Shown here: piece after piece, positions 1 through 64,000 of the stretch
Position numbering within the stretch: position 1 is the stretch's first letter
Layout of the letters: each line of letters starts with the position of its first letter
IMG/VR virus record: IMGVR_UViG_3300021426_000096
DNA from: a virus
Length of the DNA stretch: 64,000 nucleotides
Strand: one strand, 5' to 3'
Program-made: the position numbers and the translations under genes
Notes under the pieces: model-generated
Seen by the model: only the letters and a program-made list of their open reading frames with translations
Database searches by the model: none
What the model was told of the DNA's origin: nothing

Positions 1-66
1 CATTTCAGGATCAATAACATCCTCATCAATGCAAGAAAAATGTTTAACAAATAAAAAGTAATTAAT

Positions 67-345
67 ATGTTTGGACTTATTTTAGCACTTATTGCAGTAA
101 TCTGTTGTACTGCTGCATCTATTATGGATTTTGTCAATGAGCAATATGGACTGGGTATTCTCTTTGCTTTCCTGGCCATTCTTAATGGTATCTTTTTAGT
201 TGAAGATATTAAGAAACTCAATGCTCCAAAGGAACTCCATAGGGAACAGATTGAAAATGTTGTGAAGTATGATATCGATTCCACAACTGTCATAAATGGT
301 ATTGATACTACCAAGACTTATACAATCTATTATTATAAGTATTAA
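67..345 (+). CDS. small membrane protein
   Basis: 92-aa ORF with two hydrophobic helices (LILALIAVICCTAAS, GLGILFAFLAILNGIFLV). Confidence 0.45.
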   Translation: MFGLILALIAVICCTAASIMDFVNEQYGLGILFAFLAILNGIFLVEDIKKLNAPKELHREQIENVVKYDIDSTTVINGIDTTKTYTIYYYKY

Positions 346-348
346 GAT

Positions 349-801
349 ATGAGACCTGAAAATAAGAATATATTACAAAAAGGTGTGAATGCTCTCAAAG
401 CACTCCACTTTAATCCAGAAAACATTATGGTGACTGGAAGTGTTGCCCTTGACATTCTTGGGTTACTTCCTCCAAACAGAATCTCACATGATGTTGATTT
501 TATCATCAAGACAGATGACACAACCTGGAAATGTATGAAACTCATTGAGGCAATGAATAATCCAGAAGAGGATAATATGAATAGTTATCCCGGAAGGAAG
601 AACATGATTTTTCTCAATGTAGATGGAACAATCATCAACATATGGAGACATACTACTTATAATTATGATTGGTCTACCATTAAAGATTCTGAAACTGGTG
701 TAATGGTTGCTTCAGTAAATCACATCATAAGGGCAAAAAAAGAATATGGAAGACCCAAAGACTTTTTGGACATCAATGAAATTGTAAAAAACCTATTATG
801 A
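349..801 (+). CDS. minimal Pol-beta-fold nucleotidyltransferase (uncertain subfamily)
   Basis: MVTGSVALDILGL...SHDVDFII matches the GS-x(n)-D-x-D nucleotidyltransferase head motif; 150 aa. Confidence 0.4.
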   Translation: MRPENKNILQKGVNALKALHFNPENIMVTGSVALDILGLLPPNRISHDVDFIIKTDDTTWKCMKLIEAMNNPEEDNMNSYPGRKNMIFLNVDGTIINIWRHTTYNYDWSTIKDSETGVMVASVNHIIRAKKEYGRPKDFLDINEIVKNLL

Positions 802-1049
802 ATAAGATAAATCCTAATGAAAGTGATTTTGTAAAAGATAAAAGAAAAAATCACTGTAAAGGATGTATGAATGAAAATGGATATTGTTCAGCATGTGAAG
901 TCCTTAACTGTTGGTTAAGAAAAACATATCTTCCCGAAGGAGAATGGTCCAGAGCAAATATGGATGACATAACCTGGAAGAATGTAAATGAACTTTCCAA
1001 TGAAGTTGATAAGAAAATAATGAAAGAACTTTCAAAAGATGAAGTTTAA
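798..1049 (+). CDS. Cys-rich zinc-finger small protein
   Basis: CKGCMNENGYCSACEVLNC; ATGA overlap with the upstream stop. Confidence 0.45.
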   Translation: MNKINPNESDFVKDKRKNHCKGCMNENGYCSACEVLNCWLRKTYLPEGEWSRANMDDITWKNVNELSNEVDKKIMKELSKDEV

Positions 1050-1254
1050 GTTCAATGGAGGACACGGTGCCATCCTTTGTGAAAGATGTGGTGTCATCCT
1101 CAAACAAGGAAAAGATATCCCAGAGTATGTCTGGGAAGCAGTAAAGAATGGGACAGTGAAAGACCTGCCCGGGATGTACTGTGAGGACAACTGTGAGAGA
1201 AGTAAAATGATTCTTGGTGACCTCTATACTGGTGACACAAAAGATGTTGAGTAA
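1039..1254 (+). CDS. zinc-ribbon small protein
   Basis: CERCG...MYCEDNCE Cys pairs; 71 aa. Confidence 0.45.
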   Translation: MKFKFNGGHGAILCERCGVILKQGKDIPEYVWEAVKNGTVKDLPGMYCEDNCERSKMILGDLYTGDTKDVE

Positions 1255-1266
1255 TAATCAGAAAGT

Positions 1267-1686
1267 ATGAATAAAAATTTGAAATGTGACCATAAGGACA
1301 GGATAAGACTTGACCTTGTTTCAGGAAATCCCAACTGGTGTCTTGCTCTTGGAGAAAATGGTGGGACAAGGATTACAGATAACAAACTTTGGGGATTTGG
1401 TAGAACTGTACACTCCATTACCATCTCCAGGGAAAGATTGAAACACCTCATTGAAGGAAAGGACAAAGTGACTTTTCAGTTTGTTGACTATGGCAGTAAA
1501 GGGGTTTATCTTGATGGTGTCAGGATTAGTGCAACAGGTAAGAAGACTGATTATGATTCCTATATTAAACTGAAAGAAGAACAACAGAGATTATTGAATA
1601 AGTGCTGGTCTAAAAAGAGATACAATGCTTTATGTGATGACACTTGGTTTGTTGTTAAAACTAAAAATATTAAAGAACTGTTATAA
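1267..1686 (+). CDS. hypothetical protein
   Basis: 139-aa ORF in the compact + strand series. Confidence 0.5.
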   Translation: MNKNLKCDHKDRIRLDLVSGNPNWCLALGENGGTRITDNKLWGFGRTVHSITISRERLKHLIEGKDKVTFQFVDYGSKGVYLDGVRISATGKKTDYDSYIKLKEEQQRLLNKCWSKKRYNALCDDTWFVVKTKNIKELL

Positions 1687-2492
1687 TGTATTTCAAAAAT
1701 CTAAAAGAAAAGTGCGAATTTTATCGTTCACTCACAGATTATAAGTTGATGCCAAACTCTTATGTTCTGGTTATGGTGGATGGTCACTGTTTCAGCAGAC
1801 TCATCAAGAATAAGTTTAAGAAACCTTTTGATGACAAGTTCATCCAGATGATGAATGAAACTGCCAAGTATCTATGTGAGGAGGTTCAGGGTGTCAAATT
1901 TGCATACACCCAGTCTGATGAGATTTCTCTTCTCATCACTGACTTTGAGACTCCTACCACAGACTCTTACTTCAGTTTCAGACTCTGTAAGATGCAGTCA
2001 CTCATTGCAGCAGCGGCCACTGCCAAGTTCAACCAGATGTACTACAAACTGGTTGATGGTGTGAAGGATGTACCTCTCTGCACCTTTGACTGTAAGGTAT
2101 GGACTGTTCCAAATGCCAATGAAGCATATGCCTGGTTCCTTTACAGGCAGAATGACTGTATCAAGAACTCAAAGGCACAGACTGCACAGACCTATATCCC
2201 TCACAAGCAACTGGTTGGTCTCACAGCAGATGAGATGATAACCAAACTCAAGAATGAGCAGGGTATTGACTGGTATGAGTTTGAAAATGGTAAGAAGTTT
2301 GGTAGACTCATCAAGAAAGTGGAGACTCCTATGGAGAAGGATCTTCCAAATGGTCAGCATGTCAAGTTTGTAAGGAATGTATGGACTCCTGTCTCTATGA
2401 CTGACATGAAAGAGGATGCATCACCGGTGAGGGAACTGATACCAGTGTTCCAGAGTCCTGTTTTAAGTCTTAATGATATTTTAGGAGAATGA
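1686..2492 (+). CDS. Thg1-like protein (tRNA-His guanylyltransferase family 3'-5' nucleotidyltransferase)
   Basis: Aligns with the Thg1 core by eye: SYVLVMVDGHCFSRL..FKKPFD (YVVVRLDGRNFHRF..FAKPND), AYTQSDEISLL (AYGQSDEYSFV), CTFDCKVWTVP (PGFDGRVVVYP), WFLYRQNDCIKN (WRQADCHINN). Confidence 0.8.
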   Translation: MYFKNLKEKCEFYRSLTDYKLMPNSYVLVMVDGHCFSRLIKNKFKKPFDDKFIQMMNETAKYLCEEVQGVKFAYTQSDEISLLITDFETPTTDSYFSFRLCKMQSLIAAAATAKFNQMYYKLVDGVKDVPLCTFDCKVWTVPNANEAYAWFLYRQNDCIKNSKAQTAQTYIPHKQLVGLTADEMITKLKNEQGIDWYEFENGKKFGRLIKKVETPMEKDLPNGQHVKFVRNVWTPVSMTDMKEDASPVRELIPVFQSPVLSLNDILGE

Positions 2493-2866
2493 TAATTGCA
2501 ATTGATTTTGACGGGACTTGTGTGAAGCATGCATATCCCAAGATTGGTGAGGACATTGGTGCTGTCCCTGTACTCAAAGAGTTTGTTAGACAAGGTCATA
2601 TGTTGGTACTCAACACAATGAGATCAGGTCAACTCCTGAAAGAGGCGGAACAATGGTTCAAGGACAATGGCATTCCGCTCTATGGATCCAACCATACACC
2701 TGGACAGGAATCCTGGACTGAATCAACCAAGGTCTATGCCCAACTCTACATTGATGATGCAGCACTTGGTTGTCCAACCAACTATGATGGAATCAACAGA
2801 CCTTATGTTGATTGGAGGACTATTGCTCAGGCATTTGGTTACAAGTATGATGAACTTCCTAAATAA
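2489..2866 (+). CDS. small HAD-superfamily phosphatase
   Basis: MIIAIDFDGTCV (motif I DxDGT), LNTMRSG (motif II), LYIDDAALG (motif IV DD); start overlaps the Thg1-like stop. Confidence 0.55.
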   Translation: MIIAIDFDGTCVKHAYPKIGEDIGAVPVLKEFVRQGHMLVLNTMRSGQLLKEAEQWFKDNGIPLYGSNHTPGQESWTESTKVYAQLYIDDAALGCPTNYDGINRPYVDWRTIAQAFGYKYDELPK

Positions 2867-2874
2867 TTTTAACA

Positions 2875-3528
2875 ATGGTTAACAGGTATTATAATTTGAT
2901 GCTTGATGTCATTGATGAACTCAAAGACATTGAGAACAGGAGGTTTGCAAACTCTATACTTAACAGAGTTCCTGATTACTTCTTCACTGTTCCTGCATCC
3001 TCATCTGGTAAATATCATCCCAAGAATGACCTGGGCGAGGGTGGATTGGTAAGACACTCAATCAGTGTAGTAAGGATGCTTGAACATCTTGTAGAACCAG
3101 AAGGATACTTTGATTTTGATGAGGAACAGCTTGACTGCCTCAAGATTGCTGCACTGTTCCATGACTGCATGAAGTCTGGTACACAGGAAGAGTATGAGAA
3201 GAACTCCTGCACAAAGTTCCTTCATCCACTCTATGCTGCCAACTTCATTATGACTGTTGCCATTGAATGTGGGTATCCTTATGAGAAGGCAATTTTCATC
3301 TATGATGCAGTCATTGCTCATATGGGTCAGTGGAACACCAACAAGAATGAGGTTGGTAGTAAACTTCCAACCCCAGTATCACCCGGACAGAGAATCCTTC
3401 ACCTGGCAGACTATCTTGCATCAAGGAAGGACATCAATATAACTGTTGAAGAGGATGATGATGAGAAACCAGATTCACCAGTGGAGACTGTTGAAACTGC
3501 AAATGAAGTTGTTGATGAAGGTGTTTAA
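2875..3528 (+). CDS. HD-domain phosphohydrolase
   Basis: SSGKYHP...LVRHS...AALFHDCMK...YDAVIAHMG give the H..HD..H..D metal ligand pattern. Confidence 0.65.
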   Translation: MVNRYYNLMLDVIDELKDIENRRFANSILNRVPDYFFTVPASSSGKYHPKNDLGEGGLVRHSISVVRMLEHLVEPEGYFDFDEEQLDCLKIAALFHDCMKSGTQEEYEKNSCTKFLHPLYAANFIMTVAIECGYPYEKAIFIYDAVIAHMGQWNTNKNEVGSKLPTPVSPGQRILHLADYLASRKDINITVEEDDDEKPDSPVETVETANEVVDEGV

Positions 3529-3550
3529 CCTTTGCGACGACGATGTACGA

Positions 3551-3584
3551 AAAAAGGAGAGTGAATAACTTCACCCTCCTTTTC
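3551..3584. terminator. bidirectional rho-independent terminator between convergent genes
   Basis: aaaaAGGAGAGTGAAtaacTTCACCCTCCTtttt hairpin flanked by A-run and T-run. Confidence 0.6.
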
Positions 3585-3587
3585 ATT

Positions 3588-3881
3588 TTAAGTACACTGA
3601 TTTTCTTCATCATATGGATCACTATCTGCATAATCCTCTCCTTTTGGAATTGGGTCTTTAAACCTTTTCTCAAACACACCTATACCCAAGAGAGCAAATG
3701 CACCAATCATCATAGTCATAATTGCTTCACCAAGCCAAACTGCCTGAACATCCCTGAATATACTTATTACAATAACTGTAAGAAGTGTAAGAAGTATCAA
3801 TACACCAAGCACACGCTTTGATGATATACGTCCATTGGCACCAGATAACATCGAGCCCCAAAAACTATTCTTCTTTTTCAT
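3588..3881 (-). CDS. small two-TM membrane protein (holin-like topology, speculative)
   Basis: Minus ORF taken from MKKKNSFWG; the upstream extension in the ORF table overlaps the + promoter. Two hydrophobic helices; only minus-strand gene in the first 45 kb. Confidence 0.4.
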   Translation of the reverse strand: MKKKNSFWGSMLSGANGRISSKRVLGVLILLTLLTVIVISIFRDVQAVWLGEAIMTMMIGAFALLGIGVFEKRFKDPIPKGEDYADSDPYDEENQCT

Positions 3882-3918
3882 ATTGTTATATATTTGTTTG
3901 AAATATTTATGAAAAAAA

Positions 3919-3950
3919 TTTGGATATATCAAAAAAATGTTGTATCTTTG
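3919..3950 (+). promoter_or_regulatory. Bacteroidetes sigma-A type promoter (-33 TTTG / -7 TAtcTTTG)
   Basis: TTTG 3919-3922, TATCTTTG 3943-3950, 20-nt spacing, ATG at 3978. Confidence 0.65.
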
Positions 3951-3977
3951 TAGTGTCAAATAGAAAGAATAAAGTTA

Positions 3978-4180
3978 TGACGAAAGAAGAAATTTTAAAT
4001 AAAGTAAGAAATATAACAACCACTACAGAAAGAAACAGTATGGGTTGTTCTGAGAACTGGTACAACTGGTTCTATGCTTTAAGGGAGACCTTTGGAATTG
4101 AGAAACTGGAAAAGATGTCAGAAGAGGAGTTGAATGACCTCTTGAAACTGGCAGAAGTATTAGCAGATGCATTTTATTAA
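3978..4180 (+). CDS. hypothetical protein
   Basis: Start set at MTKEEIL downstream of the promoter; the 5' extension in the ORF table runs through the promoter. Confidence 0.45.
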
Positions 4181-4195
4181 ACTGTACTAACTATA

Positions 4196-4468
4196 TTGTT
4201 GGATATGAAGACTGATAAAGAACTCTACCCTATCTTTCAGGTTGACACCTGTATCCAGTCATACTCCATTGAGTACACTCTGATTGGTGCCAAGGATTTG
4301 GAGGATCTCCTCCAGCATCTCCCCGACATCTTGAAAGAGATGGATAAACCTTACAAAGAAAGGAGACAGTTAATGAAGGAATACAAAACCTGGCCTCCTG
4401 AAATTATTGAAGGTGCTTACACAGACAATCCTTATGAACCTCTGTCCACCTTTGCCTATTATGAGTAA
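4196..4468 (+). CDS. hypothetical protein
   Basis: 90-aa ORF. Confidence 0.5.
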   Translation: MLDMKTDKELYPIFQVDTCIQSYSIEYTLIGAKDLEDLLQHLPDILKEMDKPYKERRQLMKEYKTWPPEIIEGAYTDNPYEPLSTFAYYE

Positions 4469-4471
4469 CTG

Positions 4472-4488
4472 ACGACTACGAACAACGA
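4472..4488 (+). repeat. RCGA-triplet intergenic motif (ACGA-ct-ACGA-aca-ACGA)
   Basis: Immediately 3' of the 4468 stop. Confidence 0.7.
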
Positions 4489-4505
4489 AAAAATACAGAG
4501 AGTTA

Positions 4506-4670
4506 TGTTTAACATTTTTGAAAAAGACATGAACACTGGTAAATCCAAGTTCTTTGTGAAGGTATCCAGCAGGAAAGAAGCAGAATCCCGGGTAAGGGAG
4601 ATGAATGCTGATTCCCTGTTTGAAGATAAGTTCTACTTCTTCAAGGAGGAAAATTCAAAAGATGAATAAC
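4506..4670 (+). CDS. small hypothetical protein (54 aa)
   Basis: ORF MFNIFEKDMNTGKSKFFVKVSS... below the 60-aa cut-off of the track; fills a gap. Confidence 0.3.
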
Positions 4671-4775
4671 TTCATACATATAATTTTTGTATTCTCCATT
4701 GTATGCTTTGGATGTGCTGTGTGGGTGTACTTCTATGCAAAAAACCATGACAAGCATTAAAAAAGTGTAAAAAAA

Positions 4776-4807
4776 TTTGGAATTATCATTTTTTTCTTGT
4801 ATCTTTG
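4776..4807 (+). promoter_or_regulatory. Bacteroidetes-type promoter repeat
   Basis: TTTG 4776-4779, TATCTTTG 4800-4807. Confidence 0.65.
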
Positions 4808-4827
4808 TATCAGAAAGTAATAATGAT

Positions 4828-5157
4828 ATGAAACAGACCAAAAAAGAAATTGAAGCAACACTTAGAAATAAGATTTGCAAACAATACACATCAAGGATTG
4901 ACAGCCTCAATGAAAAGATTAAGACGTTGAGTGAAAATCTTATTGATGAGAGGAAAAAGAGGATTGAAATCCAAAAGAAGTATGAGGAGATTGAGGATAA
5001 AGTCCAAAAGTATGAAGACTGGAACAGAAGACTCCAGGAATTTATGGATATGAATGAAGAGGACAGGGAACTTGCTTTTGCTGAAATGAAAACCAATAAG
5101 AAACTTGGTGAGTTTGCAGATATGTGCAAAAATCTTTTTGGAATTATTATGTTTTAA
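4828..5157 (+). CDS. coiled-coil protein
   Basis: Start MKQTKKEIE after the promoter; K/E-rich heptad-like sequence. Confidence 0.5.
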   Translation: MKQTKKEIEATLRNKICKQYTSRIDSLNEKIKTLSENLIDERKKRIEIQKKYEEIEDKVQKYEDWNRRLQEFMDMNEEDRELAFAEMKTNKKLGEFADMCKNLFGIIMF

Positions 5158-5172
5158 AAAAACAAAAGTATT

Positions 5173-5358
5173 ATGAATGACAAGCAACTTTTTATTGAGG
5201 TGTTCAAGAACTTCCAGGAGAACTACTATGGTCTGGAAATGAAGGGTACTCTTGTTTATTACAAGGGTGAAGCCCAGTTCAACACTGATGGATACAATCT
5301 CTGTTATAACCTCCTTCGTCTCACCAAGATGCTAGAAGAAGCTGGTGAACTGAAGTAA
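5173..5358 (+). CDS. hypothetical protein
   Basis: 61-aa ORF. Confidence 0.45.
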   Translation: MNDKQLFIEVFKNFQENYYGLEMKGTLVYYKGEAQFNTDGYNLCYNLLRLTKMLEEAGELK

Positions 5359-5373
5359 AAACCATAAATCATT

Positions 5374-5586
5374 ATGAAACTCATTTATGTAAAATCCACC
5401 GATGGGACTGAACACTATATCAATCCCATTCATGTAGAAGAGGTCAAGGTTGTCAAGTCTGATCTCAGCAAAGATTGGTGTATTGCAATCTCCAGTAATG
5501 GAAAGGTACACACAATCCTCTGTAAAACCCAGAAGGAAACTAATGAAAAACTGGCAGAAATCAAGTCTGCTATGGAATCTATCTAA
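5374..5586 (+). CDS. hypothetical protein
   Basis: 70-aa ORF. Confidence 0.45.
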   Translation: MKLIYVKSTDGTEHYINPIHVEEVKVVKSDLSKDWCIAISSNGKVHTILCKTQKETNEKLAEIKSAMESI

Positions 5587-5635
5587 TCAAAAATATTCCC
5601 ATCCTTGATTTCCACTTTGTTCGGATGGTGATGTG

Positions 5636-5663
5636 GTGGCCAGATGCAAGCTGGCCACTTTTT
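5636..5663 (+). terminator. rho-independent terminator
   Basis: GTGGCCAG-atgcaag-CTGGCCAC followed by TTTTT. Confidence 0.55.
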
Positions 5664-5677
5664 GTTATATTTAATGT

Positions 5678-6541
5678 ATGATAATACCTCCAATAAAGAT
5701 ACAGGGTAAGAAAACCAAACTGGTTCCAAGAATTATGGAGATTGCCCAAGAACAACTGGATGAGCATCCAGAGATTGACACCTGGGTAGAACCATTCCTG
5801 GGATCTGGTGTTGTTGCTTTCAACTGCCCAAACAGAATCAAGAATGTGATAGTGAATGACATCAATCCTCACATCATCAAGTTCTACAAAGGGATTGCAG
5901 ATGAGGTCATCACTCCTGAAAAAATAAAAGAGGTCTTCACTGAACACAGTAAGAAACTTCTCACTGGTGGGAATGACTACTACAATGAGGTCAAGAACAG
6001 GTTCAACCAGACCTTTGAAACAATGGACTTCCTCTTTCTTACCAGAACCGGGTTCAATGGTGTGATGAGGTTTAATGGTTCCGGAAAATGGAATGTTCCT
6101 TTCTGCAAACTTAATGACAGACTCTCAAACAAGGTAATAGATGAACTTTCCAGGTCCGTAGAAGAACTTTCTCATCTGTTTGGTACAAAGACCTTCACTT
6201 TCTATAACACTTCATTTGAGAAGGTTTTAGAGGTATCTCCTGCCAATTCAATTTTCTATTGTGATCCTCCTTACTATGGTTTACAGGTCCAGTACTTCAA
6301 AGGATGGGGGAAAGAAGATGAAATCAGACTCAACCAGATGTTAAAGGATAAGGTATTCATATATTCAACCTGGCTCAATGATGGTATCAAAGACAATCCA
6401 ATGATTGATGAGTATTGGAAGGACTTTGAGGTTGAGAGTAAAGCGCACAAATACAATGTGGCAGAGAAATCCAGTGAGAGAAACCAAGTGGTTGAAGGAA
6501 TAATATATAAAAAAGTTGACAATCCCTATTCCCTGTTTTAA
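5678..6541 (+). CDS. dam: DNA N6-adenine methyltransferase, Dam / D12 class
   Basis: EPFLGSGVV (FxGxG AdoMet motif), NPHIIKFYK, CDPPYYG (DPPY catalytic motif), FLTRTGFNG. Confidence 0.85.
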   Translation: MIIPPIKIQGKKTKLVPRIMEIAQEQLDEHPEIDTWVEPFLGSGVVAFNCPNRIKNVIVNDINPHIIKFYKGIADEVITPEKIKEVFTEHSKKLLTGGNDYYNEVKNRFNQTFETMDFLFLTRTGFNGVMRFNGSGKWNVPFCKLNDRLSNKVIDELSRSVEELSHLFGTKTFTFYNTSFEKVLEVSPANSIFYCDPPYYGLQVQYFKGWGKEDEIRLNQMLKDKVFIYSTWLNDGIKDNPMIDEYWKDFEVESKAHKYNVAEKSSERNQVVEGIIYKKVDNPYSLF

Positions 6542-6545
6542 CACT

Positions 6546-6562
6546 ACGACTACGATTTACGA
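6546..6562 (+). repeat. RCGA-triplet intergenic motif (ACGA-ct-ACGA-ttt-ACGA)
   Basis: 4 nt after the dam stop, upstream of promoter 6604. Confidence 0.7.
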
Positions 6563-6603
6563 AAGATGAAGAACAAAAAATTCTTCATCTTTTTTCATTT
6601 TTA

Positions 6604-6635
6604 TTTGGATAATTCAAAAAAATCCATTATCTTTG
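6604..6635 (+). promoter_or_regulatory. Bacteroidetes-type promoter repeat
   Basis: TTTG 6604-6607, TATCTTTG 6628-6635, ATG 6658. Confidence 0.6.
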
Positions 6636-6657
6636 TAGTGTAAAAAGAAAACAAGAT

Positions 6658-6981
6658 ATGAAGCACACTTACACAATCCTTCAACTTGATGATGAAAACA
6701 TCAATGTCCTCAAAGACCACAAACTCTTTGAGTCCTGGGATATGCTCAACAAGACTGCTGGTCTGAATAAGCATCAGTACAAGAAGGTGTATGATGGTGA
6801 GATTGAATGTGAAGGTCTCTGGTTAGTCCTTGAAGAACTCTTCAAAATCTTCAACACCAATCTTCCCGAAGATTATTCAGGAAGATCTATGTCTACCTCT
6901 GATATTGTCATCCTTGATGGTGTTGAATACTACTGTGATGACTATGGGTGGGTAAACATTGAAACTGGCAAGAAAATCTAA
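6658..6981 (+). CDS. hypothetical protein
   Basis: 107-aa ORF. Confidence 0.5.
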   Translation: MKHTYTILQLDDENINVLKDHKLFESWDMLNKTAGLNKHQYKKVYDGEIECEGLWLVLEELFKIFNTNLPEDYSGRSMSTSDIVILDGVEYYCDDYGWVNIETGKKI

Positions 6982-6993
6982 AAACACAACACA

Positions 6994-7500
6994 ATGAAAA
7001 AGATTAACATCAGGATTATGCTGATCCTTTTAGTTCTTGCGATTTCGCTGACCGCAAACTTCTATGGTGCTCTCACTATGAAGCATCTGAAGAATGAGAT
7101 GTCTGGAACTGTTACAGACAATGTGAATGTCTCTGTCCATGACACTCTCTCTGACTGGAACACTCTCCAACTGGCCATTGCTATGACTGAATCAGAGTTC
7201 AACCCCAAGGCCATTGGTACATGTAAGGACTATGGGATTTACCAGATCACCCCTATCTATGTGAAGGAGGTCAACCGACTCCTTGGTGAACAGATATACA
7301 CACACAACCAGGCCTTTGATATTGAGAAGTCTGTGGAGATGTTCAACATCTTACAGTCCTACAAGAATCCTAAACAGGATATTGAAAAAGCCATCTACTA
7401 TCACAACAAGGCATCTTGGTACAAGAAGAAGGTACTGAAGAACTATGAGACTGTGAAGAGGTATGAAGAGTTGAGGTATGTACTTAAAAATCAGATTTAA
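6994..7500 (+). CDS. lytic transglycosylase (SLT domain) with N-terminal signal-anchor; candidate endolysin
   Basis: MTESEFNPKAIG...DYGIYQITPIYV matches the SLT ES..NP.A / GLMQ(I) catalytic region; N-terminal hydrophobic segment. Confidence 0.65.
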   Translation: MKKINIRIMLILLVLAISLTANFYGALTMKHLKNEMSGTVTDNVNVSVHDTLSDWNTLQLAIAMTESEFNPKAIGTCKDYGIYQITPIYVKEVNRLLGEQIYTHNQAFDIEKSVEMFNILQSYKNPKQDIEKAIYYHNKASWYKKKVLKNYETVKRYEELRYVLKNQI

Positions 7501-7502
7501 TT

Positions 7503-7784
7503 ATGAAAACAGTAACAAGGCAAAAGATGGTAGACTACAATGTCTACATTGCAAAGGATGGCCAGGAGTTCACCTCTGAAAGAGCATGCCTGGATCATGA
7601 GAAAATACTTGATGGTACAAGAAAGGTATGTCCTGATTGTCATGGTCAGGGTTATCATGAAGGTAGATGGATTCCTGCATATGACAACTATGACATTGGT
7701 CATGTAGAAGGTCATTATGAACACAACACCTGTCAGACCTGTGGAGGCAAGGGATATCTGGATAAGAAAGTAACCTGGGAATAA
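7503..7784 (+). CDS. DnaJ-type CxxCxGxG zinc-finger protein
   Basis: CPDCHGQGYHEG and CQTCGGKGY repeats. Confidence 0.5.
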   Translation: MKTVTRQKMVDYNVYIAKDGQEFTSERACLDHEKILDGTRKVCPDCHGQGYHEGRWIPAYDNYDIGHVEGHYEHNTCQTCGGKGYLDKKVTWE

Positions 7785-7796
7785 AAATCAAACAAT

Positions 7797-8213
7797 ATGC
7801 AAAAGAAAATTAGACACTGGAAGGTCATCAAGTCTGAACTATCCTACAAAGAGGCAATGGATATTTTCAAAGCCCAAGCAATTCAGGGTAAACTCTATGA
7901 CAACCTATCTGTCCGTGTTGGAGACCGGCAGTTCTTCAAGGGTGAAGTCAATCCTGCAACCCAACAGTACTATCCTTCTGAACTCATCTATGACAACTGG
8001 GAGGTTCTGATTCCTGACACTGATGAAGAAACAAAGTGTGAGAAAATCCGCCAAATGGTAAAGGATTCCAGCTGCTCTGGTCTCACCAATGCCAAGATTG
8101 ACAATATGACTGTCCCTGAACTCTTCAAGAGTATTATGAATAATCTGAATGATGACCAGAAGTACAGGGTTCTTGTGGCCTTCTATGACCAGAAGATGTA
8201 CAAGAAAAACTAA
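7797..8213 (+). CDS. hypothetical protein
   Basis: 138-aa ORF. Confidence 0.5.
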   Translation: MQKKIRHWKVIKSELSYKEAMDIFKAQAIQGKLYDNLSVRVGDRQFFKGEVNPATQQYYPSELIYDNWEVLIPDTDEETKCEKIRQMVKDSSCSGLTNAKIDNMTVPELFKSIMNNLNDDQKYRVLVAFYDQKMYKKN

Positions 8214-8235
8214 TTAGAATAAACAGTTATAAAGT

Positions 8236-8460
8236 ATGATTTACAAACTTGCTATCGGCCTATTACTGCTGGCCACAGTACTCTACTACATTTTCTGTTT
8301 CCTGGAAATCTTTGAAGTGGTTAAGTTCACAGACAAGAACACCACCATCAAGATTCCCCAGATGTTCATCCCCTTCTATTACCTCCTTCACAATGACAAA
8401 CCTGTGAAGGAAGCACAAAAGAGGCACAGGGTAAAACCTATTATCAAGAATGACAAGTAA
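8236..8460 (+). CDS. small membrane protein
   Basis: LAIGLLLLATVLYYIFCFL helix. Confidence 0.45.
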   Translation: MIYKLAIGLLLLATVLYYIFCFLEIFEVVKFTDKNTTIKIPQMFIPFYYLLHNDKPVKEAQKRHRVKPIIKNDK

Positions 8461-8501
8461 TTAACAAATAATCTATTAACAATTTAAAAACCAAAAAAAT
8501 T

Positions 8502-9686
8502 ATGTTTGAACTTACTAAAGGTAAAGTGACCGCTATCATCTGCGGTGTGTTCGCTCTCATTGTCCTCTGCATGATGGGCAGTATCGGCGAGGATGTAAAG
8601 AATGAGAAGATTGTTGTCAATCAGTACCCCTTCTCTGGTAACATGGCATACTGGACCGAGCCTGGTTTCCAGTGGCAGTGGTTCGGTAAGACCACTGAGT
8701 ACTACAAGACCCAACAGTTCTGGTTTGGTGGTAAGGATGTGGATGGTGAATCCCATGGTAACCCCATCAAGGTAATCTTCAATGATGCTTCTGTCGGTTA
8801 CATCTATGGTTCCCTCCGTGTGGTACTACCTACTGATGTTGAACACCTCCGACTCATCCAGACTGCCTACAATGGAATGGATCGTCTGATGAATGACCTA
8901 GTTGCCCAGAATGTTGTGAAGGTTATCTATGCGTCTGGTCCTCTGATGTCAGCATTTGAGTCTTATGCAGAGAAGAAGAATGACATGGTATTCTACATTA
9001 CTGACCAGTTGACCTATGGTGTATACAAGACCACTATCCGTGAAGAGGATTCTGTTGACTCCTTCACTGGTGAGACCAAGAAGGTAAAGGTCGCATCGCT
9101 GGTCGCAGATGAGAATGCTCCTAATGGTTATGTCCGTTCTGAAAAGTCTCCTTTCACTTCCTATGGTGTGGTTATTGACCAGGTGTCCATCACTGAAATC
9201 ACTTATGATGAGAAGGTGAACCAGCAGATCCAGACCCAGCAGCAGGCTAATATGTCCATCCAGACTAAGAAGGCAGAAGCTCTGGCAGCCCAGCAGGATG
9301 CTATCAAGGCAGAGGCAGAGGGTAAGGCAGCAGCAGCCAAGGCCAAGTGGGACCAGGAGAGGATTAAGGCAACTGAGGTGACCAAGGCTGAACAGGAGAG
9401 GGAAGTAGCCCGTCTTGCGGCAGAGAAGGCTGAATTTGAGAAGAAGCGTGTGATTGCTGAAGGTCAGGCAGAGGCAGAGGCCAACCGCTTGAAGGTGGCA
9501 GCAGGTCTTACCCCCCAGGAAAAGGCAGAGTGGGATTACAAGACCAAGGTTGGTGTAGCAGAAGCCCTGTCCAAGACCGAGTGGCCTAAAATCGTGATGA
9601 ATGGTGGAGGCAATGGTGCCAATGGGGCTCTTGATGTCATCACCCTGGAGAGGATGAATGCTCTAGTTAAGTCTATGGCCAATTAA
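8502..9686 (+). CDS. SPFH / band-7 (HflC-prohibitin-like) membrane protein
   Basis: N-terminal TM, SPFH-like core, Ala/Glu/Lys coiled coil (QAEAEANRLKVAAGL resembles the HflK/C AEGEAEA region). Confidence 0.65.
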   Translation: MFELTKGKVTAIICGVFALIVLCMMGSIGEDVKNEKIVVNQYPFSGNMAYWTEPGFQWQWFGKTTEYYKTQQFWFGGKDVDGESHGNPIKVIFNDASVGYIYGSLRVVLPTDVEHLRLIQTAYNGMDRLMNDLVAQNVVKVIYASGPLMSAFESYAEKKNDMVFYITDQLTYGVYKTTIREEDSVDSFTGETKKVKVASLVADENAPNGYVRSEKSPFTSYGVVIDQVSITEITYDEKVNQQIQTQQQANMSIQTKKAEALAAQQDAIKAEAEGKAAAAKAKWDQERIKATEVTKAEQEREVARLAAEKAEFEKKRVIAEGQAEAEANRLKVAAGLTPQEKAEWDYKTKVGVAEALSKTEWPKIVMNGGGNGANGALDVITLERMNALVKSMAN

Positions 9687-9710
9687 GTAAGTACTATTAG
9701 CCTCCTTCAA

Positions 9711-9745
9711 AAGAGTCTATCCAAAAGGTAGACTCTTTTGTTATT
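9711..9745 (+). terminator. rho-independent terminator
   Basis: AAGAGTCTAtccaaaaggTAGACTCTT followed by a T-rich tract. Confidence 0.6.
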
Positions 9746-9790
9746 TTTATGGAGTATCCATAAATACTTATATAATGTATAGTCTCAAAA

Positions 9791-10054
9791 ATGGCTGGTA
9801 ATAATGAATCAATATCTTATATAAATTTAGGTGATGGTAATGAACATCCAATAGATGCTGTAACCATCAATGGTCAATCTCTACCAAATGAATCAGCATT
9901 CTTGCCATCTGTTTCTTCATTGGATAATGGTAAAGTATTAAGAGTGGTTGATGGGGCATGGGTTCTCATTGACCCCTCATTCATTTATTCTGGTGAAGGT
10001 AATCCAGACAACGCCAATGGTAACAATGGTGACTTTTATATAAAAACATCTTAA
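9791..10054 (+). CDS. tail-fibre N-terminal (virion-anchor) domain protein, 87 aa
   Basis: ESISYINLG..DAVTINGQSLPNES..PSVS..DNGKVLRVVDGAWVLIDPS is homologous to the first 70 aa of the giant minus-strand gene product; ends at TAA 10052-10054, in frame with the next ORF. Confidence 0.55.
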   Translation: MAGNNESISYINLGDGNEHPIDAVTINGQSLPNESAFLPSVSSLDNGKVLRVVDGAWVLIDPSFIYSGEGNPDNANGNNGDFYIKTS

Positions 10055-10063
10055 TCAAATATT

Positions 10064-12052
10064 TTGGCACAGTATATTAAAATAGGTGGGGTATGGAAAC
10101 CCATTGTTGGTGTTTATAAAAAGGTGAATGGATCCTGGGTTGAACAGGAGGTATATGCTTTTGAGAACACTGTTTATTTGTACAACTCATCAAAGATAGA
10201 TGTTGATGTGTTGTACATCATTGCTGATGACTCTTACACAGGTAAGCAGGCATATCTCATTGCCAAGCTCAACTCAACCAGGGTTTATCCAACATGGTCT
10301 ATTACATCAGGTGAACAGTATGCAACCATTAACAGTAATGGTAAACTGGATATAGAATCTGGTGCAAGTAATAACTCTGTGACTGTTCAGGCATCTTATG
10401 AGAATCTCATTGTTTCAAAAACCATTTCAGTATCCTATGACAACCAGTTGGTAATTGAATCACCTGATGTCATCACAGGTACAACAGGTAATGTGATTGC
10501 TGTTTACAACTCAACAGTTGTCAGTCCAGGTTGGACTATCATCTCTGGTGGTCAGCATGCAACTATTGATAGTAATGGTGAAATCACCATCATCAGTTCT
10601 GGTACGATACGAGTTCGTGCCTCTTATGACAACTACATCACAATGAAAGACATCAGACTTGAATATGATGCAACCAAGTCACAGCAGACTGTGGTGGATG
10701 AGTCTGGTACAATCACTACAACAGAGACAACCACCACCACTGATCCTGTCACTGGTACAACAACAGTTGAATCAATAGAGTCAGTTACCTATGAAGATGG
10801 TTCAACAGCCAACACAACATCTACAACAACTACCAACCTGGATGGTTCAACAACCACAACATCAGAAACAACCAATTCAGATGGTAGTTCTGTCAGCAGA
10901 GTCACATCAACATCAGCAGAAGATTCAGATGGTTCATACACTGTTGAGGAAAGTATAGAGATGACCAACCATGATGGTACTTCATCAGAGTCCTCATCAA
11001 CAACTGTCAATCATGAGGATGGTTCATCATCAAGTTCATCATCACTCATTATGTATGATGAAAATGGTGATGTGATTGACACCACCGAAACAACAAGTAC
11101 TACATCTGCACCAGACCAGGATGGTACAGTAACAACAGAAAGTACAACCACAGTAACAAATGCCGGAGGTACATCATCAGAATCAACATCAACATTGGTT
11201 GAAAGAACTGATGGTTCATCAACATCATCCACACAGTCAACAAATTATGATGAGAATGGTGATCCTACTGGTTCAATAACCAACACCACCAATATCTATG
11301 CAGATGGTTCATCACTGTCACAGACAACTAACTATGATGAGAATGGTGATCCAACCACAGGTACTAACTTTATGGGTGACACTGTCGGTAATGTGGATAT
11401 ACAGAGTCTGGAGTATGACTCCAATGGTGATCCTACTGTTACTGGTTATGTCATTGACACTTCTGCCAGTGATGGTGCTGGTAAAGACATCAATGCTGAT
11501 GGTGTTAACACTGACTACTATGCCTTTGATATCACTTATGGATTTGAACTCAATATTCACTTCACCATTAATTATTCTCAACAGCCTGCCAACCAGAATG
11601 AGAATCATCACAACATCCTTAATGCAAAGAGGGCAAGTCCATCTCCTTGGTATGGTTTCCAGTTGAGACAATCATCAACAAACAAGTATATACAATTAGG
11701 TGTACAGATGAATACTGGTAATAATCAAAATATAACAATCGAGGGTGTATCAACTGGTGTAACCAATGAAGGAGAGTTTGACTTGACTATTACTTATAAT
11801 CCTTTGGCATCTACCAATAAATTTGTATGTTATAATAACCTTACTGAATCAAATGTATATACAAAAAATGATACATTCCCAGACATAGAAGCATTAAAGT
11901 ACTTAAAGATAACAATTGGTTATGCAGTAGATGCAAATGGAGATCCTTACAGATACTCCAACATCAACTTGAAGAACTTCAGTGTATCCAGAATATATCC
12001 AACCTATGATAGTTCTGCATCTTGGGACACAAGTTCACAATGGGTATCATAA
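10064..12052 (+). CDS. tail-fibre-like protein with two Big_2 Ig-like domains, Thr/Ser-rich YDENGDP repeat linker and C-terminal beta-rich domain
   Basis: WSITSGEQYATINSNGKLDIESG..VTVQASY and WTIISGGQHATIDSNGEITIISSGTIRVRASY match Big_2; no ATG for 186 codons (track start is TTG), same frame as 9791..10054. Confidence 0.55.
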   Translation: MAQYIKIGGVWKPIVGVYKKVNGSWVEQEVYAFENTVYLYNSSKIDVDVLYIIADDSYTGKQAYLIAKLNSTRVYPTWSITSGEQYATINSNGKLDIESGASNNSVTVQASYENLIVSKTISVSYDNQLVIESPDVITGTTGNVIAVYNSTVVSPGWTIISGGQHATIDSNGEITIISSGTIRVRASYDNYITMKDIRLEYDATKSQQTVVDESGTITTTETTTTTDPVTGTTTVESIESVTYEDGSTANTTSTTTTNLDGSTTTTSETTNSDGSSVSRVTSTSAEDSDGSYTVEESIEMTNHDGTSSESSSTTVNHEDGSSSSSSSLIMYDENGDVIDTTETTSTTSAPDQDGTVTTESTTTVTNAGGTSSESTSTLVERTDGSSTSSTQSTNYDENGDPTGSITNTTNIYADGSSLSQTTNYDENGDPTTGTNFMGDTVGNVDIQSLEYDSNGDPTVTGYVIDTSASDGAGKDINADGVNTDYYAFDITYGFELNIHFTINYSQQPANQNENHHNILNAKRASPSPWYGFQLRQSSTNKYIQLGVQMNTGNNQNITIEGVSTGVTNEGEFDLTITYNPLASTNKFVCYNNLTESNVYTKNDTFPDIEALKYLKITIGYAVDANGDPYRYSNINLKNFSVSRIYPTYDSSASWDTSSQWVS

Positions 12053-12063
12053 CAATTTTTCCT

Positions 12064-12080
12064 GCGATGACGATATACGA
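12064..12080 (+). repeat. RCGA-triplet intergenic motif (GCGA-tg-ACGA-tat-ACGA)
   Basis: After the 12052 stop. Confidence 0.7.
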
Positions 12081-12082
12081 AT

Positions 12083-12116
12083 CACCTGCCCTTTAAGGGT
12101 GGGTGATTTTTTTTTG
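12083..12116 (+). terminator. rho-independent terminator
   Basis: CACCTGCCCtttaaGGGTGGGTG followed by T9. Confidence 0.5.
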
Positions 12117-12135
12117 CACTTTTTTGTAGAAAAAA

Positions 12136-12167
12136 TTTGGAATTGTCATTTTTTTCTTGTATCTTCG
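12136..12167 (+). promoter_or_regulatory. Bacteroidetes-type promoter repeat (variant -7 TATCTTCG)
   Basis: TTTG 12136-12139, TATCTTCG 12160-12167; a 165-nt leader precedes the sigma-factor ATG. Confidence 0.55.
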
Positions 12168-12210
12168 TAGTGGGAAATAAAATTAAAGATTATGTACAAT
12201 ATACTGTAAT

Positions 12211-12252
12211 CCTGTCAGTGACAATTTGTCATAAAACCTGACAACCTGACAA
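12211..12252 (+). promoter_or_regulatory. operator-like cluster in the sigma-factor leader: palindrome TGACAA-T-TTGTCA plus two direct CCTGACAA
   Basis: TGACAATTTGTCA 12220-12232; CCTGACAA at 12237 and 12245. Confidence 0.5.
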
Positions 12253-12331
12253 TGGTATAATTCTTGATAATTTAGTGAAAGAAATCAAGAACCAGGTAGT
12301 ATATATAAGTGTAACAAACAAAACAAAACAT

Positions 12332-13165
12332 ATGATCAACTACACCAACATCAATGAGAACATCAACATCTACTTCAAGGAGATTCGTAAGTTCTCTTCT
12401 CTCACCAGGAAGGATGAGATGATTCTGTTTACCCAGATTTCCAATGGAGACAAGAGGGCAGAGACAGAAGTGTTCAACAAGATGTCCAAGTTAGCAGTCA
12501 ACATTGCCAAGACATATACCTGTAACCCCGAACTCCTGGAGGATCTCATCCAGGAGGCCAATATGGGTATCCTTACTGCCATCAAGAAGTATGATATGGA
12601 TGCAGGTTACAGGTTCTCCTCTTATTCCCGTTGGTGGATGAAGGCATACATTGGTAAGTTCCTGGAAGAGATGGGTATTGTCCATCATTGTAACCCTGTC
12701 ATCATCAAGAAGGCCAACAAGATTCGGGAGCAGTTCTATATGGAAAACCATAGGGACATCTCCGAGTATGAACTGATGGATAAGCTTGAGGAGATGGGTG
12801 AGATTGTCAATGACATCTCCACCATCCTCAACATCACCAGTGTCAGGATTGATATGCCTGTGTCAGAGGATGATGTCATCACCAAGAAGGATATGGGTGT
12901 GTTCGCTGATCGCACCGCATCTACCAATTCCTTTGTGGAAGAGGAAGAGAATGAGACTCTCTCTTCTGACATTGCCAAGAGACTGGTCAAACTCACCCCC
13001 AGGGAGCAGCAGCTCATCCTGATGAAGTTTGGGTTTGTATCTGGATATGAGATGGATTACAAGTCCATTGCTGAAAAGTGGAATGAGGGTAAGTCTGAAA
13101 AGGAACAGCTCACCCAGGAAAGGGTTCGCCAGTTGGTGATTGGTGCTCTCAAAAAAATGAAGTAA
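12332..13165 (+). CDS. sigma-70 family RNA polymerase sigma factor
   Basis: Region 2: DLIQEANMGILTAIKKYD..GYRFSSYSRWWMKAYI (DLIQEGNIGLMKAV.KFD..GYKFSTYATWWIRQAI); region 4: LTPREQQLILMKFG...TQERVRQL. Confidence 0.85.
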   Translation: MINYTNINENINIYFKEIRKFSSLTRKDEMILFTQISNGDKRAETEVFNKMSKLAVNIAKTYTCNPELLEDLIQEANMGILTAIKKYDMDAGYRFSSYSRWWMKAYIGKFLEEMGIVHHCNPVIIKKANKIREQFYMENHRDISEYELMDKLEEMGEIVNDISTILNITSVRIDMPVSEDDVITKKDMGVFADRTASTNSFVEEEENETLSSDIAKRLVKLTPREQQLILMKFGFVSGYEMDYKSIAEKWNEGKSEKEQLTQERVRQLVIGALKKMK

Positions 13166-13166
13166 T

Positions 13167-13340
13167 ATGAGTAAAGACAAGAGTATGAGATACAGGGCTA
13201 TCTGTGCCAAGTGTGGTCAGCCCTTTGATTCCAGGAAAGGTATCCCCTTCCTCTTTGGATATGTGTGTTGTCCTGACTGTTATGAGAAGTACACCAGGTA
13301 TGCTACCCTGGAAGATTATGTAAGAAATGAATGTAAGTAA
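13167..13340 (+). CDS. zinc-ribbon small protein (57 aa)
   Basis: CAKCG...CCPDC; not in the ORF track (<60 aa). Confidence 0.35.
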   Translation: MSKDKSMRYRAICAKCGQPFDSRKGIPFLFGYVCCPDCYEKYTRYATLEDYVRNECK

Positions 13341-13342
13341 TT

Positions 13343-13843
13343 ATGTGTACACACTACATCCCTACTATGCTTCAGCAGAATGAAGAAGCAATCAGATTGA
13401 TCAAAGAGAATAAGACTATGGAGATGAAACCCATCATCTATAGTAATGACCGTAAGAACCTGTATGTTGCCTACAAGAGTGAGTACAAGGGAGTTAAGTA
13501 CTATATTGTTGCCGGCAGTATCCATCCCTGTGCCTATGTTATGTGTGATGAGAAGTTCATCCAGAATCACAAAACTGATTATGGTGGACTGGACTGCATC
13601 TGTGTGCATGGTGGTGTCACCTGGACAGGAGAGGTAGAGAGACTCCTGTGCCATCCTGAAGAGTACTCTGGTATGTGCTTTGGTTGGGATTATGGTCACC
13701 TGGATGACTGGGAGGGTTACTACACTGATGGGCAGAACCATATGTATGGTCATCACAAGTACACCACTATGGAGATTAAGGCAGAGTGTCTGGATGCCAT
13801 TGGTCAGTACCTGGAAGTATTGGAGAAGGATAAGAACAAATAA
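13343..13843 (+). CDS. hypothetical protein
   Basis: 166-aa ORF, His/Cys-rich. Confidence 0.5.
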   Translation: MCTHYIPTMLQQNEEAIRLIKENKTMEMKPIIYSNDRKNLYVAYKSEYKGVKYYIVAGSIHPCAYVMCDEKFIQNHKTDYGGLDCICVHGGVTWTGEVERLLCHPEEYSGMCFGWDYGHLDDWEGYYTDGQNHMYGHHKYTTMEIKAECLDAIGQYLEVLEKDKNK

Positions 13844-13844
13844 T

Positions 13845-14390
13845 ATGGAAGAGAAAGTAACAGAGTTCAACATCACTGTCCCCTGGTTGGAGAGGAAGAT
13901 TGTCAAGATCAACAAGGTTGGTAAGACTGAACTGACACTGGAACATTTTGATGAGAGGTGCTACCCATCCATTGACAATTTCAACTGTCCTTGGAGATTG
14001 TTGAGTAAAGAGGATAAGAATATCAAAAGATATGTGATTGGTAAATTCACAGATGTATGTGACAGATTGGAAATGAATGTCACTCCAGGCGTAGAGTACA
14101 TCTCTGATGAAAGGTCTAATAATACTCTCCACATAGAGGTCATTGGAATCAAGATAACTCCTGATACCAACAATGATGTCTATCGGAAATATGTCAATGA
14201 ACTGGGATATAAGAGATTTAACATCACCAGTCTCAATGAACGTTTTCCTGATGGGCATGGAGACTTTGAGTCTATTGACTATATCTATGATGAGAATGGT
14301 TACTTCCCCAAGGATGAAAATGGAAACAGTATCACCAAAACGTGGACTTACAGGTATGATAGTTATTACTATTTTTACAAAGAAATCTAA
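13845..14390 (+). CDS. hypothetical protein
   Basis: Start taken at MEEKVTEF two nt after the upstream stop; the longer 13680 start overlaps the previous gene. Confidence 0.5.
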   Translation: MEEKVTEFNITVPWLERKIVKINKVGKTELTLEHFDERCYPSIDNFNCPWRLLSKEDKNIKRYVIGKFTDVCDRLEMNVTPGVEYISDERSNNTLHIEVIGIKITPDTNNDVYRKYVNELGYKRFNITSLNERFPDGHGDFESIDYIYDENGYFPKDENGNSITKTWTYRYDSYYYFYKEI

Positions 14391-14392
14391 CT

Positions 14393-15034
14393 ATGAGAAG
14401 AGCGATTAAGAAGCCAAGAAAGAAGCAGGTCATCTTCACTTATATGATGACCATTGATAAAGTATACTCCTGGTTTCAAGAGCAGAAAAAGATTTACAAA
14501 TCATATCTCTATGGTGACTTCAATGGTGTGGAACTCAACTCTGATATGAGTGAGGATGAAATCTATCTTACTTACTTTGGCAGGACCAAGGAAGAAGAAC
14601 TCAAGTGCAGGGAAGAAGAACAAAGGAAAGCAGAAGAGGAAAGTATCCGGTTACATGAAGAACTGGAAGAGATAGAAAAGAAACACAAGGAATGGGCAGA
14701 GAAAACCTATGGATCAGTTGAGGCATATCACCAACATCTGATTGATGATCTCTGTCAACAGGGTGATGGGTTGATTCCAGATGATTTGAAATCAGATTGG
14801 AGAGGAACAGTCTCAAAAAATTATGATCAATTTGCCGTAAAGGAGGTTCTCCATTGTCTTGAGATATTGAAAGATAATGATGAGTCTGTCTTCCCTGAAT
14901 TGAAAGAGTACATAGACAGTTTCAATCACAGTGGTGCAGTTGCATGGTGGATTTTCAGTTGTATTGGTCACTATGGTGGTGAACCAGGAAAGAAATTGTA
15001 CAAATATTTAACAGGTAGAGATTATGAAGAGTAA
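14393..15034 (+). CDS. hypothetical protein
   Basis: 213-aa ORF. Confidence 0.5.
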   Translation: MRRAIKKPRKKQVIFTYMMTIDKVYSWFQEQKKIYKSYLYGDFNGVELNSDMSEDEIYLTYFGRTKEEELKCREEEQRKAEEESIRLHEELEEIEKKHKEWAEKTYGSVEAYHQHLIDDLCQQGDGLIPDDLKSDWRGTVSKNYDQFAVKEVLHCLEILKDNDESVFPELKEYIDSFNHSGAVAWWIFSCIGHYGGEPGKKLYKYLTGRDYEE

Positions 15035-15089
15035 CTTTACGGTTGCGATCTGCGAATAAAAAAAAATCTGCAAAAAAGTGTAAAAAAAT

Positions 15090-15120
15090 TTTGTAGTCTC
15101 GTTTTTTTATTGTATCTTTG
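15090..15120 (+). promoter_or_regulatory. Bacteroidetes-type promoter repeat
   Basis: TTTG 15090-15093, TATCTTTG 15113-15120. Confidence 0.6.
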
Positions 15121-15158
15121 TATCAAGAAAAGGAAACAAACTAAAAACAATACAAACC

Positions 15159-15773
15159 ATGAAGACCAATTACACTCACATGCTTGAATCTGACAAGATC
15201 CTCCACATCCTTGACCTTATGGGCGCTGTCTCCAAGGAGACTGGTGTCACCACTGAAGAGATGCTTGACAAAGCCATTGAAGAAGGTGCTACCAAGGACA
15301 TCTTCACTGATGGATGGCATGGTCACAAGGAAGGTGATCACCCCTGGTGGCTTCTCCTGGCTGCTATGTCCGGGACTGGTTCTGAGGAAGAGGTGGCCAA
15401 GTACAATGTACCCTATCTTCACAGGGAGAAGGTGTCAAGGAAGAAGAATGGTCGCAAGACCAATGTCTACATCTACTGGTATGATGAATCCTATACCCAT
15501 GAAGTGAACTTCACTGGGAAGAAATACCAGGAGAAGGTCCAGAAGGAAAAGGCCAGGAAGGAACTCCTTGACAGAATCAAGAATCTCCCTGGTTCCAAGG
15601 AGGAAGCTATGGTCCAGAAGGAGAATGATCCTGGTTATGTGAACATCTCTGGAAAGTACATCAAGAAGGAGTGGATGGTTTCACATCCTGATAAGGCCAG
15701 GATGTTGTATGGATGGTGGTTTGTCTCCAACCCTGACCAGTACAAGGATATCTTTGGTGAAGACTGGAAGTAA
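15159..15773 (+). CDS. hypothetical protein, GHPWW family (paralog of 39113..39796)
   Basis: DGWHGHKEGDHPWWLLLAAMSGTGS..VPYLHREKVSRKKNGRKTNVYIYW aligns with DYPRGRQDGHPWWPHTAVMMGVGS..EPYLHRNKMKKGNTRVRMYYW. Confidence 0.6.
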   Translation: MKTNYTHMLESDKILHILDLMGAVSKETGVTTEEMLDKAIEEGATKDIFTDGWHGHKEGDHPWWLLLAAMSGTGSEEEVAKYNVPYLHREKVSRKKNGRKTNVYIYWYDESYTHEVNFTGKKYQEKVQKEKARKELLDRIKNLPGSKEEAMVQKENDPGYVNISGKYIKKEWMVSHPDKARMLYGWWFVSNPDQYKDIFGEDWK

Positions 15774-15797
15774 TTTATTAACAATCAAATAACAGAT

Positions 15798-16013
15798 ATG
15801 GATAAGATTTATTTCATTGAGAATACTGTTGATGAAATGAGATCCAAGGTCTCTGGTTACTTCAAGTCTTATGAGGATGCCTATGAAGGTCTGAAGGAAT
15901 GTGCAGACTGGTGGAGAGAGAAAGGAACTGGAAAGATTTATGAAGTAACCTTTGGTCTCCATCAACAGAGGAAACTGGTCTATGACTCCTACAAGCAGGG
16001 TCCTGCCAAGTAA
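15798..16013 (+). CDS. hypothetical protein
   Basis: 71-aa ORF. Confidence 0.45.
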   Translation: MDKIYFIENTVDEMRSKVSGYFKSYEDAYEGLKECADWWREKGTGKIYEVTFGLHQQRKLVYDSYKQGPAK

Positions 16014-16016
16014 CAT

Positions 16017-16033
16017 ACGATAACGATTTACGA
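16017..16033 (+). repeat. RCGA-triplet intergenic motif (ACGA-ta-ACGA-ttt-ACGA)
   Basis: After the 16013 stop. Confidence 0.7.
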
Positions 16034-16076
16034 TATTTGTGGAACTGAAAAAAGATTGAAAAAAGTTCCCCAAATA

Positions 16077-16108
16077 TTTGGAATTGTCACAGAAAAACAT
16101 TATCTTTG
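16077..16108 (+). promoter_or_regulatory. Bacteroidetes-type promoter repeat
   Basis: TTTG 16077-16080, TATCTTTG 16101-16108. Confidence 0.6.
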
Positions 16109-16146
16109 TAATGTAATAAGAAATTAACCTCTAACACACAAAAGAC

Positions 16147-16401
16147 ATGAGCATCAAGAAAGTTACTAACGAAGAACTTCGTAAGATGATGATGGAAGGT
16201 CCGGTCACCTTCCAGTACAAGAAGAATGATGGGACTATCCGCCAGGCTGTGGGTACTCTCAAGTCCAGTCTTATCACCAAGAAACCGGCTGGTGGACAGA
16301 ACAAGGTAAAGGATGCTGGTTACTCCACCTACTTTGACATTGAGAAGGACTGGTGGAGGGCTTATGCAGAGTCCCGCCTTATTGGTGTGGTTGAACCCTA
16401 A
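16147..16401 (+). CDS. hypothetical protein, FQY(K/R)K...YFD(I/V)EK.(D)WRAY family
   Basis: Paralogous to the C-terminal half of 18241..18654. Confidence 0.5.
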   Translation: MSIKKVTNEELRKMMMEGPVTFQYKKNDGTIRQAVGTLKSSLITKKPAGGQNKVKDAGYSTYFDIEKDWWRAYAESRLIGVVEP

Positions 16402-16988
16402 TGCAAGAGCAGATGTCTGAACTTGTGAAAGATTCTATCTTTGGTGGTATCCTCATTGGGCTGGGTGCCTTTGGTTACCTGGCCCTTGGAGGAATCCCTG
16501 GGGCGATCATCTTCTCATTTGGACTCATTGGTGTTGTCCTTGGAGGATGTGACCTCTACACCGGTAAGGCAGGTGTCCTTAACAACCACTGGGAGATACT
16601 TTGTATCTGGTTCTTCAATGTCCTGGCCTGTGGACTCATTGGTCTGATGGTCTTGTATCTGGGCGGAGAACCTGTGGAGAGAGCGAAGGAACTGGTCGCA
16701 AATCGTCTCGCAGTAGATTATGGGAGAGTATTTGTCAAGGCCATTGGATGTGGACTCATCATTGATTTCTCCTGTTCCATTTACAGGGTGTCGAACAACA
16801 TATATGCCATCATCTTTGGTGTCCCTCTCTTCATCCTGTGTGGATTCTACCACTCCATTGCTGATGTGGTTTATATAGTGGCTGCCTGGAACTGGTCTGT
16901 TGATGTCCTCTGGTATTATCTTATGATTTTCCTGGGCAACTATGTAGGATGTAATGTAAAAAGATTTATTTCACTGATAATCAAATAA
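16401..16988 (+). CDS. polytopic membrane protein, possibly FNT (formate/nitrite transporter)-like
   Basis: 5-6 TM helices; LGGCDLYTGK and WFFNVLACGLIG loosely resemble the FNT signatures; shorter than canonical FNT. Confidence 0.3.
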   Translation: MQEQMSELVKDSIFGGILIGLGAFGYLALGGIPGAIIFSFGLIGVVLGGCDLYTGKAGVLNNHWEILCIWFFNVLACGLIGLMVLYLGGEPVERAKELVANRLAVDYGRVFVKAIGCGLIIDFSCSIYRVSNNIYAIIFGVPLFILCGFYHSIADVVYIVAAWNWSVDVLWYYLMIFLGNYVGCNVKRFISLIIK

Positions 16989-16993
16989 AGAAT

Positions 16994-17560
16994 ATGAACC
17001 AGACTATTATCATTGGCGTTTTTGCCTTTGAACCAAAAGAAAAGAAAGTCCCAAACTATGTAATCCCCCGTTACAACTTCTCTACAGGATCTCCTGATGG
17101 TGCATACCTGATTGGTGTCCCTTGTAAGGTGATTTCTGAACCTTACATCATCAAAAAGAAGAATGTCTTTGGTGAGATGAAGGACAGGGAGGTCTATGAT
17201 GTGAGGTCTATGGTGACCAACATCAAGTACACTATCCCTACTGGTTGGGCAGATGAGTATGACACCCTGGAGGAGGCCAACAAGCATGCTATCATCAAAG
17301 GAACTGAACATCCTTTCCCCACTGATCTCATTAGCAGGAAGTACTGGCCCCGTGACAACTCCTACATCAAGGACTCCCAGGGTAAATGGCATTCTCTCAT
17401 CAGGAAAGAGTGCAGAATTATCTCTGTCCCCTTCAAGGAGAAGACCTATGATGAATATCCTGTAGATGAAGACAAAGAGATGACATTCATCATGGTCATG
17501 TATGAAGGCAAGGTATACAGAGTTCTCTTTGAAGAATGGTCTCTGGTTGATCCCGAGTAA
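16994..17560 (+). CDS. hypothetical protein
   Basis: 188-aa ORF. Confidence 0.5.
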   Translation: MNQTIIIGVFAFEPKEKKVPNYVIPRYNFSTGSPDGAYLIGVPCKVISEPYIIKKKNVFGEMKDREVYDVRSMVTNIKYTIPTGWADEYDTLEEANKHAIIKGTEHPFPTDLISRKYWPRDNSYIKDSQGKWHSLIRKECRIISVPFKEKTYDEYPVDEDKEMTFIMVMYEGKVYRVLFEEWSLVDPE

Positions 17561-17577
17561 TAAAATTATCAAAACAT

Positions 17578-18177
17578 ATGAAGATTACTAATAAATTGGC
17601 AAAAGAAATGGGAAGTCTTCTCAAGAAGCAGGCTGCCCTTGCAAAAAAGACAGGAGTCAAGGTGATTCAGTCCAACCGTTTCAACCGTGACAGTGTTGTG
17701 GGTCATCTCATTGATGAGAACATTGATATGAACACCAATCTCCATGGTTGGGATGGTGTCCTGTCCAATGGGACTTATTTTGAGAACAAGAATATCAAAG
17801 CAGGTGTAAAGAGTGGAGCATCCTTTGGTCTCCGTCTCCAAGACACCTCCTTGGATAAGCTCACTGAACTGGAAGATGGTGTGTTCATTGCCAACTCCTT
17901 CTGGGACAATGGTGAACCGGCGTTCCTTATGATAGGAAACACCAGGAGTGTGAGTCATCACATCAATGCCTCCTACAATCCTCACTCCAGGAAGACCTCC
18001 ACTGTCAGTATGATGAACTGTATCAAGAATGGTTTCAAGATCGTGGCAGTCAACTACACCAAAAAGGAAGTCTGGGATACCATTTCCACCAAGTTCCCCA
18101 GCATCAGCAATATGATGTCCATCAATGACATCTGTACCAAGAAGGATCTTCCTGAACTGGTTGCAGAACTGTCCTAA
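17578..18177 (+). CDS. hypothetical protein
   Basis: 199-aa ORF. Confidence 0.5.
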   Translation: MKITNKLAKEMGSLLKKQAALAKKTGVKVIQSNRFNRDSVVGHLIDENIDMNTNLHGWDGVLSNGTYFENKNIKAGVKSGASFGLRLQDTSLDKLTELEDGVFIANSFWDNGEPAFLMIGNTRSVSHHINASYNPHSRKTSTVSMMNCIKNGFKIVAVNYTKKEVWDTISTKFPSISNMMSINDICTKKDLPELVAELS

Positions 18178-18240
18178 ATCCTGCGACTACGAAGTGGACA
18201 ATACCGTAAATATAGTATACAACTAAACAGCTTAATAACT

Positions 18241-18654
18241 ATGAGTGCATGGGGTGATATGATGAAAAGAGGTTCAGGTGAGGAAGAAAGAATAGAAGAT
18301 AAATCTATCTTCCTTGAAGTTACTGATGGTTTCAAACCTTCCACACTTGAAAATATGATGAAAGAGGGTATTGTTCACTTCCAATACAGAAAGAAACCCA
18401 AGAAAGGTCAGACAGTAGGTGAAATCAGAGATGCTTGGGGAACCAAGAATATGTCTGTTGTCTCCAAGATTCCTCACGGTGGAGACTGTCCACCAAAGAG
18501 AGTGGGTTATACCATCTACTTTGATGTGGAGAAGGCTGATTGGAGAGCCTACTGGGATGGAAATGTGATTGGTGCATGGAGTAAAGTATACACAGAAGAA
18601 GAGTTTCATAAAGAACTTGCCAAGGAATTGGAAGAAGAAACTCCCACAGAATAA
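18241..18654 (+). CDS. hypothetical protein (paralog family with 16147 and, N-terminally, 24719)
   Basis: MSAWGDMMKRGSGEE N-terminus shared with 24719 (MTAWGDMMKRGVGEG); C-terminus shared with 16147. Confidence 0.5.
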   Translation: MSAWGDMMKRGSGEEERIEDKSIFLEVTDGFKPSTLENMMKEGIVHFQYRKKPKKGQTVGEIRDAWGTKNMSVVSKIPHGGDCPPKRVGYTIYFDVEKADWRAYWDGNVIGAWSKVYTEEEFHKELAKELEEETPTE

Positions 18655-18682
18655 TGATCAATCCATTTGATCAATAACATCG
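18655..18682 (+). promoter_or_regulatory. palindromic operator-like site TGATCAA-N5-TTGATCA plus a 13-mer shared with window positions 9-21
   Basis: TGATCAATCCATTTGATCAATAACATC directly upstream of the 18710 gene. Confidence 0.35.
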
Positions 18683-18709
18683 ATGTTTAACCTTTAATTA
18701 TTTGTTGTC

Positions 18710-18949
18710 ATGAGAAAGAACAAGACTGTTCGTACTATTCTTCTTGACTTTGTTGAAGCAAACGGTCCTCAGACCTGGAATGACCTGAAGAAGGTTGTCC
18801 TTATCGCCTCCGGTCAGCCTCTCGACAGACATGAGTATGGCAGCTCCTACCTGGATCAGGTCTCTGGTTCATCTGTGTGCTTCCCTACCCGTAATGAGAG
18901 TCGCTATCTCGTCAAGAAGTCTGATGGTCTCTATCACCTTGTGAAGTAG
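18710..18949 (+). CDS. small putative DNA-binding (winged-helix-like) protein
   Basis: 79 aa, higher GC than its neighbours; lies between a palindrome and its own terminator; fold assignment is a guess. Confidence 0.4.
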   Translation: MRKNKTVRTILLDFVEANGPQTWNDLKKVVLIASGQPLDRHEYGSSYLDQVSGSSVCFPTRNESRYLVKKSDGLYHLVK

Positions 18950-18975
18950 ACTGAAAAAAGATGAAATTTTTTGAC

Positions 18976-19004
18976 CTCCTGGTGTAAAATCCCAGGAGGT
19001 TTTG
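18976..19004 (+). terminator. rho-independent terminator
   Basis: CCTCCTGGtgtaaaatCCCAGGAGG TTTTG. Confidence 0.6.
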
Positions 19005-19039
19005 TTATATTTACTATGTAAGTAATCAATGAATTAAGA

Positions 19040-19645
19040 ATGGATAAATTAAGTTATGCAATTGGTATGAGTATTGGTCAGAATATGATCAATGCAGGTA
19101 TTGACAATATTGAATTTGATGATTTCCTCAAGGGAGTGAAAGTCATCTTCAATGAAACGAAACCAGAGATTTCTGTGGAGTATGGTAACCAGATTCTTCA
19201 GACTTATTTTGAAAAGAAAAAGAAGGAAGAGGAGAAGAGACAGAAGGAGGAGAGTGAGAAGAGACTGAAAGAAGGTGAAGAGTTCCTCAAGAAGAACTCC
19301 AGAGAGGAAGGAGTGCAGGTGACTGCATCAGGACTTCAGTATAAAGTGATTTCCAAGGGGGATGGACAGCAGCCCGGTCCTCACGGCAGAGTGAAGTGCC
19401 ATTATGAGGGAAGGTTCATTGATGGACAGGTCTTTGACTCATCATATAAGAGAGGTGAACCCACAGTCTTTGGACTTGATCAGGTCATCCCTGGCTGGAC
19501 AGAAGGTCTGCAACTGATGAATGTTGGATCCAAGTATGAGTTCTACATTCCTGGAGATCTTGGATATGGTGAGAGAGGAATTCCTGGTCATATTCCTGGA
19601 AACACTGTTCTAATCTTCACAGTTGAATTGTTAAACATTGAGTAA
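19040..19645 (+). CDS. FKBP-type peptidyl-prolyl cis-trans isomerase (FkpA/FklB-like)
   Basis: GLQYKVISKGDG..P.....VKCHYEGRFIDGQVFDSSYKRGEPTVFGLDQVIPGWTEGLQLMNVGSKYEFYIPGDLGYGERGIPGHIPGNTVLIFTVELL matches the FKBP fold signature throughout. Confidence 0.8.
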   Translation: MDKLSYAIGMSIGQNMINAGIDNIEFDDFLKGVKVIFNETKPEISVEYGNQILQTYFEKKKKEEEKRQKEESEKRLKEGEEFLKKNSREEGVQVTASGLQYKVISKGDGQQPGPHGRVKCHYEGRFIDGQVFDSSYKRGEPTVFGLDQVIPGWTEGLQLMNVGSKYEFYIPGDLGYGERGIPGHIPGNTVLIFTVELLNIE

Positions 19646-19647
19646 TT

Positions 19648-20076
19648 ATGGAGATAAAAATCAATATAGATGAGTCCAAGTTCCAGGAAGTACTGGAAAA
19701 GGAACTAGCAGCCTTCTCCAATGAGGAGATACATGAAATCATGAAGGGTGCAATCAAAGAGTATCTCAACAAGGAGGAGGTTTTGAAAGATATGATTAAC
19801 AAACCACAGACTGATCGCTGGGGATGTTCTATCAAAGACACCAGTGTGTTACAGAAGTTTGTCAACAATGTGGATTTGTCTGACATCTTTGCAGAACCCA
19901 AGGAGAAGATCAAAGACATCATCTCCAATGATGAGACTCTGAAGAAAGCAGCAGTGGAGATTCTTGCCAATATATTCAAGGACAGGTTTATGAATGCCTT
20001 TACTCAAGATTATACTTTCTTGAACCAACTGGCAGACAGGGTGGCATATACATTGTCTTCAAGATCACAGCAGTAA
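19648..20076 (+). CDS. hypothetical protein
   Basis: 142-aa ORF. Confidence 0.5.
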   Translation: MEIKINIDESKFQEVLEKELAAFSNEEIHEIMKGAIKEYLNKEEVLKDMINKPQTDRWGCSIKDTSVLQKFVNNVDLSDIFAEPKEKIKDIISNDETLKKAAVEILANIFKDRFMNAFTQDYTFLNQLADRVAYTLSSRSQQ

Positions 20077-20109
20077 GTCATCATATGTCCAGATTCCAAC
20101 ATGTAATTG

Positions 20110-20176
20110 ACTAATCTGGACAATAATCTGGACAAAGTGTCTTGATTTTACTAATCTGGGCAAGTATCTGGACAAC
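20110..20176 (+). repeat. four direct copies of (TA)ATCTGGACAA (iteron-like)
   Basis: ATCTGGACAA at 20114, 20126, 20166; variant ATCTGGGCAA at 20154. Confidence 0.6.
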
Positions 20177-20185
20177 TTGATCTCT

Positions 20186-20202
20186 ACGATGACGATTTGC
20201 GA
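20186..20202 (+). repeat. RCGA-triplet intergenic motif (ACGA-tg-ACGA-tttg-CGA)
   Basis: Between the ATCTGGACAA iterons and promoter 20235. Confidence 0.7.
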
Positions 20203-20234
20203 CAAAAAGAAATTGAAAGATTTTTGAAGAAAAA

Positions 20235-20266
20235 TTTGGATATATCGGAAAAATGTATTATCTTTG
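20235..20266 (+). promoter_or_regulatory. Bacteroidetes-type promoter repeat
   Basis: TTTG 20235-20238, TATCTTTG 20259-20266. Confidence 0.6.
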
Positions 20267-20293
20267 TAGTGGAAACAAAAAGATAAACAAGAT

Positions 20294-20581
20294 ATGTCCA
20301 CCTTTGCAAACATCATCACCAACTGTGTGTTCTTTTTCGTCTTTGCCATCATTATGTTGGTATCCATCCTCATCTTCATCCAGGCGATTCTGGATCTCTG
20401 GGACAAGATTGGAAGGGATGTGTTCAGGAGTATCAATGATTGGTTCCGCCGCACTGATGCAGGTGCAAGGATGATCAATCTGAAGAATGGAATCACCATC
20501 CTTACTGATGATGAGTATGAAGAGATGCTCTATGGAGGGCAGATTAAGTACAATATCATCATTGATAATAAGGAGGAGTAA
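20294..20581 (+). CDS. small membrane protein
   Basis: CVFFFVFAIIMLVSILIFI helix. Confidence 0.45.
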   Translation: MSTFANIITNCVFFFVFAIIMLVSILIFIQAILDLWDKIGRDVFRSINDWFRRTDAGARMINLKNGITILTDDEYEEMLYGGQIKYNIIIDNKEE

Positions 20582-20586
20582 TTGAT

Positions 20587-20973
20587 ATGAGAATGAGTTT
20601 CTGGGAATCCATTAAACTGGCTCCGACATATGATCTCGTGTTCGCCGCCATTTCCATCATCCTTATCATTGGGGCGATTGTCTTCTTCACCTATGTGGGT
20701 ATCAAAGAACATAAGGCAAGGAAAGCTGTTGATGCCTTCATCTTTGAACACCTGGATAAGATTTCCAATATTCAGAATACTATCTATAAATGTAAGTATC
20801 TGGAAGAGTTTGATATGGTCAAGCGATGGGCGATCGCAAGCGCAGAGAATATGTATAATGAAATGGTCAGTATTTCAGAAAATGCTGGTCATGATGAAGG
20901 GAAAAAATTAGTATTAGATATTAAACATAGGCTTTCCATCAAAGAAGAGGAATTGTGTAAATCCGAACTTTGA
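20587..20973 (+). CDS. membrane protein
   Basis: FAAISIILIIGAIVFFTYVGI helix. Confidence 0.45.
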   Translation: MRMSFWESIKLAPTYDLVFAAISIILIIGAIVFFTYVGIKEHKARKAVDAFIFEHLDKISNIQNTIYKCKYLEEFDMVKRWAIASAENMYNEMVSISENAGHDEGKKLVLDIKHRLSIKEEELCKSEL

Positions 20974-21070
20974 TGATGTAGAAGAAAAGTTTTCGAGGCA
21001 GACTTTTTTCTGGGACACCCCAGGTTGCCAAAGAATACTTATGTTGTTTTCATGTTGTTATGTGTTTTTT

Positions 21071-21112
21071 GGGGTGTCAGAATGTTGTGAAATGTGCTGG
21101 CACCCATTTTTT
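21071..21112 (+). terminator. candidate terminator hairpin in a structured 155-bp gap
   Basis: GGGGTGTCAG...CTGGCACCC followed by ATTTTTTT. Confidence 0.35.
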
Positions 21113-21130
21113 TAAAAAGCAAGAACAGTT

Positions 21131-21367
21131 ATGAAAGATAAAATTGGATTAATATTATTACTGGTCTTTATGTTCTTTATGGAGGTTGTTCCTGCCATCT
21201 GGTATAGCAAGAAAGACAGGGAACTCATAGATTACATCAAAGAGAGAAACAAAGAGATGGAACAATGTGTCATCTTCTGTGAGGACAAGAATGATTCCTT
21301 ACAGTACCAGAAGTTCCTGGAAGCAGTAGAAGAAATTTATGGATATGATAGAGAAAACTTACAATAA
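21131..21367 (+). CDS. small membrane protein
   Basis: IGLILLLVFMFFMEVVPAIWY helix. Confidence 0.45.
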   Translation: MKDKIGLILLLVFMFFMEVVPAIWYSKKDRELIDYIKERNKEMEQCVIFCEDKNDSLQYQKFLEAVEEIYGYDRENLQ

Positions 21368-21689
21368 ACTTACCAAGATCGGTAAATGGATGGACAAGAA
21401 CAGTCTCATCCATAGGACTGTTGACAATATCAACAATGATCCTGAATGTGGTTGGTTGTTCCTGACCACTGTCCTCCTCCTTGGGGGATTTGGAGTGGCC
21501 TGTTGCCTCATTTGGTTCTATTTACTCATTGAGCAGGGAATGCCAATTGGGTGGATCATCTTCGACACCGCAATCGTGATCTTCTGTGGATGGGCTGTGG
21601 TCAAGTGTATTGTACCTATGTCCAAGGAGTGTTATAAAGAAATTGACAGAAAGAGAAAAGAACAAGAAAAGGACGTTCAAGAAAAATGA
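21339..21689 (+). CDS. membrane protein (start uncertain; could be 21390)
   Basis: Two TM helices; track start overlaps the upstream gene by 29 nt. Confidence 0.4.
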   Translation: MDMIEKTYNKLTKIGKWMDKNSLIHRTVDNINNDPECGWLFLTTVLLLGGFGVACCLIWFYLLIEQGMPIGWIIFDTAIVIFCGWAVVKCIVPMSKECYKEIDRKRKEQEKDVQEK

Positions 21690-22066
21690 TGTGTTCATTT
21701 TTTGTGAACAGCCCTAAAAAATTGAACAATATGTGGACTGAAAAAGAAATTAAAGACCTGAGGGGTCAGGCATATGATTTATTTAAGACAGAGATTCCCC
21801 TATCAGGTGAAATTGAAAAGATTCAGGTTTTCATCAACCAGAGTCAATATGGTTTCAGGAAGGCGAGTCCTAAACTGATCAAGACCATCAAGTCTGCCAT
21901 TGAGTGGATACCTAATTACTGGACGTTCCCTATGGAGATTGACATACCTGATTCTGTGATGGACATCATCCGCCAGCAGTGTACTGAAATGATGTATAGC
22001 AAGTGTGATGAACTGGCAACCCTCTGTAATTATCAACCTGACAAAATGGCAGAAGCAGAGGCCTGA
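21686..22066 (+). CDS. hypothetical protein
   Basis: 126-aa ORF; ATGA overlap with the upstream stop. Confidence 0.45.
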   Translation: MMCSFFVNSPKKLNNMWTEKEIKDLRGQAYDLFKTEIPLSGEIEKIQVFINQSQYGFRKASPKLIKTIKSAIEWIPNYWTFPMEIDIPDSVMDIIRQQCTEMMYSKCDELATLCNYQPDKMAEAEA

Positions 22067-22083
22067 CAGAATGACAGATTGTT

Positions 22084-22761
22084 ATGGAAGAGTATAACAC
22101 CAAATATCCCAGAACTTATCATGTTCCCTGGTCACCTGGGGCTACTTCTGATGACAAGAAGCAGCCCGATGACTGGTTCTATGCCTATGGATGGGCAGGG
22201 AGTGAGATAGTGATCACTGAGAAGTTAGATGGTGAGAATACAGCTTTCCAGAATGGAGATGTATACAGTAGGAGTCATGCTGTTCCTACCAGGTCTCCCT
22301 GGTCAAGGAATCTGTGGGACACTGATGGTCTCCTGTGGAAAGTGAAAAGTAAAATCACAGGAGATGAGATCATCTATGGAGAGAATCTCTATGGTGAACA
22401 CAGTATCCATTATGACAAACTGCCGGCATACTTCTTCGCCTTCGCATATCGTAGAGGAAATCATTGGTTTCCCTGGGATGATGTGGTGATGATGAGTGAA
22501 ATCCTGGATGTTCCCACTGTCCCGGTACTGTGGAGAGGGGTGATAGAGACTGAACCTCAACTGAGGAGACTGGCCGCACAGTTTATGGCAGAACCCTCCA
22601 CCTATGGTGACACCAAGGAAGGAGTGGTGATGAGGAAGGTTGAAGGGTTTGACAATGATGATTTCTCCAAGAATGTGGTCAAGTATGTCAGGGAGAATCA
22701 TGTACAGACTGACCAGCATTGGACAAGGAACTGGAAGAGAGCAGAATTGATAATAAAATGA
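22084..22761 (+). CDS. ATP-dependent RNA ligase, Rnl2-like / RNA_ligase family
   Basis: Motif I TEKLDGENTAF (KxDGxN adenylation lysine), motif IV EGVVMRKVEG, motif V NVVKYVREN; order and spacing as in T4 Rnl2. Confidence 0.6.
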   Translation: MEEYNTKYPRTYHVPWSPGATSDDKKQPDDWFYAYGWAGSEIVITEKLDGENTAFQNGDVYSRSHAVPTRSPWSRNLWDTDGLLWKVKSKITGDEIIYGENLYGEHSIHYDKLPAYFFAFAYRRGNHWFPWDDVVMMSEILDVPTVPVLWRGVIETEPQLRRLAAQFMAEPSTYGDTKEGVVMRKVEGFDNDDFSKNVVKYVRENHVQTDQHWTRNWKRAELIIK

Positions 22762-23288
22762 AGACATTATTCATACACCCGGCAGATCCATCAACCAGAT
22801 TCTGTGAAATCATTTACAAAGATTACCAGGATATGGATGATGTGACCATCATAACTGGTTCAAGGACTCCCAGATCCATCATCAAAGAGGAACTCAAGAA
22901 GAATGATAGGATAGTGTTTATGGGGCATGGTACAGAATCAGGTCTTCTTGATATATATGGTAACAGATATGTCATCACTTCAGAAGATCTTCAACTGTTC
23001 AGGGACAAACCTGTCATCTGTTATTGGTGTAATGCCAATATATTTGCAGAGAAGTATGACCTTAATGCATTTGCTACTGGTATGTTTGTATCAGAAATCA
23101 AAGAGGCAAGATGGTATAACCTGCCCTTGGATCAGAACCTCCTTGACAATTCCAATGAACTCTTCTGTAAGATTCTGTCAAGATGTGTGTTTGATGACCC
23201 CAAGACAATAAGAACCATCATTGAAAGAGGATATGTTGGTGACAATCCCATCATCAAGTTCAATAGACAGTGTATGGGATTTGAATAG
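22758..23288 (+). CDS. hypothetical protein
   Basis: Start at MKTLFIHP overlapping the ligase stop (ATGA). Confidence 0.45.
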   Translation: MKTLFIHPADPSTRFCEIIYKDYQDMDDVTIITGSRTPRSIIKEELKKNDRIVFMGHGTESGLLDIYGNRYVITSEDLQLFRDKPVICYWCNANIFAEKYDLNAFATGMFVSEIKEARWYNLPLDQNLLDNSNELFCKILSRCVFDDPKTIRTIIERGYVGDNPIIKFNRQCMGFE

Positions 23289-23309
23289 ATAATAATAAAT
23301 TAGATAATT

Positions 23310-23537
23310 ATGAATATTAATATTTTTAGACAGGAAGAGGGGAAGAAATTCCAAATCTCCTTTTCTGATGTTAACAGCAATGGACAGGAATTTGGAGGAT
23401 CCATCATCCTGGATGTTGAGGATGTGAAGATGCTCAATGAAAAGATATCAGAGGAACTCAAGAATCTGAACAAACCGGAAGAGGAGATTGTCTGGAATCC
23501 CAAGTCCCAGAGGCATGAGAAAGTAGTTAGAAAGTAG
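23310..23537 (+). CDS. hypothetical protein
   Basis: 75-aa ORF. Confidence 0.45.
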   Translation: MNINIFRQEEGKKFQISFSDVNSNGQEFGGSIILDVEDVKMLNEKISEELKNLNKPEEEIVWNPKSQRHEKVVRK

Positions 23538-23542
23538 ACATT

Positions 23543-23917
23543 ATGACCCAAGAAGAGATTAAAGAGTATGAAAGACTTGACTCCATCTTCCAGAATGATG
23601 CAATGAGAGTCAAGAAGATTCTCCTAGGATATGATGTGTATCGGGAACCCTGGTACAATTACATTGGATATGCCCATCACTTTGAGATCAGTGGAGAAGA
23701 AGTCCTATGGGAAGGGACTGATAATGATAATGATTCTGTCAGTGGTAGTTTCCCTGCCAAGTATCTGACAATGGATGAGGATGCTATCAGGAAAGAGTGT
23801 CAGGAAGCATCTGAAAAATATCACCAGGAGCAGAAGAAGAAAGAGCAGGAACGAGCGAAACGAGATCGTGAGTACAGATACAAAATGTATTTAGAACTGA
23901 AAAAAGAATTTAAGTAA
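23543..23917 (+). CDS. hypothetical protein
   Basis: 124-aa ORF. Confidence 0.5.
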   Translation: MTQEEIKEYERLDSIFQNDAMRVKKILLGYDVYREPWYNYIGYAHHFEISGEEVLWEGTDNDNDSVSGSFPAKYLTMDEDAIRKECQEASEKYHQEQKKKEQERAKRDREYRYKMYLELKKEFK

Positions 23918-23918
23918 T

Positions 23919-24356
23919 ATGAGTGAACTGAAATGGACAGATATCTGGCAGGCACCCTTCTGGTGTGATCGTTATGGATATGTGTGGAGTGCAGAAAACA
24001 TTATGACCTTCACTGTTGATGACCTGACAGAGGAGAATGACAAGTGGATACAGGAATTCTGTGCCAACCTTGTCAAGGCACTCAATGGTGAAGAGTGCCA
24101 GCAGTATGAGAACCTCCATATTGAGGATGGTTGTGATCTCTACTATGGTGACAGGATGATTGGATCCTTCAGGGGATGGGGTCATCTGACTGGTAGCGGG
24201 TCATCTGCATTGCACCTTTCTGAAGAGAAAGCAGCATCCATCCAGGACGAGTTGATCAATTATGTGATTGGAAAGATGTCCACTGGTTTTAAAAAGGTAA
24301 CTCACCAGGAACTGGAGAATCTCCGAATCCCTGTGTATGATAAAATGATAGAATAA
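23919..24356 (+). CDS. hypothetical protein
   Basis: 145-aa ORF. Confidence 0.5.
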   Translation: MSELKWTDIWQAPFWCDRYGYVWSAENIMTFTVDDLTEENDKWIQEFCANLVKALNGEECQQYENLHIEDGCDLYYGDRMIGSFRGWGHLTGSGSSALHLSEEKAASIQDELINYVIGKMSTGFKKVTHQELENLRIPVYDKMIE

Positions 24357-24706
24357 TGGACACATTAGTAGAAAAGATAAAGGACATTATCCTGGAGAAC
24401 AACTACTTTGACACCCTTGCCGGTCAGAGATTCCAGGAGTGGAATGGTGTCAATAGGTTCAGAGCAGTCATTGCCTTTGCTGGCAGATCCAAGGAGTTCA
24501 AGTCTTATGAACTTCACAATGCTGCATCTGACAGTGATGCCATCTATGTGACCCATTTGCTGTTGGATTACAATGACAACATCTTGGTGCAGATCAGTCC
24601 AGAGGATACTGATGACTTCAGTGTGATTCTCCGGCCTAATGTAGAACCCATTGATGACTTTGATGAGGAGATCATTGAAGAATGGGTGGATTTATTAACA
24701 TTTTAA
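24356..24706 (+). CDS. hypothetical protein
   Basis: 116-aa ORF. Confidence 0.5.
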   Translation: MDTLVEKIKDIILENNYFDTLAGQRFQEWNGVNRFRAVIAFAGRSKEFKSYELHNAASDSDAIYVTHLLLDYNDNILVQISPEDTDDFSVILRPNVEPIDDFDEEIIEEWVDLLTF

Positions 24707-24718
24707 AATTATTTAGTT

Positions 24719-25183
24719 ATGACAGCATGGGGTGATATGATGAAGAGGGGAGTAGGTGAAGGTATAAGAGGAGAAGATTTCTCACAAATCTACTACGACA
24801 ACGATGATGCGAAGAAACCAATAGTTGTTGAGGAGAAAGAGTATAAAAGTTTCTCTTATTTCATCTGCACTAATGGTGATTATCCTATCCTGGACATCAG
24901 GACAGATGGGCATGGTATATCTGTCTTCTCTGGATACAGTGTGGTCGCCCTGAAATTCCCTGACATTGGTAGTTATGAGTTGAAAAGGGAACTGTTGAAT
25001 GGTAATGAGACCAAGTATCTGTATGAGTTCAACAAGAATGGAGATTACATCCACAATACAGAGAACCAAACCAAAGATGGAGATGGTCATAAGTACACAG
25101 TCAAGGAACTGGAGGAATATGCAGAGAAATTCATTGACAGAATCATTGAATGTGAGGATGAGAAATTTAAGCACACTGATTAG
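24719..25183 (+). CDS. hypothetical protein (N-terminus paralogous to 18241)
   Basis: MTAWGDMMKRGVGEG. Confidence 0.5.
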   Translation: MTAWGDMMKRGVGEGIRGEDFSQIYYDNDDAKKPIVVEEKEYKSFSYFICTNGDYPILDIRTDGHGISVFSGYSVVALKFPDIGSYELKRELLNGNETKYLYEFNKNGDYIHNTENQTKDGDGHKYTVKELEEYAEKFIDRIIECEDEKFKHTD

Positions 25184-25319
25184 TGATGTGTCTGAAATTC
25201 ACTGACATAAGATGATCATGTAATGAACAGATATCTATAAATATAGTATGGTATATTATACAATAGACTGACGAACACGGACTGCGATAATAAAAAATTG
25301 CAAAAAAAGTTTAAAAAAA

Positions 25320-25351
25320 TTTGGAGATTTCGTTTTTTTGTTGTATCTTTG
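25320..25351 (+). promoter_or_regulatory. Bacteroidetes-type promoter repeat
   Basis: TTTG 25320-25323, TATCTTTG 25344-25351. Confidence 0.6.
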
Positions 25352-25386
25352 TACCAGGAAAGAATATATAATAAAACACAATAGCT

Positions 25387-26010
25387 ATGAAAGCCGTTAA
25401 AATTAGTAAAATCATTTGGAATCTTGATCATCTTAACCCCGCAGATAAGGGTAAGGCCAAAGCCAAGCTTCCTACTGCAAAAGGATTCCTTGCAAGTGAT
25501 GATTTTGAGGTTGTTGAGAAAGTTCCTAATCTTCTCAAAAAGAAATTCGGATATGACATCATCAACTTCAGTTATACAGAGGTCCATATTTCTGAAACCC
25601 TTGAAGCCCTCTTGAAGGCCTTTACTCCTAAGGGTGAGAAACCTGGAAAACTCTTCAATACCAAGGGTGAACTGTCAGATTTTGGTTCTGATTGCTATAA
25701 CAAGCTCATTGATTCCATCAATCGCCGTAAGGATTTGGAGGCAAAAGGCACTCCTGATGAGGATATGCCCAAGATTCTTGATAAGGTGATGTTCTCTATT
25801 GAGAAAATCACCGGTATGGACTGGGAAGGTACTTCCGCTGATGAGTTCAAAGCAGAAATTGACAGTATCCTCCAAACCAAGATCGAGGATTACATCAAAT
25901 CCAATGAGGTAAAGAAGGCACTCCGCAAAGAAGCCAAGAAATCCCTGAAAGATGAGATGAAGGCAATGGAAGATGAGGGTGATTCTGATTCTGATATTGA
26001 TGAAGAGTAA
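25387..26010 (+). CDS. hypothetical protein with acidic C-terminus
   Basis: 207 aa ending EDEGDSDSDIDEE. Confidence 0.5.
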   Translation: MKAVKISKIIWNLDHLNPADKGKAKAKLPTAKGFLASDDFEVVEKVPNLLKKKFGYDIINFSYTEVHISETLEALLKAFTPKGEKPGKLFNTKGELSDFGSDCYNKLIDSINRRKDLEAKGTPDEDMPKILDKVMFSIEKITGMDWEGTSADEFKAEIDSILQTKIEDYIKSNEVKKALRKEAKKSLKDEMKAMEDEGDSDSDIDEE

Positions 26011-26059
26011 TCCGCAATCCGCAATCGCCTGATGTTTGTTGCTTAATACTTATTAATAT

Positions 26060-26704
26060 ATGCCGACTGGATATACTGCATTTATTGAGAATGGAGAGGT
26101 GAAGACCGCCAAGCAGTTCCTCCACCTTTGTTTGAGGGCCTTTGGAATCTGTGTCAGAATGAAGGATGATTCCCTGGAAGTAGAGGATGACTATACCCAG
26201 AAGATCATTGATGGTTATCAGGCAAGCATTGATTACCATCAGGAACACCTGGATGAAGCCAAGAAGGATCTCAAAACTTATCAGGAGATGAGTGATGATG
26301 AGATGTGTGTCAAGTACATCCAGGAGACATCAGAGAGAATCAAGGATCTTCAGAAGAATATCACCAAGGAGTTTGTGGAGTATGGAGATTACCTGAGGAT
26401 TCAAGATCAAATCAAGAAATGGAACTGTGATGAGGAGTTCAGTGAGATCAAGGAATTTGCCCTTAACCAAATTAAGATTTCAATCCCTGATAATTCCTTC
26501 TATGAAGAGGAGTTGGCCAAGTGTGGCAAACCCACCAAGGAAGGATATGAGGAAAGGAGAGAAGAATATCGCAATTCGCTGATCAAGCATGCCCAGTGGG
26601 ATGTAGAGTATCACACCAATGAGATTGACAGACTCCTGAAATCCAAAGCAGATGCCCTGGCATTCTATCAGAGGTTTAAAAAAGAACTGGAAAAACTGAA
26701 ATAA
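26060..26704 (+). CDS. hypothetical coiled-coil protein
   Basis: 214-aa ORF. Confidence 0.5.
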   Translation: MPTGYTAFIENGEVKTAKQFLHLCLRAFGICVRMKDDSLEVEDDYTQKIIDGYQASIDYHQEHLDEAKKDLKTYQEMSDDEMCVKYIQETSERIKDLQKNITKEFVEYGDYLRIQDQIKKWNCDEEFSEIKEFALNQIKISIPDNSFYEEELAKCGKPTKEGYEERREEYRNSLIKHAQWDVEYHTNEIDRLLKSKADALAFYQRFKKELEKLK

Positions 26705-26705
26705 C

Positions 26706-27008
26706 ATGATCGGTACTACTGTAAAACAATCCAAGGAACTGTTGAAAGCAGGTGTTGCCAGTTCCACAGCAGATATGACTTATATCCTTAATCCAAAGGA
26801 TGGCGGATACACACTGATTGCCCAACCTCCCAAGTTTATGGAAGATATTCCCTGTTGGTCAATGGGGAGACTGTGGGAGATCTGTCAGGGAAGGAATATA
26901 GACCTGGAGTTCTTCACGGCTGGTGATTGTTTGGATACAGTCATTTCCACTATGGTGAAGGAGATTGTTAATGATATCAACGAAACCAAGAAATCTAATA
27001 TTAAGTAA
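26706..27008 (+). CDS. hypothetical protein
   Basis: 100-aa ORF. Confidence 0.45.
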   Translation: MIGTTVKQSKELLKAGVASSTADMTYILNPKDGGYTLIAQPPKFMEDIPCWSMGRLWEICQGRNIDLEFFTAGDCLDTVISTMVKEIVNDINETKKSNIK

Positions 27009-27010
27009 GT

Positions 27011-27451
27011 ATGAAGAGAAAAGAATATCATGAAATCTATGGCTTTCTGCCGGATTACATTGTTGACCGGTTCACTGAGTTTGACAAGCGTCGACTATTC
27101 ATTGAATGGTTGATGAGAAAACCCACTGCCACTGGTTGGTTCATCACCCGCAGTGTCGTCACCGCACTGGGAGATGGGTTTGTGGACTACATTCTGAAAG
27201 GGATCGTGAGTGACCTTGTTGAGGAAGGTACTCCTGTCACAAAGGAAACCCTTGTAGAGGAGCTCTCCACTATGATGGAGCATTTTGCTTCTGATTCCAA
27301 CTCCCTGGAAGAGTATGTCAGACTCTACAGGACTGAAGTACTGGGTCTGGATGACTATGACTTCAGTGAAGAGGCGGAAGAGAAGGAAAAGGAATCTAAC
27401 CATCCCAAGCAGCCGAGAGATTCCAATGGTCGTTTTGTAAAATCCAAGTAA
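27011..27451 (+). CDS. hypothetical protein
   Basis: 146-aa ORF. Confidence 0.5.
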   Translation: MKRKEYHEIYGFLPDYIVDRFTEFDKRRLFIEWLMRKPTATGWFITRSVVTALGDGFVDYILKGIVSDLVEEGTPVTKETLVEELSTMMEHFASDSNSLEEYVRLYRTEVLGLDDYDFSEEAEEKEKESNHPKQPRDSNGRFVKSK

Positions 27452-27454
27452 CTA

Positions 27455-27624
27455 TGAGTGACGATAAACTGATGAGAGTTCTCATCTTCATCCTTTGCTT
27501 TATGGTGAATGTTGTTCTCATGCTCACCATCCTTACAGGAATGCCTCTCCTTGGTCAGTTTGGAATCCTGATCATTGTTGACTTTGTTATCTATGGTCTG
27601 TCATATAAAGCAGAGATCTTATGA
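27455..27624 (+). CDS. small membrane protein (56 aa)
   Basis: MSDDKLMRVLIFILCFMVNVVLMLTILTGMPLLGQFGILIIVDFVIYG; below the track cut-off. Confidence 0.3.
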
Positions 27625-27896
27625 AGAATAAGTATCGAATCATCAAGATCTGGACAGACACTGTTGACCCTCTCACCAAGCAGGTCACTTCTTCTGACCC
27701 TATGTATGTTGTCCAGTACAAAAACTTCTGGTCACTGGGTAAGTGGAAGGATATGATGGATCTGGATGAGGACATCTTCTACTTCAATTACTTTGATGAT
27801 CTTGTGATGGCCAAGATTGCGCTTGAAGATTATCTTCGTAGGCGCAGATCTACCAAGATGGACAATTGTGAAACTGTGTATACTTTTGAAGAGTAG
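27621..27896 (+). CDS. hypothetical protein
   Basis: 91-aa ORF. Confidence 0.45.
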   Translation: MKNKYRIIKIWTDTVDPLTKQVTSSDPMYVVQYKNFWSLGKWKDMMDLDEDIFYFNYFDDLVMAKIALEDYLRRRRSTKMDNCETVYTFEE

Positions 27897-27902
27897 CAGA
27901 TC

Positions 27903-28442
27903 ATGAAATTGACAGACAAATATGTGTTCTTCTGGAAGGAACATCCGATGTGCAACTTCACCAAATGTAAGATAAGACTAGATGACCCGTATTTTGTAGC
28001 CCAAGATGAGGATCCACTAGAGTTCACATCTAGTGAGCAGTTGTTTATGTGGTTCAAGGCCAAGTACTTCAAGGATGAGGAGACAGCAGAGAAGATCTAC
28101 AAGAGTTCCTCTCCAGAGGAGGCCAGGCAACTGGGCAGACTGGTCAAGAATTATGATGACAGTAAGTGGGATGGAGTCAGAGTCTATTATATGAGGAAGG
28201 CAGTGACCTATAAGTTCCATCAGAACCCTAATCTCCAGGAGAAGCTCCTTGATGAGAAGTATGCTGGCAAGATGTTTGTTGAAGCTGCATACTATGACAA
28301 AATCTGGGGAATTGGGTTCAATGAGAATGAAGCGATAGGTAACGAGCAGAGATGGGGTCGCAATGAACTGGGCAAGATTCTGACAGCAGTCAGAAATACA
28401 CTGAAGTTGATGAAGGAATCAGGGAAATTTCCAAAAGTCTGA
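27903..28442 (+). CDS. NADAR (YbiA-like) domain protein
   Basis: Aligns with E. coli YbiA: F..C...FTSSEQLFMWFKAKYFKDEETAEKI..SSSPEEARQLGRLV..W...R...M..A...KF.QNPNL.EKLL.T....VEA...DKIWGIG......G.N.LGKIL..VR. Confidence 0.7.
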   Translation: MKLTDKYVFFWKEHPMCNFTKCKIRLDDPYFVAQDEDPLEFTSSEQLFMWFKAKYFKDEETAEKIYKSSSPEEARQLGRLVKNYDDSKWDGVRVYYMRKAVTYKFHQNPNLQEKLLDEKYAGKMFVEAAYYDKIWGIGFNENEAIGNEQRWGRNELGKILTAVRNTLKLMKESGKFPKV

Positions 28443-28490
28443 AAATCAAATTTCTATAAATACTATATATCCAAGATCTGTAATTAAATT

Positions 28491-29288
28491 ATGATGACTA
28501 TTGAGAATGCCATTAACAGACTGGAAGATATAGTATCAGGCTGTTACAAGAAGAAGTTCCCTAAATCAAAACTCAGAAGGAACACCGAAGAAGCAGTCAA
28601 GCTGATCAGGTTTGACTTTATGACTATGTCCAGGATTAACAATCCAAATGTGAAACTGGAATCCTTTACCAAGATAGTGGACATTGTCCTGGATGACACC
28701 CTGATGGCATCCAACAGTTCCCTGACTTACAAGGAGTACTGTAAGAACAAGGCTGAATCACACACCATCATGAAATACCCTGATGTCATTGATGAGTGTA
28801 TCAATTGTTGTGATGTAATTCAGAAGAGAATCTCTGAAGGAGCAGACATCATCAAGAATGACACAATGTCTGTCCAGAAGTTGTCCAAGAAGTATTACCA
28901 CAAGTACCTTTACTTCAAAGATGATCTTATCGGTTCACAGTATGTGTGGGTCAAGAACATCCACCTTGATGAGGAGGGTCACTTCCAGATTGATGGTGTC
29001 ATGCTTTACACTGATATCCAGAAGAGTATCTTTGGCTTAAAGGAGATAGAGAACTTCCCTGTTGAGGACTTCAATGACTTTGGAGATCCAAAGAATCCCT
29101 TCACCAAGTGTGAATACCTGGATGAAGCACTCAAGCAACCAATTGACAGGAGATTGAAGAGTCATATCGTCACACTTGATGAGGTAGCAGAAGACATATT
29201 GTTTGTCTTCACCTTGTTCAATGATATCCATCTTCCTCCGATGGGTAATCTGTTGAAGAGTATTAGGTCACATCAAAATTATAAGTAA
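28491..29288 (+). CDS. hypothetical protein
   Basis: 265-aa ORF. Confidence 0.5.
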   Translation: MMTIENAINRLEDIVSGCYKKKFPKSKLRRNTEEAVKLIRFDFMTMSRINNPNVKLESFTKIVDIVLDDTLMASNSSLTYKEYCKNKAESHTIMKYPDVIDECINCCDVIQKRISEGADIIKNDTMSVQKLSKKYYHKYLYFKDDLIGSQYVWVKNIHLDEEGHFQIDGVMLYTDIQKSIFGLKEIENFPVEDFNDFGDPKNPFTKCEYLDEALKQPIDRRLKSHIVTLDEVAEDILFVFTLFNDIHLPPMGNLLKSIRSHQNYK

Positions 29289-29561
29289 ATGAAAGCATAT
29301 CGTATTATTCGTAATGAGCATGAGAATGGGAAATCAACCTGGGGACTTCAGAAGCTGAAGAAATCCTGGTTGACTGGTAAAGATTACTGGGTCAATTATT
29401 GGTCAGACTCCTGGGAGTATGGTTGGTGCAGATCCGCTGACAAAGCTACTAGGTTCTGTACAGAAGAGGCTGCAATGAAAGTGCTCAATGATTTTCTAGG
29501 ATGTCTAGGCTGGGACATCACCAAAACTACTGTGGTGAAGGAATTCAAATATGAAGAGTAA
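29289..29561 (+). CDS. hypothetical protein
   Basis: 90-aa ORF. Confidence 0.45.
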   Translation: MKAYRIIRNEHENGKSTWGLQKLKKSWLTGKDYWVNYWSDSWEYGWCRSADKATRFCTEEAAMKVLNDFLGCLGWDITKTTVVKEFKYEE

Positions 29562-30351
29562 TATCAATACACTGATTATCCCTGATGTTCATGGCCGGAG
29601 CTTCTGGATGGATCCTGTGGTTGAGGTACTGGCCAATACTGATGCCAAGATTGTCTTCCTAGGAGATTACCTGGACCCGTATCCTGATGAGTGGGAAGAT
29701 GGTGTGGATTACAGGAGAGTCTCCATCCAACGTCTAGAGCAGATTCTTGAGCTCAAGAGACTTCACCTAGGGAGAATCGTTCTGTTGATTGGGAATCATG
29801 ATTGTGGATACTGTATCGGAGATGACATCTGTTCATCCAGGATGGACAGAAGGAATGCAAAAGAGATTGGTATCCTGTTTGAGGAGAATCAGGATCTGTT
29901 CCAATTGGCAGAGGAGACTGACATTGCAGGAAAGCACTTCATCTTCAGTCATGCCGGCATCCTGAAGGGTTGGGCTGACCGGGTCTGGGGTGAAGATGAG
30001 GTAGCAGGTCCTGCATTCAATGTGGTTGAGGAACTCAATGAGGCATGGAGGAGACAATCCTATGGAATCCTGAATTCCCTCGGCGATTACGATAGGTATC
30101 GTGGTTGGGGTGGATACCAGTATGGGTCACCAGTGTGGTCAGACATCAGATCCTGGATCTATGTGAAACCAGAGGATACATTTGGATACAATATTGTGGG
30201 TCATACCCAGTGTGGGTCACCGGTCATCCTGGACACCATTGCAGATCTGGACTGTAGAAAAGTATTCTATATAGATGACCAGGGTGAGATCAGAGACTTC
30301 ATCTCCGGAGAGAAGCAAGAGATGGGTGACCTGAAACCAGATGAATTCTGA
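29551..30351 (+). CDS. calcineurin-like metallophosphoesterase (PP-lambda / ApaH-like)
   Basis: IIPDVHGR (GDxHG), VFLGDYLD (GDxxD), LLIGNHD (GNHD/E). Confidence 0.65.
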   Translation: MKSNINTLIIPDVHGRSFWMDPVVEVLANTDAKIVFLGDYLDPYPDEWEDGVDYRRVSIQRLEQILELKRLHLGRIVLLIGNHDCGYCIGDDICSSRMDRRNAKEIGILFEENQDLFQLAEETDIAGKHFIFSHAGILKGWADRVWGEDEVAGPAFNVVEELNEAWRRQSYGILNSLGDYDRYRGWGGYQYGSPVWSDIRSWIYVKPEDTFGYNIVGHTQCGSPVILDTIADLDCRKVFYIDDQGEIRDFISGEKQEMGDLKPDEF

Positions 30352-30353
30352 AT

Positions 30354-30370
30354 GCGATGGCGAACTGCGA
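30354..30370 (+). repeat. RCGA-triplet intergenic motif (GCGA-tg-GCGA-act-GCGA)
   Basis: After the 30351 stop. Confidence 0.7.
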
Positions 30371-30374
30371 AAAA

Positions 30375-30406
30375 ACAGTGAACTGAAATTCACTGTTTTT
30401 TTTTTG
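30375..30406 (+). terminator. rho-independent terminator
   Basis: CAGTGAActgaaaTTCACTG followed by T11. Confidence 0.65.
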
Positions 30407-30424
30407 TAAAAAAGTGCAAAAAAA

Positions 30425-30456
30425 TTTGGTGGTTTCAAATAATTGTTGTATCTTTG
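30425..30456 (+). promoter_or_regulatory. Bacteroidetes-type promoter repeat
   Basis: AAATTTGGTGG...TTGTATCTTTGTAATGG. Confidence 0.6.
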
Positions 30457-30482
30457 TAATGGAAACAAAAAACAACAACACC

Positions 30483-30959
30483 ATGAAACCCAAAGATGTC
30501 AATCTCCTTATTGAGGAACTGAACTCTAAGATCAATCATTATGTTTATGAGCATGATCTCTTTGCAGGAGGATGCTGCTTCTCTGCCTATGCTCTTGCCA
30601 AGAATCTCCAGAGACTGGGAATCAAGTATAGGGTTGTCATTTTCCAGTATAAGGAAATCCTCAATGAGAGAGTCTTCACCAATGCCATCAATGGTTCTGG
30701 TGTATCCCATGTGGGTATTGAGGTGACCTATAAACATAGGAAAGTGATTATTGGTGATTGTTCTAACATCTACCGCTACTTCTACTTCACTGATGAGAAG
30801 TACAAGGTCAGGAAGTACTCTGACATCACCCCTGAAGAAATCCTGGAAGGTTATCAGAACAATGAGTGGAACTGGTGCTATGACAGAGCCTATAATGGTC
30901 CTCTGATGAGGGACATCAATCGCATTGTAGATCGTTTTATGAAAGAACACATTAAATAA
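30483..30959 (+). CDS. hypothetical protein
   Basis: Start at MKPKDV after the promoter; the track start is GTG inside the promoter. Confidence 0.5.
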   Translation: MKPKDVNLLIEELNSKINHYVYEHDLFAGGCCFSAYALAKNLQRLGIKYRVVIFQYKEILNERVFTNAINGSGVSHVGIEVTYKHRKVIIGDCSNIYRYFYFTDEKYKVRKYSDITPEEILEGYQNNEWNWCYDRAYNGPLMRDINRIVDRFMKEHIK

Positions 30960-30967
30960 GAAAATAT

Positions 30968-31204
30968 ATGAAAGCCTTTAATCTTGTAGGAATCGATGGA
31001 AATGCCTTCTCTGTGATGGGTTATGTACAGAGGGCGATGAGAACTGCTAAATTCTCCCAGGAGGAGAGAGACCAGTATCTCGCAGATGCGCAATCGTCAG
31101 ACTATAACCATCTTCTGTGTGTATCTGTGGAGATGGTTGAGAAAGTGAATAAGAAGCTCCGCCAGGAAGGTAAGATTGATGAAGAAGAAGAGGAGGAATG
31201 GTAA
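30968..31204 (+). CDS. hypothetical protein
   Basis: 78-aa ORF. Confidence 0.45.
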   Translation: MKAFNLVGIDGNAFSVMGYVQRAMRTAKFSQEERDQYLADAQSSDYNHLLCVSVEMVEKVNKKLRQEGKIDEEEEEEW

Positions 31205-31356
31205 TATGAAAGTTTACAACCAATCTGCTTTTATCCCGGACTTCCCTATCTGCATCAGTTCTTCCCACAGTAACATCTCCATGACATTGCAGGATGCCAA
31301 GAATCTGGCAGATCAGTTGAGAGAAGTAATCAATGACATTGAAAAGAAAAAGTAAT

Positions 31357-31563
31357 ATGACACAGAAAGAATTAGATAAATGGTTCAACAGCCTGGACTC
31401 CTTTGAGGTTGCCGAAATCTTCCCCAGTCTCTATGAAGAGGTGATGGAATCTGCTGATCCGGAAAGGAGTGACATCAACCACTTTGTCAAGGAGGCAAAA
31501 TCTGATTGGAAGGGTATGACCAAGGAGGAGAAGGAAAAGTATTACCATCTAGTGGAGGGTTAA
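31357..31563 (+). CDS. hypothetical protein
   Basis: Start at MTQKELDKW. Confidence 0.4.
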   Translation: MTQKELDKWFNSLDSFEVAEIFPSLYEEVMESADPERSDINHFVKEAKSDWKGMTKEEKEKYYHLVEG

Positions 31564-31581
31564 CAAAATCAATTTTATATA

Positions 31582-31848
31582 ATGGAAGTAAATTATATCA
31601 TACAACACCCTAACACCTGGATCCACCTTGGTGAGGTATCTGTGTACAACCACAACTACTACAGGAATCTTTCCACCGGTGAAACCATCCTGGAAGAGTG
31701 CAATGATGATGACCTGTTTGACTACTATCTAGTAGATGAGAACCTGAAAATCATCAGGTATCTAGGATCATATCTTTTCTATGAGTATGAGGAAGATGGT
31801 TGGATCTGGAATGGTTGTAGGGACATTCAATTGCATGAGGTGACCTAA
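31582..31848 (+). CDS. hypothetical protein
   Basis: 88-aa ORF. Confidence 0.45.
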   Translation: MEVNYIIQHPNTWIHLGEVSVYNHNYYRNLSTGETILEECNDDDLFDYYLVDENLKIIRYLGSYLFYEYEEDGWIWNGCRDIQLHEVT

Positions 31849-31851
31849 TAT

Positions 31852-31868
31852 GCGATAGCGAAGTGCGA
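31852..31868 (+). repeat. RCGA-triplet intergenic motif (GCGA-ta-GCGA-agt-GCGA)
   Basis: After the 31848 stop. Confidence 0.7.
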
Positions 31869-31902
31869 TGGTCTGAAATTCACTGAAAAAAGTGTAAATA
31901 AA

Positions 31903-31934
31903 TTTGGTAGTCTCATTTTTTTATTGTATCTTTG
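31903..31934 (+). promoter_or_regulatory. Bacteroidetes-type promoter repeat
   Basis: TTTG 31903-31906, TATCTTTG 31927-31934. Confidence 0.6.
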
Positions 31935-31957
31935 TAATAGGAAAAGAGAACAAGACT

Positions 31958-32368
31958 ATGTCCAAGTACAGCAGAACCCTGAAGAAAAAAGAACAGCTCA
32001 AACAGTTAAGGATTGAGAATCGTCGTTATGCTATGGAGAAGAAGGCAAAGATGTCTTCCATCAAGAATATCAAAGATGTGAGATCCAATCTGGATACCTT
32101 CCTTCTCTGGTGTGATGAATGTACGAACAACCAACTGTTCTATTATGATGGAATCCTTTCCTGCATGGGTTCTGATGGAATTGACCTTAATGAAAACAGA
32201 GTAGGACATGCTCCCATCAACAATCCTGTTGCCGTAGATACTGAACTCCAGGAAGAAGGATACTATGAAGATGACGAGGTGATGCTGGGACAATTTGATT
32301 ATCATGCTCCCAAGATCCACTACCTGGAATGGTTCAATAAGAAGTTCAATACCAACTATCAAAAATAA
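31958..32368 (+). CDS. hypothetical protein
   Basis: Start at MSKYSRTLKKK after the promoter. Confidence 0.5.
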   Translation: MSKYSRTLKKKEQLKQLRIENRRYAMEKKAKMSSIKNIKDVRSNLDTFLLWCDECTNNQLFYYDGILSCMGSDGIDLNENRVGHAPINNPVAVDTELQEEGYYEDDEVMLGQFDYHAPKIHYLEWFNKKFNTNYQK

Positions 32369-32549
32369 TGATTATGGATAAGAATGAACTTACTTGGATG
32401 GATCTCCAAATCATTGATGACATTCTTTGTGATATGGGGAAAGAGGGTCCGGAGTTATTTAATAAGCTTGGAGGTAATATGAACTATTACAAGGAGGTCC
32501 TCCGTAGGTTCAATGAACAAAAGAATAAAGAAAATAAATCGTAATCGCT

Positions 32550-32867
32550 ATGAACAGATATGTAATGGGATACTCCCAAGCAGATGGATGTAACATTATT
32601 GTCTTTGCTGATTCACAGGAAGAGGCAGAAGTCAAGTATGAGAATGGTGAGTTCACCCTTGAAGATGAAGAACCGGCTGATGAAGGCATTGATGTGGAAG
32701 ACCGTGTGGTCAGGGTCAACTGGGACACTGATGGGGAATCCCCCGAAGAGTGTGGTCTTCCTGAAGAGGTGACCATCCCCTGGTGGGTTCCTGATGAAGG
32801 AGTGGCAGACTATTGCTCCGACATCTATGGATACTGTGTTGAATCCTGGTTTAATGTGGAGGGCTAA
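32550..32867 (+). CDS. acidic hypothetical protein
   Basis: 105-aa, Asp/Glu-rich. Confidence 0.45.
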   Translation: MNRYVMGYSQADGCNIIVFADSQEEAEVKYENGEFTLEDEEPADEGIDVEDRVVRVNWDTDGESPEECGLPEEVTIPWWVPDEGVADYCSDIYGYCVESWFNVEG

Positions 32868-32871
32868 GACT

Positions 32872-33102
32872 ATGGCAAAGAAGAAGAAATCTGCAATGGA
32901 CGCCTATTGGGATGACATTGCAACCCTGGCCAAGTTGAGAGAGAAGATGTCTCCAGACAGGGAGATCTCCATCCCGGTGAGTCTGGCAGAAGACATCTGC
33001 CAATACTGTGAGAGTATGGCGATATACGACAAGCTCGCAGAGTATGGTGACTTCTACTACAAGTTGAAGATGATACTTGAAGAGAGTGACACTAAAGAAT
33101 AG
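32872..33102 (+). CDS. hypothetical protein
   Basis: Start at MAKKKKSAMD. Confidence 0.4.
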   Translation: MAKKKKSAMDAYWDDIATLAKLREKMSPDREISIPVSLAEDICQYCESMAIYDKLAEYGDFYYKLKMILEESDTKE

Positions 33103-33108
33103 ATCAAT

Positions 33109-33462
33109 ATGAGACACCCTAAAGTTTTCCATTGCAGGACCACCAAGACTGGTCCGACCACACCGGTGACAGTGAGGTTCACCAAGTACTCAAACAACAA
33201 CACCCTGGCAGTTCAACTGATCTGTGCCAAGGCTCCCTGGGAAACCTATGTCACCATCACTGTGAACCTGGGTGGATCTAATCCTTTTGCTGGTATGCAG
33301 TCTGATAAGAAAGCCTTTGTGGACACCAACAACTGTCCCTGGGTGAAGGAGTTCCTGGAAGACAACCATATTGCCAAATTCACTGGTTGGTCAGCACCTT
33401 CAGGATTCTGTGACTATCCTCTGTATGAGTTCTTCCCTGATGCAGTCTGGGAAGAGAAGTAG
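33109..33462 (+). CDS. hypothetical protein
   Basis: 117-aa ORF followed by a terminator. Confidence 0.5.
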   Translation: MRHPKVFHCRTTKTGPTTPVTVRFTKYSNNNTLAVQLICAKAPWETYVTITVNLGGSNPFAGMQSDKKAFVDTNNCPWVKEFLEDNHIAKFTGWSAPSGFCDYPLYEFFPDAVWEEK

Positions 33463-33482
33463 ATCTGACGTTCTGTCATCTC

Positions 33483-33517
33483 ACCACCTGACATTCTGTC
33501 GGGTGGTTTTTTTTTTG
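33483..33517 (+). terminator. rho-independent terminator
   Basis: CCACCtgacattctgtcGGGTGG followed by T10. Confidence 0.6.
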
Positions 33518-33551
33518 TTTTCCTGAAGTTCACCGAAAAAGTAAAAATAAA

Positions 33552-33583
33552 TTTGGAAAAATCAGAATGCTTTCTTTCCTTTG
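33552..33583 (+). promoter_or_regulatory. degenerate promoter-repeat copy with no ORF downstream
   Basis: TTTG 33552-33555, TTCCTTTG 33576-33583 (TA changed to TT); followed within 80 bp by another RCGA motif and a full promoter. Confidence 0.35.
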
Positions 33584-33672
33584 TAATAGAAAACATCAAA
33601 AAATATATACAACTTCCAACTGCGCTGACGATTGCGATAACCTGAAATTCACTGACAAAAAGTACAAAAAAA

Positions 33673-33704
33673 TTTGGTAGTTTAAAAAAAATGTTGTATC
33701 TTTG
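33673..33704 (+). promoter_or_regulatory. Bacteroidetes-type promoter repeat
   Basis: TTTG 33673-33676, TATCTTTG 33697-33704. Confidence 0.6.
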
Positions 33705-33736
33705 TAACAGAAAGAAATATTGTAAGAACAACTAAT

Positions 33737-34024
33737 ATGAACAAGATCCAGAATATCTGTAAGATGATGGAGGATGCCGGTCTACCGTTTGTGGATTTCT
33801 TTTACCACAAAACCAAGCCCACCATCCAGAAAGAGGGAATCAAATATAAAATCCTCTCCATTGACGATAATGAGGATGGTCGCATTCGCATCACTGGAAC
33901 TCCCAATTATGGTTGGTGCACCCAGACCTTGTATATGGATGAGACCTGGAACAAGAAGACCATTGACAAGATCACCAGACTGGTGAGGGAACAGTCTTAC
34001 AAGACAACTAATATTAATGACTAA
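33737..34024 (+). CDS. hypothetical protein
   Basis: 95-aa ORF. Confidence 0.5.
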   Translation: MNKIQNICKMMEDAGLPFVDFFYHKTKPTIQKEGIKYKILSIDDNEDGRIRITGTPNYGWCTQTLYMDETWNKKTIDKITRLVREQSYKTTNIND

Positions 34025-34035
34025 TCGCTATCGCT

Positions 34036-34254
34036 ATGAGAAAGATACTCTACTTGTTATTTGGGAAACCCAAGTACTACTATAACCCGACTCTGACCAA
34101 GGGTGATGGAGAGGATCCATTGTATATGGTCACTGCCTGTGAGTACTGGAGGGGAAAGAAGAGACCCGTCAAAGCCTTTGCTGGAAGGAATCCCATCAAG
34201 ATCCTCACCAAGGTCAGAGGATATGTTGACCGTATGAACCAAGATGTGAAATGA
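34036..34254 (+). CDS. hypothetical protein
   Basis: 72-aa ORF. Confidence 0.45.
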   Translation: MRKILYLLFGKPKYYYNPTLTKGDGEDPLYMVTACEYWRGKKRPVKAFAGRNPIKILTKVRGYVDRMNQDVK

Positions 34255-34688
34255 CAGACATCAACATCAAGAATCAGGTTGACCATCCTGTAATGGTTCT
34301 CCATCTCCTGGAAAGAGAGGATCTGGAATCCTTGAAGACCCAGCAGCTGATAGACATGCTCCGGTATGAGAAGATCCAATATGGAGGAGACTATGACTTC
34401 TGTGACCAGGTCTATGACAATGGATACAATACGCTCCAGTACAGGATGACAGAGTATGGACAGTATACCAGGGAGGAAGTCCAGCAGTACAGCAACTATG
34501 TTGAGGTGAAGAATTACCAGGAGAGCTCAGCCCTGTTGGAGTTCACTTATGCTGACAGGAATCAACTGAAAGAGATCCTCAAGAGTAGACCCCACATCCC
34601 TAACAAGATGGAGAGGAAGAATCTGACCCGGATGGAGATCCAGAAGAGTAAGGGTAAGACCAAGAGGAATATGAAATACAAACGATAA
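34251..34688 (+). CDS. hypothetical protein
   Basis: 145-aa ORF. Confidence 0.5.
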   Translation: MTDINIKNQVDHPVMVLHLLEREDLESLKTQQLIDMLRYEKIQYGGDYDFCDQVYDNGYNTLQYRMTEYGQYTREEVQQYSNYVEVKNYQESSALLEFTYADRNQLKEILKSRPHIPNKMERKNLTRMEIQKSKGKTKRNMKYKR

Positions 34689-34697
34689 CGATCGACG
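34681..34697 (+). repeat. RCGA-triplet intergenic motif (ACGA-ta-ACGA-tcg-ACGA)
   Basis: Spans the 34688 stop. Confidence 0.65.
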
Positions 34698-34699
34698 AT

Positions 34700-35116
34700 A
34701 TGGACATTAATGAAATCAGGCAGCGCATTGCAGAACTGGCCAAGGAAAAGGAACTCCTGGAAGGGAATCTCCAGGAAGCAATGGTCAATGCCATCCAGGA
34801 GATTGCCAAAGAGAATCCATATGATATCAAGAAGACATCAGGGTTCAAGATGATGACCATCTCCTCATCCCAACTAGCATCCAAACCCTGGTCTATGGAC
34901 TTCTTTGATTGGGAATCATCTGCGGCTGCGGTTCTGAAGTACCTGGAGAAGACACCCATCACCAACTGGAAGAAGAAGTTGGAGGAACTCCTGGAAACCA
35001 AGGGAGATGTAATTGAACTCAAGAGAAGAGGAACTGGTATCCTGGGATACAAAGGGATTGTCCAGCAGACACTCATTGACAGGAGGTTCATTGAGAAGAT
35101 TATTGAGAGGATATAA
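34700..35116 (+). CDS. hypothetical protein
   Basis: 138-aa ORF. Confidence 0.5.
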   Translation: MDINEIRQRIAELAKEKELLEGNLQEAMVNAIQEIAKENPYDIKKTSGFKMMTISSSQLASKPWSMDFFDWESSAAAVLKYLEKTPITNWKKKLEELLETKGDVIELKRRGTGILGYKGIVQQTLIDRRFIEKIIERI

Positions 35117-35120
35117 TCTG

Positions 35121-35137
35121 ACGACTGCGACATACGA
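35121..35137 (+). repeat. RCGA-triplet intergenic motif (ACGA-ct-GCGA-cat-ACGA)
   Basis: After the 35116 stop. Confidence 0.7.
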
Positions 35138-35170
35138 AATCTGAAATCCACTGAAAAAAGTTAAAATAAA

Positions 35171-35202
35171 TTTGGTGGTTTCAGATTTTTGTTGTATCTT
35201 TG
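35171..35202 (+). promoter_or_regulatory. Bacteroidetes-type promoter repeat
   Basis: TTTG 35171-35174, TATCTTTG 35195-35202. Confidence 0.6.
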
Positions 35203-35222
35203 TAATAGAAAAAGAGAGCAAT

Positions 35223-35402
35223 ATGAAACCCCAGAAGATAACCTGCACAGATTGCATCAACAAGTATTCTTGCCAAATGGGATTTCCTGCAAAACTCTGT
35301 CCTTACTTTGTTGGTAAGAAAGAAACATCTATTGATGAAAAAGTTGCCATCAGAAAAGAAGTTCAGAGGTTCAGGAAAAAAGTTGCAAAAATGTACAAAT
35401 AA
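35223..35402 (+). CDS. Cys-rich zinc-finger small protein
   Basis: CTDCINKYSCQ...CPYF; start after the promoter. Confidence 0.45.
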   Translation: MKPQKITCTDCINKYSCQMGFPAKLCPYFVGKKETSIDEKVAIRKEVQRFRKKVAKMYK

Positions 35403-35403
35403 A

Positions 35404-35435
35404 TTTGGTAGATTAGAAAAAATGTTGTATCTTTG
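35404..35435 (+). promoter_or_regulatory. Bacteroidetes-type promoter repeat, abutting the upstream stop codon
   Basis: TTTG 35404-35407, TATCTTTG 35428-35435. Confidence 0.6.
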
Positions 35436-35481
35436 TATCAGAAACAAGATAGATAATTAAACAAAATAAAAACCTACAATT

Positions 35482-35901
35482 ATGAGACACATCAGTACCA
35501 AGACTTCTGCCCGTTCCCCCAGAGCTAACTCCACCTTCAAGACCAGTGAGTCCAGAGAGACTTACAGGATGGTTGAGGAGATTCTTGACATTCTGACCAA
35601 GCAGGGCTTCAATGGGAAGTACCTCTCCACCAAGACCATTGTCAAGAGTGGTACCAGGAGAGGTTATTGCAGACCTTACTATGATGATGAGCGCATTGCT
35701 TGTGCCCACCCCTACTACAAGATCCTGTCAGAGATGACTGACCCTCAGTCTGTCCACTTTGTGAACAATCTGGAAGAGATTGAGACTGACAATGTGCTGC
35801 GCTATCGTCTTCGCACTGATGTGGTGAGGTCTTCCAAGACTGGCAACTGGAAGAGAGTGAGAGGATGTGAGAAGTTTTATGGACTTCCTGACAACAGGTA
35901 G
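35482..35901 (+). CDS. hypothetical basic protein
   Basis: 139-aa ORF; its stop TAG lies inside the first CTGACAACAGG repeat. Confidence 0.5.
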   Translation: MRHISTKTSARSPRANSTFKTSESRETYRMVEEILDILTKQGFNGKYLSTKTIVKSGTRRGYCRPYYDDERIACAHPYYKILSEMTDPQSVHFVNNLEEIETDNVLRYRLRTDVVRSSKTGNWKRVRGCEKFYGLPDNR

Positions 35902-35990
35902 TCTTTGGACAGTCTGACAACAGGTTGTCTATGGGTTGCCTGACAACAGGTTGTCTATGGGTTGCCTGACAACAGGCAACCCACCTCTCC
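35887..35990 (+). repeat. four tandem 26-bp units, each containing the palindrome GACAAC-NN-GTTGTC
   Basis: CTGACAACAGG at 35887, 35913, 35939, 35965; units 2 and 3 identical (CTGACAACAGGTTGTCTATGGGTTGC). Confidence 0.8.
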
Positions 35991-36034
35991 TCCTCCTGAA
36001 ATCCACTGAACAGTAATCTGAAATTCACTGACCT

Positions 36035-36253
36035 ATGACTGAACAGCAGAAAAGACAACTGGATAACCACAACAAGCAGGTGGTTAAGCATGTTATCATT
36101 GCCCTTGTGGAATCCAATATGGCAGACCCCATCAGGCTTTTGACTGACACCGATTATGCATCCCAGATGGTATCCACTTACCTGGAGGCATCCAACATTG
36201 TAAGGGAATCTATGAACCTTCCTCCTTTGGTCATCTATGACATCAAGGATTGA
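36035..36253 (+). CDS. hypothetical protein
   Basis: 72-aa ORF. Confidence 0.45.
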   Translation: MTEQQKRQLDNHNKQVVKHVIIALVESNMADPIRLLTDTDYASQMVSTYLEASNIVRESMNLPPLVIYDIKD

Positions 36254-36269
36254 CGACTGCGATTTGCGG
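36253..36269 (+). repeat. RCGA-triplet intergenic motif (ACGA-ct-GCGA-ttt-GCGG)
   Basis: Overlaps the 36253 stop. Confidence 0.65.
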
Positions 36270-36295
36270 TCAATTGCAAAAAAGTGAAAATAAAT

Positions 36296-36326
36296 TTGGA
36301 TAATTCAGAAAATTGTTGTATCTTTG
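36296..36326 (+). promoter_or_regulatory. Bacteroidetes-type promoter repeat
   Basis: TTTG 36296-36299, TATCTTTG 36319-36326. Confidence 0.6.
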
Positions 36327-36362
36327 TAATGAAGAAAGGAAACAACTAAAAAACCAAAGAAT

Positions 36363-36623
36363 ATGAAACTCATATTTGAAGACAACAACATCTCCTCCTC
36401 CATCAAGGACACTGTAAAGGACATCATTAAGAACTGCAAGGGTGGTGCTCTCCACAAGGGCATCCTGGTTGAGGAACTCTCTGAAGAAGACCTTGACCTC
36501 TATGATGACCCTGAAGGATTCATCCAGAAACATAAGGACACTGATGACATCTATATGGTGTATCAGAGTGTGGCAGGTGCCTGGAACCAACCTTTGACGA
36601 TGGTCGCTGTCGTAGAGTACTGA
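36363..36623 (+). CDS. hypothetical protein
   Basis: 86-aa ORF. Confidence 0.5.
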   Translation: MKLIFEDNNISSSIKDTVKDIIKNCKGGALHKGILVEELSEEDLDLYDDPEGFIQKHKDTDDIYMVYQSVAGAWNQPLTMVAVVEY

Positions 36624-36715
36624 CACAGCAAGACCCCCAGATATGGGCGAAATATCCAAAGCCAGACGAGAGCGGGAAGTGGCATAGTGAGGTGATGAGC
36701 TATTCCTCACATTAT

Positions 36716-36790
36716 GGTCTCATAGTTCAACGGATAGAACAGCAGTTTCCTAAACTGTAGATCTGGGTTCGATTCCCGGTGAGACTACCA
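36716..36790 (+). tRNA. tRNA-Arg (anticodon CCU), CCA encoded
   Basis: Cloverleaf GGTCTCA/TGAGACT acceptor, GTTC-AACGGATA-GAAC D arm, GCAGT-TTCCTAA-ACTGT anticodon arm (CCT), AGAT variable loop, CTGGG-TTCGATT-CCCGG T arm, discriminator A, then CCA. Confidence 0.8.
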
Positions 36791-36810
36791 AGTATTAAAG
36801 AACAGTAATT

Positions 36811-36990
36811 ATGAAATTCTGTAAGATTGCCCTGATTGTTCTCCTGTCCATCAAAAGTCTGAAGATGATTGTTGACACTTTCAATAACCTTGGTGATTCC
36901 GATCATCCCATGGAAGACATCCTCTCCACCCTGATTGTGATCACTGTAGGTTGGAGTCTCTACTATGGAGCAGGTATCCTTGATGTATAA
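36811..36990 (+). CDS. small membrane protein (59 aa)
   Basis: MKFCKIALIVLLSIKSL...LIVITVGWSLYY; below the track cut-off. Confidence 0.3.
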   Translation: MKFCKIALIVLLSIKSLKMIVDTFNNLGDSDHPMEDILSTLIVITVGWSLYYGAGILDV

Positions 36991-37050
36991 TATGAAATTA
37001 ACTGTTCAAAAACATATCTCTGGAATCACAGATTAGTCAAAAAAATAATT

Positions 37051-37428
37051 ATGAAACACAATTTCAAATACACCCTCTCATTGGACACCATCTCCATTAT
37101 GATAACTGGGTCTCCCAGTGATGAACTGGAAAAGCAGGATCAGGATATGGTGGTCAATGCCTTCACTGACATCAAGAATGGAATCATTAAAGAGGTGTCC
37201 AACTTCCTTCATTATGAAGAGACTTGTGATGAACTCATCCTAACTGTACCTACCTCCGCTCTCTATGATGTGACAAAGATTATCATCAACAACATCTCCC
37301 TGGCCAACACTGTCTATATGGATGACATCACATCCATCATACCATTGAGTGACATCAGGGAAAAGCTTGCCGGCACTGAAGTCCTGACAGATCTGGAAGA
37401 ACTCCTCAACTCTGAAGTAGAAGAATAG
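37051..37428 (+). CDS. hypothetical protein
   Basis: 125-aa ORF. Confidence 0.5.
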   Translation: MKHNFKYTLSLDTISIMITGSPSDELEKQDQDMVVNAFTDIKNGIIKEVSNFLHYEETCDELILTVPTSALYDVTKIIINNISLANTVYMDDITSIIPLSDIREKLAGTEVLTDLEELLNSEVEE

Positions 37429-37432
37429 ACAT

Positions 37433-37861
37433 ATGAAACACCTCATCTACATTGCGCTTGCGCTCATCGCACTCCTCTTCATCTCTTGTAGTGTGGATAC
37501 CAATTCACCCACCAAGGTGATGAACCATGACACCGGTATGAAGTTGACTGAAAACCTTGGAGTCTACTCCATCACCGGTCCCAAGGGAGTTCTCGTCCTC
37601 GGTGACATCAAGGAATCCCGTGACCTCCTGTGGCAGATGGAGAAATGCTTTGTTGCCACCAACCTGGAGTCACTCCTCACCATCACCATCAATGGTCAGA
37701 AGTATGAGGTGAAATCTGATGATCAAGGACTCTATATCATCAAGGTGGGACTTGGTGCTGTCAAGCTCCGCCAGTCTGATGTGAATCAGTTCCTCTACTA
37801 CCTGGAATCCAAGATTGCCAAGGATAAGACCAAGAAGATCTGGTCTGTTATCACTGAATAA
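37433..37861 (+). CDS. putative lipoprotein
   Basis: Signal peptide MKHLIYIALALIALLFISC with lipobox Cys. Confidence 0.5.
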   Translation: MKHLIYIALALIALLFISCSVDTNSPTKVMNHDTGMKLTENLGVYSITGPKGVLVLGDIKESRDLLWQMEKCFVATNLESLLTITINGQKYEVKSDDQGLYIIKVGLGAVKLRQSDVNQFLYYLESKIAKDKTKKIWSVITE

Positions 37862-37883
37862 ACCATTAATTAAATTATTTAAT

Positions 37884-38153
37884 ATGAAAAGAATTATCCT
37901 GATTTTTGCTGCACTCTTCTGCATTGTCCTGACTTCCTGCACCAAGCAGCAGGTGACCCGTCAGTTTGGAGGCCAGATGGAAATCAAGCTCCCGGCTGGA
38001 CAGGAACTGATGGAGGTGACCTGGAAAGACAATGACCTGTTCTATCTGACCCGCCCTATGGCCACCGACTACGTCCCTGTTACCAAGATCTTCCAGGAGA
38101 GCTCAGCCTGGGGTGTGATGGAATCCACTGTACTCTTCATTGAAACCCGCTAG
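37884..38153 (+). CDS. putative lipoprotein
   Basis: MKRIILIFAALFCIVLTSC signal plus lipobox; start at the second Met of the track ORF. Confidence 0.45.
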   Translation: MKRIILIFAALFCIVLTSCTKQQVTRQFGGQMEIKLPAGQELMEVTWKDNDLFYLTRPMATDYVPVTKIFQESSAWGVMESTVLFIETR

Positions 38154-38394
38154 TACTATGACAACAATCACTATCTTCATCCTGCCGGCCCTGGCCCTGG
38201 TCATCTACATCCTTCTTCTCCAGTGGATCTCCACTTCACTCAAGACCAGACACTCTGCCTTCTGGTGGATGTTCTTCCTGACCATCCCTCTGGGTGTGAT
38301 CATCACTCTGTTGCTGGACATCAAGGACAACACCTACCCTATGTATGAGGTGGACTCCACTGATGACCCTACCCAATATGACCATCTGCGGTAG
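38140..38394 (+). CDS. small two-TM membrane protein
   Basis: ITIFILPALALVIYILLL and WWMFFLTIPLGVIITLLL. Confidence 0.45.
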   Translation: MKPASTMTTITIFILPALALVIYILLLQWISTSLKTRHSAFWWMFFLTIPLGVIITLLLDIKDNTYPMYEVDSTDDPTQYDHLR

Positions 38395-38423
38395 CGCCAC
38401 CGCCAATTAGACCTATAACCTTT

Positions 38424-38948
38424 ATGAATGCCATTGCAGTCTACCACCATCCCCAAGAATGTGGATCCCCTTACCTCACCTTCATCTCCCAGGAGACAGG
38501 TGAGGTGGTGGAGACTGTTGACATCCCTGATGGGTATTATGACTCTGGACTCAAGACACTGGACATCTATACTCCTGTCTACTCCTTCACAGAACAGGTA
38601 AACCAATCACCCAAACCCACAGTGGACAATGTCAGGCTCAACTGTTCCTTCTACCCTAACCCCAAGAGGTATGTCTTCAAGGTGACCAAGGTGGACAACA
38701 TCAAGTATGACCCTAAGATCATACCCACCTGGACAGCAGATGTGCATGTTGATGCATGTACCCATACCACCAAGTGGCAGTACTCAACCAAGAGAGACTC
38801 ATTCAGAAAGCAGCTCCAGAAAGCAGGATTCAATATGAAACCCTGGACACTGACCAAGAGGATGAAGACTCCCTTTATGGACTTCCTCAAATCTGTTGCC
38901 TCCTCCTATAAAGATTACCATCTGGTCAACCTGATTCAGATTGGATAG
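38424..38948 (+). CDS. hypothetical protein
   Basis: 174-aa ORF followed by a terminator. Confidence 0.5.
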   Translation: MNAIAVYHHPQECGSPYLTFISQETGEVVETVDIPDGYYDSGLKTLDIYTPVYSFTEQVNQSPKPTVDNVRLNCSFYPNPKRYVFKVTKVDNIKYDPKIIPTWTADVHVDACTHTTKWQYSTKRDSFRKQLQKAGFNMKPWTLTKRMKTPFMDFLKSVASSYKDYHLVNLIQIG

Positions 38949-38951
38949 ACT

Positions 38952-38979
38952 CACAGTGATATTACTGTGGGTTTTTTTG
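38952..38979 (+). terminator. rho-independent terminator
   Basis: CACAGTgatattACTGTG followed by GGTTTTTTT. Confidence 0.6.
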
Positions 38980-39036
38980 TTTTGCGGTGGCGACCTGCGG
39001 TTTCTGAAATTCACTGAAAAAAAGTGTAAATAAATT

Positions 39037-39066
39037 TTGTAGATTAAAATCTTTTTTGTATCTTTG
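39037..39066 (+). promoter_or_regulatory. Bacteroidetes-type promoter repeat
   Basis: TTTG 39037-39040, TATCTTTG 39059-39066. Confidence 0.55.
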
Positions 39067-39112
39067 TATCAGAGATAAAGAAAGAAGTTAAACCAATAAA
39101 ATTATAAGTGAT

Positions 39113-39796
39113 ATGAATCCTCAGATGTTTGCTGCCACTGAAAATGAGAAGATTATGTATGTTGTCAATGATGTGCTTGGTGCCACCTCTCCCAAGACAG
39201 CTGTTGACATGAGAACCATTGTTGACAAAGGTATTGACCTTGGTCTGACCCATGATTACCCCAGAGGCAGGCAGGATGGTCATCCCTGGTGGCCTCACAC
39301 TGCTGTGATGATGGGTGTGGGTAGTCCCACTGCTGTGGAGAACTTTGAAGAACCCTACCTCCACAGAAACAAGATGAAGAAAGGGAATACCAGAGTCAGG
39401 ATGTACTACTGGGTTGACAAATCCCACAGACATGAGATGGTAACCAAGGATGCCAAGGCAACCAAGTATGGTGAATCCACTACAAATAAGGTACACATCC
39501 CCAGAGTCAAGGTGTCCACTGACCCTGCTCTTATGACCAAGGTATGTGACTACCTTGACAAGAAAGGATACAAGTATCTCTTTGGTATCCAGGGAAGCAC
39601 CCACATCCTCACTCTCAACCTGTGTGGTGAATACTTCCTTCACATCCCTGTCACCACTGAAACTGCTGACAGAGTACTGGGACTCATCCCTTACTTCTTT
39701 CACAGACCTGATTATGCCAAGGAAGAAATCCCTGGCGCATACATCAAGAAGAACTGGAAGCTCAAGAATATCTGGAACACCTGTACTTCCAAGTAA
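39113..39796 (+). CDS. hypothetical protein, GHPWW family (paralog of 15159..15773)
   Basis: See 15159; the 261-aa antisense ORF 39044..39829 is rejected. Confidence 0.6.
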   Translation: MNPQMFAATENEKIMYVVNDVLGATSPKTAVDMRTIVDKGIDLGLTHDYPRGRQDGHPWWPHTAVMMGVGSPTAVENFEEPYLHRNKMKKGNTRVRMYYWVDKSHRHEMVTKDAKATKYGESTTNKVHIPRVKVSTDPALMTKVCDYLDKKGYKYLFGIQGSTHILTLNLCGEYFLHIPVTTETADRVLGLIPYFFHRPDYAKEEIPGAYIKKNWKLKNIWNTCTSK

Positions 39797-39814
39797 ACCA
39801 AACACCTCCTTACC

Positions 39815-39852
39815 AAGAGACTCTCCCAACCAAGGAGGGTCTCTTCCATTTT
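39815..39852 (+). terminator. stem-loop terminator candidate
   Basis: AAGAGACTCTCCCaaccaaGGAGGGTCTCTT. Confidence 0.4.
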
Positions 39853-40407
39853 AACATGGTTGTCAGCCCGGTGGAGATTCTCCAGCAGCTGGACCTTGGT
39901 CCAGGACCTGATGACCATGGGTCACCAGCATGGGTCACTCCTATCCAACCACTCTCCATCTCCTCTCATCTCATTGCGACCTGCGCCAATCGCATCCAAA
40001 AATTTTTCCATCAGGATGTTTCATCTCCATCAGAGTTCTCATCAGGATAATTATCTCCTCATCTGATTCCACTCTTCACTCTTTTCTATACTATAGTCTT
40101 CTACTTCCAGGAATTCTTCCAGGAAAAGATCTACTTCTGTTAAATTTCCACCCCTGTATATTCATTTTCACCAAAAAACACCCAATTTCATCTTTTTCCC
40201 CAGTACAGATATTCCTGGAAATACTGTATTTCCCCATTTTTAACCAATATGACAAAATGTCAGAAAATCACCTTTTTTGACATTTTTCACAAGATCTGTC
40301 AAAATCACACTTTTCCACTTTTCCCCATTTTTCCAAAAAACCAAAAAATCACCTTTTTTCACTGCGATGGCGATTTTTGCAAAATACCCAATTTTCCCAT
40401 TTTCCCC

Positions 40408-40600
40408 AAAATGCCCATTTTTGGGATATCCTGGATTTTGGCTATTTTGGGGATATCCTGGAAAATGGGGTTTTCCAGAAAATGGCCATTTTTGGGGTTT
40501 TGGAGGATCTTCCAAAAATGGCCAATTTTGGGGTTTTTGGGAAAATGGTCAAAAATGGGGTTTTCTGGGGATACCCCCAAAATGGTGATTTTTGGACGAT
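40408..40600. repeat. degenerate 27-35 bp tandem units carrying CC(A/T)6GG boxes in both orientations
   Basis: CCATTTTTGG (40412, 40482), CCAAAAATGG (40512), CCAATTTTGG (40522), CCAAAATGG (40577); GGGATATCCTGG twice. Confidence 0.7.
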
Positions 40601-40905
40601 CACGATGTGCGACTTCCCCCACACGCACTATATGGAGGGGAGTATCTTACAAACTCCTGGGGAGTCTTTCTATATTTTTTTAATATATATATTTTGATAA
40701 TCCATTTTGTGTAATTTGTAAGTCATTGATTTTCAGTCTATTTCATATAAGTTATTGGTACACAAAGTGGAAGAAAATGGAAGAAAGTGGTAAATATAGT
40801 AAGTGGATGTCAGAAATTAAGGTAGATCACCCAAATTATATGCAAAATACAGACATTGTATGACCACTTTTGTTATATTTGTATATAGAGATATAATAGT
40901 AATAT

Positions 40906-41145
40906 ATGAAGAAGATCAAGATTGGTACATCCTCATTGCATGGGGACATATTGGAAGATTATGATAAGGCAAGAGCTTGTAATTTCTGTACTCACTTTTG
41001 TGGGTATGGGTTGCATGCTTGTTGTGGTCATTGTGATTATAAGGGTGAAGATATAGAGGGAGGATACATTGGTAATTATAGGAAGGTAGGAAAGGATTGT
41101 GAAGGGTTTGATTGTAGGAAAGAATTTCTTGTAGTGGAGGAGTAA
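40906..41145 (+). CDS. Cys-rich small protein
   Basis: CNFCTHFCGYGLHACCGHCDY; start of a lower-GC module with AGG/GGG/ATA-rich codon usage. Confidence 0.45.
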   Translation: MKKIKIGTSSLHGDILEDYDKARACNFCTHFCGYGLHACCGHCDYKGEDIEGGYIGNYRKVGKDCEGFDCRKEFLVVEE

Positions 41146-41324
41146 TATATGTTTAAGAACTGCAAGAACAAGTATGATGCCTGTGACAGGGCGATCACAT
41201 TCATATATGGTAAGGATTATTTGGACAGTCTTGGTGAGGATGAGTATCTTCGTCTTGTAAGGATTGCCAAGTTCTTGTTTGAATCTGGTATGAGATGGCA
41301 GAGAGATAATGGAAAGGAGGAAAT

Positions 41325-41519
41325 ATGATGAGAGATTATGTATTCCCTATTGGGATAGATAAGAATGGTAAGAAGTTCCAATGGGTTGAAGATTGGGATG
41401 TAATTGATTGTAGTGAGTGTTGTTTTTGGGAAGGGAGATGTATGTACAAGGAGCTTAACAACAACAAGAAGGGAGAATGTATAGGAACCGGATATTTCAG
41501 GAGGGTAGTGAGTATATAA
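41325..41519 (+). CDS. Cys-rich small protein
   Basis: DCSECCFWEGRC...GECIG. Confidence 0.4.
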   Translation: MMRDYVFPIGIDKNGKKFQWVEDWDVIDCSECCFWEGRCMYKELNNNKKGECIGTGYFRRVVSI

Positions 41520-41715
41520 GATAATAGTAATATATGGAAAAGGCATTAGAGTATCTTAACAGTCATATGATTGTGAAACATAGGAGGGAGACTGAATCTT
41601 CATCCATTGCTGACAGGTATAATTATGTTGAGTGGGATGAGTATTATGTAAGTAAGGAGGATGCTATCAAGGCGATTGAGATTGCATTGAGTGATATAAA
41701 ATAATAATTGGGTAT

Positions 41716-42228
41716 ATGTGTTTGTTTAGAAAGAAGGAAAAGAACAATCTTCCTATTGGGAAACTGGCTTTTTTTGATGGTAATAATGATTATGAGTTTG
41801 TTGATCTTGGGTTGAGTGTGAAATGGGCCAATAAGAATATTGGTTCAGAATATGAGGACAAGATTGGTACTTATTTCAATTATGATGAAGCGGAAGACAG
41901 GTATTATGATCTGCCCACTGTTGATGAGGTGAGGGAGTTGTTTGAGAAATGTAAGATCAAGTATGACAAGAAGAGGAATGGGTTCATTGTTGTTGGGGTG
42001 AATGGGAATAGGATATTCATTCCTGTGAGTGGAGAGAGGGATGGTAATGCCAGGTATGAAGGAGGATACTTCTGGACTAATAGTGATCATGAGGAAGGAT
42101 ATATGGAGGGGTATAAGTATTATGGTTGTGTCTATTTGAAGAGTAAGGTTCTGAAGAAGGTCAAGACAGAAGTGAATCTGTTGAAAAAGGATGGGTTCTG
42201 GATCAATGTGAGGGAAGTGGAAAGATAA
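41716..42228 (+). CDS. FISUMP / DUF1566-like (Fibrobacter succinogenes major paralogous) domain protein
   Basis: FVDLGLSVKWANKNIG...LPTVDEVRELFE...NGFIVVGVNGNRIFIPVSG.RDGNARYEGGYFWTNSD.EEGY...GCVYL follows the domain layout seen at the C-terminus of the 2153-aa protein (GWRLPTKDEWDYI...). Confidence 0.5.
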   Translation: MCLFRKKEKNNLPIGKLAFFDGNNDYEFVDLGLSVKWANKNIGSEYEDKIGTYFNYDEAEDRYYDLPTVDEVRELFEKCKIKYDKKRNGFIVVGVNGNRIFIPVSGERDGNARYEGGYFWTNSDHEEGYMEGYKYYGCVYLKSKVLKKVKTEVNLLKKDGFWINVREVER

Positions 42229-42246
42229 TAAAAAAATTAAATAATT

Positions 42247-42483
42247 ATGGAAATAGTTTCAACAACACCTCCAAGGAAAACCAAGGAAAAGAAGTATATG
42301 TTTGTGTGTAAAACTTGCCAAAAGGAAGAAAACGGATTTAATTACAGTAAGACCAAGTTCATTGCCGATTATCCAAAAGATTTCTTTACTGGTATCACAC
42401 TGGAATATTGTAAATGTCCTCTATGTGGAGCATTACATTCAAAATCTATTATAGCAAGACTCCGCTACCTGTTATATAAATAA
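42247..42483 (+). CDS. zinc-ribbon small protein
   Basis: CKTCQ...CKCPLCG. Confidence 0.45.
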   Translation: MEIVSTTPPRKTKEKKYMFVCKTCQKEENGFNYSKTKFIADYPKDFFTGITLEYCKCPLCGALHSKSIIARLRYLLYK

Positions 42484-42495
42484 GGAGGTTTAAAG

Positions 42496-42981
42496 ATGAA
42501 GAAGTTATTATTTATTTTCTGTTTATTGTTTTGTCTGTCTTGTAAGTGCCAGGTGGTGTCATCATCCATTGGTGATATTACCGACATTATGCTGTTGGAT
42601 CCTGTATGTGATGATGAGGAATTGGTTGGAGATCATTATATATGGGGTTATGTTGTCATTGACAGTACTGCATGTAATAAAGATATGAGTAATGGGATAA
42701 GCAGTATCATCAACAATCCTGATTATATATACTCATTGGATGAAGACACTGTATGTTATTGTGAGTTTTTGCCTGACATCTGTATAAGGTGTGAGAATGC
42801 GGATATTTTTATTGAGTTCAGTACATACAGTATATTATACAAGTTCTGTGATGGGAGTGAGGCTGATGATTATTATTTGAATATTGAGGGATACAGTAGA
42901 TTATTGGATTATTGTATTGAACTGTTTCCTGGAGATGATATATTGAAGGAGTACAAGAAAAAGTTGGAAAATATAAAATAA
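42496..42981 (+). CDS. putative lipoprotein
   Basis: MKKLLFIFCLLFCLSCKC signal plus lipobox. Confidence 0.5.
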   Translation: MKKLLFIFCLLFCLSCKCQVVSSSIGDITDIMLLDPVCDDEELVGDHYIWGYVVIDSTACNKDMSNGISSIINNPDYIYSLDEDTVCYCEFLPDICIRCENADIFIEFSTYSILYKFCDGSEADDYYLNIEGYSRLLDYCIELFPGDDILKEYKKKLENIK

Positions 42982-43373
42982 ATCATTATATTTGTAATAG
43001 GTATAATTGACAGATGTCTTGTTTGATCGTTGCTAAATACCGGGATGAAGTTGCCTGGGGTCGAGACTAACAGTAGAGGTGTTCACTGCTTTGGGGATGA
43101 TAACCAACTACCCTGTTACACAAGAGCTGAGACAAGGCGCTCTTATAGACAAAAGGATGTACGCAAAAGCAGATATGATACATCTGTCATTTTTTTAATA
43201 AGTTATAAATATGATTTGGATTTTGATAATTTTTATGTTGTATTCTCTGATTGGTGCATTGGTTTGTAACAAGATTAATGCATTATATGGGAGTGATGAT
43301 ATTGTTGAATTGATTGTTGATAGTATACTGATAGTCTTCTGGCCTATCACTGTAATGTGTCATTTTTTATTGG

Positions 43374-43856
43374 ATGATTAATATGATTAGTGAAAAGGAA
43401 AAGAGAAGATTGTTATTGATGGATCTTGGCATGCGCTTGGGTTATGGTGTAATGATATTGGATATACCTGCCAAGCGTGATGGCAAGATATTCATTTTAA
43501 GTACATTGGATGATTATCAGTATGACACTGATGAGGATTCTCATTATCAGAGTGTTTATAACATCCTGCCTTATCTCAGACCTATGGAGAGTATGACTAA
43601 AGAGGAGGCATCCGAGATGTTCAGACTGATGTATACTGACAGGAATCTAATCAGTGTGGATATTGAAAAGGATGGCATGAGGTTTGGTTATACCAAAGAT
43701 GGTGTATTCTGTCATGTGTTTCTTTTATTCAATGAGATTTACTCATTGAAGCAGTTGGATTGGTATAACAAGAAGATGTTTGATTACAGGGGTTTGATCC
43801 CTATGGGGATTGCCCTGGAAGCAAAAGAAGGAATGTATAATATAAAGGAGAAATAA
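43374..43856 (+). CDS. hypothetical protein
   Basis: 160-aa ORF. Confidence 0.5.
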   Translation: MINMISEKEKRRLLLMDLGMRLGYGVMILDIPAKRDGKIFILSTLDDYQYDTDEDSHYQSVYNILPYLRPMESMTKEEASEMFRLMYTDRNLISVDIEKDGMRFGYTKDGVFCHVFLLFNEIYSLKQLDWYNKKMFDYRGLIPMGIALEAKEGMYNIKEK

Positions 43857-43858
43857 TT

Positions 43859-44059
43859 ATGACACAAGAAGTACAGATACAAGTATTGGAGGATGTCATT
43901 AAGGTGCTTACCAATTCAGACACAATTGATGAAGCCCTTGATAAATCCTTACAAATCATAAGAGAAGAAAAAGAAAAGGTATATCAAGAGGAAATTCCAT
44001 ACTCTGCTTATGAAAGATTAGAGGTATATGTTGAAAATCTTAAAAAAGACTTAAAATGA
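43859..44059 (+). CDS. hypothetical protein
   Basis: 66-aa ORF. Confidence 0.4.
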   Translation: MTQEVQIQVLEDVIKVLTNSDTIDEALDKSLQIIREEKEKVYQEEIPYSAYERLEVYVENLKKDLK

Positions 44060-44538
44060 TCGCAGAAGATTTCGTTAGTTTAGAGACTGCCAAACTCCTG
44101 AGAGAGAAGGGGTTTAAGAAGTGGTGTTATAAATGTTATGGTACTGCTGTATATCATAAAGGAGTACCCATCAGTTTTGATGAGGAATGTGAACTGAAAG
44201 ATGAAGGACATGGAGATGAAATTGAATATGTTGAAGGTGGGCATCTTTATGATTTCGGGTGTAATAACAGTGAAAAGGAAACAAATTTATGGGCTGCACC
44301 AACACTATGGGTGGCAATGAAGTGGATAATGGAGAAAGGGTTTTACATCTTTGTCCCCCTGGAAATTGATTATGATGAGGATGAGAGAGGAACTAAGTGG
44401 TATCATAATGCTACATATTATCCTGAAATAAGAAGGGTCTCTGACGGAAAGATAATGTATGATGATGGCAGACTTTATGCAAAACCAGAACAAGCATATG
44501 AAGTGGCGATAAGGTATTGTCTTGAAAATCTGATTTAG
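44056..44538 (+). CDS. hypothetical protein
   Basis: 160-aa ORF; ATGA overlap. Confidence 0.5.
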   Translation: MIAEDFVSLETAKLLREKGFKKWCYKCYGTAVYHKGVPISFDEECELKDEGHGDEIEYVEGGHLYDFGCNNSEKETNLWAAPTLWVAMKWIMEKGFYIFVPLEIDYDEDERGTKWYHNATYYPEIRRVSDGKIMYDDGRLYAKPEQAYEVAIRYCLENLI

Positions 44539-44650
44539 TTATGAGTGAGGAAGAAAAACAGCTGCTGCTTAAAGACCTTTGTGGAAGATATCCATATGTG
44601 GCTTACCCTATAAGCAAAGGAAGGAATGTATAACAAATAAGTACTAAAAT

Positions 44651-45157
44651 ATGAAAAAAGAAATAGAAATACCGGAAGGTTATGAGGCCAGAATTGAAGG
44701 GAACAAGGTTGTAATTGAACCAAAGGAAAGTGAGGATGAGAGGATAAGGAAGATGCTCATTGAGCAAATGAAGAGATGGAAAAAATGTGCAGAGGATAAT
44801 AATGTTGAACAAGATGTCAAAGATGCTACTGATGCTATAGCCTACCTTGAAAAACATAAAGAACAGAATCTGGTAGAGTGGAGTGAGGAAGATGAGAAAA
44901 AATTAAAGACTGTCATATCTTTAATGAAGTCAAGCCGTGCGGTGGATCCGTTTTATGATAAGATGTACCTTGAAGGTTGGCTCAAATTACTTCCAGAAAG
45001 GTTTAATTCACAGTATCATTGGAAACCTAGTGAGTATCAGATGAAAGCTCTGAAAGATGTGATTGACAGAGTACTTTTGACTTGCAGACAACAGGTCCCA
45101 TTAGAATCACTCTACAATGACTTAAATAAACTATTTGAGAATGAAAATACAATATAA
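44651..45157 (+). CDS. hypothetical protein
   Basis: 168-aa ORF. Confidence 0.5.
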   Translation: MKKEIEIPEGYEARIEGNKVVIEPKESEDERIRKMLIEQMKRWKKCAEDNNVEQDVKDATDAIAYLEKHKEQNLVEWSEEDEKKLKTVISLMKSSRAVDPFYDKMYLEGWLKLLPERFNSQYHWKPSEYQMKALKDVIDRVLLTCRQQVPLESLYNDLNKLFENENTI

Positions 45158-45479
45158 ATCACGCAAACAAGATATAGAATCAGACAAGAGATATCTTTGT
45201 TATAGGATAGACCCTTCTGAATTATCATAGTGGGAAAGGATTTTTAAAAATCCTTGGAAGAGTGTTTTTACATCATATCGTATTGTATTCAAGTATGATA
45301 AGGATGTAAATGATTGCCTGTGTTTTTTATTTTCTTTAAAAGAGGCACAGGAAATTGTTAAAAAATATGATACCTATGAAAAATTAACTGATTTCTTGAC
45401 AGATGAATATAATAAGGCATCAGACAGATTTCATAGAGCCCAGGAAAACTATAATAATAATTGGACTTTTTAATATATT

Positions 45480-45665
45480 ATGAAGAAGACATATGTTGTA
45501 CCAAAATCTGATTTGATTGAAATTGGATGTGAAGGAATTATTGCAAGTAGTGGTAGTAGTGTTGATGAACATTATTGCAGGTGTGATGAAAACTGCGGAA
45601 TCTGGCACACTTGCTTGGATAGGCAACTGTATAAGACCTGCTTTGATAAAAAAAGAAAATATTAG
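45480..45665 (+). CDS. Cys-rich small protein
   Basis: 61 aa, HYCRCDENCGIWHTC; followed by a terminator. Confidence 0.35.
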   Translation: MKKTYVVPKSDLIEIGCEGIIASSGSSVDEHYCRCDENCGIWHTCLDRQLYKTCFDKKRKY

Positions 45666-45677
45666 TTGATTATGAAT

Positions 45678-45710
45678 AAAAAAGGAGACTCTTGATTGAG
45701 TCTCCTTTTT
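45678..45710. terminator. bidirectional rho-independent terminator between convergent genes
   Basis: aaaaaGGAGACTCttgattGAGTCTCCttttt. Confidence 0.7.
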
Positions 45711-45772
45711 CTGTATAGAATTGAGATTATGTGTTATCAACAACGGTCCAACCAGATGGGATACCATTCATA

Positions 45773-48700
45773 TTAGTTGTCAGCAAGTCGGACTGTCCAA
45801 TTAACAGGAATACCATTCTCATTAGTTGTCCAACCAGACATACCCGATTTCTTTACAAATGTACCAACAGAAGCAACTCCAGACACCCAACTAGTAGTAC
45901 AGGCGCCTGCAGATACACTTGTTGCAAGACATTTGATGTAATTAAGACTTCTACAATTTTGGAACATATATCTATAACAATATGTTACTAAAGTAGAAGC
46001 AAGGAGATCAGGCGCTGTAGTCAATGTAGTACAACCTTTAAACATACTATAATAACATGCATTAACCAATGTAGTTGCCGGAAGTGCAGGTGCCGTAGTC
46101 AATGCAGTACAACCTTCAAACATGCTACAATAACAGTATTGTTTGAGTGATTTTGCTGGGAGTTCTGGCGCTGTAGTCAATGCAGTACAGCCAGAGAACA
46201 TATAATAATAGCAAAAATCTGTCATAGAGGTTGCTGGAAGAGTTGGTGCTGTAGTCAATGCAGTACAGCCAGAGAACATATATGCATAACAATATTTAGC
46301 TAATGTAGTTACAGAGAGAGTTGGTGCAGTGGTTAAACTAGTACAATTTTGGAACATACAATAATAAGCCTGATATCCAACACTACTTGGCATTATTAAA
46401 TTCTTCGCAGATACCACAGGAGTTCCCTTAAACAAATAAGGTTGAGATTCATTGGTACTGCGATATATTGAAGATAAATTACCACCTACTTCAAAACTGG
46501 CAGTTGTTCCTTGGAATGAACTATATAAATCTACATTGTTATCATATATACCCGCTCCAAACTTGAACTGCACAATGTCTCCAGCAACAACACTGATGGT
46601 GGTTCCATTGTCAGAAGAAACAATATTTGTCCAGGTTCCACCATTTTTAGAATATTTCAATGTTTTTATGCCACCAGAATTATATGGATCTTCTGAAGTA
46701 TTTATACAGTAATACTTCCAAGAGATATTACCATCACTTGTTATCTCAAATGTGAGAGGTTCATTAGAATAATCAACTTCAGCAGTCCATCCAGTTGGGA
46801 TACCACTTGTACCAGTAGTCCATGAGGAACTCAAAACTTTTACAAATGTACCCGTTGCTGCAACTCCATCTACCCAATCTGTTAATCCTGAACTGTAGCT
46901 GAGGTCCGTAGCTGAACACTTAATATAATTCAAATTACTGCATCCCTTGAACATATAAGAATAACAATTACTTGCTAATACAGCAGCAGGAAGTACTGGA
47001 GCTGTTGTTAATCCGGTACAACCATAGAACATGTTACAATAACAGTATTGTTTGAGTGATTTTGCTGGGAGTTCTGGCGCTGTTGTTAATCCGGTGCATC
47101 CGTAGAACATACTTCTATAGCATGCCATAAATAAATTAGTAGCTGGGAGTTCTGGAGCTGTTGTTAACGATGTACAACCTTTAAACATACAATCATAACA
47201 GTATTGATTAAGTGTAGTAGCAGGAAGTTTTGGTGCTTTAGTTAAATTAGTACAACCTTCAAACATATTTTCATAACAACCCCATTTTAGTGATGTTGAT
47301 GGAAGAATAAGATGCTCCGCTGATATTAATCCATCACAATCAACAAACAAACATGCATATTCCAAATTTGATGCATCGGCGGACATAAAATCATCCCCAG
47401 CAGTTAACGACATTATGTTTCCATAAACATCTACTTGGATAGATGACGATTTTATGTAAAAATAATTATAATATGATGTGTTACCACCAACATAATTACC
47501 TTTAACTCTTACTTTATCACCGGTAAGAACATCAATAGAGCCAGCAGCATATTTATTTGGGGTTATTTTCTGCCATTCGCCATTATTTACAGAACAATAT
47601 ATTGGATAAGCAGTTGCACCATTATCATTAATTTTCCATGTGATTCTTCCACCGGATTTAACATCAAATGTAAGATACTGCTGTGTATACTCATATTCAG
47701 TTTCACTATAAACATTCCAGCCTGAAGGAATACCACTTGCCCCAGTTGTCCACGAATCTATATTGTCTGCTTTAACAAATGTGCCTGTTTCTGCTACTCC
47801 ATATACCCATTTACCTGTGCAACTATCAGCAGATATATCTATTGCAAGACATTTGATATAATTAAGGTTAGTACAACCATTGAACATATAATAATAACAA
47901 TATTTTGTCAATGTAGTAGCAGGGAGTTCAGGTGCTGTTGTTAGACTTGTACAATTAGAGAACATATATCCATAACAATAACCTACCAATGTAGTAGCCG
48001 GAAGCTCAGGTGCTGTGGTTAGACTTGTACAATTAGAGAACATATAAAAATAACAACATGTTGCTAATGTAGTAGCAGGAAGAACTGGTGCTGTAGTTAG
48101 ACTAGTACAACCATAGAACATATATTCATAACAATATTTTGTCAATGTAGTAGCAGGAAGAACTGGTGCTGTAGTTAGACTAGTACAACCATAGAACATA
48201 TATTCATAACAATAGTCTGCCAATGTAGTAGCTGAAAGCTCAGGTGCTGTTGTTAGACTTGTACAACCAAAGAACATACTGGAATAACAATAGTCTGCCA
48301 ATGTAGTAGCAGGGAGTTCAGGTGCTGTGGTTAGACTAGTACAGCCATCAAACATAGACCGATAACAATAATCAACTAATGTAGTAGCAGGGAGTTCAGG
48401 TGCTGTGGTTAGACTTGTACAACCAAAGAACATACCGGAATAACAATAACTCACCAATGTAGTAGCAGGGAGTTCAGGTGCTGTGGTTAGACTAGTACAA
48501 CCATTGAACATACCCAAATAACACCCAGTTGCTAATATAGTAGCAGGGAGCGTAGGTGCTGTTGTTAGACTAGTACAACCATTGAACATATACCGATAAC
48601 AATAGTCTGCCAATGTAGTAGCAGGGAGAATAAGGTTTTCTGCTGATAATAATCCAGTACAATTATAGAATAAATATGCAAACGTATAAGATGATGATAA

Positions 48701-50926
48701 TGCAATTAAATTAGAGAAATTATCACCACCAATCAAAGACATTATATTACCATCTGTATCAAATGTGGCTGTTCCGCCAAATGAATTAGTATATCCATAT
48801 GAGTCACGTGTTGAATAAGCTGAGTTATTACCCTTGAATCTCACTTTATCTCCTGTGACAACAGGTATAGATACACCTTCTGTTGTAGATGTTATATCCG
48901 TCCATTCACCATCATTCTTTGAATAAGATATGGTTTTTGCAGTGGCTGAACTGGAATTCATCTTCCAAGTGATATTACCACTTGATTTAATGTTAAATGT
49001 AAGATAATTTAAAGGTATATTAAAGATATCATTAGTACTATTACTAACAACTTTGATTTCATCACCAGGATCAAAACCCCTTGCTGTAAATGTTGCAATA
49101 TTATTTGTCACATTCACAGTCTCAATCTCTGTATTATTGACATAAAGTGTCAATGAATCACCATCATTGGTGTAACACTTGATAACCCTATTTTCATATT
49201 TCTCATAATCCTTTCCACAGATATGTACAAACTTATCTGTCTGGTTCCACCAAGCCTTATAAAGATAGAATGTATCTTTCTTTGTCCTGTGGTCTCTCTC
49301 AATAAGACCCTTGTTATTGAGTCTTCTCAACTCATCATCAGTATATGAGTTCTCACCATCAAGACATACTGTATAACCCTCATTTCTGTTGGACACAGCA
49401 ATATCAAAGAACTGCCATTCACTTGTAAACAACAATTGAGGGAAGTTCTTGATCGCTGCGATATGTCCTTCGTGAAGCCACATCTGGTATTCAATGTCAT
49501 GTCTCTCATGGTTACCCCTTGTTGTGGTAGACATATAGTTTTCAGAGTGGCAGTGTTGTGTACCACCACAACCATATTCAGAATAAGCAATAGGTCTGTC
49601 AGGCACATTGTTAAGACGGGTATTAAGTTGTGATGTTGGGTTATTTGAAGATGTGTTTGAATACCAACCAACATAGATATTACAACCATACCAATCCATA
49701 TCAGCACCACCAACAGTTGACCTTGGATTACTACTACTAGCATTAAGCACACAACCAACCATACGTTCAGTATCATATTCCTTGATGATGTCCCTGAAGT
49801 GTTCAAGTTTAGTACAGGCAAATGCTCCACCATCACTATCCATCTGTGCATTGAACTCATTACCAAGTCCCCAGAACATAATACAAGGGTGGTTATAATG
49901 CTGTGTAACCATATCATAATACTGATCTTCAAGATGGGTATAATAATCTTCCGGTTGTGTTGATTTGATATTATTCACCAATGGGACTTCTGTCTGTACA
50001 ATGATACCCAATCTGTCACACCAATCATATACCTCCTTTGGGTGTGGATAGTGTGCAAGACGGATGAAGTTACAACCAACCTCATTAATCATTGCAAACT
50101 CCTGTGTGTAATCAGCATCATCAAGAGCATTGGCCTTTTCTTCAAGGTCATCATGCATACATACACCCCTCAATAAGTATGGAGAACCATTGAGAAGGAA
50201 TCCTGTGTATGTTTCATTATTAGGAAGAGTATAATTATATACATATGAATAATACCTTATACCATATCCTCTCTGGAATCTATGATAAAGGTCACCATTC
50301 TTATAGATTTCAAGAGTAACATCATAAAGATGAGGATTAATCTTACCATTCCAAAGGGTAGGATTGGTGATAGTAGTAATGAATGACATCTCCTCACCAG
50401 TACTTGGTTTCTCATCATAGTAGTGATAGTTACTGTCATCATCATCAATCTTACATACAACTGTTGCTCCAACAGGAACACTGGTCTTGATAGTAAGTGT
50501 TGCTGCTGCTGAAGACACATTAGTTGCTGTTATATGGAAACCATCATATCCATAAAACATATCAGGCATCACTGGACTGGTTATGACCTTCACCTTACCC
50601 AATGTGGCATTGAAGTTAAAGTCTGCTGAACAAGGGGCAAGGGTGCTCCTGGTTGTATTACACAATATAACCTTTATCTCATTTTCACCTGCATGTACAT
50701 ATTCACTGATATCTGTGAAGAATGCATTATATCCTCCCCAGTGGGTTGTTACCTTTACATTATCAACATAGATATCTGCTGATTGGTCAGCATGCTGAAA
50801 CCACAAATAGGTTGGCTGAACCTTTGGCAGATTGATTGTTGTTGTAAATGTGTAATTACCCTTTGAATAAGATGATGAATGTCCATCAATTCTATTAACT
50901 GAATAAGGTACTGTTATATTACTCAT
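45773..50926 (-). CDS. giant modular protein: N-terminal GH2 glycoside hydrolase + beta-sandwich units + BspA-type LRR arrays (candidate tail fibre / depolymerase)
   Basis: First ATG at 50926 (the track start at 50971 is TTG and overlaps the upstream stop). GH2 acid/base HYNHPCIMFWGLGNE and nucleophile PIAYSEYGCGG; then repeated MF.GCTSLTTAPELPATTL..YCY 26-aa units and NYIKC...GIP.GW caps. Confidence 0.8.
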   Translation of the reverse strand: MSNITVPYSVNRIDGHSSSYSKGNYTFTTTINLPKVQPTYLWFQHADQSADIYVDNVKVTTHWGGYNAFFTDISEYVHAGENEIKVILCNTTRSTLAPCSADFNFNATLGKVKVITSPVMPDMFYGYDGFHITATNVSSAAATLTIKTSVPVGATVVCKIDDDDSNYHYYDEKPSTGEEMSFITTITNPTLWNGKINPHLYDVTLEIYKNGDLYHRFQRGYGIRYYSYVYNYTLPNNETYTGFLLNGSPYLLRGVCMHDDLEEKANALDDADYTQEFAMINEVGCNFIRLAHYPHPKEVYDWCDRLGIIVQTEVPLVNNIKSTQPEDYYTHLEDQYYDMVTQHYNHPCIMFWGLGNEFNAQMDSDGGAFACTKLEHFRDIIKEYDTERMVGCVLNASSSNPRSTVGGADMDWYGCNIYVGWYSNTSSNNPTSQLNTRLNNVPDRPIAYSEYGCGGTQHCHSENYMSTTTRGNHERHDIEYQMWLHEGHIAAIKNFPQLLFTSEWQFFDIAVSNRNEGYTVCLDGENSYTDDELRRLNNKGLIERDHRTKKDTFYLYKAWWNQTDKFVHICGKDYEKYENRVIKCYTNDGDSLTLYVNNTEIETVNVTNNIATFTARGFDPGDEIKVVSNSTNDIFNIPLNYLTFNIKSSGNITWKMNSSSATAKTISYSKNDGEWTDITSTTEGVSIPVVTGDKVRFKGNNSAYSTRDSYGYTNSFGGTATFDTDGNIMSLIGGDNFSNLIALSSSYTFAYLFYNCTGLLSAENLILPATTLADYCYRYMFNGCTSLTTAPTLPATILATGCYLGMFNGCTSLTTAPELPATTLVSYCYSGMFFGCTSLTTAPELPATTLVDYCYRSMFDGCTSLTTAPELPATTLADYCYSSMFFGCTSLTTAPELSATTLADYCYEYMFYGCTSLTTAPVLPATTLTKYCYEYMFYGCTSLTTAPVLPATTLATCCYFYMFSNCTSLTTAPELPATTLVGYCYGYMFSNCTSLTTAPELPATTLTKYCYYYMFNGCTNLNYIKCLAIDISADSCTGKWVYGVAETGTFVKADNIDSWTTGASGIPSGWNVYSETEYEYTQQYLTFDVKSGGRITWKINDNGATAYPIYCSVNNGEWQKITPNKYAAGSIDVLTGDKVRVKGNYVGGNTSYYNYFYIKSSSIQVDVYGNIMSLTAGDDFMSADASNLEYACLFVDCDGLISAEHLILPSTSLKWGCYENMFEGCTNLTKAPKLPATTLNQYCYDCMFKGCTSLTTAPELPATNLFMACYRSMFYGCTGLTTAPELPAKSLKQYCYCNMFYGCTGLTTAPVLPAAVLASNCYSYMFKGCSNLNYIKCSATDLSYSSGLTDWVDGVAATGTFVKVLSSSWTTGTSGIPTGWTAEVDYSNEPLTFEITSDGNISWKYYCINTSEDPYNSGGIKTLKYSKNGGTWTNIVSSDNGTTISVVAGDIVQFKFGAGIYDNNVDLYSSFQGTTASFEVGGNLSSIYRSTNESQPYLFKGTPVVSAKNLIMPSSVGYQAYYCMFQNCTSLTTAPTLSVTTLAKYCYAYMFSGCTALTTAPTLPATSMTDFCYYYMFSGCTALTTAPELPAKSLKQYCYCSMFEGCTALTTAPALPATTLVNACYYSMFKGCTTLTTAPDLLASTLVTYCYRYMFQNCRSLNYIKCLATSVSAGACTTSWVSGVASVGTFVKKSGMSGWTTNENGIPVNWTVRLADN

Positions 50927-50958
50927 ATATATTAATTTTTTTCCTTTATTATATTTAT

Positions 50959-57420
<6,462 letters not shown>

Positions 57421-57508
57421 AACAGTTTATTATTTTTATAAATTATATAAGTTATTTATGGGTTTTAGTAATTTTTGTTATTTTTGTATTAGGATAAAAG
57501 ATTAAATT

Positions 57509-58330
57509 ATGGGTAAGATTTTTAGTAAAGTAGATTATGGTAATGGTTCAAAATATTGGTTCTTCTTTAATAGGGTGATAGCCAAAAAGATGGATACCTG
57601 TTTCTATCTATTGAAGAAACCAAAAGAAGGTGAATATATAGGTGATGATTGGTATGCTGGTTGGCATGACTGGAAGTTTGACATCTCTTATGAAGAGTGT
57701 GGATATGATTCAGGAAATGCTGAATTGAATATTAGTATTCTGGGGTGGCATTCTGTATTCAAACTCCCATGGAAGAGTAAGAGATTTCCTGACGGCGATT
57801 GCGATGCACCAAAGTGGGGTATCGCAATTCATAATGCAACACTCTGGATTTATAAAGGTGGTAATGGAAACTGGGGAGGAGGATCCAAGTGGTGGACCTG
57901 GGACATACCATTCTGGACAAAGATACATGTAAGACATGATGTACAATGTAATGTTGGAGATTATGACAGTGACCCTACACTCATAATGGTACCTTATGAT
58001 AACCTGGAGAGATATGTTGATGATAAATATATTCCTCTTGAACAGAATGAACTGGTCTATAAGTACCACTATGATTACACAGACAAGTATGATGGTAAGG
58101 TCATTCCTTGTACTTTCTGGGTTGAAGAAAGGGAATGGAGACCAAAGTGGTTGACATGGACAGGAAGATGGAAAGAGGTTGACAGATATATTGAGATTGT
58201 TTTCTCTGATGAGGTTGGAAGTAGAAAAGGATCTTGGAAAGGTGGTTGTATTGGATGTAGTTATACACTCAAAGAAGGTGAGACCCCTATGGACTGCATC
58301 AAGAGGATGGAAAAAGAAAGAAGTTTTTAA
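57509..58330 (+). CDS. Trp-rich hypothetical protein
   Basis: 273-aa ORF, diverges from the giant gene. Confidence 0.5.
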   Translation: MGKIFSKVDYGNGSKYWFFFNRVIAKKMDTCFYLLKKPKEGEYIGDDWYAGWHDWKFDISYEECGYDSGNAELNISILGWHSVFKLPWKSKRFPDGDCDAPKWGIAIHNATLWIYKGGNGNWGGGSKWWTWDIPFWTKIHVRHDVQCNVGDYDSDPTLIMVPYDNLERYVDDKYIPLEQNELVYKYHYDYTDKYDGKVIPCTFWVEEREWRPKWLTWTGRWKEVDRYIEIVFSDEVGSRKGSWKGGCIGCSYTLKEGETPMDCIKRMEKERSF

Positions 58331-58331
58331 T

Positions 58332-58706
58332 ATGGAAAGTGAATACACCAAAAGAATCAAGAAAAGGATTGGTGAAAATGTAGATGGTAGGACAGATTAT
58401 TTTGACCTTGACCATGAACAAACTATAAATACGATTAAGGAAAAACTTGCTGCTGGCAATTTTTCCTGTACATTTTGGACATTTGAATGGGGAGAAAAAC
58501 AACTTGCACAGGTTGATGAAGAACTAACAAAAGAAGGTATTGTCCATTGCTGGGATGAAGTGATGGATGCCTTTGTCTGCTTCAACTCTGTTGAGGATAT
58601 GAAAAACTTCTATATAAAATTGAGGATTGAAACCCCAGTTGAGAAACTGAGAGAGATTGCAGAGAAAGGATATAATACACCAGTAATAAAATTCTTTAAA
58701 AACTAA
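58332..58706 (+). CDS. hypothetical protein
   Basis: Start MESEYTKRIKK immediately after the upstream stop. Confidence 0.45.
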   Translation: MESEYTKRIKKRIGENVDGRTDYFDLDHEQTINTIKEKLAAGNFSCTFWTFEWGEKQLAQVDEELTKEGIVHCWDEVMDAFVCFNSVEDMKNFYIKLRIETPVEKLREIAEKGYNTPVIKFFKN

Positions 58707-58740
58707 TGTGTCCAAAATCATACAATGAAAAATAAAAGTT

Positions 58741-58923
58741 ATGAATAAATTTGATATAGACTCATTATTGATAGGATTGTCAGTGATCATACTGATCCTT
58801 GGTATTGTCCTGAATTTTTCTGTCCTATTTATCATTGGAATAATTGGTACACTTGTTGTCAGTGTAATTGATTTTAACAAGATGCCTGTTCCAAGAATTG
58901 ATGATGGTGATTCTGATGAATAA
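58741..58923 (+). CDS. small membrane protein
   Basis: LLIGLSVIILILGIVLNFSVLFIIGIIGTLVVSVI. Confidence 0.4.
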   Translation: MNKFDIDSLLIGLSVIILILGIVLNFSVLFIIGIIGTLVVSVIDFNKMPVPRIDDGDSDE

Positions 58924-58944
58924 ATTATTAAATATCAATTAATT

Positions 58945-59223
58945 ATGAAGAATTATACTATTGGTACATTCCTTTATGGAATACCTTCTAATGAAGTAGT
59001 TGCGAGTTATCATCCAGAAGACCAGAGGGTATTCATCTATAATGGTTACACTTCTGGTGATGGATATGGTATGTTGATTGGATGGGAAGATGGCAAACTG
59101 GTACACAGTACAGGTTGGGGAAACTTCTGCTGGGGTGGTGATGTTCGTCTTGCCACAGAAGAAGAGATTAAACAGTTTATGAACCAGGTCTACAACAATG
59201 ATGCAATTCATTATAGAATGTAA
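58945..59223 (+). CDS. hypothetical protein
   Basis: 92-aa ORF. Confidence 0.45.
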   Translation: MKNYTIGTFLYGIPSNEVVASYHPEDQRVFIYNGYTSGDGYGMLIGWEDGKLVHSTGWGNFCWGGDVRLATEEEIKQFMNQVYNNDAIHYRM

Positions 59224-59397
59224 TGGGACTCTATTTTAAATGTCACAAATGTGGTAAATATTTCATTGACCAGCAGGGTGAAAATGAAATTGATTATGAA
59301 AAAGGACTGTATAGATGTCCTGAATGTGATACAACACTTTCAGTAGATTCTGATAGTGTTGAATATGATTATGACTTGTTCAATAAGAAATAATTTT
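59224..59397 (+). CDS. zinc-ribbon small protein (57 aa)
   Basis: CHKCG...CPECD; below the track cut-off. Confidence 0.3.
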
Positions 59398-59426
59398 GGA
59401 ATTATCAGAAAAAGCAATTATATTTG
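59395..59426 (+). promoter_or_regulatory. Bacteroidetes-type promoter (variant -7 TATATTTG)
   Basis: TTTG 59395-59398, TATATTTG 59419-59426. Confidence 0.55.
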
Positions 59427-59433
59427 TAGTACT

Positions 59434-60096
59434 ATGAAGACATACAAAGAATATTACCAGATTGGATTGAGTCATCACCTTGATTGGAAATCAAAACAGG
59501 ATGAAGAGTGGTGGAAAAATAAGAATGATTTTGGTTACCTTGAATTAAAAGGTGATTTTATTGAGACTGTCAAGTTCCTCTCCATTGATGAGAAGAATGA
59601 TGCATCACTGTTCATCAACACAACCAATGTGAAGAACAGTGAGTGGGGCATACTTTTTTCCATGCTTGGTCAGGCACTTGTTGACTGGTGTGTGGAGAAT
59701 GTAAGTTGGAAAAACCTCTGGTCTATACATTTTCAAATAAAAAGGTCTATTGATGAGAATGGTATGAATTTCTATGTTCCTACCATCTCTGTGGAAAATT
59801 TCAAGATAGAAAAGAACGGAAAGTTCAAATGGAAAAAGTCTGAAAAAGAAACCAATGAGAGGAAACTCAAGAAGTTTGAGGAATGTAATGATTTCCTTTG
59901 CAAACTTGTTGTGGAGTTCATTGAGAGTCATGGAGTTGATATTCCCAATGACTGGAATGATTTTAGTTTTGGACTTGACTCACTCTGTGAAAGTTGTAAG
60001 TGGGGCGAGTGGGTTTGTGCATCTGATGGTTATATGAATCTTGGTAACTACAATGTAGAAGAAGGGGAGTATGACCAGTTTGTAGAATGTATGTAA
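59434..60096 (+). CDS. hypothetical protein
   Basis: Start MKTYKEYYQ after the promoter. Confidence 0.5.
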   Translation: MKTYKEYYQIGLSHHLDWKSKQDEEWWKNKNDFGYLELKGDFIETVKFLSIDEKNDASLFINTTNVKNSEWGILFSMLGQALVDWCVENVSWKNLWSIHFQIKRSIDENGMNFYVPTISVENFKIEKNGKFKWKKSEKETNERKLKKFEECNDFLCKLVVEFIESHGVDIPNDWNDFSFGLDSLCESCKWGEWVCASDGYMNLGNYNVEEGEYDQFVECM

Positions 60097-60097
60097 T

Positions 60098-60409
60098 ATG
60101 GGAATGACATATACATATAGTACTGGAAAGATTGAAAGAGATTTTGTCCTGAAGAAGGTAGATGGTAATTGTAATGTGGACAAAGAACACAACAAACCCA
60201 TTGGTGTGATGTGCCAGACATGTCCACACTTCATCAAGATGGAGACCTTCTATCATTCTCCAAAAGACCAATACATCCTGAATCTTGATTCTTATGGTAC
60301 ATTTGTGTTCTGCAAATACTATAAGGAGGATGATGAGGGTACACAAGATGTACTCTATAAACTGTATAATGATTTCAAGCATGAAGCATTGTGTCACTTT
60401 GATGATTAA
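60098..60409 (+). CDS. Cys-containing hypothetical protein
   Basis: 103-aa ORF; CQTCPHF. Confidence 0.45.
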   Translation: MGMTYTYSTGKIERDFVLKKVDGNCNVDKEHNKPIGVMCQTCPHFIKMETFYHSPKDQYILNLDSYGTFVFCKYYKEDDEGTQDVLYKLYNDFKHEALCHFDD

Positions 60410-60414
60410 GTAAT

Positions 60415-60930
60415 ATGCCAGAAGAATTAGAACAAGCAAAACAAGAATATCTTGATAAGTACAAGATATATAAAGATAAGTATATCAACTGGTTAAAGGA
60501 ATCAAAAGGTACAATATTTAAAATAAATGTACCTCCTTCTTTTCATATGTGTGATGGTTTTGAAGGTGATAGTGGTACAACATACTATGGTGGATATTGT
60601 AAAATAATTGGAGAAAATGATGGTAATCCAATTTTAAGACATATGCATATGGATTTTGTTGTACATCAAAACCTACGATTCCCAGATCAAAAGATGTTGA
60701 ATTATGCAAGATATTATGTGAACATCCATAACTTCACAGGATATACATATGAATCTCTTATTGATGTTATTGACAGACCTGCTAACAAATCAGAATTGAT
60801 TCCATTCATAAAAGATATTATGGATGATGATTATGAATTAAGAGGTTATATGGTTGATTCAAAAGATATAGAAAACAATACACCTCCTTGGTGGAAAAAC
60901 CATTCAAAGGATGAAAAATATATAGGGTAA
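60415..60930 (+). CDS. hypothetical protein
   Basis: 171-aa ORF. Confidence 0.5.
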   Translation: MPEELEQAKQEYLDKYKIYKDKYINWLKESKGTIFKINVPPSFHMCDGFEGDSGTTYYGGYCKIIGENDGNPILRHMHMDFVVHQNLRFPDQKMLNYARYYVNIHNFTGYTYESLIDVIDRPANKSELIPFIKDIMDDDYELRGYMVDSKDIENNTPPWWKNHSKDEKYIG

Positions 60931-60931
60931 T

Positions 60932-61561
60932 ATGGAAAGATTAGAAGAATACAAACCAATTGGTTCAGACTCCACCAAGATATATGGATTCAGGTTTGGT
61001 AGATACAGATACCAGGTTGAACACTTTGACCATAACAAATGTAAGGACATTTCTCCCACAGATGATGGTAACACAAGAACCATCAAATCATTATACTACT
61101 GGGATACTTTTTGTGGGACCAGGATTTACAGATTTCTTGATTGGGAATATGAACATACTATTCACTCTGCAATCTTTTTTGATATTTATATTGAAAAAGA
61201 TAAACTGAAGGAAATGATTCTCAATGATGTGATTGATTGGAAACTTGAAGATCCATATGATTTCAAGGACAGATTCATTGAACCTAACAAATATGGTTGG
61301 AATTTCAGTACCCTCTTCCAATCAGAAAAAGAACAAATTAAACTTCCATATCCCGAATGTGAGAATCCTCTTGATATACACCCAAAATGTCCACACTGTG
61401 GTGGTGAACTTGATGGTTCTATCCTGGAGATAGAATGTTGTGAAGATATTTTCAATTCAAAAGGTGGATATGGATATGAGGGTGAACCCTGGGGATGTTG
61501 GGATGAGGTACACAGGTGTCCACATTGTGATAAGTTGTTTTATGTAAAAGAGGAATGTTAA
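60932..61561 (+). CDS. zinc-finger-containing hypothetical protein
   Basis: CPHCGG...CPHCDK pairs. Confidence 0.5.
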   Translation: MERLEEYKPIGSDSTKIYGFRFGRYRYQVEHFDHNKCKDISPTDDGNTRTIKSLYYWDTFCGTRIYRFLDWEYEHTIHSAIFFDIYIEKDKLKEMILNDVIDWKLEDPYDFKDRFIEPNKYGWNFSTLFQSEKEQIKLPYPECENPLDIHPKCPHCGGELDGSILEIECCEDIFNSKGGYGYEGEPWGCWDEVHRCPHCDKLFYVKEEC

Positions 61562-61712
61562 TATGAAACTCATAGAACTGAAAGTCAGGATTAGAGTACC
61601 TGATGATTATGAATGTGATTATCCATTTGATACTCTGATTGATGCCAATCACAGAGATGATATGGAAATATATGATGTTGAAAAGATTGATGAGTATGAT
61701 GATTAAAGAAAA

Positions 61713-61740
61713 TGGTAGGTAATTTTACCTACCATTTTTT
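61713..61740 (+). terminator. rho-independent terminator
   Basis: GGTAGGTAAtttTACCTACC followed by ATTTTTT. Confidence 0.6.
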
Positions 61741-61768
61741 GGAATTATCAAAAAAATTCATTATCTTT
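61737..61768 (+). promoter_or_regulatory. Bacteroidetes-type promoter repeat
   Basis: TTTG 61737-61740, TATCTTTG 61761-61768. Confidence 0.6.
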
Positions 61769-61789
61769 GTAATGTAAAAAGAAACAACT

Positions 61790-62050
61790 ATGACATTTGA
61801 AGAATTTTTAAATAAAGAAACACCAAAGGAAGGTGGATGTATGGTCTGTCTGGCAAAGTACCCAGAAAGCAAATTTGACCGTAATAAAAAGGACTTTGTC
61901 CCTGTAATGAAAGAAGAATATATGCTTGTTGAAAGATATAAAATTGCCAATGGTGATATGATCTATATCAACAAGAGGTTCTTCTATGACTATGACTTCA
62001 CCTGGGATGATAAAACACCTTGGGAAATTCTCTACAAGAAAGAAGCTTAA
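61790..62050 (+). CDS. hypothetical protein
   Basis: 86-aa ORF. Confidence 0.5.
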   Translation: MTFEEFLNKETPKEGGCMVCLAKYPESKFDRNKKDFVPVMKEEYMLVERYKIANGDMIYINKRFFYDYDFTWDDKTPWEILYKKEA

Positions 62051-62052
62051 TT

Positions 62053-62274
62053 ATGGGAAGATTATCTTATGAAGAGATGATAAAGGTATGTGATTCTCTA
62101 ACTGTATTGGAGAAACCTTATCAACCATATCCAACAATCTCAACCTGGTGGAGAACCGGGGAAAATGACAGGTATGCTTATGAAAGTAATTCTTGGACAG
62201 GAGATCACAGGATTATAGACAAGAAGACAAACAAAGAAGTTTGGAGTTATTACACAGATTTTTATACAGGATAA
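62053..62274 (+). CDS. hypothetical protein
   Basis: Start MGRLSYEEM. Confidence 0.4.
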   Translation: MGRLSYEEMIKVCDSLTVLEKPYQPYPTISTWWRTGENDRYAYESNSWTGDHRIIDKKTNKEVWSYYTDFYTG

Positions 62275-62275
62275 T

Positions 62276-62941
62276 ATGATTATAGACAACACAGAACAAA
62301 TCAAGAAACTCATTGCCGGTTGTGGTAAGGATGAGTTCTATATGCTCCAAATCATCCACAGGGTGAAAGATGGACATACTAAATATGAACCACAGGACAA
62401 GAAGTCCAGGGAACAGGTCATCAAGACTTACTTTGTGTCTGGTCCTGATTATCTTGACAAGAAGATGGAGGAGATTAAAGACCTCTGTCGGATGTTCAAT
62501 GCCCGGGCAATGTTCAACCTCAACAGGAAGTCTTGGAAACAGATTTCACTGAAGTCTCTTGAACTGATGGCTCAGGCAATTGGAAAGGAAGGATATGAAG
62601 AGAACTGGTGGAAACCAGTCAGGTCTGTTGTTGAATCTGCCTGTGGTCAGACTGGCGCTTGTGACAAGAACAAGACCTGGGTCCTGGATGTTGATACCAA
62701 GGATGAAAAAGAACTCACCTTGGTGAAAGGTATCATTGATATGTGTGAACCCTTTGACACTGAAAAGGTTGTTGATGTTCTTCCTACCATCCATGGTTAC
62801 CATGTGATTTCCAAACCTTTCAACAAGCAGAAGTTTATGGGTCTCTATGAGACTGCTCATAAAGCAGCCAATGAACCAGTTGAAGACATCATCAAGGATA
62901 ACAATCCTACTATCCTTTATGCTGAATCAAAAGATGAATAA
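62276..62941 (+). CDS. hypothetical protein
   Basis: 221-aa ORF; its stop overlaps the smpB start. Confidence 0.5.
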   Translation: MIIDNTEQIKKLIAGCGKDEFYMLQIIHRVKDGHTKYEPQDKKSREQVIKTYFVSGPDYLDKKMEEIKDLCRMFNARAMFNLNRKSWKQISLKSLELMAQAIGKEGYEENWWKPVRSVVESACGQTGACDKNKTWVLDVDTKDEKELTLVKGIIDMCEPFDTEKVVDVLPTIHGYHVISKPFNKQKFMGLYETAHKAANEPVEDIIKDNNPTILYAESKDE

Positions 62942-63392
62942 CAAACCTAACATATTCATAGACAACCGTAAGGCCAATTACAACTACTTCCTTCTGGATG
63001 AGTATGTTGCTGGGATTGTCTTGAAGGGATGTGAGATCAAATCCATCAGGGAGAGAGAAGCAAATATGTCTGACTCTTATTGTACATTCATTGACAATGA
63101 GTTGTATATTAAGAACTTACATATCTCCCCCTATAAGAATTCTGGATTTGCTTACAGTGATTATGACCCCAAGAGAGACAGGAAACTTCTTCTCACCAAG
63201 AGAGAACTCAGGAAACTCCAGAATGAAGTAAAGACAAAGGGTATCACCATTGTCCCAGTCAATATGTTTGTGAACAACAAATCTGGTCTTGTGAAACTTA
63301 CGATTGCGGTGGCGAAAGGTAAGCACACTTATGACAAGTCCCAGACCATCAAGGAAAGGGATTTGGATAGAGAAATGAAAAATGTTGAATAA
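62934..63392 (+). CDS. smpB: SsrA-binding protein SmpB
   Basis: Full-length alignment to bacterial SmpB: NRKANYNYFLLDEYVAGIVLKGCEIKSIR...NMSDSYC...PYK....F.....DP.RDRKLLL.KRELRKL......KG.TIVP.......G..KL.IAVAKGK..YDK...IKERD. Confidence 0.85.
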   Translation: MNNKPNIFIDNRKANYNYFLLDEYVAGIVLKGCEIKSIREREANMSDSYCTFIDNELYIKNLHISPYKNSGFAYSDYDPKRDRKLLLTKRELRKLQNEVKTKGITIVPVNMFVNNKSGLVKLTIAVAKGKHTYDKSQTIKERDLDREMKNVE

Positions 63393-63443
63393 TGGAAACA
63401 TTGATCCATCTATTGGTTCATTTCTAATTTAAAAAACTATTTT

Positions 63444-64000
63444 ATGGAATCTGATTTAATGATTTATAAGCCAAAACCTTGTGTAATTGTTGAACCAAAT
63501 ACTGAAATTATTAAACCATGTACAGCAGTTGATATGCATAGTGAATCTATGTCTTTTCAACAATATCTTGAATTATCTTTAAATAATCCACAAATTCTGG
63601 ATCTTCAAGATTGTAGTCTTCTTCAAGTTGTAGAAGAATGTATCAAACACAAATTAAGGATGCATCCTCATTATGCAGAACAGATGTCATGCTTACTTAA
63701 TAATCTTCGGTTAATTGAACAACAATTCAAGGTTGTACTCCAACCTATTCAAATATCTGATATCTTTTGGAATTACTTTATCAATTTCTGTCAAGAAAGA
63801 GGTCTTGCATCATCAACTATCAACACAATGATTAACCAGTTAAGAGCAATTCTTACCTGGGGTATGAAATATGGTGTAAAAGTTGTTCCTTCTTATAGGG
63901 ATGTTATCCTTCTCCGTGAAGCAAACAATGAGATTGCACTTACTGCTGATGATGTATCAAGGATTACATATTTTGATATTCAAAGGACTTATTCAAACAG
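63444..64000 (+). CDS. int: tyrosine recombinase / phage integrase, N-terminal part (truncated by window end)
   Basis: SAM-like core-binding region DIFWNYFINFCQERGLASSTINTMINQLRAILTWGMKYGV...; AT-rich codon usage. Confidence 0.55.
   Translation, partial: MESDLMIYKPKPCVIVEPNTEIIKPCTAVDMHSESMSFQQYLELSLNNPQILDLQDCSLLQVVEECIKHKLRMHPHYAEQMSCLLNNLRLIEQQFKVVLQPIQISDIFWNYFINFCQERGLASSTINTMINQLRAILTWGMKYGVKVVPSYRDVILLREANNEIALTADDVSRITYFDIQRTYSN

Follow-up and report, generated by a model that had tools for sequence, protein, structure and literature searches.

For the RNA-repair toolkit of jumbo phages, work by Burroughs and Aravind from 2016 is reportedly to be named alongside that of Iyer and colleagues. 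The parts of the toolkit, as surveyed by the latter and shared by the phage treated below, are Thg1, tRNAs, NADAR, RlaP, PF09414-type ATP-dependent RNA ligases, and phosphoesterases of the "Swiss-army-knife" HAD, HD-like, and calcineurin-like types [Iyer et al. 2021, Viruses 13:63, section 3.4.9, PMC7824862]. RlaP adds one or two NMPs onto damaged RNA 3' ends [PMC12776372]. Reverse polymerisation by Thg1-like proteins (TLPs) starts with activation of a 5'-monophosphorylated end (p-RNA to App-RNA), and TLPs have no kinase activity [PMC6471195]; viruses do not figure in that review, and a literature search found no biochemical data for phage TLPs. Two further systems are close: Pnkp and Rnl1 of phage T4, which heal and seal ends against PrrC, and the HD-Pnk/ligase cluster of Runella slithyformis, which offers a precedent for an HD 2',3'-phosphoesterase beside a ligase in RNA/DNA end healing [Munir & Shuman 2017].

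The stretch analysed here (the window; 64,000 nucleotides of viral DNA, IMG/VR record IMGVR_UViG_3300021426_000096) probably holds the downstream half of an RNA-end repair gene island of a large phage with a TLP at its centre, an island for tRNA ends that would work with a reverse polymerase in counter-defence (probability roughly 0.55 for this explanation as a whole). It is a good example of the kit computationally predicted for jumbo phages and not a new system; the initial annotation had held the combination to be undescribed, and Iyer et al. already list Thg1 in theirs. Their description is a genome-level presence/absence survey in which Thg1 is "sporadic", whereas here the TLP lies physically inside the island; polynucleotide kinase (PNK) is undetectable in 72 kb here; and the family of the small nucleotidyltransferase (NTase150), the BT0820-type HAD (HAD125), and the YhaM-like HD protein (HD217) are not among the families named there. 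With T4 Pnkp and Rnl1 the island shares the logic of end healing and sealing, a HAD-type phosphatase, and ATP-dependent RNA ligase. It differs in the kinase, which was not found, in its ligases, which consist of an adenylyltransferase domain only (225 aa) and have no detectable similarity to solved ligases, and in its nucleotide-adding enzymes (RlaP, TLP, NTase150), whose presence suggests repair of ends missing nucleotides rather than simple religation. Compared by description, HD217 differs from Runella HD-Pnk in standing alone, without a kinase domain; in a related phage locus (L162) a kinase-HD fusion adjoins a ligase, as in the Runella cluster.

Layout of the island

The island extends over about 9.4 kb, and the window begins within it (Table 1). 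Its order is PF09414 RNA ligase, HAD_SAK_2 ("Swiss-army-knife" HAD), RlaP, NTase150, TLP, HAD125, HD217, with small ORFs interspersed; the first three, this ligase being the second of the phage, lie upstream on the same contig and strand, apart from the end of RlaP (profile match E 1e-17; phrog_388 E 8e-44). Over its first 10 nt the window does not agree with the ENA contig. The four enzyme genes called by the initial annotation were recovered on the plus strand with the same coordinates; three small ORFs separate the nucleotidyltransferase from the Thg1-like gene, and operon boundaries could not be defined at the island.

Table 1 Features of the island and the distant RNA ligase, by position in the window
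Feature	Coordinates	Strand	Basis and remarks
RlaP (PF10127) RNA 3'-end nucleotidyltransferase, gene end	1..54	+	last 17 codons and stop; remainder upstream, L009 7053-8369
Hydrophobic small ORF, 92 aa, between RlaP and NTase	67..345	+	position conserved in relatives; 33-42% identity in L006, L007, L255-257; no match in family searches
NTase150, minimal Pol-beta-fold nucleotidyltransferase (predicted), narrow unannotated family	349..801	+	motifs, model, Foldseek
Cys-rich small ORF, 83 aa	798..1049	+	ORF call; unconserved in relatives examined (no tblastn match in L006-8, L255-257)
CxxC-containing small ORF, 71 aa	1039..1254	+	directly upstream of TLP in relatives; 69-87% identity in L006-8, L256, L257; no match in family searches
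Variable insert ORF, 139 aa	1267..1686	+	some relatives only; 65% identity, L256 only; no match in family searches
Bacterial-type Thg1-like protein (TLP)	1686..2492	+	PF04446, phrog_4717, 4KGK matches
HAD125, BT0820-type small HAD phosphatase	2489..2866	+	NCBIfam, PDB 2OBB, motifs
HD217, stand-alone YhaM-like HD-domain metal-dependent phosphoesterase	2875..3528	+	PF01966, motifs, YhaM profile, Foldseek
RNA ligase, adenylyltransferase domain only, candidate sealing enzyme	22084..22761	+	PF09414, 95.6 bits; motif I KLDG

Six related genomes retain the block RlaP-orf-NTase150-(orfs)-TLP-(orf)-HAD125-HD217, and contigs of relatives measure 270-410 kb; the order of the five enzyme genes is constant and the ORFs between them turn over. 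The flanking YodL, SLT, and Band7 genes are equally syntenic within the clade, so gene order alone is no proof of coupling. Among the named relatives of the TLP, those of Lak megaphages are nearest.

The enzymes

The TLP matches Pfam Thg1 PF04446 with 99.2 bits (cutoff 29.2) and phrog_4717 with E 3e-59; its best solved relative is the TLP of Bacillus thuringiensis (BtTLP; PDB 4KGK, E 8e-36). D32, S77-D78-E79, and K46 align with D29, S75-D76-E77, and K44 of hThg1, and the catalytic carboxylates are invariant in an alignment of 9 phage TLPs, which bears out the Thg1 identity proposed at the outset. The catalytic carboxylates and the ATP-activation lysine are shared with BtTLP over about 200 aligned residues, as is a D-x-x-K-N-S segment where eukaryotic enzymes have HINNLYN; the phage protein differs in about 45 extra C-terminal residues past the last aligned one (209 of 268) and in that its activity is a prediction. 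Its sequence predicts a templated RNA polymerase that works 3'-5' on tRNA with a truncated, phosphorylated 5' end.

For NTase150, all sequence-family matches are sub-threshold (DUF7277, E 1e-3; AbiEii, E 0.05), and 55 homologues were found, each at least 53% identical. Invariant residues are G30-S31, H47-D48-x-D50, K130-K131, and R135-x-K137-D138 (GS...HDxD...RxKD); the structure model (pLDDT 89) matches in Foldseek the putative NTase TM1012 (E 1e-4), then poly(A) polymerase, CCA-adding enzymes, and MenT3. Motifs, model, and fold matches together confirm, as a prediction, the Pol-beta fold that had been suggested. An invariant Asn97 would sit on a later strand, at the expected place of the third catalytic carboxylate. 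With TM1012 and the MenT/AbiEii minimal nucleotidyltransferases, NTase150 has in common its fold, its GS...DxD signature, and an RxKD motif at the C-terminal end; it differs from them in lacking significant sequence-family membership and any evident antitoxin partner or HEPN gene. Its substrate would be an RNA 3' end.

The ATG of HAD125 overlaps the TLP stop, as first described. A Pfam search gave no significant match; the HAD assignment holds through the NCBIfam BT0820 family (E 2e-24; 86 bits, under the 165-bit equivalog cutoff), PDB 2OBB (E 7e-18), and invariant HAD motifs I-IV (D6-x-D8-G-T10, K81, D89-D90). The protein is a candidate 3'-phosphatase or nucleotide phosphatase.

HD217 matches Pfam HD PF01966 (42.4 bits, cutoff 22), and H61, H96-D97, H117, H149, D179, and a PxSSxGKYH motif are invariant, in agreement with the HD domain called earlier. 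Its profile match to YhaM is marginal (E 0.008), and its only significant fold match in Foldseek is 9H3F (E 1.2e-4, TM 0.6). Like the YhaM/Cbf1 3'-5' exonuclease (9H3F, 9O7T), HD217 has a PA-SS...H motif and the extended set of HD metal ligands; it differs in lacking the N-terminal OB domain, which binds substrate in YhaM, and in having Met in place of the second His of the YhaM HH pair. It most likely acts on single-stranded nucleic acid as a 3'-end nuclease or phosphodiesterase.

The RNA ligase listed last in Table 1, recovered where the initial annotation had it, is separated from the island by 18.5 kb and has no sequence match in PDB; the "Rnl2-like" label first given to it is best treated as putative. 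L017 has homologues of both ligase types grouped together upstream of a TLP. No P-loop kinase was detected in the window and the 8.3 kb upstream of it (72 kb together), nor in the 20-kb loci of three relatives, so these ligases would be unable to seal 5'-OH breaks in the absence of a kinase gene elsewhere in the genome.

Genes near Thg1-like proteins

The 80 viral TLP loci sampled are diverse and form 70 clusters; with repair genes counted within 10 kb, 21 clusters (30%) have such a gene (ligase 10, PNK-like kinase 9, HAD_SAK 8, RlaP 4) and 70% have none. The matches lie at 3 kb or less from TLP in 18 of 32 cases, against 33% expected (p=0.005). HAD_SAK_2 is the commonest Pfam family among 149 immediate TLP neighbours. 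Tight arrangements are HAD_SAK-TLP-RlaP in L093, TLP-RlaP in L020, and TLP-ligase in L046. Genomes of Ruminococcus and Eubacteriales have an RNA ligase immediately upstream of TLP, and in several phages arrays of tRNA genes adjoin it. This recurrent linkage with ligase, PNK-like kinase, HAD_SAK, and RlaP places TLP in phage RNA-repair islands. Where the TLP of a phage is more distant (31-54% identity), a PNK-like kinase is encoded 1-5 kb from it, which makes kinase and TLP partners, not alternatives.

HD217 and NTase150 stand beside TLP in none of the 80 loci and HAD125 in one; HD217 and HAD125 turn up once each in cellular genomes. These three proteins, which adjoin TLP in one clade only, may thus lie outside the repair pathway. 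Of the repair kit first proposed, the general idea stands, strengthened by RlaP, HAD_SAK_2, the second ligase upstream, and the recurrent TLP linkage; kinase replacement, the role given to HD, and linkage of the four genes beyond the related genomes do not.

Proposed mechanism and alternatives

In the repair pathway that we favour, tRNAs would be truncated by host nucleases and 3'-phosphates removed by the phosphatases; RlaP, and perhaps NTase150, would put back one or two nucleotides at the 3'-OH; TLP would adenylylate the 5'-monophosphate end and rebuild missing 5' nucleotides with the opposite acceptor-stem strand as template; and ligase would close nicks. Substrates, order of steps, and counter-defence purpose are those we infer.

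A role of TLP in tRNA maturation or quality control (G-1 on tRNA-His, or the 5' ends of phage array tRNAs), with the neighbours as general RNA-processing factors, seems unlikely. It would suit the phage database label of TLP genes, tRNA-His guanylyltransferase; the TLP of B. thuringiensis, which is able to add G-1 opposite C73; and the 16 of 60 loci in which TLP lies within 10 kb of tRNA genes, some in arrays that include tRNA-His (L054, L070, L079). However, G at position -1 and C73 are both already encoded in the phage tRNA-His genes examined (3/3), which would make post-transcriptional addition of G-1 unneeded; no tRNA gene is near TLP in the window or its relatives; and the recurrent partners of TLP are repair-type, not RNase P or modification enzymes.

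We also consider it improbable that the genes have no joint function and are close together only through synteny kept within the clade, in a densely packed array of early genes. HD217 would then serve DNA replication, recombination, or nucleotide salvage as a nucleotide phosphohydrolase or YhaM-like 3'-exonuclease, HAD125 would be a nucleotide phosphatase, and NTase150 would be directed at an unrelated target. HD217 may indeed belong to DNA or nucleotide metabolism as a 3'-exonuclease: YhaM degrades ssDNA 3' ends [PMC12107432], the neighbours of the HD217 family (n=106) are dominated by RecD2-like helicase (17-19), ThyX (10), ERCC4 (9), dCMP deaminase (5), and Pol III alpha (4), and the homologues SPO1 gp32.6 and that of c-st are placed among replication genes. 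Yet in a second phage group the HD gene adjoins an RNA ligase and a PNK-like kinase (L162), with TLP downstream, and in HGTV-1 it lies two genes from RtcB. For HAD125, Metallophos is the top neighbouring family, guanylate kinase, adenylosuccinate synthetase, and dCMP deaminase also occur, and in Lak phages the gene is more than 100 kb from TLP; against this, its homologue adjoins a T4-Pnk-like kinase in crAss-like phages, and TLP is at 3 kb or less in 3 of 79 HAD125-family loci. The scarcity of all three beside diverse TLPs fits separate functions, whereas the constant order of the five enzyme genes despite ORF turnover speaks against them.

The model of the initial annotation, in which anticodon-nuclease breaks (5'-OH, 2',3'-cyclic phosphate) are healed with TLP in place of polynucleotide kinase and HD/HAD in place of the Pnkp phosphatase, would agree with the missing kinase, with the presence of phosphoesterases and ligases, and with HD domains that can be 2',3'-phosphoesterases, such as Runella HD-Pnk [cited in PMC6097658], but is highly improbable: TLP needs a 5'-monophosphate [PMC6471195], so 5'-OH ends left by PrrC/RloC-type nucleases would not be healed by it; a base-paired 3' template strand is required, and the anticodon loop offers none; distant TLPs are accompanied by a kinase, which here may sit outside the 72 kb seen, given the length of the relatives' contigs; and the only significant relative of HD217 by profile and fold is the HD domain of the YhaM 3'-exonuclease, so that it would resemble an exonuclease rather than HD-Pnk.

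tRNA-Arg and SmpB

Both genes were located, and their inclusion in the kit is not upheld. The tRNA-Arg(CCT) gene (36716-36790), sole tRNA of the window and 34 kb from TLP, is explained by AGG-rich codon usage (AGG is 41% of Arg codons). SmpB (175.6 bits; start at 62934 in public assemblies) lies 60 kb from the island and is common in huge phages.

Thg1-like protein and its gene neighbourhood

The four plus-strand ORFs that the initial annotation had placed at the left end of the window were all recovered with their boundaries intact (see table), and its central identification, a relative of tRNA-His guanylyltransferase (Thg1), is borne out. This Thg1-like protein (TLP) matches Pfam PF04446 with 99.2 bits (cutoff 29.2) and phrog_4717 with E 3e-59. 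Among solved structures it lies closest to 4KGK, the Thg1-like protein of Bacillus thuringiensis (E 8e-36), and is much more remote from human Thg1 (hThg1, E 7e-11). Residues D32, D78, E79, and K46 align with hThg1 D29, D76, E77, and K44, the segment S77-D78-E79 lying on S75-D76-E77. In hThg1, D29, D76, and E77 are the two-metal catalytic carboxylates and K44 is the activation lysine; D32, S77, D78, and E79 are invariant among nine phage TLPs. The segment 'RQNDCIKNSKAQ' stands opposite 'RQADCHINNLYN' in the alignment, the eukaryotic HINNLYN motif being absent and a TLP-type DCIKNSK taking its place. Because of the much closer match to 4KGK, the aligned catalytic residues, the replaced HINNLYN segment, and the invariant carboxylates, the protein is classed by sequence as a bacterial-type TLP with intact catalytic residues, not a eukaryotic Thg1, and templated 3'-5' addition to 5'-truncated tRNA is its predicted activity. 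Phages carry many such proteins (at least 548 IMG/VR stretches and 151 phage records in GenBank), and our literature search found no experimental study or characterization of any of them. That they serve the addition of G-1 to tRNA-His is a weakened explanation, as the three phage tRNA-His genes examined (n = 3) already encode G-1 and C73.

The window corresponds to ENA contig NODE_238 of ERZ12302851, identical except for the first 10 bases; the alignment starts at base 11, and the difference alters the reading of the tail of RlaP (RNA 3'-end nucleotidyltransferase, PF10127). The window opens inside a larger island, its bases 1–54 being the end of the RlaP gene. The same strand further upstream encodes HAD_SAK_2 (a 'Swiss-army-knife' RNA-repair HAD phosphatase, HAD_SAK), another PF09414 ligase, and proteins of the R2K ATP-grasp and GmrSD_N types. 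The island spans about 9.4 kb in the order ligase ... HAD_SAK ... RlaP - orf - NTase150 (nucleotidyltransferase) - three small orfs - TLP - HAD125 (HAD phosphatase) - HD217 (HD-domain protein), and is followed by an ORF on the minus strand; RNA ligase, RlaP, and HAD_SAK fall within 6 kb on one contig and one strand. Its definition as an operon gained nothing from sigma-70 promoter-like sites, which occur at chance level (46 vs. 48.2 expected), and a scan for intrinsic terminators gave no strong plus-strand terminator before position 13950 of the source-contig stretch. Lak phages recode TAG; no sign of stop-codon recoding was seen here, the standard code yielding the same long ORFs, and the window has no nucleotide-level match to known phages. 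Within the island, the protein resembling phrog_10081 is kept in all relatives (61–79% identity). In one close relative, microbial PARG and NT5C 5'(3')-deoxyribonucleotidase genes are inserted directly upstream of RlaP; in another, the ligase directly follows the R2K gene.

Features of the window, of the source-contig stretch that includes upstream DNA, and of three other viral loci
Feature	Location	Strand	Match or remark
RlaP, gene end	window 1-54		
NTase150	window 349-801	+	
TLP	window 1686-2492	+	
HAD125	window 2489-2866	+	
HD217	window 2875-3528	+	
Dam-type N6-adenine DNA methyltransferase	window 5678-6541	+	PF02086, E 7e-40
SPFH/Band7 protein	window 8502-9686	+	
Sigma-70-like factor	window 12275-13165	+	regions 2 and 4
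Two WYL_2 proteins, formate/nitrite-transporter-like protein, and FKBP isomerase, respectively (in small-ORF array)	window 16147-16401, 18241-18654, 16401-16988, 19040-19645	+	
Downstream RNA ligase	window 22084-22761		PF09414, 95.6 bits
NADAR-domain protein	window 27903-28442	+	E 3e-41
Calcineurin-like phosphoesterase	window 29551-30351	+	weak match
tRNA-Arg(CCT)	window 36716-36790		
Huge ORF, 1732 aa	window 45773-50971	-	
Huge ORF, 2153 aa	window 50959-57420	-	
CBASS inhibitor Acb3 homologue	window 57509-58330	+	PF25187, 121 bits, E 1e-34
SmpB	window, from 62934		
GmrSD_N (DUF262-type) and R2K-clade ATP-grasp	source contig (L009) 92-1429		upstream of island RNA ligase
265-aa protein	source contig (L009) 4733-5530		phrog_10081 ('transposase'), E 2e-70; inside repair island
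PARG and NT5C insertion	close relative (L257) 1533-2982		
RNA ligase - SmpB - tRNA genes - TLP	small viral contig (L053) 3856-8229		
PNK-type P-loop kinase with HD-like segment	HD-family locus (L162) 10483-11349		

Linkage with RNA-repair genes

In six related genomes (TLP 74–78% identical, contigs of 95–411 kb), the order RlaP-NTase150-TLP-HAD125-HD217 is constant while the intervening small ORFs turn over. The flanking YodL-SLT-Band7 genes are just as syntenic, so that order within the clade reflects shared ancestry and is by itself no sign of functional coupling. Comparison beyond the clade took in 80 diverse viral TLP loci (30–54% identity, ±10 kb), taken from the at least 548 stretches. 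After removal of near-duplicates, 21 of 70 TLP clusters contained a repair gene: ligase in 10, a kinase resembling polynucleotide kinase (PNK) in nine, HAD_SAK in eight, and RlaP in four. Eighteen of 32 repair-gene matches lay within 3 kb of the TLP, against 33% expected from the available flank (p = 0.005); this near-versus-far test within TLP loci is the better control, the HD-family and HAD-family locus sets, also used as controls, being not neutral and having shorter flanks. HAD_SAK_2 is the commonest Pfam family among 149 immediate TLP neighbours, and tight arrangements include HAD_SAK-TLP-RlaP, TLP-RlaP, and TLP-ligase (L093, L020, and L046, respectively) as well as ligase-SmpB-tRNAs-TLP (L053). 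The pairing extends to cellular genomes: several assemblies of Ruminococcus and Eubacteriales place a ligase gene immediately before that of the TLP. We conclude that the TLP is indeed associated with RNA-repair genes. The claim that HAD and HD enzymes are its linked partners does not hold generally: across the 80 diverse loci, HAD125 occurred once, on the opposite strand, and neither HD217 nor NTase150 was present.

That TLPs are preferentially sited no more than 3 kb from genes for RNA ligases, PNK-like kinases, RlaP, and Swiss-army-knife HADs points to tRNA 5'-end repair as one way in which phages respond to host defences against tRNA. A further implication would be host defences that take nucleotides off the 5' ends of tRNAs; to our knowledge, none has been described.

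In the cellular pairs, the ligase stop precedes the TLP start by 8–45 nt (L282, L285, L295, and L299, Ruminococcus; L338, Eubacteriales); we know of no description of this conserved pair. The small viral contig L053 carries ten tRNA genes in about 6 kb; its translation-rescue genes form a real cluster with those for RNA repair, which they do not in the window.

Accessory enzymes of the island

For NTase150, a curated sequence-family match is absent: its Pfam matches are all sub-threshold (DUF7277, E 1e-3; AbiEii, E 0.05) and NCBIfam gave none. The nucleotidyltransferase assignment is nonetheless upheld by a predicted Pol-beta fold and its motifs. The model (pLDDT 89) best matches the putative nucleotidyltransferase TM1012 in Foldseek (E 1e-4), with poly(A) polymerase, CCA-adding enzymes, and the MenT3 toxin ranking next, the top matches all being Pol-beta nucleotidyltransferases. 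Within the narrow family of 55 proteins, the GS, HDxD, and RxKD motifs are invariant, G30-S31 and D48-x-D50 corresponding to hG[GS] and [DE]x[DE]; as to a third catalytic carboxylate, N97 is invariant on a later strand (residues 94–100), where no invariant acidic residue was identified.

HAD125 has no significant Pfam match but shows all HAD motifs I–IV (invariant D6-F-D8-G-T10, S46, K81, and D89-D90). It is homologous to the BT0820 HAD protein (NCBIfam NF046079, E 2e-24; PDB 2OBB, E 7e-18), and its 86.4 bits lie under the equivalog cutoff of 165; by sequence score it is a BT0820-family homologue, not an equivalog. No literature on BT0820 was found. Its commonest neighbour is a calcineurin-like phosphoesterase (9 of 98 neighbours); crAss-like phages place the homologue right beside a T4-Pnk-like P-loop kinase, and in Lak phages it lies more than 100 kb from the TLP.

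HD217 is an HD protein as proposed (PF01966, 42.4 bits, cutoff 22), with H61, H96-D97, and D179, and also H117 and H149, invariant in 40 homologues. The best solved relative of its family profile is YhaM/Cbf1 (9O7T, E 0.008, residues 15–187), with which the family shares an N-terminal PA-SS...H motif; YhaM 9H3F is also the sole significant structural match of the predicted model (pLDDT 85; Foldseek E 1.2e-4, TM 0.59/0.60). YhaM, a 3'-5' exoribonuclease that also acts as an ssDNA 3'-exonuclease, binds two metals through its HD domain (PMC12107432, PMC11347170); this domain is preceded by an OB domain at residues 20–90 (PMC12107432). The HD domains are alike in profile, fold, and PA-SS-H motif, whereas HD217 (217 aa, model all-helical) has no N-terminal OB-fold substrate-binding domain. 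HD217 is probably a YhaM-like HD protein (profile E 0.008, TM 0.6), for which 3'-5' exonuclease action on RNA or ssDNA is a putative activity.

The immediate neighbours of the HD217 family (n = 106, deduplicated) are led by RecD2-like helicase (17–19), ThyX (10), ERCC4 (9), dCMP deaminase (5), and Pol III alpha (4), and the SPO1 and c-st homologues are located amid replication genes. A minority of loci differ: in 9 of 79 HD-family loci, a TLP lies 3–7 kb downstream of the HD gene; gene orders include HD - orf - RNA ligase - PNK-like kinase with HD-like segment - ... - TLP (L162) and HD - orf - RNA ligase - orf - TLP (L104); HGTV-1 has RtcB two genes from the HD gene. HAD125 and HD217 are plausible but unproven members of the pathway.

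The L162 kinase adjoins a PHA02142-type RNA ligase and has a C-terminal HD-like segment (YYHDCGKP), a domain order opposite to that of Runella HD-Pnk; its homologues are present in 15 of 79 HD-family loci. In the window the SPFH/Band7 gene follows the HD gene at a distance of about 6 kb, as it does in 14 of 79 distant HD-family loci (L109–L134 and others), and a prohibitin-family gene is found near the TLP of Fusobacterium phage Fnu1; Band7 near HD or TLP looks like an old conserved gene order.

Proposed function and relation to known repair systems

The initial annotation had cast the Thg1-like enzyme as a replacement for polynucleotide kinase. Reverse polymerization by Thg1/TLP begins with adenylylation of a 5'-monophosphate (PMC6471195), which rules this out: the TLP cannot phosphorylate or otherwise heal a 5'-OH, requires a paired template strand, and is no substitute for the kinase. 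The search for a kinase covered about 72 kb (the window and 8.3 kb upstream of it) of a genome that probably exceeds 270 kb, and it found no Walker A ORF of gene size; the one match to the pattern is in an ORF of 70 aa. A PNK profile that detects its targets in control loci at E 1e-43 to 1e-61 had no match at E ≤ 10 in the window, the source-contig stretch, or three close relatives (L006–8). In phages with more distant TLPs, a PNK-like kinase is encoded next to the TLP. An ATP-dependent RNA ligase is common to the window and T4-type Pnkp-ligase repair, but the kinase of the latter was not found in the stretch searched.

The best-supported reading of the island is an end-restoration kit, all substrates of which we infer. 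The phosphatases would remove 3'-phosphates; RlaP would add one or two nucleotides at 3' ends, as shown for Pseudomonas RlaP (PMC12776372); the TLP would rebuild missing 5' nucleotides of tRNA acceptor stems; and the ligase would seal the nick. A more specific, kinase-independent 'trim-and-refill' version is unlikely, at roughly one chance in eight: the YhaM-like HD enzyme would trim damaged or phosphorylated 3' ends, RlaP and/or NTase150 would refill the 3' side, the TLP would refill the 5' side by templated reverse polymerization from the 5'-phosphate, and a minimal ligase would seal. If true, the pathway would reverse the damage of host nucleases that cut out nucleotides and leave a 5'-P, for example metal-dependent tRNases acting in or near the acceptor stem, and would assign the first biological role to a viral 3'-5' polymerase.

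The suggestion of an undescribed phage system does not stand. Iyer et al. 2021 (PMC7824862) had predicted an RNA-repair toolkit of jumbo phages in which Thg1 is noted as sporadic. Its other parts are tRNAs, ligases (Rnl1/Rnl2/RtcB), polynucleotide kinases, RlaP, CCA-adding enzyme, and phosphoesterases of the HAD (PNK-HAD, Swiss-army-knife), calcineurin-like, and HD-like kinds; the contig of the window shares with this toolkit RNA ligase, RlaP, and HAD_SAK. Because this toolkit was already predicted by comparative genomics, conceptual novelty is limited. New here are the physical clustering of the TLP with repair genes, with statistics; the accessory families NTase150, BT0820-type HAD, and YhaM-like HD, not named before; and the apparent lack of a kinase. 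Rather than a surprising new system, the region offers a useful candidate enzyme set; its practical value is that the set is compact, syntenic, and suited to joint expression.

Downstream components

The downstream ligase, 18.5 kb from the island, is a genuine PF09414 RNA ligase, but its label 'Rnl2-like' is unconfirmed, PDB sequence searches with both ligases giving no match. Both proteins carry motif I (KLDG), consistent with an ATP-dependent RNA ligase; as only this motif is common to them, they are not recent paralogues. The NADAR protein and the calcineurin-like phosphoesterase, 5–8 kb beyond this ligase, may together make up another, less tight group for RNA repair or ADP-ribose processing.

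The tRNA-Arg gene is real, and its presence needs no role in repair: in sampled window genes AGG accounts for 41% of Arg codons, a usage sufficient to explain a tRNA-Arg(CCU). SmpB is also real but lies 60 kb from the island; ARAGORN and Rfam found only the tRNA in the window, and no tmRNA or other structured RNA. Homologues of SmpB were found in 68 phage records, Lak and 735-kb phages among them. These homologues, together with dense small-ORF arrays on the same contigs, led us to reject the low-GC right part (GH2, BspA-LRR, FKBP, and Form_Nir matches) as bacterial DNA, with SmpB and tRNA as host genes.

From about 40 kb on, GC content is lower (~0.35 vs. 0.42) and GC skew changed. This segment holds both huge ORFs, which match glycosyl hydrolase 2, BspA-type LRR, Fn3_assoc, and CHB_HEX_C_1 and are adjoined by the anti-defence Acb3 homologue. 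The sigma-70-like factor is phage-encoded, and the small-ORF array contains two WYL_2 proteins, a truncated formate/nitrite-transporter-like protein (195 aa), and an FKBP-type peptidyl-prolyl isomerase. A DNA methyltransferase gene lies a few kb from the TLP also in Yersinia phage fHe-Yen9-04 and Fusobacterium phage Fnu1.

What the first reader, a model, noticed from the sequence alone, without database searches (positions are those of the whole stretch)
3534..40612. Conserved RCGA-N2-RCGA-N3/4-RCGA intergenic motif at gene 3' ends
More than 20 intergenic sites carry three (A/G)CGA tetramers with fixed spacing, for example ACGActACGAtttACGA, GCGAtgACGAtatACGA, GCGAtggCGAactGCGA. Nearly all lie within 0-10 nt of a stop codon, sometimes including it, and 30-60 nt upstream of the promoter cassette. 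Three more copies sit in the non-coding 39.8-40.9 kb region. They are not hairpins. The regular phasing suggests a protein-binding site (an anti-terminator, a nucleoid-like protein or the phage sigma factor) or an RNA-processing signal that separates the short operons. I do not recognise it as a known element.
Basis: seen in the sequence. Interest (0 to 1): 0.6.

Follow-up and report, generated by a model that had tools for sequence, protein, structure and literature searches.

The report
Phage operon-boundary triple-RCGA protein site
A 17-base signal made of three (A/G)CGA words is real, strongly non-random and conserved in a lineage of uncultivated giant Bacteroidetes phages, where it marks the boundaries between short operons; it is most likely the docking site of an unknown phage DNA-binding regulator, not an RNA-processing signal.

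Summary
RCGA-N2-RCGA-N3-RCGA occurs 11 times exactly in the window, always on the + strand, against 0 in dinucleotide-preserving shuffles. With RCGG variants, one inverted copy and degenerate copies there are about 20 sites, although CpG is depleted about five-fold. The window is part of a giant Bacteroidetes-type phage with -33/-7 promoters and its own sigma factor. The motif recurs in relatives (344-kb and 411-kb IMG/VR contigs, 56 gut and rumen metagenome contigs): 172 sense and 19 inverted copies in about 420 kb. Orthologous junctions keep the CG cores while spacers change. It precedes 79% of promoter cassettes, at about 32, 41 or 52 bp (10.5-bp periodicity), always in one orientation. Copies without a promoter, at stop-ATG junctions, occur in both orientations. 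When non-coding DNA or a terminator separates gene end and promoter, it stays with the promoter. Other phages use the same core promoter without it. Best reading (about 0.45): a double-stranded DNA site for a lineage-specific protein, forming the distal upstream element of one co-regulated promoter class. Main rival (about 0.25): a single-stranded RNA 3'-UTR site. No Rfam family or paper found describes it. Function is inferred, not shown.

The parts
3534..3550 (+). Exact motif GCGACGACGATGTACGA. It lies 5 nt after stop 3528 and is followed by a bidirectional terminator hairpin and a convergent - strand gene. No promoter follows.
   Evidence: orthologues L170, L178 keep it
4472..4488 (+). Exact motif ACGACTACGAACAACGA. 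It lies 3 nt after stop 4468. The next ORF starts 16 nt later, with no promoter between.
6546..6562 (+). Exact motif, 4 nt after stop 6541. It is followed by terminator hairpin 6561-6593 and promoter 6604-6637 (41 nt to TTTGG).
12064..12080 (+). Exact motif, 11 nt after stop 12052. It is followed by terminator 12079-12109 and promoter 12136-12169 (55 nt), which drives the sigma-factor gene 12275-13165.
15039..15055 (+). Variant ACGGTTGCGATCTGCGA (one RCGG), 4 nt after stop 15034. Promoter 15089-15122 follows at 33 nt.
16017..16033 (+). Exact motif, 3 nt after stop 16013. A hairpin abuts promoter 16077-16110 (43 nt). The first gene downstream encodes a WYL_2 protein (16147-16401).
18183..18199 (+). 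Degenerate copy GCGACTACGAAGTGGAC (two of three tetramers), 5 nt after stop 18177 and upstream of the second WYL_2 gene (18241-18654).
20186..20202 (+). Exact motif, 110 nt from the preceding stop (20076) but 32 nt from promoter 20235-20268. Here it tracks the promoter, not the stop.
25271..25287 (+). Variant ACGAACACGGACTGCGA, 32 nt before promoter 25320-25353.
26012..26028 (-). Inverted copy (the + strand reads CCGCAATCCGCAATCGC), 1 nt after stop 26010 and 31 nt before the next ATG. No promoter follows. It is conserved in this orientation in L147, L149, L150 and L152.
30354..30370 (+). Exact motif, 2 nt after stop 30351. It is followed by a canonical terminator with a T-run, an A-tract element and promoter 30425-30458 (54 nt).
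31852..31868 (+). Exact motif, 3 nt after stop 31848. Promoter 31903-31936 follows at 34 nt.
33622..33637 (+). Degenerate copy GCGCTGACGATTGCGA (6/6 spacing), 35 nt before promoter 33673-33706.
34682..34698 (+). Exact motif that contains stop 34686-34688 and ends 1 nt before the ATG at 34700. It lies inside an operon, with no hairpin and no promoter. The CG cores are conserved in the orthologues L128, L137 and L143 while the spacers and the stop codon change; it is lost in L144.
35121..35137 (+). Exact motif, 4 nt after stop 35116. It is followed by a hairpin whose 3' arm is the -33/spacer region of promoter 35171-35204 (33 nt).
36253..36269 (+). Variant ACGACTGCGATTTGCGG, overlapping the TGA stop at 36251-36253. 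Promoter 36295-36328 follows at 25 nt.
38984..39000 (+). Variant GCGGTGGCGACCTGCGG. It lies downstream of a canonical terminator hairpin plus T-run and 34 nt before promoter 39035-39068.
39976..39994 (+). Partial motif-like cluster GCGACCTGCGCCAATCGCA in the non-coding region.
40364..40380 (+). Partial copy GCGATGGCGAtttttGC inside the repeat-rich non-coding region. A partial copy sits at the same place in L146 and L168.
40596..40612 (+). Exact motif at the right edge of the repeat-rich non-coding region. It is followed by two hairpins and an AT-rich stretch. It is conserved at the same position in L146 and L168.
6604..6637 (+). Example of the Bacteroidetes-type promoter cassette (TTTGG, about 20 nt, TATCTTTGTA) that follows the motif. 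The others are at 12136, 15089, 16077, 20235, 25320, 30425, 31903, 33673, 35171, 36295 and 39035. Cassettes at 3919, 4776, 35404 and 61738 have no motif.

Best explanation
The three-tetramer array ((C)TG-RCGR-YN-RCGR-NYT-RCGR-AA; A is strongly preferred at the fourth position) is most likely the binding site of a sequence-specific protein. That protein is probably encoded by this phage lineage and reads the array as double-stranded DNA. In about three quarters of cases the array is the distal upstream element of a composite intergenic cassette: array, then a terminator-like hairpin, then a phased A-tract (UP-like) element, then the -33 TTTGG and the -7 TAnnTTTG. In these cases it sits in one fixed orientation, a whole number of helical turns (2-5) upstream of the -33 element. 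From there a bound protein could contact RNA polymerase or bend the DNA. This would switch, as one class, the many short operons of one genome module (host-takeover or accessory genes, including the phage sigma factor). Whether the switch activates or shuts off cannot be told. The position outside the core promoter fits a class-I-type activator or architectural role better than simple occlusion. The minority of copies inside operons, at stop-ATG junctions and in either orientation, would be extra binding sites of the same protein (attenuating roadblocks, or anchors for cooperative binding or looping). Shown: non-randomness, conservation, selection on the CG cores and spacing, association with promoters, orientation rules, periodic spacing, and restriction to this lineage and module. 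Inferred: that a protein binds, that it reads duplex DNA, that it is phage-encoded, and what it does to transcription.
For: (1) The motif is not chance: 11 exact hits against 0 expected, in a genome with CpG o/e 0.21. (2) It is under selection. About 420 kb of related DNA holds 172 sense and 19 inverted non-redundant copies. Orthologous gene junctions, found through the upstream protein only, keep the CG cores while the spacers, the R positions and the stop codons change; where the element is lost, the CpGs decay to TG/CA. The spacing is 2/3 nt in 164 copies, 2/4 in 10 and 2/5 in 3. (3) It is tied to promoters: 128 of 163 distinct promoter cassettes have a copy within 110 nt upstream, and 12 of 15 in the window's module, which is an unbiased sample. 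(4) The distance from the motif to the -33 element clusters at about 32, 41 and 52 nt. The Rayleigh maximum is at a period of 10.5 nt (R 0.55, n=128; R 0.58, p about 5e-6 on 37 spacer clusters). (5) Orientation is fixed only at promoters: 128 sense to 0 inverted there, against 35 to 19 without a promoter. By junction family the counts are 38:0 against 17:8, Fisher p = 2.8e-4. The inverted copies keep the same spacer preferences and are conserved in orthologues. This is natural for a duplex DNA site and not for a single-stranded RNA site. (6) Where non-coding DNA or a canonical terminator lies between gene end and promoter, the motif stays 24-54 nt from the promoter (W 20186, W 38984, L157, L174, L128, L133, L144). 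At those sites it lies downstream of the transcript's expected 3' end. (7) It is specific to this lineage and to one module. The same core promoter occurs in 77 loci of other phages (710 kb, 168 promoters), and only a 411-kb relative has the motif. Other modules of the same phages have a terminator and promoter but no motif (W 61738, L254, L198). The motif-plus-promoter pattern has no match in one genome of each of 185,579 bacterial and archaeal species. (8) Copies also flank a conserved repeat-rich non-coding region for which no promoter cassette was found.
Against: (a) No binding protein was identified. The window's Pfam hits include no classical HTH or RHH regulator, only a sigma factor, an HMG-box-like protein and a C2H2-like protein. 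(b) About 17-22% of sense copies have no promoter. Several of these sit exactly between a stop codon and the next ATG (1-3 nt before the ATG) and are conserved in four to six phages. A promoter-distal element does not explain them without an added assumption. (c) At the two convergent gene ends (W 3534, L001 233) the motif stays with the gene end and terminator, not with the next promoter. (d) The 10.5-nt periodicity rests largely on three cassette architectures built from modules of fairly constant size. At the level of architectures the coincidence is only about p 0.1. (e) In most sites a hairpin starts 0-3 nt after the motif. In some relatives the motif lies in a hairpin loop (L169, L159, L124), which would suit single-strand recognition. 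(f) The second spacer tolerates 3-5 nt, which is easier for a flexible or single-strand reader than for a rigid duplex reader. (g) The metagenome loci were fetched with a pattern that required a sense motif 25-55 nt upstream of a promoter. This inflates the promoter association and limits the distance range; the window and the additional sites in each locus are unbiased.
Confidence: 0.45

Rival explanations
1. The motif is a single-stranded RNA element in the 3' UTR. In the mRNA the three RCGA words, exposed just after the stop codon and flush against the terminator hairpin, bind an RNA-binding protein. This resembles the spaced NAG triplets read by HutP or TRAP. A candidate binder is one of the phage's Sm-like WYL_2 proteins. 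The bound protein would tune termination or read-through, mRNA 3'-end stability or cleavage. At stop-motif-ATG junctions it would control translation of the next cistron.
For: 90% of copies are on the sense strand. 87 of 98 start between -14 and +12 nt of a stop codon. A hairpin begins 0-3 nt downstream in most sites, and 37 sites have a canonical terminator right after the motif against 5 before it. The motif lies in a hairpin loop in some relatives. Sixteen copies end 1-3 nt before an ATG. At convergent gene ends the motif stays with the gene end. The second spacer is flexible. Two WYL_2 (Sm-like fold) genes each follow a motif site.
Against: The 19 inverted copies (8 junction families) are conserved in the same niche, and as RNA they would be a completely different sequence. 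Some copies lie downstream of canonical terminators or far from the stop but close to the promoter. The 10.5-nt periodicity to the promoter has no RNA rationale. The motif does not overlap the terminator stem, as HutP, TRAP or RAT sites do. No Rfam family matches.
Confidence: 0.25
2. The motif works as a polar DNA roadblock or insulator that couples termination to the next promoter. A protein bound to the duplex array stops or slows read-through polymerases at operon ends and shields or primes the next promoter. RNA polymerase I terminator-binding proteins (TTF-I, Reb1) do this upstream of rDNA promoters. Copies inside operons would act as attenuators.
For: The motif lies at operon boundaries, both with and without promoters. 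Orientation is fixed at boundaries that carry a promoter. Copies lie just after a terminator T-run in W 38984, L144 and L143, where a roadblock would hold the polymerase on the U-tract. Terminators are embedded in the next promoter, so read-through would occlude it.
Against: In most sites the array lies upstream of the hairpin. A roadblock there would stall the polymerase inside the end of the coding region, before the terminator is transcribed. Canonical terminators without the motif exist in the same window (5635, 9708, 61.7 kb). No experimental handle is available.
Confidence: 0.12
3. The motif is a replication, recombination or nicking signal. It would be read on DNA by a primase or helicase loader, a nickase (as at the strand-specific nicks of T5-like phages) or a recombination protein. 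It would sit in intergenic DNA only because three CpGs cannot be accommodated in CpG-poor coding sequence.
For: Copies occur on average every 2.3 kb with a strand bias. Copies flank a conserved repeat-rich, origin-like non-coding region. Both orientations exist.
Against: The motif is tightly linked, in phase and in orientation, to one promoter class. It is absent from other modules of the same genomes. Nothing ties it to replication direction independently of transcription.
Confidence: 0.07
4. The motif is a hitch-hiking end of a duplicated or mobile promoter cassette. It would be the left end of an intergenic unit that spreads by duplication or recombination, like the promoter-early stem-loops of T4-type phages, and would have little function of its own.
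For: Many cassettes share a recurrent spacer (ATGAAATYCACTGAAAAAAGTG...) between motif and promoter. Paralogous cassettes fall into 38 spacer clusters.
Against: The spacers between the tetramers and the flanks diverge freely, while three CpGs are retained in a genome that loses CpG. Solo copies without a cassette are conserved across four to six phages. The spacing is strict.
Confidence: 0.05
5. The motif acts by RNA-RNA pairing. Sense copies (RCGR, which can pair with UCGU through A-U or G-U) would pair with inverted copies or with an unknown RNA carrying (UCGU)3, creating duplexes for processing.
For: Positions 1 and 4 of each tetramer tolerate only transitions (A/G in sense copies, C/U in inverted copies). 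Sites with two or three RCGG tetramers are commoner than independence predicts (0:122, 1:32, 2:11, 3:7).
Against: No (UCGU)3 partner exists in the window apart from the single inverted copy, and that copy matches only 12-13 of 17 positions of the window's sense copies (hand comparison of two copies). The spacers are not conserved, as a fixed partner would need. The predicted pairing with the TTGT words of the -7 region disappears in promoters of the ATTATC type.
Confidence: 0.03

Closest known systems
Class-I-type upstream activator sites (E. coli CRP at -61.5/-71.5/-82.5/-92.5; phage phi29 p4 centred near -82 of the late A3 promoter) (my own knowledge)
   Same: A protein site lies outside the core promoter, upstream of an A/T-rich UP-like element. 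It is usable at several distances that differ by whole helical turns, in a fixed orientation. In phi29 the site serves a phage temporal switch.
   Different: Those sites are inverted repeats for dimers. This one is three direct 4-bp words spaced 6 and 7 bp apart. About a fifth of copies have no promoter. No activator is known, and the core promoters already look like consensus promoters.
Lambda CII sites (TTGC-N6-TTGC) and other direct-repeat phage or plasmid operators, such as the 7-bp heptad arrays bound by the ribbon-helix-helix omega repressor of pSM19035 (my own knowledge)
   Same: Short tetramer or heptamer words occur in direct repeat. In omega arrays the repeat length is about 7 bp and units occur in direct or inverted orientation. 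Binding is cooperative, by small phage or plasmid proteins.
   Different: CII and omega sites overlap the -35 region. This array lies 2-5 turns upstream. The 6/7 asymmetry and the CpG cores are new. No RHH or CII-like gene was detected.
HutP and TRAP RNA targets (three or more NAG triplets separated by 2-4 nt next to a terminator) (my own knowledge)
   Same: Three or more short words with fixed short spacers lie beside an intrinsic terminator on the sense strand. The element itself has no secondary structure.
   Different: Those elements overlap the terminator or antiterminator stem, sit in 5' leaders and exist only in the sense orientation. This element is at 3' ends, does not overlap the stem, and is inverted in 10% of copies. 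No HutP or TrpBP domain was seen among the Pfam hits.
REP/BIME elements of enterobacteria and pseudomonads (a conserved GTAG tetranucleotide 5' of an extragenic palindrome at gene 3' ends) (my own knowledge)
   Same: A short conserved word lies immediately 5' of a hairpin, just after stop codons, in many copies per genome and in both orientations.
   Different: In REPs the palindrome itself is the conserved repeat, and a RAYT transposase-like gene goes with it. Here the hairpins are unrelated in sequence, the conserved part is the non-palindromic array, and the element tracks promoters.
RNA polymerase I terminator elements bound by TTF-I or Reb1, including the promoter-proximal terminator (my own knowledge)
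   Same: An oriented protein-binding DNA element lies at the end of one transcription unit and just upstream of the next promoter. It could act on both.
   Different: That is a eukaryotic system with one gene type and Myb-like binding proteins. Nothing of this kind is established for phage or bacterial sigma-dependent promoters.

Membership tests
Intrinsic (hairpin) terminator | G+C-rich inverted repeat followed by a T-run | tested here: not met
   The 17-mer has no self-complementarity. Hairpins and T-runs are separate, adjacent elements. Canonical terminators also exist without the motif (5635, 9708, 61.7 kb).
HutP/TRAP-type RNA-binding attenuation site | Repeated short words with fixed 2-4 nt spacers in unstructured RNA | tested here: met
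   Three RCGR words; spacers of 2 and 3 nt in 164 copies.
HutP/TRAP-type RNA-binding attenuation site | The site overlaps the terminator or antiterminator stem, so that binding decides which structure forms | tested here: not met
   The hairpin starts 0-3 nt after the motif. The motif is outside the stem, or in a few relatives inside the loop.
HutP/TRAP-type RNA-binding attenuation site | Functional only on the transcribed (sense) strand | tested here: not met
   There are 19 conserved inverted copies in 8 junction families.
HutP/TRAP-type RNA-binding attenuation site | A cognate HutP or TRAP (TrpBP) protein is encoded | tested here: inconclusive
   Neither domain is among the 25 of 26 Pfam families listed for the window's 110 ORFs. 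Only 64 kb of a genome probably longer than 300 kb was examined.
Upstream (class-I-like) transcription-factor site | Located upstream of the core promoter at positions that keep the helical phase | tested here: met
   Distances to the -33 element cluster at about 32, 41 and 52 nt (a few at 21-25). The Rayleigh peak is at 10.5 nt. Caveat: three cassette architectures account for most of this.
Upstream (class-I-like) transcription-factor site | Consistent orientation relative to the promoter | tested here: met
   128 sense and 0 inverted copies upstream of promoters.
Upstream (class-I-like) transcription-factor site | Present only where there is a promoter to regulate | tested here: not met
   About 17-22% of sense copies and all inverted copies have no promoter cassette downstream.
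Upstream (class-I-like) transcription-factor site | A protein binds the duplex and changes promoter activity | not testable with these tools
   This needs gel-shift or pull-down experiments and reporter assays.
REP/BIME-like extragenic repeats | The palindrome itself is a conserved repeated sequence | tested here: not met
   The hairpins after the motif differ in sequence from site to site.
Rho utilisation (rut) site | A long (about 60-80 nt) C-rich, G-poor unstructured RNA with YC dinucleotides | tested here: not met
   The element is 17 nt long, and each C is preceded by a purine and followed by G.
Any described RNA family (Rfam 15) | Match to a covariance model | tested here: not met
   Only tRNA-Arg matched at the gathering threshold. 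Nothing matched at motif sites at E up to 5.

The most novel reading that the evidence does not exclude
The array, with its unknown binder, could form a sequence-specified operon-boundary system in SD-less Bacteroidetes phages. A protein bound at the array, on duplex DNA or on the exposed single strand or nascent RNA, would both end the upstream transcription unit and set up the next promoter. This would be a bacterial-virus counterpart of the polymerase I TTF-I/Reb1 coupling of terminator and promoter. The small Sm-like WYL_2 proteins encoded next to two arrays are candidate readers.
Probability: 0.15. Interest if true: 0.75.

Novelty: new variant of a known kind. Interest (0 to 1): 0.5.

Why it matters
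Gene regulation in giant uncultivated gut and rumen phages of Bacteroidetes is essentially unknown. This motif defines a co-regulated class of dozens of short operons. These include the phage sigma factor, RNA-repair genes (the Thg1-like gene lies just upstream of the module) and an anti-defence gene. The motif also gives a simple sequence handle for three tasks: recognising the lineage in metagenomes, fishing out the regulator by DNA or RNA pull-down, and mapping transcription units without culture. If the binder acts on both termination and initiation, or reads single-stranded nucleic acid, that would be a new regulatory principle for bacteria that lack Shine-Dalgarno-based translation. If it is an ordinary activator or repressor site, it is still the first cis-regulatory code for this phage group.

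Tried and rejected
1. Chance or composition: rejected by dinucleotide-preserving shuffles.

2. The motif as a hairpin, or pairing with the TTGT words of the -7 region, which RNAfold suggested: the pairing is not kept in promoters of the ATTATC type, so rejected.

3. Pairing between sense and inverted RNA copies: the window's inverted copy is complementary to the sense copies at only 12-13 of 17 positions, so rejected.

4. A codon-level explanation (in-frame CGA codons after a leaky TGA-C stop): the stop-to-motif offsets fall in all three frames (about 42, 24 and 23 sites), so rejected.

5. A target-site duplication (AATCTGA on both sides of 35121): seen in only one orthologue group.

6. Rho rut site: the composition is wrong.

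7. Known RNA families: none match.

8. Cultured relatives: no megablast match in 50,697 phage records. The sigma factor is less than 30% identical to any of them.

9. An exact-word scan of IMG/VR returned mostly chance hits in coding sequence, such as ITNYE in helicases.

10. RNAalifold on the 32-nt-class cassettes gave no consensus structure, because the MAFFT alignment put the 5' arms out of register. I replaced it with a test of cognate against non-cognate duplexes and of one strand against the other.

11. A first promoter-only scan used the wrong gap range and found nothing; it was repeated correctly.

12. Three literature searches found no description of the motif; a fourth query was rejected by the tool and did not run.

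13. The genes downstream of stop-motif-ATG sites were translated. They are diverse small proteins with no obvious nucleic-acid-binding signature; they were not followed further.

Full report

The pattern RCGA-N2-RCGA-N3-RCGA has 11 exact matches in the 64-kb window. All are on the + strand, and none appeared in 100 dinucleotide-preserving shuffles. Allowing one mismatch gives 15 matches against 0.03 expected.

An unconstrained search for any three RCGA words within 18 nt shows that the start-to-start spacing is 6 then 7 in every intergenic case. A weight-matrix scan adds variant or degenerate copies at 15039, 18183, 25271, 38984 and 40364; 36253 came from the one-mismatch search. A relaxed RCGR search adds one inverted copy at 26012-26028.

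CpG is depleted about five-fold (o/e 0.21 in the window, 0.33 in related DNA). An element with three CpGs is therefore even less expected than the shuffles suggest.

I find 16 solid sites and about 20 in all. The position statements are largely right and are checked in section 3.

**2. What is the window?**

The intergenic 'promoter cassettes' read TTTGG, about 20 nt, then TATCTTTGTA. This is the -33 TTTG / -7 TAnnTTTG promoter type of Bacteroidetes (my own knowledge).

The ORFs include:
- a sigma factor (12275-13165)
- a D12-class DNA methyltransferase
- a Thg1-like enzyme
- an RNA ligase
- SmpB
- NADAR
- an Acb3 anti-CBASS protein
- two giant paralogous proteins on the - strand

There is no close match among 50,697 phage records. 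The nearest relative in IMG/VR is a 344.7-kb contig whose sigma factor is 56% identical. The window therefore belongs to an uncultivated giant Bacteroidetes-type phage.

**3. Is the motif conserved?**

The 21-kb stretch of the 344-kb relative around its sigma gene has six exact copies and one with a single mismatch. All are on the gene strand and in the same context.

A scan for 'motif, 25-55 nt, promoter' gave three results:
- only that contig in IMG/VR
- 56 stretches in gut and rumen metagenomes
- nothing in one genome for each of 185,579 bacterial and archaeal species

In about 420 kb of this family's DNA there are 172 non-redundant RCGR arrays on the promoter strand and 19 on the other strand.

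I located orthologous junctions using only the C-terminal 60 residues of the upstream protein. These junctions keep the three CG cores while other features change: the first and fourth tetramer positions (A/G), both spacers, and the type and position of the stop codon. Where the element has been lost, the CpGs have decayed to TG or CA.

The spacing is 2/3 nt in 164 copies, 2/4 in 10 and 2/5 in 3. All this shows purifying selection on a specific recognition surface.

**4. Anatomy of the surroundings**

In 87 of 98 cases the array starts between -14 and +12 nt of the stop codon of a substantial ORF. The commonest arrangement is a TGA that overlaps cTGACGA.

Of 163 distinct promoter cassettes in the family, 128 have an array within 110 nt upstream. 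In the window, which is unbiased, the figure is 12 of 15 in the 3.9-39 kb module.

Between array and promoter there are three recurrent architectures:
- About 32 nt: a hairpin whose 3' arm is the -33/spacer region of the next promoter.
- About 41 nt: a hairpin that abuts the -33 element.
- About 52 nt: a canonical terminator with T-run, followed by an A-tract, UP-like element.

For the 32-nt class, the arms are more stable read on the sense strand than on the opposite strand (Wilcoxon p = 6e-6). So G-U pairs are used and the hairpins are RNA-level terminators. Cognate arms pair only marginally better than non-cognate arms (p = 0.055).

**5. DNA or RNA?**

Features that favour an RNA 3'-UTR element:
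- The sense bias.
- The position just after the stop codon.
- The hairpin that starts 0-3 nt downstream (37 canonical terminators just after the array against 5 before it).
- Placement of the array in a hairpin loop in some relatives.
- Sixteen copies that end 1-3 nt before the next ATG.
- Two convergent gene ends where the array stays with the gene end, not the promoter.

Features that favour a duplex-DNA site:

(i) Inverted copies are real. About 0.01 would be expected by my rough estimate, and 19 are seen. Fifteen of the 19 start 0-12 nt after a stop. They keep the same spacer preferences when read on the other strand, and they are conserved in orthologues.

(ii) Orientation is fixed only where a promoter follows: 128:0 there, against 35:19 elsewhere. 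By junction family the counts are 38:0 against 17:8, p = 2.8e-4.

(iii) The distance to the -33 element has a 10.5-nt period.

(iv) When extra non-coding DNA or a canonical terminator separates gene end and promoter, the array stays 24-54 nt from the promoter. It then lies downstream of the expected transcript end.

(v) Arrays flank a conserved, repeat-rich non-coding region.

I weigh (i), (ii) and (iv) most heavily. A single-stranded RNA reader cannot explain conserved inverted copies or copies downstream of terminators.

The post-stop position and the abutting hairpin can be explained by compaction. The terminator-promoter unit is tightly packed. The only free space is between the stop codon and the hairpin, where roughly 15-20 nt of spacer is needed anyway to keep a terminating ribosome off the hairpin (my own knowledge).

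There are two caveats. The periodicity is carried mostly by three architectures, so it is weaker than the nominal p-value. The metagenome loci were also selected for one sense, promoter-linked copy each.

**6. Specificity**

The same core promoter (AAATTTGG-N14-20-TGTATCTTTGTA) occurs in 84 IMG/VR stretches from many phages. Among the 77 stretches not already held (710 kb, 168 promoters; two of them are from the 344-kb family contig), only one has arrays. It comes from a 411-kb contig that is clearly a relative.

Within the lineage, other genome modules have a terminator and promoter but no array (W 61738, L254, L198).

So the promoter is the generic host type, and the array is an add-on specific to this lineage and to one module. 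This implies a lineage-encoded reader and a co-regulated class of promoters. That step is inference.

**7. Mechanism proposed**

A phage protein binds the duplex array. It could be an oligomer or a three-module protein that reads RCGR words 6 and 7 bp apart.

At promoters, it sits on one face of the helix, 2-5 turns upstream of the -33 element, next to phased A-tracts. From there it would switch the whole class of short operons together. The geometry resembles class-I activators or phi29 p4 more than an occluding repressor, but the direction of the effect is unknown.

Copies inside operons, in either orientation, would be additional binding sites acting as attenuators or cooperative anchors.

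Confidence is about 0.45. The rivals are:
- an RNA 3'-UTR protein site (0.25)
- a polar DNA roadblock coupling termination to the next promoter (0.12)
- a replication, nicking or recombination signal (0.07)
- a passive end of a duplicated cassette (0.05)
- RNA-RNA pairing (0.03)

**8. Comparison with known systems and novelty**

No Rfam family matches, and three literature searches found no description of the motif.

The element works most like an upstream transcription-factor array. It shares its form (short direct words) with lambda CII sites and omega heptads, and shares its location with REP elements and with HutP/TRAP sites. It fails defining features of each of these (see the membership table).

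I rate it a new variant of a known kind: a cis-regulatory protein-binding array, unusual in three ways. It has a triple-CpG design in a CpG-poor genome. It sits after the stop codon at the head of a fused terminator-promoter cassette. It occurs in two orientations when no promoter follows.

Interest is moderate (0.5). The element is real, clean and experimentally tractable, but its function is inferred only.

Noticed in passing
window 35138-35204 (also 31869-31936; many family loci): In the 32-nt class of cassettes, the terminator hairpin of the upstream operon uses the -33/spacer region of the next promoter as its 3' arm. Its U-tract lies in the promoter spacer, so termination would occur inside the next promoter. 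The arms are more stable on the sense strand than on the opposite strand (G-U pairs).
   Followed up: partly
window 40150-40700: A repeat-rich non-coding region with units such as AAAATGG(G/C)C and CCAAAAAT spaced about 9-10 and 27-37 nt apart. It is followed by two hairpins and an AT-rich stretch (40677-40700). It is conserved in L146 and L168 and looks like a replication origin or another protein-coated region. In relatives it is bracketed by an inverted and a sense copy of the motif.
   Followed up: partly
whole window; family loci: CpG is strongly depleted (o/e 0.11-0.24 across the window, 0.33 in family loci). Other Bacteroidetes-type phages with the same promoter have a median of 0.69. 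GpC (0.60) and TpA (0.71) are also low. The cause is unknown; restriction avoidance or modification are possibilities.
   Followed up: partly
window 62847-63392 (+): The phage encodes SmpB, the protein partner of tmRNA (Pfam E 7e-52; 38% identical to E. coli SmpB). No tmRNA gene was found in the window.
   Followed up: partly
window 16147-16401 and 18241-18654 (+): Two small paralogous WYL_2 (DUF2693, Sm-like SH3 barrel) proteins, each near a motif site: the first is the first gene after motif 16017 and its promoter, the second starts 41 nt after the degenerate copy at 18183. A third partial paralogue (24719-25183) contains the only N4-spaced motif hit, inside its coding sequence.
   Followed up: partly
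window 31333-31563 (+) and 59223-59393 (+): Weak matches to an HMG-box (76 aa) and to a C2H2 zinc finger (56 aa). Both would be unusual in phages and are possible DNA-binding proteins.
   Followed up: no
window 45773-50971 and 50959-57420 (-): Two adjacent giant paralogous proteins (1732 and 2153 aa) that both hit PHROG 9915 (unknown function). They are the only long - strand genes. They lie between two + strand modules that lack the motif.
   Followed up: no
window 40900: A sharp module boundary. G+C drops from about 0.43-0.47 to 0.35 and GC skew jumps to +0.27 to +0.35. Beyond it, both the promoter cassette and the motif disappear, until a single cassette at 61738.
   Followed up: no
window 36716-36790 (+): A tRNA-Arg(CCT) gene inside the motif-bearing module. 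This fits a genome that avoids CGN arginine codons.
   Followed up: no
window 31873-31893, 35141-35161, 39004-39025 and many family loci: A recurrent element, CTGAAAT(T/C)CACTGAAAAAAGTG, lies directly after the motif. It contains a mini-hairpin (CACT-GAAAAA-AGTG) and the first A-tract. It may be a second protein site or part of the UP-like element.
   Followed up: no
family loci: RCGG tetramers cluster within sites (counts per site 0:122, 1:32, 2:11, 3:7). Whole sites can be of the GCGG-GCGG-GCGG type. This could mark a second specificity class or a relaxed requirement at position 4.
   Followed up: partly

What the first reader, a model, noticed from the sequence alone, without database searches (positions are those of the whole stretch)
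12136..13165. Phage-encoded sigma-70 family sigma factor with a long operator-bearing leader
The ORF has clear sigma-70 regions 2.1-2.4 and 4.2. Unlike every other gene it is separated from its promoter by about 165 nt containing the TGACAA palindrome cluster. This implies regulated or autoregulated expression. A phage sigma factor is the obvious candidate to drive genes that lack the sigma-A-type cassette, such as the giant fibre genes and the 9791 fibre. Both of those are preceded by an ACTTATATAAT element (9766-9776 and the reverse complement of 57442-57452).
Basis: partly seen in the sequence, partly recalled or inferred. Interest (0 to 1): 0.5.

Follow-up and report, generated by a model that had tools for sequence, protein, structure and literature searches.

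The report
Huge-phage sigma factor with private promoter
This is a genuine phage sigma factor gene from an uncultivated huge phage with Bacteroidota-type promoters; its "long leader" is a deletion scar that still holds a conserved repeat array and a promoter found only at this gene, and nothing here shows that it switches on the fibre genes.

Summary
Window 12332-13165 encodes a 277-aa sigma-70 family protein that aligns with primary and stationary-phase sigmas from region 1.2 to 4.2. It lies 164 nt downstream of a Bacteroidota-type sigma-A promoter cassette. The other 16 cassettes with exact core motifs sit 2-46 nt from their start codons.

Comparison with about 30 distinct relatives (55-99% identity) changes the reading in three ways.
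- The leader is specific to this lineage. In every other relative the cassette drives one to three intact genes before sigma, and window 12170-12241 is the remnant of one of them.
- The cassette at the head of the sigma operon carries a conserved -7 variant, TATCTTCG/TATATTCG, in about 20 relatives. The change is T to C at the near-invariant -6 position.
- A bipartite promoter-like element, TGAAAG-18 nt-TATATATAAGTG, lies 20 nt before the ATG. It is conserved across the family and occurs essentially only at sigma, including once in a 411-kb relative contig.

The TGACA array is non-random and is conserved together with a sigma-54-like GGYAYA-N4-TTG element in about half the family.

ACTTATATAAT is the 3' half of a promoter-like motif whose invariant core is CATAAATA, close to the T4 late promoter. 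It precedes fibre and baseplate genes and has no -35 element. Whether this sigma reads it is unproven.

This is a new member of a known kind, of moderate interest.

The parts
12079..12109 (+). Intrinsic-terminator-like hairpin followed by a T-run, closing the upstream fibre operon
   Evidence: 14-pair stem, 6 GC pairs, then TTTTTTGCAC
12136..12167 (+). Bacteroidota sigma-A-type promoter cassette: -33 TTTG at 12136-12139 and the -7 variant TATCTTCG at 12160-12167 (C instead of the near-invariant T at -6)
   Evidence: The TTCG variant heads the sigma operon in the window and about 20 distinct relatives, against 57 distinct canonical TTTG cassettes for other genes. The near-invariance of T-6 is from PMC6847099.
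12170..12241 (+). Remnant of the 3' end of a small ORF (orfX) that is intact in relatives. It reads VGNKIKDYVQYTVILSVTICHKT* and is probably non-coding here.
   Evidence: Direct reading of the sequence set against the orfX C-termini listed (...KDYKKVLFMAQVYVRLMTNRQK*...YVFMLSKCHK*). No alignment score was computed. DNA similarity to an ORF inside L005. In the 98%-identical relatives TGA is CGA, which fuses this stretch in frame to sigma in gene calls.
12213..12252 (.). TGACA/TGTCA half-site array: TGTCA, the palindrome TGACAATTTGTCA, and CCTGACAA twice
   Evidence: CTGACA is about 10 times enriched in the 150 nt upstream of sigma across 30 distinct relatives. The palindrome-plus-direct-repeat layout recurs in relatives.
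12254..12266 (+). GGTATAATTCTTG, matching GG[CT][AG][CT]A-N4-TTG. It resembles a sigma-54 -24/-12 element but has A in place of the -12 C.
   Evidence: Present in 16 of 30 distinct relatives upstream of sigma, about 70 times background, and co-occurring with the CTGACA repeats
12276..12311 (+). Bipartite promoter-like element private to sigma: -35-like TGAAAG (12276-12281), 18-nt spacer, -10-like TATATATAAGTG (12300-12311)
   Evidence: TGAAA[GC] lies exactly 18 nt upstream in 14 of 23 aligned relatives, and the spacer sequence is not conserved. It is the only hit in the window (27.2 bits; next best 13.2). Its exact form occurs once in a 411-kb relative contig.
12312..12331 (+). A/C-rich 20-nt stretch (GTAACAAACAAAACAAAACAT) between the proximal element and the ATG; the predicted short 5' UTR if the proximal element fires
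   Evidence: inference from the spacing
12332..13165 (+). Sigma-70 family sigma factor, 277 aa, regions 1.2-4.2, no region 1.1, with an 8-aa insertion in the turn of the region 4.2 helix-turn-helix
13167..13340 (+). 57-aa protein with two CxxC pairs, starting 1 nt after the sigma stop codon; found only in close relatives
   Evidence: no family hit
13343..13843 (+). 166-aa protein (phrog_2164, function unknown) that lies just downstream of sigma in most relatives that extend that far
9758..9776 (+). Late-type promoter-like motif CCATAAATACTTATATAAT, 14 nt before the 87-aa fibre-module gene
57442..57461 (-). Late-type promoter-like motif CCATAAATAACTTATATAAT, 21 nt before the 2153-aa gene
28455..28470 (+). 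Weaker copy of the late-type motif, TATAAATACTATATAT, 20 nt before gene 28491-29288
3904..3911 (-). CATAAATA about 22 nt before the minus-strand 97-aa ORF 3588-3881, which looks hydrophobic

Best explanation
Window 12332-13165 encodes a phage sigma factor. It has the same domain layout as a Bacteroidota primary sigma (regions 1.2 to 4.2, no region 1.1) but is only about 28% identical to one. It belongs to a large family seen in uncultivated gut and rumen phage contigs of up to 344-411 kb.

Proposed expression in two tiers:
- Tier 1. A host sigma-A-type early promoter carries a conserved T-to-C change at the near-invariant -6 position (TATCTTCG). This is inferred to make it weak and to give a low early level of sigma by read-through of the operon.
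- Tier 2. A conserved bipartite element (TGAAAG, 18 nt, TATATATAAGTG) lies 20 nt before the ATG, occurs essentially only at this gene, and does not look like a host sigma-A promoter. It then raises expression. The most economical reading is positive autoregulation by the phage sigma itself (inferred).

Between the two tiers lie a TGACA half-site array and a GGYAYA-N4-TTG element. They are conserved together in about half of the family and most likely bind an unknown regulator (inferred).

The 164-nt leader exists only because this lineage lost the small ORFs that separate the cassette from sigma elsewhere.

Shown here: the protein's family and architecture, the conservation and near-exclusive placement of each DNA element, and the deletion origin of the leader. 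Inferred: which polymerase form reads each element, the direction of regulation, and the regulon.
For: Family and architecture:
- Pfam, NCBIfam and PHROG hits.
- Full-length profile match to SigA/RpoD/RpoS structures at 4e-38.
- Foldseek top hits are SigA and sigma-S holoenzyme chains aligned over about 275 columns.
- End-to-end alignment with a 285-aa Paludibacteraceae sigma at 28% identity.

Phage setting and host type:
- 17 cassette hits scoring 29 bits or more (16 with exact TTTG-N17-23-TAnnTTTG core motifs), plus two weak hits, all on the + strand and none on the minus strand.
- Relatives lie on contigs of 344,746 and 411,604 bp.
- No family member above 31% identity was found in a pattern-based scan of one genome for each of 185,579 species.

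Tier 1:
- The TTCG/TATATTCG cassette lies 330-900 nt upstream of sigma in about 20 distinct relatives, against 57 distinct canonical TTTG cassettes elsewhere.
- T-6 is nearly invariant among 241 Flavobacterium promoters (PMC6847099).

Tier 2:
- Fixed 18-nt spacing with a spacer that is not conserved.
- Unique in the 64-kb window.
- In 270 kb of relatives' DNA it occurs at sigma in about 22 relatives and at only one other gene.
- The exact form occurs once in the 411-kb contig, at sigma.

Leader as a deletion scar:
- Every other relative has one to three intact genes (62-255 aa) between the cassette and sigma. The window lineage has none.
- The remnant reads like the C-terminus of orfX (direct reading).

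Array:
- Five half-sites in 40 nt, reached by 0 of 200 simulations.
- About 10-fold enrichment across relatives.
- Co-occurrence with GGYAYA-N4-TTG: 13 relatives have both, 11 have neither, 6 are discordant.
Against: - There are no transcript or binding data.
- The bipartite element has no other copies, so it defines no regulon. It could equally be read by a host alternative sigma or by another phage factor.
- Its -10 part is conserved over 12-14 nt, more than a plain -10 hexamer needs, so it may also be a protein binding site.
- Eight relatives (for example L001, L028, L029, L012, L014) lack the bipartite element and have only GGYAYA-N4-TTG next to sigma. Autoregulation through TGAAAG/TATAAT therefore cannot be universal in the family.
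- The residues at the positions that read -12 in E. coli sigma-70 (Q437, T440) are A and G here, so a canonical TATAAT specificity cannot be assumed.
- That TATCTTCG weakens the promoter is inferred from consensus statistics, not measured.
- Part of the palindrome's conservation may reflect the coding of orfX's C-terminus.
Confidence: 0.5

Rival explanations
1. Sigma is made from the sigma-A cassette through an operator-bearing leader. It is the late factor that transcribes the fibre and other structural genes from the ACTTATATAAT-type element.
For: - The motif is real and is not of the sigma-A type.
- Its core, CATAAATA, is invariant 27-37 nt before orthologs of the 87-aa gene in five further relatives and before the giant gene of L005.
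- The full 18-mer precedes a baseplate wedge gene (phrog_219, 4.7e-32) on the 411-kb contig that also carries a sigma ortholog.
- Sigma is the only recognisable transcription factor in the 64-kb window.
- The motif ends in TATAAT.
Against: - The motif has no conserved -35-like element, although this sigma keeps an intact region 4.2.
- It differs from the promoter conserved at the sigma gene itself.
- Its invariant part matches the T4 late promoter TATAAATA at 7 of 8 positions.
- The two window copies sit before paralogous 5' gene ends (56% identity over 61 aa).
- The leader is a deletion remnant.
Confidence: 0.25
2. Late genes use a T4-like system: a minimal gp55-type sigma plus a gp33-type co-factor, encoded outside this window, reads CATAAATA. 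The RpoD-like sigma studied here is then a middle-phase or accessory factor with a small regulon, or one that acts on host genes.
For: - Iyer et al. 2021 (PMC7824862) report that group-2 jumbo phages encode both a minimal and an RpoD-like sigma, plus a gp33 ortholog. That group has gp23-type capsids and includes the Prevotella Lak megaphage and Tenacibaculum PTM1.
- CATAAATA against the T4 late promoter TATAAATA (the T4 consensus is from my own knowledge).
- No -35 element at these promoters.
- T4-like baseplate wedge genes on the relative contig.
Against: No gp55- or gp33-like gene was seen, but only 64 kb plus short flanks of relatives could be read. That this phage belongs to the group-2 jumbo phages is inferred, not shown.
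Confidence: 0.4
3. The GGYAYA-N4-TTG element is a host sigma-54 (RpoN) promoter, and the TGACA repeats are its enhancer-binding or repressor sites. The phage sigma gene would then be tied to a host signalling pathway.
For: - The GG-to-TTG spacing is strictly fixed while the intervening bases vary.
- Exact TGGCAC-N5-TTG occurs in L010, L028 and L029.
- The element is about 70 times enriched upstream of sigma and co-occurs with the repeats.
- In L012, L014 and L015 it lies 46-47 nt before the ATG, which is the right distance for a promoter. In eight relatives it is the only promoter-like element next to sigma.
Against: - The -12 C that defines sigma-54 promoters is present in only 2 of 16 relatives (TTGC), and the window has TTGA.
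- The repeats lie only 5-50 nt upstream of the GG, much closer than usual enhancer sites.
- No enhancer-binding protein is encoded in the window.
- A literature search for the sigma-54 consensus in Bacteroides found nothing.
Confidence: 0.2
4. The TGACA/CTGACA repeats act at the RNA or translation level, or are only coding remnants. They could be multi-frame TGA stops and restart spacers between cistrons, or processing sites, rather than an operator on DNA.
For: - CTGACA repeats fill short gaps just before ATGs of other genes (L020:4657, L021:4448). At window 22038-22068 they lie 15-45 nt upstream of the 22084 start codon, and one copy contains the stop codon of the upstream gene.
- Copies 8 nt apart place TGA in different reading frames.
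- In relatives the palindrome encodes the last residues of orfX.
Against: - Inverted half-sites at fixed spacing (TGACAAAnnGTCA; CTGAC-N5-GTCAG) are typical of sites for dimeric DNA-binding proteins.
- The array persists in the window although the ORF is gone.
- The leader RNA is not significantly structured (z = -1.71; 14 of 200 shuffles fold as well).
- No Rfam family matches.
Confidence: 0.2

Closest known systems
RpoD-like 'complete' sigma factors of group-2 jumbo phages (Iyer et al. 2021, PMC7824862); sigma-70 genes noted in Lak megaphages and other huge phages (PMC6784885, PMC7162821)
   Same: A phage-encoded sigma with all the regions of a cellular sigma, in very large phages that have no RNA polymerase of their own. 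Those phages include ones with Bacteroidota hosts.
   Different: The published reports are annotation-level only. This family has no region 1.1, carries a variable insertion (0-28 aa) in the region 4.2 turn, and is no more than 31% identical to any sigma found in the genome scan. Its promoter architecture has not been described.
Bacillus phage SPO1 sigma cascade (gp28, then gp33/gp34)
   Same: The phage sigma gene is expressed first from a host sigma-A promoter and then redirects host core polymerase. The paradigm is from my own knowledge and from the abstract of PMC13401047.
   Different: The SPO1 sigmas are small and highly diverged, and their middle and late promoters are known. Here the sigma is RpoD-like, its regulon is unknown, and the gene carries an additional private promoter.
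T4 late transcription (gp55 with gp33 and the sliding clamp; promoter TATAAATA)
   Same: The fibre and baseplate genes here carry CATAAATA with no -35 element, about 30 nt before the ATG.
   Different: This ORF is not a gp55-type protein, because it has regions 3 and 4. No gp55 or gp33 gene was seen in the DNA available.
Positively autoregulated alternative sigmas of bacteria (for example ECF sigmas such as sigma-E or sigma-W)
   Same: A promoter that occurs at the sigma gene itself and differs from the housekeeping type. The -35-like TGAAAC/TGAAAG resembles ECF -35 motifs (from my own knowledge).
   Different: The protein has group 1/2 architecture rather than group 4. The -10-like element is TATAAT-like. 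No anti-sigma factor was identified.
Bacteroidota primary sigma (sigma-ABfr) and its TTTG/TAnnTTTG promoters (PMC6847099)
   Same: Same length and domain layout (285 against 277 aa, no region 1.1). The early cassette upstream is of this promoter type.
   Different: Only 28% identical. It has an 8-aa insertion in the region 4.2 turn and differs in regions 2.3-2.4. The cassette at the sigma operon breaks the consensus at T-6.

Membership tests
Sigma-70 family | Region 2 (core binding, -10 recognition and DNA melting) | tested here: met
   Pfam Sigma70_r2 at 49.4 bits against a cutoff of 24. DLIQEAN.G and RFSSY..WW are conserved across the family.
Sigma-70 family | Region 4 helix-turn-helix | tested here: met
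   Pfam Sigma70_r4 at 24.4 bits against a cutoff of 24.1. The recognition helix LTQERVRQ aligns with TRERIRQ of SigA. There is an 8-aa insertion in the turn.
Sigma-70 family | Region 3 between regions 2 and 4 | tested here: inconclusive
   No Pfam r3 hit. The profile alignment to SigA runs continuously across it, and the model has helices at 122-166 with moderate to low confidence.
Sigma-70 family | Binds core RNA polymerase and directs promoter-specific initiation | not testable with these tools
   Needs biochemistry.
Group 1 / RpoD or RpoS equivalogs | Score above the curated equivalog cutoff; region 1.1 in most group 1 sigmas | tested here: not met
   Best NCBIfam scores are 116 bits (RpoS, cutoff 378.7) and 110 bits (RpoD, cutoff 572). 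The protein starts at region 1.2.
T4 gp55-type minimal late sigma | A single region-2-like module with no region 4 | tested here: not met
   Region 4 is present and the protein aligns over its full length with SigA.
Bacteroidota sigma-A promoter (for element 12136-12167) | -33 TTTG and -7 TAnnTTTG about 20 nt apart | tested here: inconclusive
   TTTG and the spacing are met. The -7 element is TATCTTCG, with C at the near-invariant T-6. The variant is conserved, so it is a deliberate departure.
Sigma-54 promoter (for element 12254-12266) | GG at -24 and GC at -12 with fixed spacing | tested here: not met
   GG and the spacing are met. The -12 C is absent in the window (TTGA) and in 14 of 16 relatives.
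Sigma-54 promoter (for element 12254-12266) | Dependence on an enhancer-binding ATPase | not testable with these tools
   No such protein is encoded in the window. The host is unknown.
T4-type late promoter (for 9758-9776 and 57442-57461) | TATAAATA about 30 nt before the ATG with no -35 element | tested here: inconclusive
   CATAAATA matches 7 of 8 positions and is invariant in orthologous positions. No sequence upstream of it is conserved. The reading factor is unknown.

The most novel reading that the evidence does not exclude
The phage installs an orthogonal transcription switch in a Bacteroidota host. A deliberately weakened early promoter (T-6 to C) seeds a sigma whose specificity (TGAAAG, 18 nt, TATAAT-like) the host sigma-ABfr cannot read. 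The sigma then locks itself on through a promoter used nowhere else in a genome of about 400 kb. The TGACA array and the sigma-54-like element act as an input for host or phage signals. The variable insertion in the region 4.2 turn would underlie the unusual -35 element and the 18-nt spacing.
Probability: 0.3. Interest if true: 0.6.

Novelty: new member of a known kind. Interest (0 to 1): 0.4.

Why it matters
Huge phages of gut and rumen Bacteroidota are uncultivated, and their gene-expression programme is unknown. This locus yields three sequence-defined promoter classes:
- the host-type cassette;
- a CATAAATA late-type motif;
- a bipartite element found only at the sigma gene.

It also shows a conserved departure from consensus in the early promoter of the sigma operon.

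Together these make the temporal programme testable with metatranscriptomes or in vitro transcription. If the sigma reads a promoter type the host cannot read, it would also be a ready-made orthogonal expression part for Bacteroides engineering.

Tried and rejected
- Near-identical phages in GenBank: none found. Protein-level hits there are at most 29% identical.
- The TGGTATAAT at 12253-12261 as an extended -10 promoter: rejected. Relatives have TGGCAT or GGTACA at this position, and the conserved feature is GG-N10-TTG.
- CTGACA as a -35 element: rejected. Its distance to the AT-rich hexamer varies from 12 to 27 nt among relatives.
- A structured leader RNA or riboswitch: not supported. Fold z = -1.71 and no Rfam match.
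- Covariation between the -35 variant (TGAAAG or TGAAAC) and region 4.2 residues: the recognition helix is too invariant to test this.
- Collection-wide scans for the late motif and for two exact forms of the bipartite element: mostly chance hits in unrelated AT-rich phages. Only L090 and L110, and later the contig-specific scan, were informative.
- The conserved downstream gene (13343-13843) as an anti-sigma factor or co-factor: no Pfam hit. The model is confident (pLDDT 84) but has no PDB fold match (E above 0.3). Its invariant His and Asp residues look enzyme-like, so this question stays open.
- Other transcription factors in the window: none found by Pfam or PHROGs in about 95 proteins.
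- Host identification from bacterial genomes: no family member was found in the genome collection. Bacteroidota is inferred only from the promoter type.
Full report
**What is there**

The window has 39% G+C. It carries a promoter cassette, AAAAAAGTG.AAAAAAA-TTTGG...-N-TTG-TATCTTTG-TA, with 17 hits scoring 29 bits or more plus two weak ones, always on the + strand. Sixteen of them have exact TTTG-N17-23-TAnnTTTG cores. This is the -33 TTTG / -7 TAnnTTTG promoter of the Bacteroidota primary sigma factor (PMC6847099), so the host is inferred to be a member of that phylum.

The finding's start coordinate, 12136, is the TTTG of one such cassette (12136-12167). The ORF listed as 12275-13165 really starts at ATG 12332, because all 25 aligned homologs begin M(I)NYTN. 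The -7 element therefore ends 164 nt before the ATG. For the 16 exact cassettes the distance is 2-46 nt.

Between the cassette and the ATG lie TGTCA (12213), the palindrome TGACAATTTGTCA (12219-12231) and CCTGACAA twice (12237-12252). Five half-sites within 40 nt is unique in the window, and 0 of 200 simulations reached that number.

ACTTATATAAT occurs once on each strand, at 9766 (+) and 57452 (-), and both copies lie just upstream of genes that lack a cassette.

**The protein**

- Pfam finds region 2 (49.4 bits) and region 4 (24.4 bits, just above its cutoff), with a weak region 1.2 hit.
- NCBIfam RpoS and RpoD models align over the full length but score far below their equivalog cutoffs. 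PHROG 351, annotated as RNA polymerase sigma factor, matches at 5e-37.
- A profile of 26 family members matches solved SigA, RpoD and RpoS chains from region 1.2 to region 4.2 (4e-38).
- An AlphaFold model (pLDDT 71) retrieves SigA and sigma-S chains from holoenzyme structures as its top hits, aligned over about 275 columns.
- The protein aligns end to end with a 285-aa Bacteroidota primary-type sigma from a Paludibacteraceae genome at 28% identity. Like that sigma it lacks region 1.1.
- One family peculiarity is an insertion in the turn of the region 4.2 helix-turn-helix. It is 8 aa here and ranges from 0 to 28 aa among relatives.
- The family is large: 3016 hits in the protein search, with the closest 120 all of this type. 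Members occur on metagenomic contigs of up to 344,746 and 411,604 bp.
- No member above 31% identity turned up in a pattern-based scan of one genome for each of 185,579 bacterial and archaeal species.
- It is the only recognisable transcription protein among about 100 window proteins.

**The leader is a deletion scar**

In every relative outside the window's own 98-99% lineage, the cassette upstream of sigma drives at least one intact ORF before sigma. These include:
- a very conserved 67-aa protein;
- a 62-64-aa protein, called orfX here;
- a 66-aa protein;
- a protein of about 250 aa.

The cassette-to-sigma distance in those relatives is 300-883 nt. The window lineage has no ORF of 25 aa or more in its 164 nt.

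Window 12170-12241 reads VGNKIKDYVQYTVILSVTICHKT*. By direct reading this resembles the C-termini of orfX (...KDYKKVLFMAQVYVRLMTNRQK*...YVFMLSKCHK*), and the DNA aligns with the inside of an ORF in L005. No alignment score was computed for the peptide comparison.

The palindrome corresponds to the last codons of that ORF. In the 98% relatives a TGA-to-CGA change fuses the remnant in frame to sigma, which explains the 331-aa gene call. A 61%-identical copy of the 67-aa gene survives elsewhere in the window, at 3977-4180.

**Conserved signals**

*1. The cassette variant.* The cassette at the head of the sigma operon has TATCTTCG or TATATTCG instead of TATCTTTG in the window and about 20 distinct relatives. 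There are 57 distinct canonical cassettes in front of other genes. The changed base is T-6, one of six nearly invariant positions in 241 mapped Flavobacterium promoters. A conserved departure at an invariant position suggests a deliberately weak or specially timed promoter. This is an inference.

*2. The bipartite element.* Twenty nt before the ATG lies TGAAAG (12276-12281), an 18-nt spacer, and TATATATAAGTG (12300-12311).
- Across relatives, TGAAA[GC] sits exactly 18 nt upstream of TATAWW in 14 of 23 aligned sequences. Five more have one mismatch.
- The spacer sequence is free. Conserved hexamers at fixed distance with a free spacer are the signature of a bipartite promoter rather than an RNA element.
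- A position-weight scan finds it only at sigma in the window (27.2 bits; next best 13.2, which is noise level).
- In 270 kb of relatives' DNA it occurs at sigma in about 22 relatives and at only one other gene, a homolog of window gene 15159, in two relatives.
- The exact form TGAAA-N18-GTATTATATAG occurs once in the whole 411,604-bp contig, at its sigma gene.

*3. The repeat array and the sigma-54-like element.*
- CTGACA is about 10 times enriched in the 150 nt upstream of sigma across 30 distinct relatives.
- It co-occurs with GG[CT][AG][CT]A-N4-TTG, which is present in 16 of 30 relatives at about 70 times background. Thirteen relatives have both features, 11 have neither and 6 are discordant.
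- This second element looks like a sigma-54 -24/-12 promoter, and three relatives have exact TGGCAC-N5-TTG. However, the defining -12 C is missing in 14 of 16.
- In eight relatives this is the only promoter-like element next to sigma.

**Most likely mechanism**

Sigma is seeded at a low level by read-through from the weakened early cassette. It is then boosted from its own dedicated promoter, most simply by the phage sigma itself. The TGACA array and the GGYAYA element would form a regulator-binding module between the two.

The placement and conservation of these elements are shown. Which polymerase form reads each element is inferred. Against the autoregulation reading:
- the element defines no regulon;
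- some relatives lack it;
- the residues at the E. coli -12-reading positions (Q437, T440) are A and G here.

**The fibre-gene motif**

In orthologous positions in five further relatives only CATAAATA is invariant, 27-37 nt before the ATG. L005 has CCATAAATAACTATATAAT before its giant gene.

The full 18-mer precedes a baseplate wedge gene (phrog_219, 4.7e-32; a gp25-like gene lies next to it) on the same 411-kb contig that carries a sigma ortholog, and also on a 248-kb contig. Weaker copies precede window gene 28491 and the minus-strand ORF 3588-3881. It is therefore a real promoter-like class for structural genes.

Three points weaken the link to this sigma:
- The motif has no conserved -35-like partner and does not resemble sigma's own promoter.
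- Its core matches the T4 late promoter TATAAATA at 7 of 8 positions.
- The two window copies sit before paralogous 5' ends. The 87-aa protein is 56% identical to residues 6-65 of the 2153-aa protein.

Iyer et al. (PMC7824862) report that group-2 jumbo phages, which include Bacteroidota phages, carry both a minimal gp55-like sigma and an RpoD-like one, plus gp33. A gp55-type reader encoded outside this window is therefore at least as likely as this sigma.

**Comparison with known systems and verdict**

Phage-encoded sigma-70 family factors are well known. Examples are SPO1, T4 and phiEco32, and sigma genes are annotated in Lak and other huge phages. This is a new member of that kind.

New at the level of detail are:
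- the conserved T-6C early cassette;
- the promoter found only at sigma;
- the TGACA/GGYAYA module;
- the CATAAATA class in these phages;
- the variable insertion in the region 4.2 turn.

None of these is demonstrated functionally. Interest is moderate, at 0.4.

Noticed in passing
window 3534, 4472, 6546, 12064, 15039, 16017, 20186, 24795, 30354, 31852, 34682, 35121, 36253, 38984, 40596 (+ strand): A 17-nt motif, RCGA-N2-3-RCGA-N2-4-RCGR (for example GCGATGACGATATACGA). There are 15 copies on the + strand, 2 on the minus strand, and 0.7 expected in shuffles. Most lie just after a stop codon and before a terminator or promoter cassette. Function unknown.
   Followed up: partly
window 25192, 30383, 31873, 33642, 35141, 35996, 36018, 39004 (+ strand): CTGAAAT(T/C)CACTG occurs eight times, all on the + strand. 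Most copies lie 25-35 nt upstream of a sigma-A cassette, so it may be a regulator site for a subset of early promoters.
   Followed up: no
window 35888-35990: Four tandem copies, period 26 nt, of CCTGACAACAGGTTGTCTATGGGTTG. Each contains the CTGACAA motif and an inverted repeat, GACAAC/GTTGTC. They lie between two ORFs with no cassette.
   Followed up: no
window 22038-22068; L020:4657-4683; L021:4448-4474; L039:350-471: CTGACA repeats also lie in the stretch just upstream of other start codons, for example before the RNA-ligase-like gene at 22084. One copy supplies the stop codon of the upstream gene.
   Followed up: partly
window 13343-13843: A 166-aa protein (phrog_2164) lies just downstream of sigma in most relatives, often as two paralogs. 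It has invariant H61, H89, D116, H119 and D122. The AlphaFold model is confident (pLDDT 84) but has no PDB fold match.
   Followed up: partly
window 3977-4180; L005:9297-9500: A 67-aa protein (MTKEEI...NSMGCSENWYN...) is the first gene of the sigma operon in most relatives and is more conserved than sigma. The window has only a 61%-identical copy 8 kb away, under a canonical cassette. No family hit.
   Followed up: partly
window 9791-10054 and 57226-57405 (- strand, residues 6-65 of the 2153-aa protein): The 87-aa protein is 56% identical to the N-terminus of the giant protein. This is a shared N-terminal module, as expected for alternative fibres that attach at the same site.
   Followed up: partly
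window 45773-57420 (- strand): The two giant proteins carry glycoside hydrolase family 2, BspA-type leucine-rich repeat, Fn3-associated and chitobiase C-terminal domains. They look like enzyme-bearing fibres or adhesins rather than plain fibres.
   Followed up: partly
window 57509-58330: Homolog of the CBASS inhibitor Acb3 (Pfam PF25187, 1e-34). It is divergently placed from the giant gene.
   Followed up: no
window 36716-36787: A tRNA gene (Rfam, 66 bits).
   Followed up: no
window, among the ORFs between 67 and 32365 (exact positions not resolved except RNA ligase, about 22084-22761): An RNA-repair-like gene set (Thg1-type tRNA-His guanylyltransferase, RNA ligase, HD domain). The same stretch also has NADAR, an FKBP isomerase, a formate/nitrite transporter and two WYL_2 proteins.
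   Followed up: no
L001:2880-2960; L040:2360-2440: In the subfamily represented by L001 and L040, a long hairpin (GGTGTGG...CCACACC) is inserted in the 5' untranslated region of sigma. No Rfam match.
   Followed up: partly
window 3588-3881 (- strand): A 97-aa ORF, hydrophobic by eye, lies on the minus strand amid + strand genes and has CATAAATA about 22 nt before its ATG. It may be a late gene, for example a holin-like protein.
   Followed up: no
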